Shown: positions 1 through 45,432 of the stretch, one piece after another
Numbering within the stretch: position 1 is the first letter of the stretch
Layout of the letters: the number at the start of each line of letters is the position of its first letter
The notes under the pieces: generated by a model
The model's input: only the letters and a program-made list of their open reading frames with translations
Databases searched by the model: none
Told to the model about the DNA's origin: nothing
Assembly (NCBI GenBank): GCA_001724265.1
Contig: MEDY01000247.1
Location: 1-45,432, forward strand
Length of the DNA: 45,432 nucleotides
Direction: 5' to 3'
DNA from: Rhizaria sp. SCN 62-66
Lineage: Eukaryota
Made by a program: the position numbers and the translations under genes

Positions 1-466
1 TGTATTTTGTTGCCAACTTGACTTGAACGAAATCCCTCTGGGCTCCCTCCCCACGGCCCAGAGGCCGGTCCGCGCCATCCTACGACGGACCGATGGTAAC
101 TTTGTATTATTCTTGTTGAAATTTAAAGTTCATTCTAAAATTGAAGTGCATTATCGCAATGCGCACTCGCTTGCCTTCAGATCCCGTCGCCAGCGCGACA
201 GGGGCAGAGGTCCTGAGAGACAATCGCAGGAACCTGCCGCCCGGGCCGGAGCGCACGCATGCGCGCACCGGCTGTCAGAGAGACACTTGAAGCAGACATT
301 CTTGCTGCCCTCATTATCATCATCAATCAAGTACTACCAACATCTTCATCTTCCTCCTCCTCACAGTGACTATCATATCGAAAAGACAAAAACAAACTTG
401 CATCAGTCACAAGTCAGCCGATCTATGTAGCGCATCACGTCCTTACTCAGTACGCAAGGCCCCTGC

Positions 467-3400
467 TTAAATCCTGCTGCCGCCGGACACCACAGCAGTG
501 GTGGTGCGGCGGGTGGCGCGGGGAGCGGCGCCGTCGTCGTTGCCCGCGTTAGCGGCAGCGGCGGCGGCAGCGCCCAGCACGCGGCGCGGGGCGGTAGCGC
601 CAGCAGCACCGGCCGTGCCGGCAGCGGTGGGCGCGCGCGCGGTGCCCGTGGCGAGGCTGGCGCCCGTGCGGCGGGGCACAGCGGCGGAGGCGGCACCCGC
701 GGCGGCGGAGCGCATCGCGGGCTTCTCGAGCGCGGGCGTGGGCGTGGCGCGGCCCGAGGCGGTGCCGGGCGCGCCGAAGGCCGCGGCAAACTTGTCGCGC
801 GCAGACGCGGGCGCGGGCGGCACGTTCTCGGAGCTGGCCGTGTCGAGCGAGAGTTGGCGCAGCAGCGTGGCCGTCGCCGCGGGCGAGGGCGAGGGCGCGG
901 CGACAGAGACCGCGTCCGAGTCCACGGCCAGCGCGGCCACGGCAACAGGCGCAGCAACAGCGACGGGCGCAGCAGCAATGGGCGCGGCAGCGACAGGCAC
1001 GGCGGCAGCCACGGGCGTGGGCGCAGCGACGGGTGTTGCAACAACCGCAGCTGCAGCGGGCTCGGGCAGCGAAGGCAGCTGCTCGGCGTCCTCAGCGGCG
1101 GCAGCAGCGGCCTCGGCGCTGGCAACAGCCATCGCAGCGGCGGCAGCGAGGCCGGCGGCAGTGGCGGCCTCAGCAGCAGCCTCGGCGGCACGGCCCTCGC
1201 TCTCCTGCTCGACCTGCGAGGCGGCAACGGCAGCGGGCGCGGCGGCGGCGAGGGCCTCGGCGTCAACGCCCTCGGGCAGCGCGCGCTCCTGGCCACGCAC
1301 GGCGGCGAGCGCGACGGCCGAGGCGGGGTAGGCCACGCCCGCGACCGTGAGCGCGCTGAGGAACTCGCTCGCTACGGTCGCGCCGGCGTCCTCTGAGTTG
1401 ACGCGCGCCGCGGGGCCGCGCGCGGGCGGCGTCATGAAGAGACCGGCCGCGGGGTGGCCCGCCGAGGCGTCGGCGCCGGCTGCGGCCACGTGCGCGTTGT
1501 GCGCGGCCCGGTACTCGGAGATGATGTCAAGGTGCGGGCGCGTGCGCGTGGCCAGCGCGGGAAACACCCACTCGCGCTTGAGCGGCGTGGTGCCCGTGGG
1601 CACGTCCTGCTGCGTGTCGGAGGTGGCCAGCGCGGTCGCCAGCTCGGCCAGGGCGCCCACGCCTGCGTCCGTCGCGGTATGCGCGCTGGCGGCGGCGGCG
1701 GACATGCCGGCGAGGTCGGCGCGCCAGCTCTCGGCGCCCGTCGCGGCAGCGGTGCGCGCGGCGGTCCAGCGCGCGCCCATCTCGGTCTGCTGCGAGAGCA
1801 GCGCGGCGGCCGCGTCGTCGACGGCTGAGTGGACCTGCTCGGCGTGCGCCGCGCCTGCGCGCTGGGCCGTTTCAACAGCTGCGACCAGCGCGGGCACAGC
1901 CACGCTCGTGATGGCCTTGCTGGCCACCGCGGTGCGCGACGCGACGTCCGTGACGAGCGCGTCGGCCTGATCGTGGTGCGTCGCGCGCATCGCCTCCAGC
2001 GCCGCCGCGGTGTCGCCCGCGCGCGCCGTCAGCGCCGCAGACGCCTCGCCCAGCTTCGCGCACAGCGCAGCGCTCTTGGTCGCGTACTTGCTGCCGAAGG
2101 TCGACAAGGCCTCGCCGCGCGCGGCCGAGTGCGCCTTGACAGCAAGCGCAGCAGCAGCAAGGCGCTCCTGAACGCCAGCAGCGGCGCCCGCAAGCGCCTC
2201 GGCGGCCGCAGCGACAGCGGCAGTGTGCGCCGCGGTCGCGCTCGCGACGGAGCCGTCCAGCGCGGCCATAGCCTTGGTCTGCGCGGTGTGAGCAGCAGCA
2301 ACAGCGGAACGCGCGGCAGCGGACTGCGCGCAGTGCTCGGCGTTGAAGGTGTCGCGCGCGGCGGTGCGGGCCGCAGCACGGGCCTGCTCAGCGTCAGCGG
2401 CGGCGGACAGCGCGACGTCGGTGGCCGACAGCTGCGCGGCAACGTCAGCGCGCGCAGCGTCGGTGGCGGCGGTGTTGCGGTCGCATGCGGCCTGCGCGGC
2501 GGCATGCGCGGTCTGCTGCGCAGCAATGTGAGCGGCAAAGGCGGCGGCTTCGGCTGTGGCGTGAGACTGCTGCTGCTGCGCAAAGGCGGCGTGCGCGCGT
2601 GCAGCGGCAGCCTCCTCCTCGCGGCGCGCGGCGGCGTCAGCGTCGAGCGCCTCAGCGACGGCGGCCATAGCGCTGTCAATGCGCGCAGCCTGCGTGGCCT
2701 TGAACTCGCCCACGAGCGCGGTCACGGCGGACAGCAGGCCCGCGGTCTCAGCACTCAGCTTGGCCTGCATGTCGGCGCGCAGCGAGCGCACCAGCTCGGC
2801 GGCTGAGCTGTGGCGCTCGTCGCGCGCCTGCGTGTCGGCGCCGTCGCGGTCCGCGCGCGCGGCCATGCCGGCCTCGAGCGCGGCGCCAAACTGCGCGCCA
2901 GCGGCGGCGCGCGCGGTCAGCTGCGTCGTGGTCTCGGCGTGCTGCTCCACGCCCAGCGCGCGCTGCGCGTCGTGCGCGGCGGCCAGCCCGGCAAAGTGGG
3001 TGCTCGCGGCGCCGTCGAGCGTCGAGACGCGCTCGCGCAGGGCCGCGGTCTCGGCGGCGGCGGCAGCGGCGTGCTTGGTGGCAGCGGCCGTCTCAGCCGC
3101 GGCGTGCGAGGCGGTGTGCGCAGAGAGTGCGGCGCCCGCGGCGTCGGCGGCCTCCTTGCTCTCGTCAAGCGCAGACTGATGCAACGCGAGCGCGGCACGC
3201 GACGCAGATCCGAACTGCGTGAGCTCGCCAGTCAGCGCGGTCGCAGCAGCGGCGTGTGCGGCGGCGGCGGCGGCAGTGGCGGACGCGGTGGCCTCGGAAG
3301 CGGCGACGGACTCGGTAGAGAAAGTGTTGACAGCGGCAACCTCCTCGGACACGAACTCGTCCGTCTTGGCCTTGACGAAGGCGAGTGAGCGCGTGACCTC

Positions 3401-5536
3401 GTCGCTACTCTTGACGGCAGTCGCGGCGGATGCGGTCACGGCAGCGGCGTGCTCGGAGCTCTTGTCGACGCCCGTGGTCATGGCCTCGACGCCCTCAGCG
3501 GCCGCGAAGGCCAGCGCGGCGCCAGCGGCGACGGCAGCGTCGTAGCCGGCGGCAGCGTCGGCGCGATAAGCGCCCAGCGCAGCGGCCTGCGCCTCGACAA
3601 AGGCAGAGGTCTTGGCACGCACGTTGGCCTCGAGCCCGGCCTGCATGGAGCCGGTGTGCGCGGCGAGCAGCGAGCCCGCGGCGTCGGCGCGGTCGGCCTC
3701 GGCCTGCGCGAAGGCGGCCAGCGTGTCGGCCAGCACGCCGCGCGCGGCCTGGCCCGCCAGGAAGGCGGCCTTGTCGTCGGCGCGGCGCAGCGCGGCGGCC
3801 TCGGCGTGCGCGGCGTGGAAGCGCTCGATTGCGGACAGGTTGTGCTGCTCGACGGCGGCCTTGCGCGCGACCTTGGCGTGCAGCGCATCCTTGTCGCGCA
3901 CGGCGTCGGACAGCGATGACAGCAGGCGGCCGGCCTCGGCCGTAAGCCGGTGCTCGGTCTTGTGCTGCTGGCGCACAACGTGGTCCGTCTCGCCGAGGCG
4001 GTGCGCGGTGCGGAAGAGCGACTGCTCGGTGGTCAGCAGCGTGCCCTTGGTCTCGTCGAGCAGGCCCTGAGTCTCGACGCACTGCGCCGTCATCGCCGCC
4101 AGCTCCTCCTGCGAGGCCTGGAACAGCACGCGGACCTCCTCCCACTCCTTGACCTTGGCTTCGAGCGTGAACTGCGCCTCCTCGAGCATGCGGCACTTGG
4201 ACTGGTAGCCCTCGGTGAGCTCAAGGTACTGCTCGGGCGGCAGGAACGTGCCGGACTTGCAGCGCAGCGCCTCGTTCTCGGCGCGCAGGCGGCGGATCTG
4301 GCCCACAAGGTCGGACATGTAGCCAACCTTGGAGAGCTTCTCGTTGACCTGGGGCTTGTTCTTGATGTTCTTGGCGCGGTGCGCGTACTCGAGCGTCGAC
4401 TGCGACTCGTCAACGCAAATGCCGGAGGGCGAGACCGTAGCAATCATCACCGTCTTAGCGCGGCCACCGAGGGACTCCTGCAGCAGGCGCGTAAGCTTCG
4501 AGTCGCGGTAGGGCACGTAGGGCGTCTTCTCCACCAGCGCGGTGATGACGCGGCCGAGCGTGAGCAGCGACTTGTTGATGTTGCCGGCCTCCTTGGCGCG
4601 GTCGTTCTGCGCGCCGGAGCGGCCAATGCATTCGGAGCCAGCCAGGTCAACGAGGTGCAGTTTGCCCGTCTTGATGATGTCGTCGGCGTCGGAGCCGACC
4701 TCGCGCGTGTGCACCGTGATGGTGAAGACGTAGTGCGAGCGCGACGAGTGCTTGTTCAGGTTCGTCTCGGCGACGCGGCGACGCTGCTGCGAGCGCTTGA
4801 GCATGTCGAAAACGTGGTCTGCGGAGGACGCGATAACCTCTTCCAGGCCAGAGACCATCATGCCCGAGCGGCCCGTGGTGTCCTCGAAGATGCGCAGGGG
4901 CTTGTCGTTGGACTCGGAAAGCAGGTCGGACAGCTCTTCGTTGTACAGCTCAAGGAAAGAAACCTTGACCGAGTACTCAAGCGAGGACTTAAGGCGCTCA
5001 AAGATGGTGTGCACAGTGCGCGGGATGATACCGGCCGAGGGCTCCGAGGGCGAGGACGTGATGGTGCCCTCCATGGTGTGCGTCTTGCCCGTGCCCGTCT
5101 GGCCGTAGGCGAACACAGTGCAGTTGAAGCCGTTCAGAACCTCGTTCACCAGCGGCTCAATCGCAGAGCGGTAGACGTCCTCCTGTGTCGCGTGCGAGTT
5201 AAACACGTTGTCATACGTGTACGTGCGGTCCTGCACCATGGCGGCAGTCTTCTTGGCCTGACGCACGCGCACCTCGTCGCCACCCGACGCGGAGATAACG
5301 ACAGGGAACTGCGGGTTGTCCTTCTCCAGCGAGGACAGCGGGCGGATACGAACCATGACCTTAACGTTGTCATCCTCGCGTCCGGGCTTCTCAGAACCCG
5401 TGTTGGCAGCAGAAGCAGTGTTAGCAGCGGGAGCAGTCGCAGAGGCTTCGGCGCGAGCAGACAGCGCGGAAGCGCCAAAAACAGACGGACGATGCCGGCT
5501 GGTGGACGGGCTTTGCTCTACAGGAAGCGAAGCCAT
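467..5536 (-). CDS. KIF11: Kinesin-5 (BimC/Eg5/KIF11 family) mitotic motor, 1689 aa, no CDS introns
   Basis: Motor motifs GFNCTVFAYGQTGTGKT (P-loop), NKHSSRSH, LVDLAGSE and YVPYRDSKLTRLLQESLGG. A long Ala-rich coiled coil follows. The BimC box PTGTTPLKREW lies at ~1541-1600. Stop TAA. Confidence 0.95.
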   Translation of the reverse strand: MASLPVEQSPSTSRHRPSVFGASALSARAEASATAPAANTASAANTGSEKPGREDDNVKVMVRIRPLSSLEKDNPQFPVVISASGGDEVRVRQAKKTAAMVQDRTYTYDNVFNSHATQEDVYRSAIEPLVNEVLNGFNCTVFAYGQTGTGKTHTMEGTITSSPSEPSAGIIPRTVHTIFERLKSSLEYSVKVSFLELYNEELSDLLSESNDKPLRIFEDTTGRSGMMVSGLEEVIASSADHVFDMLKRSQQRRRVAETNLNKHSSRSHYVFTITVHTREVGSDADDIIKTGKLHLVDLAGSECIGRSGAQNDRAKEAGNINKSLLTLGRVITALVEKTPYVPYRDSKLTRLLQESLGGRAKTVMIATVSPSGICVDESQSTLEYAHRAKNIKNKPQVNEKLSKVGYMSDLVGQIRRLRAENEALRCKSGTFLPPEQYLELTEGYQSKCRMLEEAQFTLEAKVKEWEEVRVLFQASQEELAAMTAQCVETQGLLDETKGTLLTTEQSLFRTAHRLGETDHVVRQQHKTEHRLTAEAGRLLSSLSDAVRDKDALHAKVARKAAVEQHNLSAIERFHAAHAEAAALRRADDKAAFLAGQAARGVLADTLAAFAQAEADRADAAGSLLAAHTGSMQAGLEANVRAKTSAFVEAQAAALGAYRADAAAGYDAAVAAGAALAFAAAEGVEAMTTGVDKSSEHAAAVTASAATAVKSSDEVTRSLAFVKAKTDEFVSEEVAAVNTFSTESVAASEATASATAAAAAAHAAAATALTGELTQFGSASRAALALHQSALDESKEAADAAGAALSAHTASHAAAETAAATKHAAAAAAETAALRERVSTLDGAASTHFAGLAAAHDAQRALGVEQHAETTTQLTARAAAGAQFGAALEAGMAARADRDGADTQARDERHSSAAELVRSLRADMQAKLSAETAGLLSAVTALVGEFKATQAARIDSAMAAVAEALDADAAARREEEAAAARAHAAFAQQQQSHATAEAAAFAAHIAAQQTAHAAAQAACDRNTAATDAARADVAAQLSATDVALSAAADAEQARAAARTAARDTFNAEHCAQSAAARSAVAAAHTAQTKAMAALDGSVASATAAHTAAVAAAAEALAGAAAGVQERLAAAALAVKAHSAARGEALSTFGSKYATKSAALCAKLGEASAALTARAGDTAAALEAMRATHHDQADALVTDVASRTAVASKAITSVAVPALVAAVETAQRAGAAHAEQVHSAVDDAAAALLSQQTEMGARWTAARTAAATGAESWRADLAGMSAAAASAHTATDAGVGALAELATALATSDTQQDVPTGTTPLKREWVFPALATRTRPHLDIISEYRAAHNAHVAAAGADASAGHPAAGLFMTPPARGPAARVNSEDAGATVASEFLSALTVAGVAYPASAVALAAVRGQERALPEGVDAEALAAAAPAAVAASQVEQESEGRAAEAAAEAATAAGLAAAAAMAVASAEAAAAAAEDAEQLPSLPEPAAAAVVATPVAAPTPVAAAVPVAAAPIAAAPVAVAAPVAVAALAVDSDAVSVAAPSPSPAATATLLRQLSLDTASSENVPPAPASARDKFAAAFGAPGTASGRATPTPALEKPAMRSAAAGAASAAVPRRTGASLATGTARAPTAAGTAGAAGATAPRRVLGAAAAAAANAGNDDGAAPRATRRTTTAVVSGGSRI

Positions 5537-5790
5537 GTCCTACTGGAGTAGAAGAGTATTACAAGAGTTGAATTGTGAACGGTATTATATGCGTAGACGC
5601 GAGAAAAACGGAAGTGGTGGAAGCGTGAGTGACAGTTGAAGAACACGCGATCTGTAAAGTGCTTAAATAACTTGCAAAAAACCATTTAGTGACAGTACTA
5701 TCAAAATATCAAAAATAACATTAATCTTATATTTCATACAAACAATAACATGTCTATCCATTGTGAGATCAAAGCAAACAATCACCTGCA

Positions 5791-5873
5791 AAGTTGCCGC
5801 TACCTGTTCGGGTCGTCCGCATCTCAACGGCTCTATTCCTAACGGACGGTTTGTGACCAATGGTGACCGTGAG
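5791..5873. promoter_or_regulatory. Putative promoter module in the kinesin-5/CFAP299 divergent spacer
   Basis: AAGTTGCCGC (5791), CATCTCAACGG (5820), GTTTGTGACC (5849) and ATGGTGACCGTGAG (5860). Each block recurs upstream of MAD2 or of the zinc-finger gene. Confidence 0.5.
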
Positions 5874-6072
5874 CCTGGACTGCAGCCTCGATCGACTTGG
5901 ACAAGGATTGAGAAACGGTCCTCAAAGTATGTGCTTTGGATCATGAAAGCTTGTTTCATTTGGGTTGCGAGATTATGATCTGAGTATATGTGAATTCTGT
6001 TCAATTATTCCGCCTTTTATAGCCTATGTCCCCTTGAATTCCTCCCTTTAATCCACCCCCCCTTCTCACAGA

Positions 6073-7077
6073 ATGGACGCTGGCGCGGCCCGCTCACAAG
6101 GCGTGGTCGCTCGCTTCGCGACCTATGAAGAGTACTTGGACTCTCAAACCACGAACGAGGACCTCGAATACTTGCAGGATGAGACCCTTGCGCGCCGTCT
6201 TGTCGAGCTTGGCTATCGTGGCTCCGGCGAGACACTCAAGAGGTTCGTCCAGACTCCAGTCCTCTTTGATTTAATGATCAATAATCGCTGCTTTATTCTG
6301 ACCTCACATCCGCTATGTATCTGTATCGCTTTATTCTTCTTCTTTTTTTCTTCCTTTTCGACCTCTCACAATCTTTAGGGAAGAGTTTGACGCGCGTAAG
6401 AAGGAGATTGAGGCGAACCGTTTCCGCCCTGTCCAGAAGCCTCCTCAGATCATCTGCAGCGCAGGGCTTGACCTCAGCGAGAAGTACGTCATAATAATGC
6501 TTCCTAACGTACAATATATTCATGACTCTATTGTATGCATCATTTACTTCCTGCCATGCATCTATAACTCCTCTCAACCAGCGACTTTAATACGCTCCTT
6601 CACTTGCTCACATTGACTCGTTTGTACCACCACTTTTCCTTCGTCCCTAGGCCGTTCCTTCGTGCCCTCGCCGAGCGTGAGCAGTTTGTGCGCGCGGGCA
6701 AGCTGACGACGATCATCTTTCTGCGCGACTACAACTCTAAGGGCCAGGAGGTGTCGGGCTACATCGACTATGGACACCGCCTGCAGACCGAGGACTTCCG
6801 TCCCTATTTCGCTGGCAAGAAAAAGCTGCTGCCGCGACCGACTGATCTGAGCTACTACAACTGGGAGACGAGCACGTCAACGTCAAGCTCCTCGCCCAAC
6901 TTCCAAGTCCTGGCTGACGAGGAGCACGGCATTCTGTTTAAGAACCGCCGCGACCGGAAGGTCATCAACGTCGACCCGCGCTCTGAGACGGGCGACAACT
7001 CGGAACGCGTCATGATCGAGACGGAGGAGTTCGAGCAGGTCGTGCTCTATGACCACGTCACGCGCCGCAAGAGCTGA
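6073..7077 (+). CDS. CFAP299: Cilia- and flagella-associated protein 299 (C4orf22/DUF4464 family), 233 aa; exons 6073-6242, 6379-6483, 6651-7077
   Basis: Motifs FATYEEYLDS, LARRLVELGYRGSGETL, PFLRALAERE, GQEVSGYIDYGHRL and KKLLPRPTDLSYYNW. Two GT-AG introns (GTTCGT..TAG, GTACGT..TAG) join the frames. Stop TGA. Confidence 0.9.
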
Positions 7078-7097
7078 AGGAAGAGACAGAACAAGAT

Positions 7098-7130
7098 TCG
7101 ATCCGTTATGAATCGATCCGTTATGAATCG
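7098..7130. repeat. Tandem duplication, 15 bp x2 (TCGATCCGTTATGAA)
   Basis: Exact direct repeat read from the sequence. Confidence 0.9.
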
Positions 7131-7200
7131 TGCCACCGTGGGGCCAGTCAAAACTGTTAATGATACATAGCCATTTTTTTGTCGCGTTTTGAAAAGATAT

Positions 7201-7240
7201 CTCGTTAACCAGATGAATGTCTCGTTAACCAGATGAATGT
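7201..7240. repeat. Tandem duplication, 20 bp x2 (CTCGTTAACCAGATGAATGT)
   Basis: Exact direct repeat read from the sequence. Confidence 0.9.
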
Positions 7241-7439
7241 ATCATCCATGATGAATTGATTCCTGCATTCTGACACTGAACAAACCGACAATCCATTGAT
7301 TCTAATGATTCCGACAATCTGTTTAGGGATGGATTGATTCACTCGCACACATGAAATGTTAATATGTTTCGGATTGTCTTAGAACGCAACATAACCGATG
7401 CAACATAGCCAATTCTTACAAAAGCAAACACATAAAACA

Positions 7440-7466
7440 TGTTTTGAGAGCTGTTTTGAGAGCTGT
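7440..7466. repeat. Tandem duplication, 12 bp x2 (TGTTTTGAGAGC)
   Basis: Exact direct repeat read from the sequence. Confidence 0.85.
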
Positions 7467-8251
7467 AAGCAAAAAATAGCATTTGTCACTCAAAAGTGGG
7501 ATTGTAAGACACATGAAGACGTAACATTTTTTTATTTCAAGTCATAATGAACATCAAGTGCAAACAAAACAAAGAAATCAATATATTTTGTTTTTATAAT
7601 TTGTAAAAATAAAATTAACATTTTTTCATCACTTTTTAGATAATAAAACAGTGTAAATCATTTAAATAAAAATAAAAATAACATATATATTTTTAATTAA
7701 TAAAGTAGTTTAATTTATTATTTAAAAACTTATACATGCAGACATACTGTTAATTTGTGTCAAGATAATTCCCAGATTTTGTCAACAATCATTCAACTAA
7801 GCATTCATAATAAGACGCAATAAAAATAACTATATGAATAAAAGATTTTTGTGCATTTATTTTGCTCAAAAATAATTGTAATAGTAGATTGTATACATTT
7901 ACGTACAAAACAATATTTATTTATTTAGCTCAATTTTATTTGATATATTATTGCTTAAAATTTATTAACCAATATTTTGACCCTTGTTTTCTTGGTAAAA
8001 ATATTACAGACTCAGACATTGTTAGACGAAGACGGCAACGTGCTCTCCACAATCACTAGCGCAAGACAAACTCCGTTGAACAGTTTATCAACCATTTATT
8101 GCGATTTACCAGGCTATCTATGCATGCATTGTTTAATTATATGCATGATTTCACATCTTATTCAGCTGTATTTGGCTCGCATAAGCAGGCGTCCCACAGA
8201 CAGTCCGCGTGGTTGAGCTTCCACTTTTGCTTGCCGGACACCTTGTACAAC

Positions 8252-10858
8252 ATGTCCACAAGTGCAACTATAGGTCACCTCGCGTGCAGCGACCCGGAGG
8301 CTTGCGATCTTGACGTTTCAACATGCAATTCGCGATCCGCACTTTCTATTGCTCGTGCATTTTCCCGAATCGACACGGACGGAGATGGTCGTGTTGCACG
8401 CAGGGACCTGATCGCAGCGCTTCGTACGAACGCTACTGTGCGCCAGTTCCTCTCGCTGTGCGGCCCGCGTGTGCGTCGCGCGGCAAACATTAACGCGACT
8501 CCGCGCGCAGTTCTGGACCTTTTCTCGGCCGTCGACACGGACGACACGCGCGTTTGGACGCTGCCTAAATTCCAAGCTTTCTTTGAGCCACGTTATGCCG
8601 GGCCCGACTCGGCGCTGCACCTTGCGCCCCCGCGTCATTTTTCGCTCATGGCTTGTGGCTACACCGCTGGCTTTGGTGCGCCACCTCGTCTTGCTGCCAG
8701 CTCCAACAGTGCGCCCTCGGCAGGCGCTCTCGCGCGCGATAGTAACATTAGTAGCAACAGCAACGTGAGCGCTATCGACAATGACATCAACAGCAACAAC
8801 AACAGTAGCGGCAATGCCGCAGACATTTCCATGCCGGATCCGGGCGTGGCGGCGCAGACGTGTCCCTTTGCACGCTGCACCGACGCGGAGCCGCGCTGCT
8901 GGCGCGCCGACTCGCTGCGCTGCTGCGACGCGCTGCACGGTCCCGACGCCGCCGCGCTGTCCGCCGCCTGCGCGCCGCTCTTCGTCTTCCCGCACGCAGA
9001 CGCCGCCCGCGGCGCCGCGCTCTTTGCTCCCGCGCCCGCGCCTGCTGCTGCGGCTGCGGCTGCGGCCGCGCCCGTGCTGGCGGCCGGCGTGGCGGCGTGT
9101 TGCCCCGTGCACGCAGCGACGACGGGCGAGCTGCCGCTGCCGATTGTCTTCTGCCGCCATACGGAGGCGTGGCTGCGCGCGGGGCTCCGTCTCGACGGCC
9201 CCTCCACCGCGGACCCTGACCCCGACTCTGACAGCCACAGCGACGGCGGTGGTGACAGAGACGACGGCGCACGGGTTCAAGCACTGACAGAGGCTGGAGC
9301 TGAAGCAGAGACTGAGGCTGAGGCGCTGGATCCCCCGTTTGTAGCGCCGGAGCCGTCGCAGTTGGCGCTGCTGCGCGGCTACTCGATGCCTTATCCCGCG
9401 CCGTACCCTATGCTCGACGACGATGACGATGATGGGAGCGGGAGCAATGTCATGGGTGATGGTGACGACGATAACGGCGATGGTGACGACAACACTGATG
9501 ACGACGACAATGACAAAGACGATAATGATGATAATGACGAAGGCACGGGTGGAAGGCGTCCCCAGATCAAGCGCTCAAACTCAAGCTCGAAACCCCGCAG
9601 CGCTCGCACGCGCACTCGCGCGCCCAGGCAGCCCAAATCCGAGACTGCGGCCGCCTCCGGTGTGACGGGCTGCTACGCGGCCACCATCACGGGCCCGCTG
9701 CTGGACTGGACCGCCGTGGCCGCGTACTTTGCCGCGATCTCAGTGCCTGACAATGCTGCGCCCGCACCGAAGTCTGCGCCTGCAGTGTCCGAGTCAGCGG
9801 CCACCGCTCAAGGGCTGTCCTTGGCGCTACCCGGGGAACTGCATCAGCAGCCACGGTCGCAGACGCAGGCGACGCCGCGGCCGGCGGTGGTTGTGCGGCC
9901 GCGGCTGCCGCGCACGAGCGACGACTCGCAGAGCGGCGACGACGACGGCGGGGACCGCAGCGGCGACGAGGAGCCCTTCTCGCCCAGCTGCTTCCTCTCG
10001 CCGCCGCCGCCCGCCAGCGCCGCCGCCGCCGCCGCCGCCGCCGCCGGTGCCACCGGCTCCGCCTCCGGCTCCGCCTCCGGCTTCGGCCCCGCCTTCCGCT
10101 TCGCGCCTTCGCCCGTAAGCTCTGTCTCGGGCGCGGTGTCGGTGACAGCTGCTGCAGCCGGCGCTGCGGCGCCCTCACTGGTGTCTCCGGCGCTGCCGCT
10201 GGCGCTGGTAGTGAACCTGACGGAGCTTCACTCGCTGCACGACGCGGCGCGGCTGCGCGCGGCCGCGGGGCTGGGCTACGCGTGGTGCCCCGTGCCCGAT
10301 TACCGCCCGCCCTCGCTTGCGCAGTGCCACTGGCTCGCCGCACTCGCCGCGCTGTGCCGCCGCGCGGGCGCCGCGGTTGCCTTCCACTGCGCCGCGGGCC
10401 GCGGCCGCACGGGCGTGGCGCTGGCCGCGGCCGCCGCGCTCGCCGCGCACCTGGAGGGCCGCCCCGCGGGGCTGCGCGCGGGCGCCGCCGTGGCCGCCGT
10501 GCGCGCGCAGCGGCCGCTGTCGGTCGAGACCGAGGCGCAGGAGCGCGTCGTCGACGCCTATGCGCGGCTGCTCGCGCGCTGCGGCCGCCGCCGCGACGCC
10601 GCGCTGCGCAGGGCCCTGCGCAGAGAGGGCGCCGACCAGGACTCGGGCGCCGCGAGCCTCGCGGCCGCCTCGGTGCCGTGCCGCTGCGGCCTGCCTGCGC
10701 AGCTGCACTGCACGGCCACCGCCGCCGCGTTCGCCGCGGCCGCGGCCGCCGACGTGCGGGCCGCGACGGCCGAGTCCGCCCTTGCGGGGGCTTCGGCCGC
10801 TGCCAGTGTCTCTCCGGCTGCAGGTGGCGTTAAAATGGAGGCTAGTCCGATTTGCTGA
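8252..10858 (+). CDS. EF-hand + dual-specificity phosphatase (DUSP23/VHZ-like), ~868 aa, with long low-complexity insertions
   Basis: EF-hand loop DTDGDGRVARRDL at ~8372 plus a degenerate second loop. Phosphatase elements VVNLTE, VPDYRPP, HCAAGRGRTG (CX5R, 10385-10414) and VRAQRPLSVETEAQ. The start at ATG 8252 is my choice; the ORF is open from 8099. Confidence 0.8.
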   Translation: MSTSATIGHLACSDPEACDLDVSTCNSRSALSIARAFSRIDTDGDGRVARRDLIAALRTNATVRQFLSLCGPRVRRAANINATPRAVLDLFSAVDTDDTRVWTLPKFQAFFEPRYAGPDSALHLAPPRHFSLMACGYTAGFGAPPRLAASSNSAPSAGALARDSNISSNSNVSAIDNDINSNNNSSGNAADISMPDPGVAAQTCPFARCTDAEPRCWRADSLRCCDALHGPDAAALSAACAPLFVFPHADAARGAALFAPAPAPAAAAAAAAAPVLAAGVAACCPVHAATTGELPLPIVFCRHTEAWLRAGLRLDGPSTADPDPDSDSHSDGGGDRDDGARVQALTEAGAEAETEAEALDPPFVAPEPSQLALLRGYSMPYPAPYPMLDDDDDDGSGSNVMGDGDDDNGDGDDNTDDDDNDKDDNDDNDEGTGGRRPQIKRSNSSSKPRSARTRTRAPRQPKSETAAASGVTGCYAATITGPLLDWTAVAAYFAAISVPDNAAPAPKSAPAVSESAATAQGLSLALPGELHQQPRSQTQATPRPAVVVRPRLPRTSDDSQSGDDDGGDRSGDEEPFSPSCFLSPPPPASAAAAAAAAAGATGSASGSASGFGPAFRFAPSPVSSVSGAVSVTAAAAGAAAPSLVSPALPLALVVNLTELHSLHDAARLRAAAGLGYAWCPVPDYRPPSLAQCHWLAALAALCRRAGAAVAFHCAAGRGRTGVALAAAAALAAHLEGRPAGLRAGAAVAAVRAQRPLSVETEAQERVVDAYARLLARCGRRRDAALRRALRREGADQDSGAASLAAASVPCRCGLPAQLHCTATAAAFAAAAAADVRAATAESALAGASAAASVSPAAGGVKMEASPIC

Positions 10859-11404
10859 ACTGCTGATGTTGTTTAACACAAGCGGATTCCAATGTTGTGT
10901 GAAGTTTTGAACGCATGTCGTGTCATATCGATTACTTGACGACGGTGTGTTTACTTAGACTTGTTACATAGAAAATGATTTTTAGCGATTTCTTTTTGAA
11001 TACAGATAACGATTTTTTTCTCGCATTATGTATTCCGTTTGTATCATGTCACGTCCACATTTTTGCCGAGTTCTATGTTTTACTTTTCAATTCACAGCTG
11101 TACGAACAATGTCAACTATTATGTGTCTCATTCACTTCAAAACACAACTTAAAACAATCTCACCAGCTTAGGCACACAGCATCTATCCTCTGCATGCTGC
11201 GCTTAGTCACGTGTTTTCAATCTGTGCGCACTGCTCATATGCTTGCGCGAGTTCACGATTAGTCACCGGTCGCTGTGTGCCCGCCAGTCTTCTCCCGCGG
11301 CTCAGTCGCGCTGCCGCATCTCTGCATCACTGCACTGCTGCGTTGCTGCGTCGCCGCGCCGCTGCATTGTTATGTTGCTCAACAGAGCCAGCGCTGCCTT
11401 GCGC

Positions 11405-12917
11405 TTACTCGTGGGTGCTCTTGTCGAGCTTGGCGAGAATAGAGCGCTGCTCCTCAGGGGTGAACTCGGCCAGCCCCTGGAGCTTGGTCCAGCCGTCCGT
11501 CTCGCGGTGGAAGAGCTGCGCCACCGTCCGGTACAGGCAGCCCAGGTGGCGCCAGCGGCGGTTGCTGCGCACGCGCACGCCCAGCCGGGGCTCGCCCGCG
11601 GCGATGGGCTCGAAGCAGTCGGCGCAGAGCGCGACGGCGCCCGCCGCCAGCTCGGGCTGCCGCGCCACCACGACCTCGAACCCGGCCTCGGGCTCGCCCG
11701 CCGCCTGCGCGCCCGCGGACGCGAACGTGGGCGGGATAATGCCCGCGGCGTGCGCCGCGTCCGTCATCGCCGCGCCGGGGGCCGCGCCAGTGACAGTGGC
11801 CGCGGCAGCGTTGGGGTCGGACGGGACGATGGGCGCAGCCGCGGCGGCGGCGGCCGCGGTGGCCGCCACGGCGGCGTCCAGCACTGGGTTCGACAGCTTG
11901 AAGTCGGCCAGGTACGCCTGCTGGTCCGCGGGCGCGATCGACTCGAAGCCCCTGTGTCGTGCACATGTGAAGATGACAGCAAGTGTCAGTGAGGTGAGTG
12001 CGAGTGTAAGCGTAAGTGTCAATGTTTGTGTTCAGCAAAGTAGGTTTGATTCGTTATCAGTGAGAGCATTGCGTGCGTATGTGCGTGTGCGCGCGTAGAG
12101 CAAAAATAGTGTTTTGACTAAATGTTGATTTTGTGGAAGGCGACTTGAGCGATATACAGACAGTTGTTCGATGCCGTGTCACGACCGCTGCTGCGACGTA
12201 CTCGATGTAGGCTGGCTCGCCATAGGTGGTGCAGAGGTCAGCCTTAAGGCTGGGCAGCAGGCACGCGGCGTGGTAGTGCGAAATGTTGCCCGCAGGCGAG
12301 ATGTGGGTCACGCGCGGGCGGTTGATCGATACCACCAGGTCACACTGGGGCAGAGACAGAAACACAGAATGATAGTGCAAAGCAGCAGAGAGAAAACAGT
12401 GAGTACATATGCAAAGATTAATAGAAGATATGGCATATATTTAGTTTGTTTCTTGCGTAAACATGCCACTTATAACTTCGCATGATATTTGAAAATGAGA
12501 AGATGTTTCATCGCAGCAACAACGTACGCTCTGGCAGCGGCTGTTGCGCGCAGCATAGTCAATGGAGAAGCGGTGACGCGGCTTAACCTCGGTTGCAGGC
12601 ACGGCGGGGCGCACTTCCCACTTCTTGATGGGCGTGGCGGCCTTGTCTTTGCTGGTCTCCTTGCCGTGGTGACCGTGGGCGCTGCCCTTGCCTGTGCCAG
12701 CGCCAGCGTTGTTGATGAGCAGATCCTCCTTCTGGTCGCCCTCGCTCGCGCCCGCGCGCCCCTTGTGCTTAAGGTGCGCATGCGAGGTAGCAGCAGTTGT
12801 GTCTTCGTGCTCGCTTTCACTGGTCTCGCCGTCCTTGCGGGTGCTGCTGCGGCGGCGGTTCGTCGGGCCAGCGTCGGTGGCCGTCTTGGTGCGGGCTGAC
12901 TTAGCGCGGGGAGGCAT
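11405..12917 (-). CDS. Protein with two PARP-type (CX2C...HX2C) zinc fingers, 359 aa; exons 12917-12528, 12344-12202, 11951-11405
   Basis: Splicing at two GTACGT..CAG introns gives FSIDYAARNSRCQS|CDL...HYHAACL...IE|GFESIAPADQ. The second finger reads LCADCFEPI...PRLG...WRHLGCL...LQGLAEFTPEEQ. Stop TAA. Confidence 0.75.
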
Positions 12918-13242
12918 CTAAAAAAAGGAGGAAACAGATCTAACAGGCATGTCAGGATACAAAAACGCAGTGATTGTCCAATCAAAACGTCGAGTTACGA
13001 GAAGCTAGCAAGAGTAGTCTTGAATTCAGTCTGAGATGTGACTTGAAGTCAAGTGAACATCAAAGGATCAGATCTTGGGAAATCAACGTTGGTTTCAACT
13101 TAAATATTGCATTAAAAGCTATGCTTCACTGAGTTTTAAAAATAATTTGCTAATGTAAATCTTAAGCACGCAGTTGCATTGTTGCATCACGGAGTATTAG
13201 TCGCGGTTTAAGCTTTAAATGAAGTGACCTGCCATAATGCTC

Positions 13243-13275
13243 AAGTTGCCGCCAACAAACCATGGTGACTGTGAG
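13243..13275. promoter_or_regulatory. Putative promoter module upstream of the zinc-finger gene
   Basis: AAGTTGCCGC (13243) and ATGGTGACTGTGAG (13262) match 5791 exactly and 5860 with one mismatch, in the same order and orientation. Confidence 0.45.
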
Positions 13276-13684
13276 AAACTCACATCATCACTATCAACGT
13301 TCATACTCTTCAAATATACATAACATTCGGTTGGCACGTAAAGAATCGGTCTTGTGGTGTAATGAAAATGGGAATGTGTATAATATTTAGTCGAACGAGT
13401 CGGTGTTCTGTTTGTACATACACCACTGCGATCGCGAAGTCAGTCAGCAGCAGATGTGCGCTTCTAGAACTTTGTAGAAAACACGAGCCGCCCGGCGTGC
13501 CATGCACCGGGCCTACACGCGCCCACTGGCCAATCGGCCTCATATCTTATTAGCAAACATCCATTTGTTCCGGACAGCAAAGGTTAGTAACCACTCTTTC
13601 TGCAGACAGTCATACTCATCCGCAACAGCAAGTCAGTCGTTCTGTCACTAGCGGCGGTCGTTAGTCTGCTCCGTGCGTGCGCGC

Positions 13685-15187
13685 TCAGAGGTCGTCGTCG
13701 AGGGCCTTGTAGGTGACCGCGGTGGCAACGGAATGGATCTTGGTGCTGAAAGAGCGCAGGCGCACCTGCTGCGTCTTGCCCTGCACCAGCTTCGGCGACG
13801 ACTCCTCCCACTGTCGCGCGACAGCAACAGCACCCGCGATAGGGATAGCAACAGAAAAAGGCAGCACAAGGCGAGCGAAGCGGACAAAGACGGGGCAGAG
13901 CGGGAGGCGTAAATCGACAAGGTGTGGTTTGCAGTAGAGAGAAAAGAACGGAATTTTTTTTAGCGATGTGAGATATGAGCGTGGGTGCAAATTTATCAAT
14001 TGCAGGCAGAAACATAATTGGAATATCTAGTATCAACGTCAAGCAATTAATACCAATAATCAAAGCGCCGCGACTGCGCCACTCCGACTGCAGTGGCACT
14101 GGCTGGAGCTGTCTGTCGCGCGCACAGGGCGGAGGGCGGCGCAACGCGGGGCGCAGCGCGGCGCGGGGAGCGTGCGGGGACGTACCTCGGCGGGCGTGTC
14201 GGCGTCGTCTTTGGTGTAGACGATGAGGTCGAACGTGCAGCTCGACTCGAGTAGCGGCAGGTATGTCTGCGAGGCAGTGATTTGCCTGAGCGAAACGTAA
14301 ACCAAGGCGAGTGAACGAGCTATAGATGTGAGTTAAGCCAAATAAAGAATCATTGAAAGCAAATATAGCAAGAAAATCAAGGTGAAGTCAGATTGTACAA
14401 TGCGTCGATTAAATCCTAGCGCAGCGCAGCGTCGCGCGACGGACCTGATGATGGCGGCGATCTCCTTCTGGATGTCTGCGGGGCTTTTCTCGCGCGCGAC
14501 GCCCGTGTCGACGGCCTCCTGGTCCGTGCCCACATCAAACTCCCAACGCTCCTGCGCCTCGCCCGTCTGCTGGTCCTCGATCACCAGCACCAGCTTGCGC
14601 ACCTTGCCCGCCGTGAGCCAATCTGAGTGCAAATGCACGGTTATGAAAAATAAAATAATATGGGTTATTACAGTATCGAATGAAATTAAGAAAGAGGTGA
14701 ACAATAAAGTATATATAAAGTAGGTGTTCTAAAACAATTCAACAGGAACTTGTTATACGCGATGATTTCAACGAGATTTCTTTGTTTCATCAGGGACCGT
14801 ACCGCAAATCTGGCGCAGCGCCTGTTTGAGGTAGGCTGAGACGCCCTCGTCGGTGAGGATCTGCATCTGGAGGCCGTATTTCTTCACAACCTTGAACGAG
14901 TCAGGGTCGAAGAGGCCGCGCTGATAGAGAATGCTGTTGATGCTATAGCCTGCGCGTGCGGGACGGCGCAGCGCAGCGCGGAGCGGGGCAGGCAGGCGTG
15001 GCAGGGTTGACGGGGGTGAAAGAGTGAGGTTCGGAGGAGGTAAGCTTAAAGAGTTGGAGAGATATGGCACAGGAACAAAAATAAGATAAGTTTGGTAGTC
15101 GTACGTACCAAAAAACTCGGCGACAATCTGTGCAGAGCCGCGCAGGGTGACGACGCTCGTCGGCTTGATGGAGGTCTTGGTCGCCAT
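13685..15187 (-). CDS. MAD2: Spindle assembly checkpoint protein MAD2 (HORMA domain), 209 aa; exons 15187-15109, 14949-14803, 14622-14445, 14285-14186, 13810-13685
   Basis: Motifs TLRGSAQIVAEFF, YSINSILYQRG, ERWEFD, IQKEIAAIIRQITASQTYLPLL, TFDLIVYT, WEES and QQVRLRSFSTKIH. Four GT-AG introns restore one frame. Stop TGA. Confidence 0.95.
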
Positions 15188-15371
15188 GTGAGACCGGGGA
15201 ACTCTGTAATAGAAAAATATCAATACAAACAAAGGTTTCAGTAAGTCTTAAAAGATGAACAAACAGATGTGCTCACATCATTTTACATATCTCCCCTAAA
15301 GAACCACTGCTGGTCTCATAATTGCACAGTATCCATGAGAAGTTTGCTGTTTCGGGCTCTCAGCTTCTGGC

Positions 15372-15430
15372 CATCTCAACGGGTATCAGCCTGTTTGTGA
15401 CCGAAAAAAGTAAATGATTTATTCGTGACC
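15372..15430. promoter_or_regulatory. Putative promoter module in the MAD2/TPMT divergent spacer
   Basis: CATCTCAACGG (15372), GTTTGTGACC (15393) and GTGACC (15425) are identical to blocks at 5820-5868, in the same order. Confidence 0.5.
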
Positions 15431-15710
15431 ACAAACGAAAAATCGAGGATTTGAGTCCCTCAAATTCGGAATTGAAAATCATTGATTGTGCTTGAAGATG
15501 ATCGTGAATGCTGGTATAAACGTGTTGGCGGTGTACAATACGAACACTTTATTTGTATCAATTTCAATATCTGTTAGAAATGCGATATGGCCCAAATTTG
15601 ACGCAGTGATATGACTCAGCTTGACTCAACGTGACAAAATGCATCCCCTCTGCCCGCTAACCAACTTCATGCTTTCTGGGGTTCTCTTTCATCATTTTCC
15701 GCGCAGAATT

Positions 15711-16968
15711 ATGTCTACTTAGGATAATGTGTCTTACTGGCAGGATCGCTGGGACAAGGTGCGTTAGAACATCTATATTGATACCATCTTAACCCATATT
15801 TCACTCACACTCTCAACACTGCGAAGCTCTGCTTCTTGCCCACCTTATTTCACCACTGTTCTTCTTCTCTATGCTCCGGACATCTTTTTTCTCACTTTTA
15901 CGCATGCCCCGATTTCCACACATTTGCTTATACCTCTCCGCATTTGCGTCCGTATTCACGCCACAGAGCCAGACGGGCTGGCATCTGTCGGACCTGAACC
16001 CCACGATCGTGAAGCACCGCGAGGCGTGGCTGGGCGGGCGCAAGGGGCTGCGCGTCTTCTTCCCCCTCTGCGGCAAGACCCAGGACATGGTCCACTTTGC
16101 GCGCGACGGCTACTCCGTCCTGGGATTCGAGGCCGTCGATCAGGCCATCGGTACGCATTACAAGATAGAGAGTCAGCAATCACAGTGCGGAACTAGTTCT
16201 CTTCATAGACACTCACAAGAAATGCTGTTCTTTGGTATTGGTTCATTGTTTTTCATTCCCTATTTTCTAGCCGACTTTGGCAGCGAGAACGGCTTCGCGA
16301 TGCGCGCGCGCCACCCCCTGTCGGTGCCGCCGGCGCTGCGCCCGTTCAAGGTGCTCGACGCTGTGCCCTGCACTGAGGCGGCCGCGGCGCGCGCGCGCGA
16401 GGCCGGCTGCGACATCACGGTGCTGCAGGGCGACCTGTTTGCGCTGCCCACGCTGCCGGGCCCCGGCGAGGCCGTCGATGCGGCCGCCGAGGCCGAGCTG
16501 AGCGCCGCGGGCATCACAGGCACCGTCCAGGCCGCCTTCGACCGCGGCTCCTTCGTCGCGATCCGCCCCGAGAAGCGCAAGCACTACGAGAAGGTACGCA
16601 GCAGGCGCATTTAACGCATTATCTGCGTGAGATGCCGGTGTGTTTGTGCCTTTATTATTTTTAACAAAGTTAGCTCACATATGCATATATTCATATTGTT
16701 CTCATTCTCTCTCTCCCAGATCATGTACACGCTGTTGGCGCCCGGCGCGCGGACGCTGTTGTCGTACGTGACGTACGACCAGAGCGAGATGCCTGGCGCG
16801 CCCTGGTCCGTCTCGCAGGCCGACCTCACCGAGACTTTCTCTGCAGATCGCTGGGAGCTCGAGTTCGTGGAGGAGGCCGCTCCCGGTCAGACCTCGCGCT
16901 TCCTCAAGCCCAACGGCGGCCAGCTCACATGGATTCGCGACGGCGTTGCCTTCATCACGCGCAAGTAA
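15711..16968 (+). CDS. TPMT: Thiopurine S-methyltransferase family protein; exons 15711-15758, 15967-16150, 16271-16593, 16720-16968; in-frame TAG at codon 4 (15720-15722), so the start is uncertain
   Basis: Motifs YWQDRWDK|SQTGWH, RVFFPLCGKTQDM, GYSVLGFE, LQGDLF, FDRGSFVAIRPEKRKHY and PGAPWSV. Three GT-AG introns. Stop TAA. Confidence 0.85.
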
Positions 16969-17418
16969 GCTTGCCAGTAAGACAGCTTACAGACAAGAAG
17001 AAGTGTGTTTTAATTAATACTGTTTTGGTAACGTGTATTGTTTGTTATAGGATGCACATAATTTATTAATGTGAGTGATCAGGAATAACAGGGAATCAAG
17101 TCCGTTCGTTTCGTAAGACTGACGATTAATATATGTATTCAGTGACGCATTCTCGTGTCTTGACGTGACTGACGTTTGGCTTGACCCTTCTCCCCCAAAA
17201 ACGCAACAAAGATCGCAGTTGTTGTTCCATAAAAGATATAGTTTACGTACGAGATTCTCATAATAAAAAGCGTTTTAAGATTCAGTTACAGTTTCACAAA
17301 TCGATTTCAATACAATAAATAGTGCAGTCACATCGAGATATGCTACACACAGACAGTCTCCGTCACACAAGTTTGAGTCAAGACATTTTGGCTTTTACTA
17401 CAACATAGTTAGCTCCGC

Positions 17419-20106
17419 TCACCGGTGGCGCTTCTTCTTGTCCATCCATGGCAGCTTGGGCCTGGCGGCCTTGCCGTCGCGACCCTTGCCGCCGCGGCCG
17501 CCCTTGCCGCCGACAGCCGCGAGCAGGTCGGCCTCGAGCCCGCCGCGCGTCTCAGCCACGATCTCGCTGGGGAAGCCCTCGACGTCCTCCAGTCGGTGCA
17601 GCGGCGCGCCCTCCAACACCTCGGCCAGGATCCCGCCCGCGCGGCGCACCGGCGCGGCGCCCGCACTCGCGCCCTGCTTTGCCTGGCTCTGGCTCTGGTT
17701 CTGGCTCCGGCTCTGAGCAGAGCCACCTGGCTGCTGCTTGTGCTGCTGCCTATGTGCCTGGAGTTGGAGGCGGTGCGCCTCAGCCTCATGAACCGCGCGC
17801 TCGTGGAGCCTGCGCGTGTTATTCGCGCGGTCAGTCTCCTGGAGCAGCGCGAGGATGTCGTCCGCGACCTCACTGTCGCTCACCTCGGGCTCGAACTCGC
17901 TCTCTTTGTTGGGCTTCGCAGCGCCCGCGCCAGCGCCTGCGCCAGCCTCGTCAGCAGGAGCGCCGTCGGGGGCGCCGCCCATGGAGGCCGCGATCTCGTC
18001 CTGCAGCGACAGGCGCACCGACAGCGGCAGCTCGGGCATGTCCAGCAGGTCGTCGTCATCCAGCGCGCCCTCGCCGCGCGCCGCGGGGGCCGCCTCGGAG
18101 CCCGCGTCCGCGCCGCCCACGCTCACATAGCGCAGGATCGCCATCAGTAGCGCCGGCGTCAGCGGCTCCTGGCCCAGCGCCGCTACGCACGCCAGCACCT
18201 TGCGCTGTGCGCGCGCGCCCGTGCGCACTTCGCCAGGCGCGCCAGCCCCAGCGCTCTTCGCGTCGCCGTAGCCGGCGGCGGCGCTGGCCTTAGAGGCATT
18301 GAGCGCGGCGTGCGCGGCGGCGGAGCGCGCAGTGTCATCTTCCGCAGCGGCGAGGACCTCGGCGGGCGCGGCGCCCTCGGCGCGGGCCTGCTGCAGTCCC
18401 TGGCGCTCCCGGTCGCGGGTGTCGTTCATCTGCCCGGCCATATCGTCCCACATCTTGGCGAGTCGCGCCAGCGCCGCAGCGTTGGCGTCCGGGTACGTCA
18501 GCAGCAGGTCCGCGTCCGCAGGCAGCGTCAGCGGGTTCGGCTTGCCCGCAAACAGCGCGCGCAGCTCCGCCCAGGCCTCTTCGCCCGCGGCAGACTCGGC
18601 AGAGCCCGCAGCAGCGGCCTCGGCGCCCGCGCGGCCCCGCGCCGCGCGCGCGGCCTGCTCCGCCCGCTCTGCGCGCGTGCGGCGGGCAGCCTCGGCCGCG
18701 GGCGACGCGTCGGGCTGGTTGTGCGCGGGCCGGCCCGTGTGTTCGGTCACCAGCTCCTCGTTGCCGCGTGCGGCCTCAGCCTCCGCAGCCGCCGCGGCCG
18801 CAGTCTCGTTCGCGCTCAGTGCGCTCGTGTTAGAGAAGACGCGTGAGTAGAACTCCTCCGCGCTCACCACGTGGCTGCCGACGCCGCGGCCGCCGCTGCT
18901 GTTGCTGTACGAGCGGAGCTCGGCGCTGGCCTCGGCGCGGGCGCTGCGCGCGAGCGAGCTGTCGTCGCGCGCGGCCGCGGCCACGGCGCGCTCCATCGCG
19001 GGCTCCGCGGCCTGCGCTTGCGCGCGCAGCGTCGCTACGTCGGCCGCGGATGCGGGGCCCAGTATGCGCGGCAGCGGCGCGCCGGCGCTGGCCAGCCCGC
19101 TGAGGTCCTCGCCCGCGGCAGCCGTCGCCGAGGCGGCCGCGGCGTTTGTGCTGGCGCGGGGGCGCGCGCGCGAGCTGTCGACCATGGTCATGGACACGGC
19201 CGAGGCGGGGGAGCCGGCGCGGGAGAGCGCGCGGCGCGCGGCGAGCGCGGCGGCGACGGCCTCGTCGTCCTCCATGAAGGTCGCAAACGCAAACTGGGGG
19301 TCGTAGATGTAGCGCGCGACGAGCGACTTATTCCGCAACTCGGGGTGCAGGCAGTCGTAGGTGACGATGAGCGTGCGCTCGCGGTCCGCGGCGGGCACGG
19401 CCATGTCCTCACGGTGGTCCTCGTACACGCGTGCGGTCACTACAGCTGTGCCGCGGATGTTCTCCAGCTCCACAGCGTCGCCAAGCTTGGGCGCGAAGGG
19501 AAACAAGATGTTGATGGCCTGCTCGGGCGTCTTGGCCAGCGCCGGCGCCTCGGCCGTGAGCGTGCTGAATAGGAACGCGCGCACGTGCGTCATGTCGCGC
19601 AACAGCCCGCGCTCAAGCGCGACGCGCACGCGTTGGTCCATGATGCGCAGCAGCGGCTCGCGCATTATGTGCGGAAAGACGAGCGCGCCGCGCGCGTCCT
19701 CGGCCTGCAGGATCTGGTTCACGACGTCGAGCAGGCGCCGAACGATCTGCTCGAACACCTCGGGAGAGACCTCAACCTGCTCATCCGCTCCAGAAGCGGC
19801 CACAGGCGCCGAGGAAAAGGCGCGCACGGGCGCCGGCAGCGCGCCGGACAAGGCCAGGACCAGCGGCGCGGTGGCGGAGAGCGGGGGCTGCGCGAAGAGA
19901 GACGAGCGTGGGCGTGGCACGGCGAGACGGCCGCGGAAGGTCGGACCAGAGAGCGACACAACGCCGCGGGTAGGGCGCGTATTTGACAAAGGAGAGCACA
20001 AGGTGGACGAGTTGGAAGCGTTCGCAACCCGAACAGCAAGCGCGGGCGGCGCTGCGCTCCTGAGAAGCTGGCGTGTTGCAGTCACGACGAGACGCCCTCG
20101 CAACAT
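17419..20106 (-). CDS. Hypothetical protein, ~895 aa, probable mitochondrial presequence
   Basis: Long ORF with the codon bias of the neighbouring genes. The N-terminus is Arg/Ser/Leu-rich and lacks acidic residues (MLRGRLVVTATRQLLRS...PVRAFSS). A globular-looking segment of ~170 aa follows, then Ala-rich sequence. No family recognised. Stop TGA. Confidence 0.7.
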   Translation of the reverse strand: MLRGRLVVTATRQLLRSAAPPALAVRVANASNSSTLCSPLSNTRPTRGVVSLSGPTFRGRLAVPRPRSSLFAQPPLSATAPLVLALSGALPAPVRAFSSAPVAASGADEQVEVSPEVFEQIVRRLLDVVNQILQAEDARGALVFPHIMREPLLRIMDQRVRVALERGLLRDMTHVRAFLFSTLTAEAPALAKTPEQAINILFPFAPKLGDAVELENIRGTAVVTARVYEDHREDMAVPAADRERTLIVTYDCLHPELRNKSLVARYIYDPQFAFATFMEDDEAVAAALAARRALSRAGSPASAVSMTMVDSSRARPRASTNAAAASATAAAGEDLSGLASAGAPLPRILGPASAADVATLRAQAQAAEPAMERAVAAAARDDSSLARSARAEASAELRSYSNSSGGRGVGSHVVSAEEFYSRVFSNTSALSANETAAAAAAEAEAARGNEELVTEHTGRPAHNQPDASPAAEAARRTRAERAEQAARAARGRAGAEAAAAGSAESAAGEEAWAELRALFAGKPNPLTLPADADLLLTYPDANAAALARLAKMWDDMAGQMNDTRDRERQGLQQARAEGAAPAEVLAAAEDDTARSAAAHAALNASKASAAAGYGDAKSAGAGAPGEVRTGARAQRKVLACVAALGQEPLTPALLMAILRYVSVGGADAGSEAAPAARGEGALDDDDLLDMPELPLSVRLSLQDEIAASMGGAPDGAPADEAGAGAGAGAAKPNKESEFEPEVSDSEVADDILALLQETDRANNTRRLHERAVHEAEAHRLQLQAHRQQHKQQPGGSAQSRSQNQSQSQAKQGASAGAAPVRRAGGILAEVLEGAPLHRLEDVEGFPSEIVAETRGGLEADLLAAVGGKGGRGGKGRDGKAARPKLPWMDKKKRHR

Positions 20107-20626
20107 GTCTGAGATGTATGGCAAAACGGAAAAGGCAGGGAGTGTTAAAAGAATTTTAAAGATAAAACTCACAATAAAGTCAGGATGTACCATCAAATGT
20201 TCTATTGACGACTTTATTTAAGCGCTGCTTGCGTTAAAAAGTTGACACTTCTTGGCTCGCCACGAGCCTCGAAATTTTATGTTCTGCCAAGTCGACACGA
20301 GGCTGTGCACAAATTGAGATTGCCAGCGTTTATGTCTCGACTATGAGAGGTGTAATCTTGCTTGTACTTTATAAACTATAGCTAGCTATTAGGAATTTTA
20401 ATTCAAACCTAGATTGACGTTTAATAACTCGAAATATCTTAGACTTTTTGACCAAGTTCAAGTCTCACACCTGTGCATCATGCCTCTTCATTTTTCCGCA
20501 CTCAACACAGCTTTTTATTTTCTAGGCATTAAAAAGAGTACAGGACAATTGAAATCAAATTGACCATCTAGCGAGCGCAGTCGATCCCGCAATCTTCAAC
20601 TCTGCGCCTTGCTGCGCCTCTCTGAA

Positions 20627-23600
20627 ATGTCATCCATCTCGCCCACTTCGGGCCCCAGCCCGCTCGGCTCTGGTTCCGGCGGTGGCGGCGGCTCCGGTGG
20701 CGGCGCGGCAACTGCTGTGTCCACGGGCGATCACCACGCTGTGCGCGTGAGCCCTGTCTCCGGTCCTGGCCACGGCCCGGGCGTGTCGGTCTCTCTGCCG
20801 GCCTCGCGCGTCGGCGCGCCCCAAGGCGTGCCCTCGCAGGCCTCGCCCGCGCCCGCGCCCCTGTCCCCGCTCGGCTCGGGCTCGGGCACGGTGGGCTCCG
20901 GCGGGCTGCAGCTGCCCAGCTACGCGCACCTGTTGGCGCCGCCGGCGGCGCTCTCGGGCGCGCTCTCTGGCCCCAGCTCGCGCCCCGACTCTTCCGCCGG
21001 CAACTCTGGCGCGGGCTCCGTCGCGCCGTCGCCGTCCTCCGGCTCGGCCCACACCACGGCCACCTTCCATCACTTCTCGCACACCGCGCCCGTCGCGGTA
21101 GATTCCAGCACAGGCGCGGATGCCAACGCCCTTGCCACGGGCCCCGGCAGCGGGCTCCCGGTCGCTCTGCCGTCCGTAGGGCCTGCCGCGCTGGCGCTCG
21201 CCGCTGCCGAGTCTGCGGCCGCGGCGGGCGCGCTGGCCCCGCTGGACACGGACTCCGCGGTGGGCTCGCCCGCGGCGGGGCCCGTGTGGACGCCGCTGTC
21301 GCGCATCGAGCCCTGGGGCCCGGGCACTGCGCACGGTCACGGCCACGGCCACGGCAGCAACGACAAGCCAGCTCTGTCGCCCCACCACAGCGACGGCGAC
21401 GCCGCTGCCGCTGCTGCCGAAGCCGCGGCCGCCGCCGCTGCTGCCACTGCTCCTTCTTCTGCTGCTGCTGGCTATGCCGCTGACGACGAGAGCGGCAGCG
21501 AGGGCAGAGCGGCGCTGCTGCTGCCCACCGCGCTGCTGCTAGCGGCGCCCGCGCTGGCCGCACTGCAGCCGCGCCCGCTGGGCACGCGTGTGCGCTCTGG
21601 GCGCGGCGCGCGGCCCGCATTCGCGTCCAACACGGTGGACCTGGGCCGGCTGGGCGCCTCCACCGACGCGGGCGCGGGCGCGGGCGCGGGCGCGGGGCTG
21701 GCCGAGGAGGGCTTGTCCGGCGTCGCCAGCGGAGGCGTCCCCAGCGGCGGCGACGCCTCTGGCGTCTACGGGGCGGCTGCGAGCAGCGCGGTGACCGTCG
21801 TCGCCGCCGCCGCGGCTGCTGCTGCGGCTGCGTCGGGCGCGGCGTCGCCGCGGCACGCGAGCGCGGGCCCCGATCACATCCGGCAGGCGAGCGCACTGCG
21901 CGCGCGGCCGCTGGCGCTCAACAACAGCACCGGCGACGGCGACGTCTACGACGACGACGATGACGACGACGATAACGGCGACGGCGACGGCGATGACGAC
22001 GCAGGTGGCGACAACGGCGACGGCGACGACGCCGCGCCCGACGCCGAGCGCAGCGGCAGCCGCGGCAGCAGCGACAGCGACAGCGACAATGGCGTGGACA
22101 ACAATGTGAACGACAAGAATGACAATCCTAAATTTGGTCCTACTGCGACGGCAGACTCTGTCCCGGCCGGCGGCAGCAGCAGTAGTAGCAGCAGCAGCGC
22201 CAAGGCCGAGGGTGAGCGCGAGGGCAAGGCGCCCAGCCCCGCGCTCGTCTCCGCGTTCGCGCACAGCTACGACAACAGCCACGGGCCCAGCGGACTCGCG
22301 CTGGCGCTCGGCCACGCGGGCCCGGGCCGCAGCCGCGGGCGCGGGCTCAGCCACGGCGGCGGCCTCAACCTCGCCACTAGCGCCAGCGCAATCACCGCGA
22401 GCAGCAGCAGCAACAGCAAGAACGCCGACGGCGGTGGCGGTGAGAACGCCGCAGGCACAAGTCTGCTTGCGACTGACCCCGCCGCGTCGGGCCTGTCGTT
22501 TGCTTCCGCGGCCTCAGCACTGTCTGCGGCCTCCGCGGCCACCGCGCGGAGCGCCGACGACGGCGGCAGCGGCCTGGGCGACCTGGGCGGCGCGGCGGGC
22601 CTGGGCTTGGGCGCGGGCTCGGTGCCGATGGCGTCTGCGCTGCTGTCGGCGGACCTGGGAGTCGGGCTGGCGACGCCGCTGGGCGCGTTCGGCTCCGCCG
22701 CGGGCGGGCACTACATGCACCTGGGGCTGGGGCTGGGCGTGGGCGCGGGCGGCGCGTCGCTGCTGATGATGGGCCACGACCAAGACCACGATTTCGACAA
22801 CGAGCATGACCGCGAGCACGAGCACGCCGCCGCCGCGGCCGTGGGCACGGGCGGCGACGGAGCGCTGCTGCACACGAGCGCGCCCAGCAGCTTCATCTCC
22901 TCCTCCTCAGGCACCAACCACAGCGCCAGCCACAGCCTCATGGGCGGCAGCGTCGCCGCGGCGCGCACGCCCGCGGGTGGGGCTGGCGCCGGCGGCGGCA
23001 GCGGGGGCAGCGGCGGCAGCGCCGGGTCCTCTTTCCCCCCCGCATTGGCCTCAATCGACTCGCACACTGGTCACGGCCACGGCCACGGCCACGGCCACGG
23101 CCACGGACATCCCCACGGTCACGGCCAGGGTCACGGCGGCCAGACGCGTGGGCCGGCCTCGCTGACCTTCTCCGTCGCCTCTGTGACCTCCGCAGCCTCC
23201 GCGCCCGCTGCGGCCGTCTCCACAGACGACGTTGCGGCCACTTCTGTCGCCGCTGGCGCCGTCTCCGGCGCGTCGCATGCGCCCGCGCCGCCCGCGGGCC
23301 TGGGCTCGGCGCTGGGCCTGTCGCGCTCCTTTCTGGCCACCCCGGCGTCCTCGCATCCCGCGGGCGGCCCCGGCGCGGGCGCTGGCTCTGCCGGGGGCTC
23401 CGGCACTAGCGCTGCCGCGGTTGCGGGCATGGCGCTTTCGCGCAGCGGTCTGGGGCTCCCGCGCGGCAGCGGCGGCGGCCGCAACGGCGGCCGGGGCGCC
23501 GGGCACCGCGCGAACCCCAGCATCGACTCCAACTCGGGCTCCGGCGCCGGGTCCAAGGCCGCCTCGGCTGCCGGCGCGGGCGCGGGCGCGGCCAGAAAGG

Positions 23601-26600
23601 GCGCCAGGGACCAGCGCGGCTCGGTCAGCGCTGGCAAGACTGCCGCGGGCGCTGTTGCAGCGCCGGGCAGCGACGACGATCACCACTCCGACGGCAGCGG
23701 CGGCCACGACGGCGACGGCGCGGGCGCGGGCACGGGCGACGCTGACACGGTCGCAGCGGCGCTGGCCGCCGTGGCTGCCGCGACGCGCAACGAGGGCTAC
23801 GCGCACACTGAGACGGGGGACTCTGACGGCGACGCTGACGGCGATGACGGCCACAGCCACGACAACGGTCACGGCCACGGCGACAGCGTCAGAGGCAGCG
23901 GCGCGCTCGACGTGACTGAGGCCGACGTGACCGCTGACACTGACGCGAACGTTGCGGTCCACGCCGCCGCCGCAGCCGCTGAGGCCGGCGCCCCCACTCA
24001 CTCGAGCGGCCCCGGTGGCGATGACGGCGACGGCGACTTGGACACGACTGTGTTCACACAGGCCGACGCTGACGCCGACGCAGACACAGCCCGCAGCGCG
24101 GCCGGCACGGGCGCGGGGGCGCGATCCCGCCTGGGCTCAGTGTCGGCCGAGGTTGAGGCTGAGATTGAGGCCGCTGCGGCGGCGGTGGTGGCGGTTGACG
24201 ACGCCGCGTCGCCGCTGCCGCTGGCGGACCTGCCCGAGCCTAAGGGACAACACGCGTACGCGCACGCCCAGGCGCAAGTGCACGCACAGGCACAAGCAGA
24301 GGCTGACGGGGACTCGCTGTTCGACGCGGCTTCGCTGGCCGTGGACGGCGGCCGCGGCGTTGACGGTGACGGCGACGTGCTGGGCGATGGGGCTGACGGC
24401 GCTAACGTTGGTGGCGCGCGTTCGTCTTCGTCGTCTTTCATCTCTGCACGGTCTGCTCGCTCTTCGCGGTCCGTCAAGTCGGTCAAGTCGGTCCGGTCTC
24501 AGCACGGCTCCGGCCACGCCGCTCATAACCTCGCGCTGGGCCACGGCCACGGCTACGGCCACGCGGCCGGCCACGGCGCGCGCATGCCGCTGCCGCCGTC
24601 GCTGCCGCACCCGCTGGCGACCACGGGCGTGGTAATCGCGCCCGCCACAGCTGCTGCTGCCACTGGCGCCGCGCTGCCGCCGCACCCGCACCTCTCGGCG
24701 CACGGCTACAGCCTCGGCCACGGGGGGCTGCCTGCGGGGATGCGCGCGGTCGTCACGTCAAGCGCCCCGTCCGGCGCGCCTGCGGGTCCGCTGTCCGCTC
24801 CGGGTCCTGCGTCCGCCGCTTCGGTCGCAGCTGCAGCTGCCGCGGCTGCCGCCGTTGCAGGCGTTCCCGCGCCGTCGCCGTCGCCATCCAGCCTGTCAGC
24901 GCACAGCGCGCCGCACTCGGCCGCGATGGCCGCCGCGCCTTCGCTGCCCGCAGCGGGCGAGGCCGACGCCAGCGGCGTGACTGTGCCCGCGCTGGCCTCG
25001 CCCGCGCCGCCGCCGTCAGAGTCAGCCGCACTGTTTTCGCCTCTTTCTGCGCTTACGGCTGCCGGTGGTGCCTCCAGCGCCGCAGTTGCCGCTGCTGGTA
25101 TTGAGACTGAGCCGGAGCTGGAGTCCGCGACTGGCACTGGCACCGGCACGGGCGCCAGTGCGGAGGCCGGTGCTCAAACTGAGCCTGAGCCCGAGATTGA
25201 GGTGACTGTCATCGGTGCGGACGTGGAGGACGGTGACGGCTTGCCGCCGCCGCTCGAGCCGCTTACGCCCACCACACACTCCGTGGCAGGGACGCCACTC
25301 GAGGTGGCCGCGGCTGTGGCCGCTGCGGCTGACGCGCCTCGGCGGTCGCCTGCGACGGCGTTGCTCCCCCTTTCGCCCGAGAGAACGGCCGCGACGCCGA
25401 TGCTGTCGACGCGCGGGACGCCGCTGGCGACCACTGGGGGCCTGCGGCGCTCAGCGACTGGCATGAGCCAGCCCCCGGGCAGCAGGACCGACGACGGCCC
25501 TGGCGACGACGCCGACAACGACGAGGCTGACAACGACGGCGACGACGGCGACGACGGTCGCGGCAGAGACTCAGGCCATGACACTGTTGTCAAGGGCACA
25601 AACAAGAGCAAGAACCACAGCAAGTCCGACAGGAATATCGGCGGTCATGGTGACGGCGACGACGACAGCGACGCCGGCCCATCCACGCCTCCACGCGCGC
25701 TGCGCTCTGGTGCGGATAGCAACGGCGACAGCGCCAGACCGAGCCCCAGACCCAGTCCCGGCCACTACGGCGCGGGGGGTTCGCGCCCGGCTCAGAGCCC
25801 CGGCGCGAGTCACCACCATGGCCACGGGCATCACCACGGGCACGGACACGGACACCACAAGCTGTCCAAGAGCGCCAAGAAGCGCGCCGCCCGCGCCCGC
25901 GCGCGTGAGCGCAAGATTGGGCCCGGGCCGCAGCTGCGCGCCGGCGCCGGCGACGGCGGCGCTAGCGACGGTGAGGAGGATGCTGACGCTGATGCCATGG
26001 GTGCCGGTGCGGCCCCGTCGTCGCTGCTCGAGCTGCCGGGGCTGCATATTGAGGTCGGCGGGCTTTCATTCGGTGCAAAGGCTGCGCGCCGCGCTGCTGC
26101 TGCTGCTGCTGCTCCCGATGCTGCCGATGCTGCTCCTGGCGCGACTACAGAGGCGACCACGGCTACCACGTCAACGTCTGCTATGGGCACTGAAGGCACT
26201 CATGAGGAGCCAAACGAGAACGAGACCCTGACCCAGAGCAAGAATCAGGATCAGGCCACGGCTGAGGCTGGCGCTGACGCTGCCGCCGCAACCGAGGTCG
26301 GTGCTAGCGCGCCCGCGACGCCGTTGAACTCTAGAGCGACTGCGGCCGCCGCTGGCGCTGCCGGCGCTGGGGGCGCTGCGGCCGCGGGCTCGCAAACGCC
26401 AGGCATGCAGAGCCCCGTGGTGGTGAACGCGGGCCGCTTCTTTGTGACCGTGGTCACGGACCCCGCGACGCCTGCGCAGCGCCGCGGTGCGGGGGCCCCC
26501 TCTGGTGGCGCTGGCGCGGGCTCTGGCGCGAGACTCAGACTATTGAGCGCCACAGCTGCTGATGTCGATCCCGAAGCAACTGCTGACGCAGGCGCTGGGG

Positions 26601-29600
26601 CGGAGACTGATGCCAGAGCTGAGGCTGAGGGGGCGGAGAACAAGATTGAGAGTGGCAATGAGGATGCTGACGCTGATGCGTCAGTGCTGAAGGCGGAGCA
26701 CACTGCAGTTGCCGAGCCTGGAGTCAAGAGAGAGTCAGATTTGTCCGCTGCAGCAGCTGGTGCTGCTGCTGGTGCTGCTGTGGGGGCGTCGACAAGGACG
26801 CCGACGACGGCAGCCAAGACGGCAGCCAAGACCGAGGGCCGCTTCTCGACCGAGGAGCTTCCCGAAGATGAGGTCGATGATGGTAACGGCAGAAACAGAG
26901 TCGTTGCTACACTGGCGCCAACGCTTGCCGCGGCTGACAGCGTATCGCCTCGCACCGCCGCGACCGCGACTGCGAGCGCTATTGCAACGGGAGCTTTAGA
27001 GCGCGCTGCCGGGAGTAATAGTGGCGCGGGCATTGAGCCAGATACGGGAGCCGGAACTGAGCCCCCTTTGCTCGCGCCCGCGCCGCCGCTCTCTGTTTCT
27101 CGCCCCGCGTCGGCTTCCGCCTCCGTCTCGGCGGCAGTATCCGTGCATCATGAGCCACTTGCAGCTGCTCCTGGCGCTGTCGCGCCCAGTGGTGGTGACG
27201 AGCGCACCCGTCCGCCCATGAAGCGCCAGGAGAGCTCCGGCAGTGCCGCTGATCCCCAGGGGACTGGCGACCACGACGGTGGCAGCCGCAGCGGCAACGG
27301 CGGCGACGGTGAGGGCGAGTTGGGTGCAGAAGTCACGCGCGAGCTGGTGCTTAACACGCGCACCAAGCTCTCGGTCAAGCTGCTCGATCTGGCATCGCCC
27401 GATGCCCCGACAGCTGCCACAGAGGACCAGCCGCTCTCGGCCGCGACGCTGCCGCCTTCGGGCAACGCGACTTATGACGCTACCGCGCAGCAGCAGCAGC
27501 AGCAGCCGCGCGCGGCGCCCGCACCCGCGCCGTCGGCACCCGTGCCCACACCCACGAACGCGGGCGCGGCGGCCGCAGCTGCCGCTGCAGCGCTGGCCGC
27601 CGCAGCTGTGGGCCCGAGCGGGCAGCCATTGTTCCCCACGGCGGCGACCGCGGCAGCGGCAGCGGTTCGGCTGCGCGCGACGTCGCTTAACGACGAGGCG
27701 CTGGAGCTGGCTGCGGCCGCCTCGGCTGACGCGGGCGCGCACTACACGCCTGCCGCGCCGGCGCAGCCGCTGCTGACGTCTGCGCGCGGCGCAGGCGTGC
27801 CGATCCCGCTGCCCGGCCACGTGCACCCGCAGCCGCAGATGCTGGCGCAGACGCAGATGGCTGCGCCGGCGCCGCTGGCGGCCGGCGCCGGAGCGCCTCA
27901 GCCCGCCACTGCGCTGTTGGCGGCCGCGTCTTCGTCGGCTTCAGGCGTTGGCGGTGCCCCCCAACCGCTGCACCAACAGGCGACGGGCGCTGCGCCATTG
28001 GCGGCTGTAGCTGGCGGCGCCCGCTGGCCTGCGGGTGACACTGTTTCGCAAGAGTCTCTCTCGCCCTCGAACGCGCGCGCCGCCGCGGCGCTGGCGTTGG
28101 GCGCTGTGCCGCCACTGCAGTCTTTGCCTGCTGCCGCCGGCGGCGCCACCGCGCCAGGTGGTAACGCGGCGCTTCGCACTCCGCGCTTGACTTCGCAGAT
28201 GTCGCACACTTCGGAGGCGCCTTTGTCGGCCGCCGCTGTCGCTGCGGCCGCCGCGGGCGTCACAGGCTTAACGCCTCAGCAGAATATGCGCTCGCTCCAG
28301 ACGGGACAGCAGTTGCAGCCGCTCCCACAGGCCGCAGCACAAGTGAAGCCCCAGCCGGGACTTCAGCCGGGCCAGCAACCCGGGCAGCCGCAGCAGTTCC
28401 CGCCGCTGGCGCCCAGCAGCAGTGCTGTGCCGCCGCTGCGCGCGCCCTCACAGCCGCCCACGCTGACGGGCACGGCTGCGCGCCGCGCGCAGTACCAGTT
28501 GCAACAACAGCGCCAACAGCAGCAACAGCAACAGCAGCAGCCGCAGCAGCAGCCGCAACAACAACACCAGCCACAGCAGCCGCAGCAGCCACATCAGCAA
28601 CAACAATCACAGCAAGCCCAGGGCGCGTTGCCGTCGCCACAGTTGCAGCCGCAGCAGCAACAGCAACATCAGCAACCGCAAATGCAGCAACAGCCTCAGA
28701 TGCCGCAGCAGCAGCAGCAGCAGCAGCAACCGCTGCCGCCGCCGCAAGTGATTGTGCAGCAGCCCGCGCCAGTGGCGCGCTCACAGTACGACACGATGCA
28801 GCAACAGCAACAGCTGCAGATGCAGCAACAGCTTCAGCAGCAGCAACAGCTCCAACAGCAGCAGCAACAACTGCAGCAGCCGCCGCCGACGTTCGACGCA
28901 AACAACAGCGGCGCCGCTCCCGCTGCGAACATAAACGGCGCAGGCGGGTACGGCCAGCACCTGCACCCGTCGCTTGCGCCACCGGCGTCGCGGCCTCCGT
29001 CGCGCCCGCAGTCGCTGACGTTCATCATGACGCCCGCGGGGCCTGTCTTCAGCACGTCAGGCGCAGGCGGGATGAGCGCCGTGCCAGGCTACAGACCGAT
29101 GTCGCCCGCCGACCCGCACGCCGTGCCCGCCGTTGCTCAGCCCGTGCAGCCGCAGCCGCAGCATGGCGTGTTTGTGCAGCAGGGATTCGCTGCTGCGGGA
29201 CAGCAGCAGCCGCAGCAGCCGTCACAGTTCCAGCCGGGCCAGTTCCAGCCTGCTCCGCAGCAGCCGCCGTCACAGGCCACGTATGCCATGGCGTCCGCGC
29301 CCAGCGCGGGCCCCATGGTGCCGCCGTCGCCGCAGCACGCCGCGGCCGCGGGAGCTGGCTTCAGCGGCGCTAACATGGCCTCCGTGGCGAGCGCGCTGGG
29401 GTCGGATCACGACCCCCAAATGACTCTGCGGTTGGGCCGCACTGCGTCGTCGAGCGTGCTGCCCGCGCTGCCCTTCCCGCTCGCCCCCGCGTCGGGCTCG
29501 ATCCCGGGCTCCGTGCCGAGCTCAGGCCAAGTCCCCGCGCCCGGAACCGGCGCCACGACGGCCACCGGCTCTGTTGCCCCGTTCCCCTCGCTGTCTGGTT

Positions 29601-31039
29601 TCACCTCGCCGCAGCAGCCGCAGGCGTCGCAGCAGGCTGGCTACGGTTCGGGCGGGACGGGCCTGTTGCCGCCGCCGCCGCCGGGCGCGGTGCCGCTAGG
29701 TCTGCAGTCGCCGCTGCGGTCCGCACCCAGCTTCATGTCGCCGACGTCGTCGTACGCGCCTGTGTCGGCGCACTCGCACGCGCAGGCACAACAGGCTCAA
29801 CAGGCACAGGCGCTGAGCGCCGCGGGCCCCTTTGTGCCCGTGCAGCAGCAGCCGCAGCAGCCGGCCGGGCTGGGCGCGCCGCCGTCGACGCCGCCGCACC
29901 ACGGCTCTGCGTCTGCTGCTGCTGCGGCCTCCGCCGCCGGCTCTGCCGCGGGCGCGGGGCTGCGGTCCCCGTACTACGCCGAGGGCACGGGGGCAGACGC
30001 AGTTGCGCGGCTGCAGATTCGGCGCGAGCGCGAGGCGCTGGCGGCGGCGAGTGCGCCTGCGCTGTTGGCCGAGCTTTCAGCTCGCATGTCGCGCAACGAA
30101 GACGCCACACGCGCTGCAGCTTCCGCAGCCGAGGCTTCTGCCGCCGAAATTACGTCGCTGCGTGCGCGGTTGGCTGAGGCTCAAAATGCGTCTACGGGTG
30201 CGCGTGCTGAGGCCGCTGCAGCTACAGCGGCGCTGGCGCAGACGCGCAGCTTCATGCTGCTTGAGCTAGGTTCTGCTGACGCAGCGCGCGCCGCGGCTGA
30301 GGACTCTGCGCGCGCCGTTGCGCGCGTGGCATCCACACTGGCCGAGCAGGTGCTGTGGCTGGCGCGCCAGGCCACAGTTGCACAGGCTGCGGCCGCTGCT
30401 GCGGCGTCAGCGGGCGGCTGGGGCACCTCGCTGCCCCCCGGCGCCGTCGCGATCTCGAGTGAGCATGCCGCCCTGGCGGCGGCCGTCGCTGCTGGCGAGT
30501 GGGGCCGCGGCGCGCTGCCTGCGCTGCCTGCGCCGCCCACACAGACTCAGCTACAGCAACAGCAACATCAGCAACAGTTGCCACTGCAGCAGTACTTCCA
30601 GCCGCAGCAAACCCCGCAGCAGCAGCCTCAGCAGCCCACTTCGATGGTGCGCCGGCCACAGTCGGGCATGGGTCGGCCCGGCTTGGACGAGTCTGCGTCC
30701 GGCATTGCTCCGACCTCGGGCCTCGCACCTGTGTCCGCGCCCGCTCCGGTCGCAGGCCAGCCGGGCCAGCTGGGCCTGAGTCCGCTGTTTTCTTCGCCAC
30801 AGTCCGTCACGAACGCCAGCACGCAGCAACAACAACCGCCGCAGCAGTGGGGTCAGAATCAGCCCCAACAACAGTATCAGCAGCAGCAACAACCGCCGTC
30901 GCAGTGGTTGTCCGCGCCAGCCGTGTCGCCTGGGCAGCTTTCTGCTGCTGGCGACTCGTACAAGCCCACTAATGGCATGCCGACGAGCGGCGTGTTCTCA
31001 CCAGACGTCTTTGCAGCGGCGCAGCAACAACAACTGCAG

Positions 31040-31070
<31 letters not shown>

Positions 31071-33536
31071 GGCCACCCCAGCAGCAGCAGCAGCCGCAGC
31101 AGCAGCAACAGCAGACGCCATCGTCGATGGTGATGGCGCCAGGCATGGGCTGGGCCGGGCCCAAGCTCGAGCCCACGGGCGCCGACGCACAAGCACAGCA
31201 ACAGCCGCAGCAACAACAGCCGATGCCGCCGATGCAGCAAGCGCAGTTCACCCAGGTGCAGCCCCAACAGCAACCGCAGCAGCAGCCGCTGCAACACCAG
31301 CAGCAGTCCCAATACCAGTACCAGTACTCGCCTGCACCTCAGCAGGCCCAGGTTCAACCGCAGCAGGGGCAGCCCGGCGCGCCTTCGCGCACCAACACTG
31401 TGAACATGGACGCGATGGCCGCCGGCGACGACACGCGCTCGTTGCCGCCGCTGCCGTCCGCCGCTGGCCCGACGACGGCCGCTGGCACGCCCCAGGCGGG
31501 CCCCCGCGCCCATCGTCCCGGGCTCCGCAGGCAACACCGCCGCGGGCTTCGTGCCCTCGCCCTCTGGCTTCGCGCCAGTGGCTGCCCCCGTGCCCACGGT
31601 CACCGCGGCCGGCGACGGCGCGGCCTATCACACTGTATCCGGCGTCCCAGGCGGGCTCGTGGCCGCGCGCGCGCAGCGCAGATCTTCAGGCCACGACGCT
31701 CACTCCTCCACCGCTGCTGCTGCTGCGACCTCCGCCGCGAGCGTCAACGCGATGGCGCACGCGCACAGCCTAACCGTCGGCACTGCGGGCGCCGCAGGGA
31801 TCGCTCTGGGCCTGGGCCTTGGCGCGAGCGCTGGTGGCGCCGCTGGCGGACTGCAGTCGCTCGCACGCGCTCCATTTACTAGTGGGGCCGCCAACGTAGG
31901 CGCTTCTATCGGCCCTAGCGCCGCAGCTGGTCCCGGAAGCGTCTTGGGAGCCTTCCCGCCCCCGTCACCGCCGCCCGTCTCTGCCGCTGCTGTTGCCGCC
32001 GCGGGCGCCGGCATTGCGCCCGGCAGCGCGCCCGCCGCGACTGCGCCTACGTCTGCTGCTGCGACCGCGGCTGTGCCTGCTGCTGCGCTCGCGCACGGCT
32101 CGTTCGCGTTTGAGACGAGTTTGCAGTCGCTGCCGCCGGGACTGGCCGCGGCTGCGCCGCCGCGCCTGGTGACGACGGGCACGCCCGGCGCGACGACGGC
32201 GCTGCCCACGGCGCTGCCCACCGCCCCCGGGGGCCTCGGCCTTGGCGGACTCGGCATGGGGCTCGGCGGTGGCCTCAGCTCTGGACTCGCCAGCGGCGGC
32301 CTCAACGCCGGACTGGGGCTCGGCGGCATGATGCCCGGGCTGACGGGCGCGGGCGGCGGCGCCGGTGCGGGCGCTGGCACGGACACGCTGCAGCGGCTGC
32401 TGCAGATGGCGCAGAGCATGGAGGCGCAGTCCACTGCGCTTGCCGCGGCCGCGCGCACCAAATCTGACTGGCATTCGACCGCAAGCTCTACGCCACGTTT
32501 CGCTTCCAACACGCTCAGCGCCCAATTTAACAGCAGCAGTACCAACAACCTAGCTGGCGCCGTTCCTGCTGGCGGCAACACAAGCATGTTCTCTGCAACC
32601 GCGCCGATCACCGCGCTGCCCAGCTCAGCCGTGGCGCCGGCCCCGCTCACGCTGCCCGGCAACGCCGCCGTTGCTATTCCAGGTAGCTTTAACCCCAACG
32701 GCAGCGCCAACGTGGCTGTGGGCGCGTCGGTCACGCCGGTGCTCACGCCCGCGCTCACGCCCGCCGGCTCTACCACGGGCGGCAACCACGGCGGCTTCGG
32801 GCCCGCGTTAAGCGCCAGCGCCACTGGCGCTGGTGGCGTGGCCGCTGTGCTGCCTGGGGTCAGTCTCGGTCTCGGTTTCGGATCAGGACAGCTGCATCAA
32901 GCGACGCCGGGGCAAGTGCAAGCCCTCAGCGCCTACGCATCAGCGCCGCCTGGAACCGTGCCAACTGCCGTCGCCCCTGCCGCCCCTGCTGCTGCACCTG
33001 CTGCTCCGCTTGCCGGAGCTCCGTTCACCGGCACCCCCAACGCCGGCGCACCGCTGTACAGGTCGACGCCCCCATCGCCCGCGACGCTGCCGATGTCGGT
33101 GCCGGGCCCGGGGCTTGGACCGGGCTCCGCTTCCGCGCCCACACACGGCCACAGCATGACGCTGGGCATGATGGGCCACTCACTGACCTCGGCTAACACG
33201 GGCAACAGCGTCGCTGCCGCGCCCGCAATGCTCTCGCCGCCACTGGCGCCGTCCTCCGCGACAGGCAGTGCGGCGCCGACGGCGGGCGCGGGGCCGGGCG
33301 CCGCGGGCGCGGGCTCGGCCGATCATTTGCTGGCAACGACAGCGCTGCGCAGAAACAGCCTCTCCAGCCCCGGCCCGGCGGCGTCGGCCGCGGCAATGGC
33401 TGCGACGCAGCCCACTGTCGGTTACGCGGCGAGCACTGCGGGTGGGGACTCGTCACTACCGGCTGGGGCAAACGCCATCGCGACCTACGCGTCGCCGGCC
33501 AGAGCGTCCGTCGACGGAGTGGTGGAGCAACACTAA
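20627..33536 (+). CDS. Giant low-complexity protein (~4300 aa if the single extra base near 31500 is removed); polyQ, His-Gly, Asp-rich and Ala/Gly tracts, short coiled coil ~30000-30400
   Basis: Two overlapping ORFs, 20609-31882 and 31551-33536. The amino-acid style moves to the other frame at GGGCCCCC (31498-31505). No intron is needed. No conserved domain recognised. Stop TAA. Confidence 0.7.
28480..28880 (+). repeat. Coding CAG/CAA-rich poly-glutamine region (a second one lies at ~30540-31370)
   Basis: Mixed CAG/CAA runs in frame within the giant protein. Confidence 0.85.
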
Positions 33537-33857
33537 AATGACTTGCATGTTTTTCTGTACATTACTGCAGTGAGGTCATAACGTTGACGTATTGAGCCAA
33601 AAGTTGTTTATACACTAGATACCTAATTAAAATTGATTAATACATAATTTAGTTATTATTCTTGAAGCTTGTATATAACCCCTTCCGGAAGTTCTAAACT
33701 GGAACAATGGACTATACGCGCACGGAGTTGTCGATAAGCTTGTCGTTTACAATGCTGTCAAGGTCTACATAAACAAGCGAGCTATGGGCATAGTCGTCAG
33801 GAAACAACTCCTGAATAAAGGCGCAGGAGACAGTCTAGTGCTCAACACCGCGACATG

Positions 33858-33897
33858 AGAGCTTAGAAAGAAATGTAAGAGCTTAGAAAGAATTGTA
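33858..33897. repeat. Tandem duplication, 20 bp x2 (AGAGCTTAGAAAGAAWTGTA)
   Basis: Direct repeat with one mismatch. Confidence 0.85.
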
Positions 33898-34535
33898 AGG
33901 ACGGCGACGAAATGGACAGTCACTGTCACCAAACAAAAAAATCGATCAAAATACAATTTTGATGAGGTGATTAACAAATTTATCCACTAAACGTCGTTAT
34001 GATGGCGAAGTGTGCCAACTCGTAGGGTTTTGTTGTCTTGTCACCCATGGCCACCAGTCGGAGTTAGGCCAGTCAGAGAGGAGTCCATGAGGATCAAAAT
34101 TAAGCCGCTTCCAGTGAGCTCTCCTTCGGAGACCCGAAAAATGGCGTAATTGCGGGACTGCTGGCTTCGGGGAAGTCATAGATTTTATTTTATTAAACTT
34201 CAGGGGCAATATATTTCCTGTGCCGCGGGGCTTTTGTGCCAGAGACGATTATGTCTCTCCAACGCCTAGGGTCTGGACTTGGTTGGCCTTAAGCTTTGTG
34301 TTCCTTCCCCCTCTTCCCAACAGCCTACCTGGGTCCTGTCGGCCGCCACTGGAGTCACCGCTTCTTCTTTATGATTCCCATGTACTTGGTCTTCTCCATC
34401 TCTGCGACTGCCGCGTTATATCTTAACCTCATCCTGCCCTGCCCGCCCTTGTTTCACCCCTCTCGCCCTTCTGGTATCCCCTCCCCTTTGCCCAACCCCT
34501 TTCGACTGCCCCGCGCTGGTTCCTGTGCTCCAGCG

Positions 34536-37500
34536 ATGGTGAGGTATCTGCTCGTCCTAGTGGCGCTGATGACCTTGCTGGCTCTCGTCGCGGCTACGCC
34601 GTCGAGTACGTCTCTCTTCCCTCCCCTGCGCTCCCTTTTCGTATTACCTCTCTCACATCTAACTCTCTCTCTAAACATGAACTGCTTCCTACATGATCTC
34701 ACTTCTGTTGTTTCTCTCGTCTCTGTATGTTTCAATCTCTTTCTGTTTTGCTCTTTTTGCTGCAGCGTGTGGCGAGTGCGTGCATGGCACGTGCGCAGAC
34801 GGCACCTGCGTCTGCAAGGCCGGCTTCTATGGCGACGGCTGTAAGCTGGGCTCGGGCATCTGCGTTGAGGCCACGCAGGAGGGCTGCTTCCACGGTACCT
34901 GCAAGGCTGGTGAGTGTCTCTGCGAGGCGGGCTACTATGGCGACCGCTGCGACCAGAAGGGCTGCTCCAACCACTGCAACTTCAACGGTCTGTGCTATGA
35001 GCCCGCGGGCGAGCCGGCGCAGTGCCTGTGTCTCTACGGCCACTTCGGCCCCTCGTGCGCCGAGTCCGGCTGCGCCAAGGGCTGTCGCCATGGCACGTGC
35101 CTCATGGCGCGCTCGGGTCTGATCCACTGTCAGTGCGAGCCCGGCTGGGCCGGCGACGACTGCGGCACCCGCGTCTGCGACCCCTGCCAGAACGGCTCCT
35201 GCGACGGCGTCCAGTGCATCTGCGAGGAGGGCTGGACCGGCATCGACTGCTCGCAGCGCGTCTGCCCGCCCTGCGGCGACCGCGGCACGTGCGACCCCAC
35301 ATCTGGCCAGTGCATCTGCAAGCCCGGGTTCTTCAACCGCGCGATGGCGCGCCCCGACTGCACGGGCACGGAGCTGCACTGCCCCGACCGGTGCACGGAC
35401 CCGACGCAGGGCGTGTGCCTCGCCACGGGCTGCAAGTGCTTTGACGGCTGGGCCGGCGCCGACTGCTCGCAGATGAAGTGCAAGAACGACTGCTCCGGCC
35501 GCGGCTCATGCCGCCAGGGCCAGTGCTACTGCAACGCCGGTTTCACTGGCGCTGACTGCTCCGAGCCCGTGTGCCCGAACCAGTGCTCCGGCCGCGGGCT
35601 CTGCGTCGGCGGCAACTGCCACTGCCTGTCCTTCGGCGCCTCGCAGCTGCTGGCTTCGCTGCCGCACGCCGCGCCCGAGGTCGCGCAGGCGCTCGTGCCC
35701 GCTGCGCCACCCGCGTCGCTGCTCGAGGTCGAGCTGGGCCTCGCGCCCTCGGCCGCCGACACGGCATTCGCTGCCTCGGTGCAGACCACTATCGCGCTGC
35801 CCGCCGGCCTGCGCCCCTCGCTCGCGCCCATCTTCTTCCCCTCGCTGCCGCTCGCCGTCGTGGACCCCGGCTTCGCGGGCGCCGACTGCGCGCTGCGCGC
35901 CTGCGCCACCGACTGCGGTGCCCCGCAGAACCGCGGCGCGTGCGACACCGTGACGGGCGTCTGCGTCTGCGCGCAGGGCTTTTACTGGAAGACGCAGGGC
36001 CAGGACTGCTCTCTCGCGCTCTGCACCACAGAGCGTGACTGCTCCGGCCACGGCCTCTGCGTCGACGGCGCCTGCCGCTGTCTCGACGGCTACTCGGGCG
36101 CCAACTGCGAGTCCGCCGCCGCGTCGCTGCCGCCCGCCGCGCAGTCGCTGCTCGAGCAGTCCTCGGCGGCCTCGGCGCTGCGCGCCGCCAACACGGCCCG
36201 CGCCGAGGCCGCCGCGCGCGCTGAGCACGCCCGCCAGCAGCTGCTTGCGGCGCTCCATGCGGCCGAGCAACAGGAGCTGTCTCAGGCGCTCGCCGCCGTG
36301 CGCGCCGACCGCGCCGCGATGGCCGAGCTCGACGCCGCGGGCGAGACGGACCCGGGCATCCGCGCGCTCTACACCGAGAAGCTCGCGTCCCGCGCCCAGG
36401 CCTTCAAGCACGTCCTCGCGCTCCACGAGTCCCTACTCGAGACCGACCCCGTCACTGCCGTCGCCGCTCCCGCTGCCGCCGCGGCGGCCCCCGGCGCCCC
36501 CACTGCCGCGCCCGCTCCCGCCGACTCGGTGGTCTCGTCCACGGCGCCGACGGCGGCCGGCGTGGTCGACGCCGAGACGCTGGCCGCGCAGGCGCGCTTC
36601 GGGCGCGAGATGCAGGCGAGCCGTGCCGTGAGCGAGGCCGTGCGCCGCGCCGAGGAGGCACTCGCGTCGGCCGGCAAGGGCTGCACCGCCGAGTGCTCGC
36701 ACCGCGGCGTGTGCGTCGATGGCAAGTGCCGCTGCAAGGACTCACACGGCGCCTACTGCGAGCACCTCTCGTGCCCCGCCGGCTGCTCCGGCCGCGGCGT
36801 GTGCGACCCCGCGTCGGGCAAGTGCGCCTGCGCCGAGGGCTTCGGCGGGCCCGACTGCGGCCGCGCCGACTGCGCGCCGCGCGACTGCTCCGGCCACGGC
36901 ACGTGCGTGCCTGAGGAGCGCCGCGACGGCTCGGGCGCGCTGCTCGCCACGCTGCCCGTGTGCAAGTGCGCCAAGGGCTGGACGGGTCCCCGCTGCGACG
37001 TCGCCACCTGCGCCAAGACGTGCTCGCACCGCGGCGTATGCGCGGGCCACAACACCACCGTGGCCGCCGACGGCGCCGTGACCGTCACCGAGGGCCAGTG
37101 CTTCTGCTTCCCGGGCTTCGCGGGCGCCAACTGCGAGCTTGGCCCGACGTGCGAGCACGACTGCGGGCTCCACGGCAAGTGCGTCGCCCACGTCGACGGC
37201 TCCAAGGGCGCCGTTGCCGTCGGCTGCGCGTGCGCCGCGGGCTACACCGGCCCGCAGTGCCGCCAGCGCGTGTGCACGGAGCAGGAGGAGGCGCAGTGCG
37301 GCCCCAACGGCGTGTGCGCCGACGGCAAGTGCCTGTGCGAGCCCGGCTTCGAGGGCGAGCGCTGCGACCGCCGCAACGACTGCGAGCCCGCGTGCGACGC
37401 CAAACACGGCTTCTGCGGCGCGGGCCCCAACGGCAAGGGCAAGTGCCACTGCGAGAAGGGCTTCGGCGGCGCCAGCTGCCAGGGTAAGCTCTGCGACAAG

Positions 37501-38199
37501 GGCTGCATGGGCCGAGGGCTGTGCCTCGACGGCGCGTGTCAGTGCCGCGACGCCTGGTTCGGCACCGACTGCGAGAAGGGCTGCCCCGACGACTGCACGG
37601 GCCGCGGCGCGTGCGTCGAGGACGACCAGGGGCGGCCGCAGTGCCTGTGCAAGGCGCCCTTTACGGGCCCCGCCTGCAAGGTTGGCATGTGCCCCGGCGC
37701 CGAGCTCACCCCCGAGGGCAAGCAGGTCTCGTGCCGCGGCCACGGCCAGTGCGACTCAGCCAACGCACAGTGCCAGTGCGACCTGGGCTACGTGGCGCCC
37801 GATTGCGGCGTCTTCACCCGCGCCGAGTGCTCGCGCTCGTGCCGCGTGCGCTGCCGCGACGGCGAGGGCGGCGCCTTCCCTGTCGTGAACCAGCTCACCA
37901 ATCTCACCGAGGTGCTCACGGCCGCGCAGTGCGTCCGCCACTGCGAGGCCAAGTGCGCGCTTGTCGATCCCGTCGCTGTGGAGGCTGCCGCCAAGGCTGC
38001 TGCTGAGGCTGCCGCCAAGGTCGCCGCCGCTGAGGCTGCTGCGAAGGCTGCTGAGGCCGACGCTGCTGCCAAGGCTGCTGCTGCCGCCAAGGCTACGACC
38101 ACGCCTGCTGCTGCTGCTTCTGCGTCCGCCGCGCCCGCTGCTGCCGCCGCCACCGCCGCTGCCGCTGCCATCGCCGCCGCGGGCAAGCCCCAGAAGTGA
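34536..38199 (+). CDS. Secreted tenascin/teneurin-type EGF-repeat protein, 1167 aa; exons 34536-34605, 34766-38199
   Basis: Signal peptide MVRYLLVLVALMTLLALVAA. Roughly 20 or more repeats of the form C..CSGRGxC..GxCxC..G[FWY]xGxDC in two blocks, separated by a helical Ala-rich spacer. One GTACGT..CAG intron. No transmembrane segment seen. Stop TGA. Confidence 0.85.
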
Positions 38200-38305
38200 A
38201 CACTGACGGACTGGCAGTGAGTGGAGTGAGTAAGGTCAGCAAGCACGCTTTGTTATGGTGTGCCGAGCTGTTTTGTGGTGCATCTCGCACGCGACGAGAT
38301 AGCTC

Positions 38306-38341
<36 letters not shown>
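38306..38341. repeat. (GA)n microsatellite downstream of the EGF-repeat gene
   Basis: Near-perfect GA dinucleotide run. Confidence 0.9.
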
Positions 38342-38346
<5 letters not shown>

Positions 38347-39648
38347 GGGATGATGAGGATCACTAACGATGCGGGCCATGGCGCCTGGCGCCACACGCGT
38401 GCCGATCTATCTGCTCACATGCCTGCCTGTCTGACAATGCCTGCTTCGTGTTGTTTCTGTGATGTCACGATGCAATTTGCTGCGAGACGGGCGCTTCGGC
38501 TCTTGAGAAGCACGTATAATACCTAATACACAATATCTACACATAATCAATCAATTAATTATAAACTCTGTATTACGTATATCTTACTCTGATACGCTTT
38601 GCAGCAATTGTGTCAAATCAATAGATTCACTTCATGGTTATACATTGCGTATGTAATTGTCCGCGTTAAAAGTTTGAGTGTTTTTGTTTATTTTTTTAAT
38701 GTTTAGTTTGGTTTCGTTAGTTTTGGAATTTTACTATGTTTTCCTTTGTAAAAGTTTGTTGCATAATTTAGTGAATCAATCGGTGCTGCTTTCGCGGAGT
38801 CTAGACGAATGTGTTAGGTTCAACAGAGACGATAACGCTCACGCCTCCAGTAGTACTCGCACACTCGAGGCAGCAGGGCATGCTGGTGTGTTTAGCAGAC
38901 CAACTCACTCATCGCTGAAGACGACTGCTCTTGCCTTTGCTCGTATCGCTCATGCTTGTTGCTGTTGATGTCGCGAAGTGGTGTAGTGAAGTAGAGACGA
39001 CCGGGGTGACTATTGTAGTTATTACGAAGTGGCGACAAAAGCGACTCGACTGCTTGGCTCGACTTCTACTGGCGCAGGCGAAGTGATTGATTGACCGAGC
39101 AGAGCGCTGTGAGTGGCAGTGTACGCTGGACAGTTTAGCGAACACGAAATGATTGAACAAAAAAAAAAGATTATTTACAAATTAAATTGTCATAAAACGA
39201 ACGAGAAGAATTAAGACTAGGTGCTATCGATATGTAGCATGCTGTAACACACAGCACGACACAATACAGACGGCATTAAAGCTGATTCTCACCCTCTATC
39301 TCCTATATAGCGCGTGGCCGACTTCCTCGCCTTCCCGCAGTCACGCGGACCGTTGCACAGTCACGCAGGATCCTGCTGCTCACAATCAGTCCGCCAGGCA
39401 GTTCATTTGTTGTTAAGCTCATAGCTCGCGTCACACAGCGCACAGTCCCAACTCACACAATCGATTGTTCTGTTTCGCTGTCCACACCAGTTCACACAGC
39501 TCGGGGTTTGTTGGCACGGTCTAGACAGACATGTTCACCGATTCTTACCCCTCGCGGCTCACCCACTCAGCGCTGCTCGCTCCTTGCAAGCAACCGTCAG
39601 CGGATACATCGTCGTCCTCTCCTCCCCAGACCATCAGCCGTCAGCCGC

Positions 39649-42600
39649 TCACTGGAAGAGCATCTGGCCGTACGGCACCTTGGGGTCCCACGCCACGGGC
39701 CGCTCCTCGGAGCCGATGCCGAAGCACTGCATGAAGCCCTTGCCGGGCTGCGGGCCGCGCGCGTGGCGCACCTGCACGCGCGCCTCGGCCTGCGCCTTGA
39801 GCGAACGCACCAGCGGCGAGCTCAGCGCCGACGTCTCTGTCGCCAGTACCGAAGCCGGCCGGAACGACGGCGAGCGCGCGCTCAGCAGGCCGGACGCCGG
39901 GCCGCCGGAGGCAGACGCCGAGGCCGAAGCCGCGGGCAGGGGCAGACGGGCCGAGGCGCCGCCGCCGTTGAAGGACGCGGAGGCGGCGGACAGCGACGGC
40001 GACGGCGACGGCAGCGGCAGCGGGAGCGGCACGGGCGACGGCGACGGTGAGGGCGACGCCTGCCGCTGCTGCTGCTGCTGCTGCGGGCGGGACTTAGGGG
40101 CGGCAGGCGCAGCGGCAGAGGCGACGGGGCGGCTCTTGCCGGAGAGGATGGCGGACATGGTGACGCCGGGCGCCGAGGCGGCGGGCGCCGAGGAGGCGGG
40201 CGCCGAAGCCGCGAGCGCCGAAGCCGCGAGCGCCGAAACCGCGAGGACAGTGGGCACCGAGGCGGGGACCGCGGCGGGCTCGGGCTTGGCGGTGCCCGCG
40301 ACGATTGACGCGTACGAGGGCGGGGCCGCCATCGCCACCGAGGCCACCGCTTCCTTGCCGGCGGCGCCGTCCTTGTTGCCGTTGTTGACGCGCGCCTGCG
40401 GGCGCAGCCGGCCCGAGCCCGCGCCCCAGCCGCGCTCGCTGCTGGCACCGTTGCCGTTGCCGTTACCGGTGCTTGTGGCCGAGGCGCTGCGCTCGGCGCC
40501 GCGCGAGCCGCCGAGGGCCGGGGGCGAGAGCGGCAGCGACGACGCATTCGCGCTCGCGCTCGCGGCCGCGGCCGCGGCCACGGGCGTGCCGCTCGCCGCC
40601 GCTGCCGCGGTGCTGCCGCTGGCGTTGGCTGGCGTGGCGGCCTTCTTGTCCTTAACCATGGGCAGGTAGGCGTACATGGGCATGATGTGCATGCCCTTGA
40701 ACACCGCCGGGTCCACCAGCGGCTGCGCGCTCGCGCTGCCGCCGCCGGGGGTCGCGGGCGACGGCGCCTCGCTGCTCTCGTCCGCGCTCGCGCTCGCGGC
40801 GGCGGCGGCAGCGGCAGCAGCGGCGGCAGCTGCAGCGGCGGCGGCGGCGGTGCTGCCACCGGCGCTGGGCTTGGCCTTCGCGTTGGCGGTGGCGACGGCG
40901 ACGGCACGGAAGGCGTCCTTCTTTTTCGCGAACTCGACCAGCACGGCCGTCACTGGCTGCCCGGGCTGGAGCCCCGTCTCGGCGTAGCCCGAGTGCTGCG
41001 GGGCAGGCGCCTTGACGTGCAGACACGGCACGACGGAGCGGACCTCGCCGAAGACGGCGAAGCGCTCGCGCAGCGCCTCGACCGCCGTGTTGGCCGCGAA
41101 GCCGTCGGCGTAGACGGTGCACTTGACGTCGCGCACTGGGTTGCGGCACTCGATGAGCGTGTCGTCGGCACACAACCGTAGCCGCTGCGACTCGCGCAGG
41201 GCCGCCAGCAGCTGCGGCAGCTGCACCGGCACCGGCAGCATCAGCGCGGACGCCGGCAGCGTCGTCGTGCCAGTCCCGGTCCCGTTGCCGTTGCCCACCG
41301 CGCTGCTGCTGCTGCTGGAGCTGGAGGCAGTGGAGGCCGAGGCCGTGCCGGGCGCGGCGGCACTGGGCGCGGTGCTGGGCGACGCGGGCGACGTGGGCGA
41401 CGCGGGCGTCAGCTCACAGCTGCTGCTGCTGCTGCTGCCGCTGTCGCCACTGATGGCGTTGTGCGTCGCGCCGCTTTCCGAGGCCGAGGCGGTGGCGGCA
41501 GCGGCGGCGGCGGCCTGCGCCTGCGCCTGCTTGGCGAGCGCGACGGCGTTGAGGCGGGCCAGCACCCAGCCCACGGTCACCACGCCGATTCGCGGCTCGC
41601 CGCTGGCGCTGGCGCTCGCACTGGCGGTCGGGCTGGCGACGCCCTCGACGGGCCCGAGACCGTCGCTGTTGCCGCTGGTGCTGCCGGCGCCGACGAGCGC
41701 GGGCTCGGCGGCGTGCTCGGCCATGTGCGCGCGCAGCTCCGCGTCGGCGGCCATGTTGGCGTGCGAGAACCAGCCCTCGACGCACAGCCGCACGGCGCGC
41801 GCTACTGACCGCAAATGCGACTGCGGTAACTGCCACCCGTCGGGCCCCCCGTGCCCGTGGTGCCCGTGGTGGCCGTGGTGACTGTGGGCGTGGCCGTGGC
41901 CGTGGCCGTGGGGGCCGCCGGGGCTGGCCCCGTAGCCGCCGCCGCCGCCGCCGCCGTAGCCGCCGCCATAGCCGCCGCCGTAGGCCCCGGAGCCGTAGCC
42001 GCCGGGGCCGTGGTACTGGTGTCGCGGCGGCCGCTGCCCGCCCTGGTGCCCGTGGCCGTGGCCGTGGGCGTATCCGTTGTGGTCGTAGTAGCCACTCGCA
42101 CTGCTGCTGCTGCTGCTGCTGCTGCTCGCGGTGGTGGGGGCATAGCCGGCGGCCGTGGAGCCGTCGCCGTCGCCGTCGCCAGCGCCGGCGCCCTCGGCGG
42201 CCGCGTTGCCGGCGCCGCTGCCGTTGGGGGACACGCTGCCGCCGCCGTCGCCGTGGCTGTGGCCGGCGTTGTTGGCGTTGTTGCCGCCGCCGTTGGGCCC
42301 GTGGCCGTAGCCGCCGGGGGGGCCGCCGTAGGGCCCGTTGTAGCTGTTGCCGTGCGAGCGCGGACCGTAGCCGCCGTAGCCGTGGCCGTGGGGGCCGTAG
42401 CGGCCGCCGCCGTAGGGCCCGTTGAAGGGCAGGCCGTAGCCGCTGCCGTAGCCGGGGTGGCCGTGGGGGCCCGGGGGGCCGTGGGGGCCCGGGGAGCCCT
42501 GGTGGGGGCCGGGGGCGTAGCCGTTGGGGCCGATGTTGCCGTTGGCGCCGTCGCCGTCGCCGTTGCTGGTCTCGGCAGGGGCTGCGGCGCCACCGTTGCC

Positions 42601-43212
42601 GTCGGCGTTGCCATTGCCGGGCACAGGGCCCTGCTGCTGCTGCTGCTGCTGCTGGTTGGTGTTGCCGTTGCCGTTGTTGTTGAACTGGGGCCCGGGGCCG
42701 TAGTTGTTGTAGTAGCCGTGGCCGTGGCCGTGGGGGCCGGCGCGGCGCGGGCCGGCGGGGCCGCCGTGGCCGTGGGGCCCGTACGCCGGGTACCCGCCGT
42801 TGCCGTTGCTGCCGTTGGTGGGGTGAGGCGGCGGAGGGGCGAAGCCGCCGGGGCCCGGAGGCGCAAAGCCGGGCCCCTGCTGCCCCTGCGGGGGCTGCTG
42901 GCCGTTGTAGTAGCCGCCGTGCGGGGGCCCGCGGCCGGGCGGCGCGAAACCAGGCCCTTGCTGCTGCTGCTGCTGCTGCTGCTGATGCTGTGGGGCAAAG
43001 CCCTGGGGCGAGAAGACGGCAGACTTGGCGTTGAGCGCAGCCTTGGTCGCAGCCGCGGCGGCGGCGGCGTCGTCGTCGCTCGGCCGCGACTGCTGCTGCT
43101 GCTCTTGCTGGGAGGCGGCAGCGGCGGCGGCGGCGGGGCCCTTGCCTGCGGCCGTAGGGCCGGGGCTGGGGGCGGGTTTGGAGCTCTTGGCGGCGGCGCG
43201 GGGTGAGCTCAT
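39649..43212 (-). CDS. La-related RNA-binding protein, LARP6-like (PAM2-like motif, G/Y/N/H-rich region, split La motif, RRM, C-terminal LSA/SUZ-C-like motif), 1187 aa
   Basis: LNAKSAVFSP (PAM2-like, 43035-43006). La motif pieces VEGWFSHANMAADAEL and LLAALRESQRLRLCADDTLIECRNP. RRM TVYADGF...FAVFGEVRSV...AVLVEF. RHARGPQPGKGF near the C-terminus. Stop TGA. Confidence 0.7.
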   Translation of the reverse strand: MSSPRAAAKSSKPAPSPGPTAAGKGPAAAAAAASQQEQQQQSRPSDDDAAAAAAATKAALNAKSAVFSPQGFAPQHQQQQQQQQQGPGFAPPGRGPPHGGYYNGQQPPQGQQGPGFAPPGPGGFAPPPPHPTNGSNGNGGYPAYGPHGHGGPAGPRRAGPHGHGHGYYNNYGPGPQFNNNGNGNTNQQQQQQQQGPVPGNGNADGNGGAAAPAETSNGDGDGANGNIGPNGYAPGPHQGSPGPHGPPGPHGHPGYGSGYGLPFNGPYGGGRYGPHGHGYGGYGPRSHGNSYNGPYGGPPGGYGHGPNGGGNNANNAGHSHGDGGGSVSPNGSGAGNAAAEGAGAGDGDGDGSTAAGYAPTTASSSSSSSSSASGYYDHNGYAHGHGHGHQGGQRPPRHQYHGPGGYGSGAYGGGYGGGYGGGGGGGYGASPGGPHGHGHGHAHSHHGHHGHHGHGGPDGWQLPQSHLRSVARAVRLCVEGWFSHANMAADAELRAHMAEHAAEPALVGAGSTSGNSDGLGPVEGVASPTASASASASGEPRIGVVTVGWVLARLNAVALAKQAQAQAAAAAAATASASESGATHNAISGDSGSSSSSSCELTPASPTSPASPSTAPSAAAPGTASASTASSSSSSSSAVGNGNGTGTGTTTLPASALMLPVPVQLPQLLAALRESQRLRLCADDTLIECRNPVRDVKCTVYADGFAANTAVEALRERFAVFGEVRSVVPCLHVKAPAPQHSGYAETGLQPGQPVTAVLVEFAKKKDAFRAVAVATANAKAKPSAGGSTAAAAAAAAAAAAAAAAAASASADESSEAPSPATPGGGSASAQPLVDPAVFKGMHIMPMYAYLPMVKDKKAATPANASGSTAAAAASGTPVAAAAAASASANASSLPLSPPALGGSRGAERSASATSTGNGNGNGASSERGWGAGSGRLRPQARVNNGNKDGAAGKEAVASVAMAAPPSYASIVAGTAKPEPAAVPASVPTVLAVSALAASALAASAPASSAPAASAPGVTMSAILSGKSRPVASAAAPAAPKSRPQQQQQQRQASPSPSPSPVPLPLPLPSPSPSLSAASASFNGGGASARLPLPAASASASASGGPASGLLSARSPSFRPASVLATETSALSSPLVRSLKAQAEARVQVRHARGPQPGKGFMQCFGIGSEERPVAWDPKVPYGQMLFQ

Positions 43213-44018
43213 CGTTCGGGCGCGCGCGGTCCGGGGAAGAAGGCGCGACTCTGCGGAGCAAGGGGAACAGGGAAGAAGCGGGGCGAAAGAGCGGAGTGAG
43301 CACGGGCGCGCGGAACGGAGGCCAGACTCAGAGACATCATCGCGATTCGCTGGGCGGCGACGGTCAGAAGCCGTTGGGGCCGCGTGCGGCGAGAAACAGG
43401 CACGCGGTGCGGCGTGTCACATCGGGAGAAAAACATTTAGCAACGAAGAGCATTATACGGCATTATTGCTACGCGATTAGAGGGAATCGAAGCGTTGGGT
43501 CGAGCCGACACCCGATTTCGAGGTGTGTCCAGCGTCACCGCGGACGACGCACTCACCAATACATTCCCACCTAATTCCGCACACTTCATGAAAACAACTG
43601 CGTAGTTCGATTCCAACTGCAACTAAGGCAGCTGTAAAAACTATTCCTGGTCTTTCCACGGAAGGCATACTCGCGAAACGAGCTCGGTTTTGAATGCGTC
43701 TGGGTCAGAACCGGCTTGACTTTCCGAGCCACGAGCCGCTGGACCTCTCTCTCTGCGAGTCCACTCGCGACTGTGAGCAAGTCAGCCGATTAAGGACCTC
43801 AAGAGGCATTTCGTAGGTGAGACGAGTGCCTTAAGACGTGAAATTTTGATATGTTATGAATTTTAGAGGATTTGCTATGATACTCGAACCAAATGTGTAC
43901 TGACGGTCATGAGACTGAGTATACCCATGGGTCGTGTGCTTACTCGCGATTCCCCCTCTTCACAGCCTCTTTCCCTCCTTCACTGCCCCCAGCGAGTCCC
44001 CCGAGCCTTTCTGCCCCC

Positions 44019-44458
44019 ATGGACGCGCCTGCCCAGTCCAACGACGAGAATGCTCCCATGGAGGAGGTCCTCACCACCACCCTGTCCAACATGTACGTCT
44101 TCTGGCCCCCTCTTTGGTGGTTCTCTACTCCCACTCTTTCTTTCTTGTCACTCACCTGCCATCTCTGTTATCTAATTTCATTCTCTCGCCCTCTCCCGCC
44201 GCCCGCCGCTCGCCGCCGCCCGCCAGGATTTCCCAGCAGGGCGTCAAGGGCGTGCTGGTGACTGACCACGAGGGTCTATGCGTGGCCGCGCGCGGCAGCC
44301 TCGACGCCGCCAACGCGGCGCGCTTTACCAGCACGCTCGAGAACGCGGCCAAGCTGGGCGGAGAGACCGACGAGGTCCCCACCGTCACCGTCGAGACCGC
44401 GCAGAGCACGATTACCATTGTCTCCAAGGACGGCTTCATCACTGCCGTCTGCAAGTAA
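44019..44458 (+). CDS. LAMTOR5: Ragulator complex subunit LAMTOR5 (HBXIP), ~101 aa; exons 44019-44092, 44227-44458
   Basis: Spliced product MEEVLTTTLSNM|ISQQGVKGVLVTDHEGLCVAARGSL...AAKL...VPTVTVET...IVSKDGFITAVCK matches the recalled LAMTOR5 pattern. One GTACGT..CAG intron. Stop TAA. Confidence 0.88.
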
Positions 44459-44742
44459 GCACGTACGCGCCTCGCGCCGTTTCGATCTATCACTCAAGAT
44501 TTGTTCTGTTTTCCGTTATTTTCACATCTGTTTGTTCATTAGCTGTCGTAATTTCATAGAGTAGTTGTGTTCGAATACAATACCACGTTACATATCCATA
44601 TTCCACTCTAAATGGTGATAAACAAGAAACTCTTTATTCTCGATTCGACTAAGTAACAGTTCTTTGTAGTCTGACACATGAGCTTGTGATTGTGATAGTG
44701 GAATAATTCGCTTCTTAGGCGCACGCACAGTCCCCGCTAAGC

Positions 44743-45432
44743 TCACCGCACGCCGCCCAGCCCTCCGGCCCGGTGTCCAGTCCCCGCGCCGCCGCCCCCG
44801 CTGCCCGCGCCCGCGCCCACGCCCGCGCCGGCGCCGGCCCCGACGGCCGCAGCGCCCACGCCGGCCGAGAGCGCGGCCGCGGCCGAGGCGGAAGACACGA
44901 GCGCGCCGTGGTGCGAGTACTCGGCCGCCTTGGCCTGGAAACGCTGCAGAATCGGCAGGTCCGTGTCCTGACTCAGACGCTCCGCCGCCGCCGCCGAGCG
45001 CCGGCCCGCCGCGCGCCCGCCGCGCGCGCCCCCGGCCCCCGCTGCGCCCGCCGCTGCGCCGGTGTAGCTGAGCCCGAACTGGCCCTGCCTGAGGCCGCCC
45101 TGCGCGGGCAAGAACGCCCCCGCGCCGGGCCCCGCCGCAGCCAGGCCCGCAGCGCCCGGCGGGCCGCCCTGCAGCCGCTGCAATCGCGGCCCCAGCAGCG
45201 CGCCCGTTGGCGTGCCCGCGCCGAAGCCGTAGCCGACGCCCGCCTCGCCCGCCGCGGGCGCCGCGAACGGCAGCCCCTCGCGCAGCAGCGGCAGCGTGCC
45301 GGGCCCCGCGGCCGCGGACGCAGCGCCGCCGCGGCCGCCGCTACCGCGGGCATATGCGCTGTAGCCCGCGGCCGCGCTGCTCGACTGGGACATCGCCGCA
45401 GCGCCCGCGGCGGCGAGCGCGATGCTCCCGCC
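44743..45432 (-). CDS. 3' end of a Gly/Ala-rich hypothetical protein, truncated by the window edge
   Basis: The frame stays open to the window end, composition is coding-like, and an AT-richer region follows the TGA stop. Confidence 0.6.
   Translation of the reverse strand, partial: GGSIALAAAGAAAMSQSSSAAAGYSAYARGSGGRGGAASAAAGPGTLPLLREGLPFAAPAAGEAGVGYGFGAGTPTGALLGPRLQRLQGGPPGAAGLAAAGPGAGAFLPAQGGLRQGQFGLSYTGAAAGAAGAGGARGGRAAGRRSAAAAERLSQDTDLPILQRFQAKAAEYSHHGALVSSASAAAALSAGVGAAAVGAGAGAGVGAGAGSGGGGAGTGHRAGGLGGVR

Follow-up and report, generated by a model that had tools for sequence, protein, structure and literature searches.

The closest described systems of spliced-leader trans-splicing (SLTS) are those of photosynthetic Paulinella. 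In Paulinella micropora, an AG acceptor was found ahead of the calmodulin ATG, and at this place the corresponding cDNA carries a 33-nt leader that the gene lacks (PMC6053224). Paulinella leaders are joined at canonical AG acceptors, and approximately 6-20% of the genes yield SL transcripts in a genome of which ~60-76% is composed of repeats (PMC9311404). In the excerpts of these two papers available to us, SLTS in rhizarians is reported from photosynthetic Paulinella only. It was not found in Bigelowiella, Plasmodiophora, or Reticulomyxa, and the heterotrophic sister lineage of the photosynthetic Paulinella species is described as putatively lacking SL genes (PMC6053224, PMC9311404); both points count against a trans-splicing reading of the DNA described below. 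Additionally, the same excerpts connect SLTS in Paulinella with how transferred genes are expressed (PMC6053224, PMC9311404), and the concept of an "acceptor-first syntax" is cited in PMC9311404.

In this report, we discuss a 45,432-nucleotide stretch of DNA (the window) in which pyrimidine tracts ending in YAG are located upstream of the start codons of 11 genes. We consider SL trans-splicing to be the best reading of these unpaired acceptors and hold it tentatively, with a confidence that falls a little short of even. According to this reading, the elements before the ATGs would be genuine 3' splice sites that have no cis donor ("outrons"), a distinct SL RNA would supply the short spliced leader that is joined to the outron acceptors, and the mature 5'UTR would consist of the leader followed by the 0-40 nt that lie between the AG and the ATG. 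We infer both that they are spliced at all and that their partner is a common leader.

The source organism, its genes, and its internal introns

The source organism is probably a heterotrophic cercozoan; the sample came from wastewater. In a single-gene tree of the kinesin-5 motor built from 29 author-selected rows, the window belongs to a 13-row clade (support 97/95) in which Paulinella micropora and Mataza sp. are the only named taxa, and the best identity to a named taxon is 61% (Mataza) compared to 51-57% for the other named taxa. As judged from this one gene, the organism is placed within the Cercozoa, the phylum of the known trans-splicer Paulinella, and this kinship favors the trans-splicing reading. 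A metagenome scan with the kinesin N-terminus as the query returned one useful relative, the genomic contig L001, whose kinesin is 67% identical to that of the window, and no transcript of the window's species was among the matches. The scan also returned L002, a transcript-like contig (63%) from an AT-rich organism. No relative of the window was found among the prokaryotic genome contigs that were scanned.

Pfam matches support the kinesin, EF-hand/phosphatase, EGF, TPMT, HORMA (MAD2-like), LAMTOR5, zf-PARP (ZnF), and CFAP299/DUF4464 genes, and the gene names proposed in an earlier note on this DNA stand for these eight; the name "LARP6-like" is unconfirmed, with no Pfam match obtained at E<=0.01. 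The orphan, giant, and LARP6-like genes are without a family match and their start codons are putative. The strands of the genes alternate and the divergent spacers are 520-806 nt long, and therefore there are no operons that would call for trans-splicing, which is counted against it.

The start of TPMT requires comment. An in-frame TAG (15720-15722) follows the ATG at 15711 three codons on and the conserved TPMT residues continue after it in the same frame, so that this ATG is a candidate start only. Another possible acceptor, ACTTAG, has its last letter at 15722 and coincides with the in-frame TAG. Two ways around the TAG were rejected. A leader that donates an AUG would rescue TPMT, but on our reading of the sequences this AUG would not be in frame with CFAP299, orphan, or EGF. 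A general code in which TAG is a sense codon is opposed by the long standard-code ORFs, which hold no in-frame TAG, and by the giant gene, where frame 2 stops at a TAG and only another frame is open thereafter. Protein searches for forms with extra leader-encoded N-terminal residues returned only the genomic form of the ZnF first exon, and a search with CFAP299 returned only the genomic exon form and its relatives.

The reference set consists of 13 internal introns in 6 genes, with lengths of 120-375 nt, 5 of which are confirmed by RNA contigs. GTACG is the donor in 10 of the 13, the count given previously, and GTNCG in all 13, with donor scores of 8.5-15.8. The pyrimidine fraction of the introns is 0.55-0.76 and the branch motif CTCAC is present in 12 of them.

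Acceptor-like elements upstream of the start codons

The elements are listed in Table 1. All 11 acceptor strings of the earlier note were recovered on the sense strand at the AG-to-ATG distances that it gave, as was the branch-like CTAAC that it had placed at 15657.

Table 1. Candidate acceptor elements and possible cis donors in the window, with the percentile of each candidate AG among the spacer AGs (acceptor matrix)
Feature	Positions	Strand	Sequence features	Candidate AG	Distance to ATG (ATG position)	Percentile
Kinesin-5 element	5537..5645	-	~100 nt pyrimidine-rich, without AG; CACTCAC 86 nt upstream			
Kinesin-5 candidate AGs	5544-5543, 5541-5540	-	CCAG; TAG	5544-5543; 5541-5540	6 and 3 nt (5536)	70.8 only (-3 AG)
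CFAP299 element	6010..6072	+	pyrimidine tract, then CACAG	6070-6071	1 nt (6073)	97.1
Phosphatase (EF-hand + PTP) candidate acceptor	8140..8165	+	ATTCAG	8164-8165	86 nt (8252)	86.8
zf-PARP (ZnF) element	12918..12955	-	CTGAC 34 nt upstream, pyrimidine tract, then TTTTTTTAG	12919-12918	0, adjoining (12917)	94.4
MAD2-like (HORMA) element	15188..15250	-	CTTAC 38 nt upstream; tract, then ATTACAG	15205-15204	16 nt (15187)	83.6
TPMT element	15640..15706	+	CTAAC 15657-15661; tract, then GCGCAG	15705-15706	4 nt (15711)	99.8
Orphan element	20107..20180	-	62 nt pyrimidine-rich without AG, then ATCTCAG; CTGAC 71 nt upstream	20110-20109	2 nt (20106)	98.3
Giant-gene candidate acceptor	20480..20525	+	TTTTCTAG; CTCAC 58 nt upstream	20524-20525	101 nt (20627)	80.5
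EGF-repeat element	34290..34533	+	at least 156 nt without sense-strand AG, then CTCCAG	34532-34533	2 nt (34536)	99.9
LARP6-like element	43251..43335	-	80-nt pyrimidine tract without AG, CTCAC 46 nt upstream, then CCGCAG	43252-43251	38 nt (43212)	99.5
LAMTOR5 element	43930..43992	+	CTTAC, pyrimidine tract with CACAG, then CCCCAG	43991-43992	26 nt (44019)	99.6
Possible cis donor of LARP6-like	43547..43552	-	GTGCGT, ~300 nt upstream of acceptor; score 8.8			
Possible weak cis donor of CFAP299	5927..5932	+	GTATGT, score 3.5, below all 13 internal donors			

As AG is a common dinucleotide, the best-looking AG could have been picked in each spacer by chance and selection. Enrichment was measured with a criterion that is blind to position, a YAG with at least 65% pyrimidine over the preceding 30 nt, using positions in the 3'-side spacers (both strands) as controls. 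Such sites were found within 6 nt of the ATG in 6 of the 11 genes (1.1% of control positions), within 16 nt in 7, within 40 nt in 9 (4.4% of controls), and within 101 nt in 10 (9.2% of controls); the binomial P values for these comparisons are nominal because the control positions are autocorrelated. An acceptor matrix trained on the 13 internal acceptors only, with 967 spacer AGs as the background, placed 7 of the 11 candidate sites at or above the 94th percentile, and all 11 score within the leave-one-out range of the internal acceptors. The chance explanation retains some footing in the sample of only 11 genes that is behind the trans-splicing reading, in the three putative starts, and in the phosphatase and giant-gene sites, which at 86 and 101 nt from the ATG are indistinguishable from chance. 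However, the blind criterion recovers the same sites, in 6-9 of the 11 genes against 1-4% of controls, and L001 has the same layout as the window, with a tract and YAG 12 nt and 28 nt ahead of two ATGs. Chance is largely refuted by the enrichment and the matrix percentiles, and we regard it as very improbable.

The signal was previously described as present at every start codon, and this stands for the 9 of 11 genes that have it within 40 nt. It does not stand for the phosphatase site, which is the weakest and fails the 65% pyrimidine test, or for the giant-gene site, which is separated from its ATG by seven more AGs. The weakness of these two sites is counted against the trans-splicing reading.

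A second explanation does not involve splicing. The sense-strand pyrimidine patch would be a feature of the core promoter or 5'UTR, transcription would start in it or just upstream to give short colinear 5'UTRs, and the terminal AG would be part of the start-codon context or an initiator-like YA step. We consider this explanation somewhat unlikely. In the first 90 nt upstream of the ATGs, taken as three successive 30-nt bins, pyrimidines make up 0.69, 0.66, and 0.63 of the sense strand, and pyrimidine richness alone accounts for most of the length without AG and for the greater part of the matrix score. CTCAC is found upstream of only 3 of the 11 candidate AGs, no more often than in shuffles, and only 5 of the 11 genes have their longest run without purine-purine steps end at the candidate AG; both results favor an unspliced patch and are counted against trans-splicing. 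On the other hand, all 11 sites are YAG, and CTNAC is found 28-100 nt upstream of the AG, the distance of a branch point, in 8 of the 11 genes compared to 3.8 in shuffles (8 was reached in 3 of 1000 shuffles). No CTNAC was found in this interval for CFAP299 and EGF. The pyrimidine fraction downstream of the stop codons is 0.44-0.49, so that it is the internal introns and not the 3' flanks that share the richness of the patch. Even when the composition of the tract is granted, so close an AG (6 nt or less from the ATG) is unlikely to occur in 6 of 11 genes (~0.01 by a rough estimate).

The position of upstream ATGs was also determined. The stretches from the AGs to the start codons, 279 nt in all, hold none, and 32 are present in 1,650 nt upstream of the AGs. 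This ATG-free zone agrees with trans-splicing, and just as well with transcription that begins no more than a few tens of nt away. A search for shared promoter words in seven promoter spacers found no 8-mer common to four and no 9-mer common to three, and a palindrome-like GTGACC..GGTGAC noticed by eye was dropped as the promoter spacers have no such shared words.

Donors and RNA upstream of the coding regions

If the candidate sites are spliced, the partner could instead be a short non-coding first exon within the spacer, making the elements the ends of ordinary cis-spliced 5'UTR introns with donors that are weaker than, or different from, GTACGT. The absence of sense-strand GTACG from the 11 upstream spacers, first noted by eye, holds on counting: none occurs in 7,710 nt compared to 3.7 +/- 1.9 in dinucleotide shuffles, of which 12 of 500 reached zero, and the control spacers have 6 in 7,226 nt. 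The other donor types are not in excess either (GTNCG 17 versus 21 expected; GTNCGT 3 versus 5.2 expected). The weaker donors that had been pointed out do exist, at 5806, 5927, 15241, and 43552. GTNCG lies upstream of the acceptor in 7 of the 11 spacers, and GTAC or GTATGT lies 145-171 nt from the acceptors of CFAP299, kinesin, EGF, giant, and TPMT, at a frequency judged to be near chance. These are typical intron lengths; the CFAP299 GTATGT would yield a 5'UTR intron of 145 nt.

Only the LARP6-like and LAMTOR5 spacers hold a donor within the internal score range, the latter a GTGCGG located 612 nt upstream of the ATG that also scores 8.8. In the other nine the best donor scores are below this range. 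A donor suitable for a cis 5'UTR intron is thus present for LARP6-like and possibly for LAMTOR5, and some cis 5'UTR introns are possible at these two genes. In the remaining spacers the letters describe an unpaired acceptor of the outron, or acceptor-first, kind. As a general explanation we find cis introns unlikely. The internal donors are very uniform, and the TPMT, giant, EGF, and phosphatase spacers have no GTNCG upstream of the acceptor. Furthermore, it would be unusual for 6 of 11 genes to have a 5'UTR intron whose end is no more than 6 nt from the ATG.

The RNA data consist of assembled Logan contigs matched to window positions 5001-25000, with X1 and X3 derived from one sample. ZnF is the only gene with deep RNA cover. 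Its contigs (depth ~39; X1, X3) have both internal introns spliced out and stop at 12917/12919, and no RNA contig covers 12920-13606, so that colinear RNA ends at the predicted acceptor with none upstream of it. This stop excludes a long colinear 5'UTR and is compatible with one of a few tens of nt, as an unspliced patch would produce. No upstream exon was found on or near the ZnF contig at this depth, which argues against a cis intron, and any ZnF first exon would therefore be short.

At 12917 the X1 ZnF contig gives way directly to the letters of a library adapter; the X3 contig terminates with no further letters. The adapter letters are the reverse complement of those at 11808, where neighboring contigs overlap by 9 nt, and both joins may be transposase cuts. 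If they are, the ZnF cDNA extends at least ~10 nt past the ATG, which excludes a start at the AG itself and is a point against the unspliced patch.

The search for a partner at the other acceptors gave negative results. No shared non-genomic leader was found at any candidate AG among the loose contig ends listed for positions 5001-25000, which is what would be expected of an unspliced patch, and no joint of a gene-specific upstream exon to an acceptor was present among the 15 joints listed, the spacers having little or no RNA cover. X1 and X3 do not cover the 5' regions of CFAP299, TPMT, orphan, and giant, the cover there in X2 (polyA) is thin, and hardly any of the words occur in X5; these gaps weigh neither for nor against trans-splicing. 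An intron-only contig in X2 (13828-14185) indicates that unspliced RNA or DNA is present in X2. Within the window, no SL RNA gene, Rfam family of any kind, or tRNA was found, although 45 kb is too short a stretch to demonstrate that SL RNA genes are absent. A GTACGT near 17249 (minus strand) followed by a hairpin and a T-run resembles an SL RNA by eye. It was set aside since it is in a convergent 3'UTR zone beside RNA-covered sequence (the TPMT contig reaches 17230) and the putative leader read from it would include an ATG.

The suggestion that this organism trans-splices a leader thus fares unevenly: acceptor-like sites without partner donors and the end of colinear ZnF RNA at the acceptor agree with it, and neither a common leader among the loose contig ends listed nor an SL RNA gene in the window was found.

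Significance and comparison with known systems

The distribution of SLTS is patchy and its origins are debated, with repeated gains and many losses as the alternatives. It is plausible, and we put our confidence somewhat below even, that most mRNAs of a heterotrophic cercozoan from wastewater, one that lies outside the photosynthetic Paulinella clade, receive a leader by trans-splicing, often at acceptors directly adjoining the ATG. If this is true, SLTS would be older and more widespread in the Cercozoa than thought, or would have been regained independently. Near-universal trans-splicing in another cercozoan, a heterotrophic one, would put the link to the expression of transferred genes to the test and would add a data point on how easily SLTS originates. 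Gene finders for metagenome-derived protist genomes could place start codons by the acceptor, and a leader, if present, would be a handle for fishing the mRNAs of this organism out of sludge metatranscriptomes. If the elements are instead an unspliced promoter or leader feature, they represent an ordinary compositional signal.

The window resembles photosynthetic Paulinella in its phylum, as placed by the kinesin-5 tree, and in the candidate AG acceptors that precede its ATGs. It differs in that no leader was found among the contig ends listed and no SL RNA gene within its 45 kb, and in that the acceptor-like signal is present at 9-11 of 11 genes of a compact window. The outrons of nematodes, kinetoplastids, and euglenids also have, near the ATG, a pyrimidine tract and a 3' splice site that lacks a partner donor, and they tolerate upstream ATGs before the acceptor and not after it, and in nematodes the distances from acceptor to ATG are short. 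Unlike these systems, the window shows no sign of polycistronic units, and it is rich in cis introns (13 across 6 genes) with a strict GTACGT donor.

Cis-spliced 5'UTR introns are known in plants, fungi, and apicomplexans. They likewise have a 3' end shortly before the start codon, and their lengths would match the 120-375 nt of the internal introns, whereas the upstream donor that they need is absent or atypical in 9 of the 11 genes. The plant Y patch is a pyrimidine-rich element of the core promoter or 5'UTR and, like the elements described here, is a strand-specific patch just upstream of the coding region. In contrast, the elements of the window end in YAG and are accompanied by a branch-like CTNAC 28-100 nt upstream.

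Pyrimidine tracts and YAG sites at gene starts

The earlier note described a pyrimidine tract ending in YAG just before the ATG of all 11 complete genes, and the strings it quoted were all found on the sense strand at the positions and ATG distances claimed. An automatic criterion, YAG after 30 nt with 65% pyrimidine or more, found a site no farther than 6 nt from the ATG in six of the 11 genes vs 1.1% of control positions; the counts for 16, 40 and 101 nt are 7 (2.3%), 9 (4.4%) and 10 (9.2%). The control positions, from the intergenic spacers on the 3' side of genes (both strands), are autocorrelated and the P values are therefore nominal. An acceptor weight matrix trained on the 13 internal acceptors only, with all 967 spacer AGs as background, gave seven of the candidates the 94th percentile or higher and the other four the 71st-87th, and all 11 fell inside the leave-one-out range of true acceptors. 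The observation is real for about nine of the 11 genes; the sites of the phosphatase gene (86 nt from the ATG and below the pyrimidine criterion) and of the giant gene (101 nt from the ATG, with seven further AGs downstream of it) are weak. Chance is a very improbable source of these sites and is largely excluded.

The 90 nt before the ATGs are 63-69% pyrimidine on the sense strand vs 44-49% over the 90 nt after stop codons. Additionally, CTNAC occurs 28-100 nt 5' of the candidate AG in 8/11 genes (shuffles: mean 3.8, eight or more in 3/1000). An unspliced pyrimidine-rich leader or core promoter would account for the composition and for the RNA end described below, but it leaves the uniform YAG and the CTNAC enrichment over, and we consider it somewhat unlikely. 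Spliced-leader trans-splicing (SLTS) would cover the presence of acceptor-like sites at the start of nearly every gene and their nearness to the ATG, but the branch motif is unlike that of the internal introns: the internal-type CTCAC was found in the same interval in only 3/11 genes, which is not significant vs shuffles. SLTS would also cover the distribution of upstream ATGs, with 0 in the 279 nt between AGs and starts (5.4 expected) and 32 in the 1,650 nt 5' of the AGs, a zero that is partly built in because an open in-frame ATG would be taken as the start.

Donors, internal introns and the TPMT start

RNA joints in contigs of X1 and X3, two sequencing runs of one RNA sample, confirm five of the 13 internal introns defined in the window, and the DNA-like run X4 shows none of these joints. 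The internal introns are 120-375 nt long with a sense-strand pyrimidine fraction of 0.55-0.76. All 13 donors are GTNCG and ten are GTACG, giving the consensus G/GTACGT with C at +4 and G at +5 throughout (e.g. introns 6484-6650 and 16594-16719), and this uniform donor possibly reflects a U1 5' end other than the usual one. The branch-like word CTCAC is present in 12/13, mostly 38-75 nt from the 3' end, a placement that implies long predicted branch-to-AG distances. A contig of the polyA run X2 (13828-14185) begins at the first base of MAD2 intron 4 (14185), ends 17 nt before the intron's 3' end and lacks the flanking exons; unspliced RNA, carried-over DNA or a stable excised intron would each be a possible source.

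RNA-confirmed introns and upstream-spacer donors scoring in the range of internal donors
Feature	Position	Boundary or motif	Gene	Donor score
Intron	11952-12201	GT..AG, from sequence
Intron	12345-12527	GT..AG, from sequence
Intron	13811-14185	GT..AG, from sequence
Intron	14286-14444	GT..AG, from sequence
Intron	16594-16719	GT..AG, from sequence
Spacer donor	43552	GTGCGT	LARP6-like	8.8
Spacer donor	43407	GTGCGG	LAMTOR5	8.8

With a donor matrix built from the 13 internal donors, which score 8.5-15.8, the best sense-strand donor per upstream spacer scored 1.9-6.6 in 9/11 spacers and reached the internal range in two; these best scores were not above those of mononucleotide shuffles or the antisense strand. 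The claim that upstream spacers hold no sense-strand GTACG is correct and mildly significant, because in 7,710 nt none was found vs 3.7 +/- 1.9 in dinucleotide shuffles (zero in 12/500) and there is no extra GTACG, where an internal-type cis donor in most of the 11 genes would predict about eight. Control spacers contain 6 in 7,226 nt. The related words GTNCG (17 vs 21) and GTNCGT (3 vs 5.2) were also compared with their dinucleotide-shuffle expectations in the upstream spacers, and no GTNCG was found 5' of the acceptor in the TPMT, giant, EGF and phosphatase spacers. Cis 5'UTR introns with atypical donors are plausible at the LARP6-like gene and perhaps a few more, but the very uniform internal donor and the absent donor excess argue against them as a general rule, and as such they are quite unlikely. 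SLTS would cover both the lack of donors and their mild depletion. The inference of trans-splicing is reasonable; its defining proof would be a common leader and a gene for the separate leader donor RNA (SL RNA). We regard SLTS tentatively as the best single explanation, not as demonstrated. A mixture of SLTS, unspliced leaders or promoters and cis 5'UTR introns is possible.

Within 17160-17260 the minus strand carries a GTACGT (about 17249) with a 6-bp hairpin after it and a T5-G run similar to an Sm site. Read by eye, this SL-RNA-like arrangement falls in the zone where the 3'UTRs of TPMT and the orphan gene converge and is probably a coincidence.

At TPMT the acceptor string does stand 4 nt before the ATG at 15711, but that ATG does not hold as a plain start. 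An in-frame TAG (15720-15722) lies three codons on, and the frame (15711-15760) reads M-S-T-TAG-D-N-V-S-Y-W-Q-D-R-W-D-K and goes on past the intron as conserved TPMT sequence. The conserved N-terminal residues span the first intron in the same frame as the TAG (exon 2 from Pfam profile position 14), with no in-frame ATG between the TAG and these residues, and ATG 15711 therefore cannot simply be the start. The DNA-like run X4 matches the window across 15711-15760. It is possible that an upstream exon or leader is joined at an ACTTAG acceptor, or that translation begins at a non-AUG codon, the stop is read through or the sequence is in error.

RNA at the zf-PARP 5' end

The RNA evidence consists of assembled contigs over window positions 5001-25000, where deep cover (depth about 39 in X1 and X3) is found at the zf-PARP (ZnF) gene only. 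Starting in the 3'UTR (about 11043-11079), the contigs pass both introns in spliced form and end at 12919 (X3) or 12917 (X1). Position 12917, the first letter of the ATG, directly follows the predicted acceptor. X1 has seventeen loose letters after 12919; read with 12918-12919 in reverse complement, they give the nineteen loose letters at 11808, and we take them to be a Nextera-type transposase adapter. Two X1 contigs share exactly 9 nt at 11808-11816, as expected where a transposase has cut. The X1 contig therefore ends at 12917 through a library cut and not because the RNA ends there, and the cDNA must extend at least some 10 nt beyond it. A long colinear 5'UTR or a long cis first exon in the spacer is unlikely for this gene because no X1 or X3 contig lies between 12920 and 13606; the depth of the 13005-13671 bin is fully explained by MAD2 3' end contigs. 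What precedes the ATG could be a leader, a first exon or a colinear 5'UTR, each of them short, and SLTS would cover this end as well. No common loose end was found at the candidate AGs among the loose ends and joints listed, with 1,024 loose-end rows and 44 joints beyond these. Thin X2 cover over some spacers gives no reading because X2 also contains the intron-only contig. Within 10859-11404, an X2 contig extends from the phosphatase gene to 11267, past the lower ends of the zf-PARP contigs, which suggests that the two genes have overlapping convergent 3'UTRs.

Source organism, gene content and known trans-splicing systems

The window is a compact eukaryotic stretch, read as 12 genes, with 70-80% G+C in exons and much more A+T-rich spacers and introns. 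Pfam supports kinesin-5, EF-hand/tyrosine-phosphatase, EGF-repeat, TPMT, HORMA (MAD2-like), LAMTOR5, zf-PARP and CFAP299/DUF4464 genes; for the orphan, giant and LARP6-like genes it gave no family at E<=0.01. Of the four divergent gene pairs, three show nearly equal ATG-to-ATG spacings of 536, 523 and 520 nt (5537-6072, 15188-15710, 20107-20626) and the fourth 806 nt, and no common 8- or 9-mer was found among their spacers. The giant ORF starts at 20627 and stops at a TAG at 31880, while a second frame, likewise Ala/Pro/Gly-rich, is open from 31404 to a TAA at 33534; the overlap (31404-31880) points to a frameshift, a missed short intron or an assembly error. In the CFAP299-phosphatase spacer (7080-8000), G+C falls to about 20% at 7500-8000, and several short tandem duplications lie near 7100-7250 and 7440-7465.

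Unnamed metagenomic proteins match the kinesin-5 motor at 74% and 68% identity; among named taxa the cercozoan Mataza sp. comes first at 61%, and the others lie at 51-57%. In a maximum likelihood tree of 29 hand-chosen rows, the window falls inside a 13-row clade (support 97/95) whose sole named members are Mataza and Paulinella micropora. Because of this placement, and because runs containing the window sequence are labelled wastewater or activated sludge, the source is probably a heterotrophic cercozoan, judging from this single gene. A JGI contig of a relative (L001) has lower G+C and a kinesin 67% identical to that of the window, and both of its clear gene starts show a 55-70-nt AG-free pyrimidine-rich stretch with YAG at the end, 12 nt (kinesin) or 28 nt (180-aa ORF) from the ATG. 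The feature is therefore a property of the lineage and not of the window alone. About 30 TCAC repeat copies lie at the end of that contig (1-122).

SLTS is established in euglenozoans, dinoflagellates and perkinsids, many animal groups and cryptomonads, and within Rhizaria in Paulinella. Our literature search found no report in another cercozoan, subscription journals and supplements being outside its scope. The comparison with known systems draws on PMC6053224, PMC5619915 and PMC9311404. No SLTS was seen in Bigelowiella, Plasmodiophora or Reticulomyxa, according to the Paulinella papers, which also describe the heterotrophic sister of photosynthetic Paulinella as putatively lacking SL genes (PMC6053224, PMC9311404). 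SL transcripts come from 6-20% of Paulinella genes, according to PMC9311404. If SLTS does operate here, a known mechanism would gain a new lineage, in which it would possibly act across far more genes than in Paulinella.
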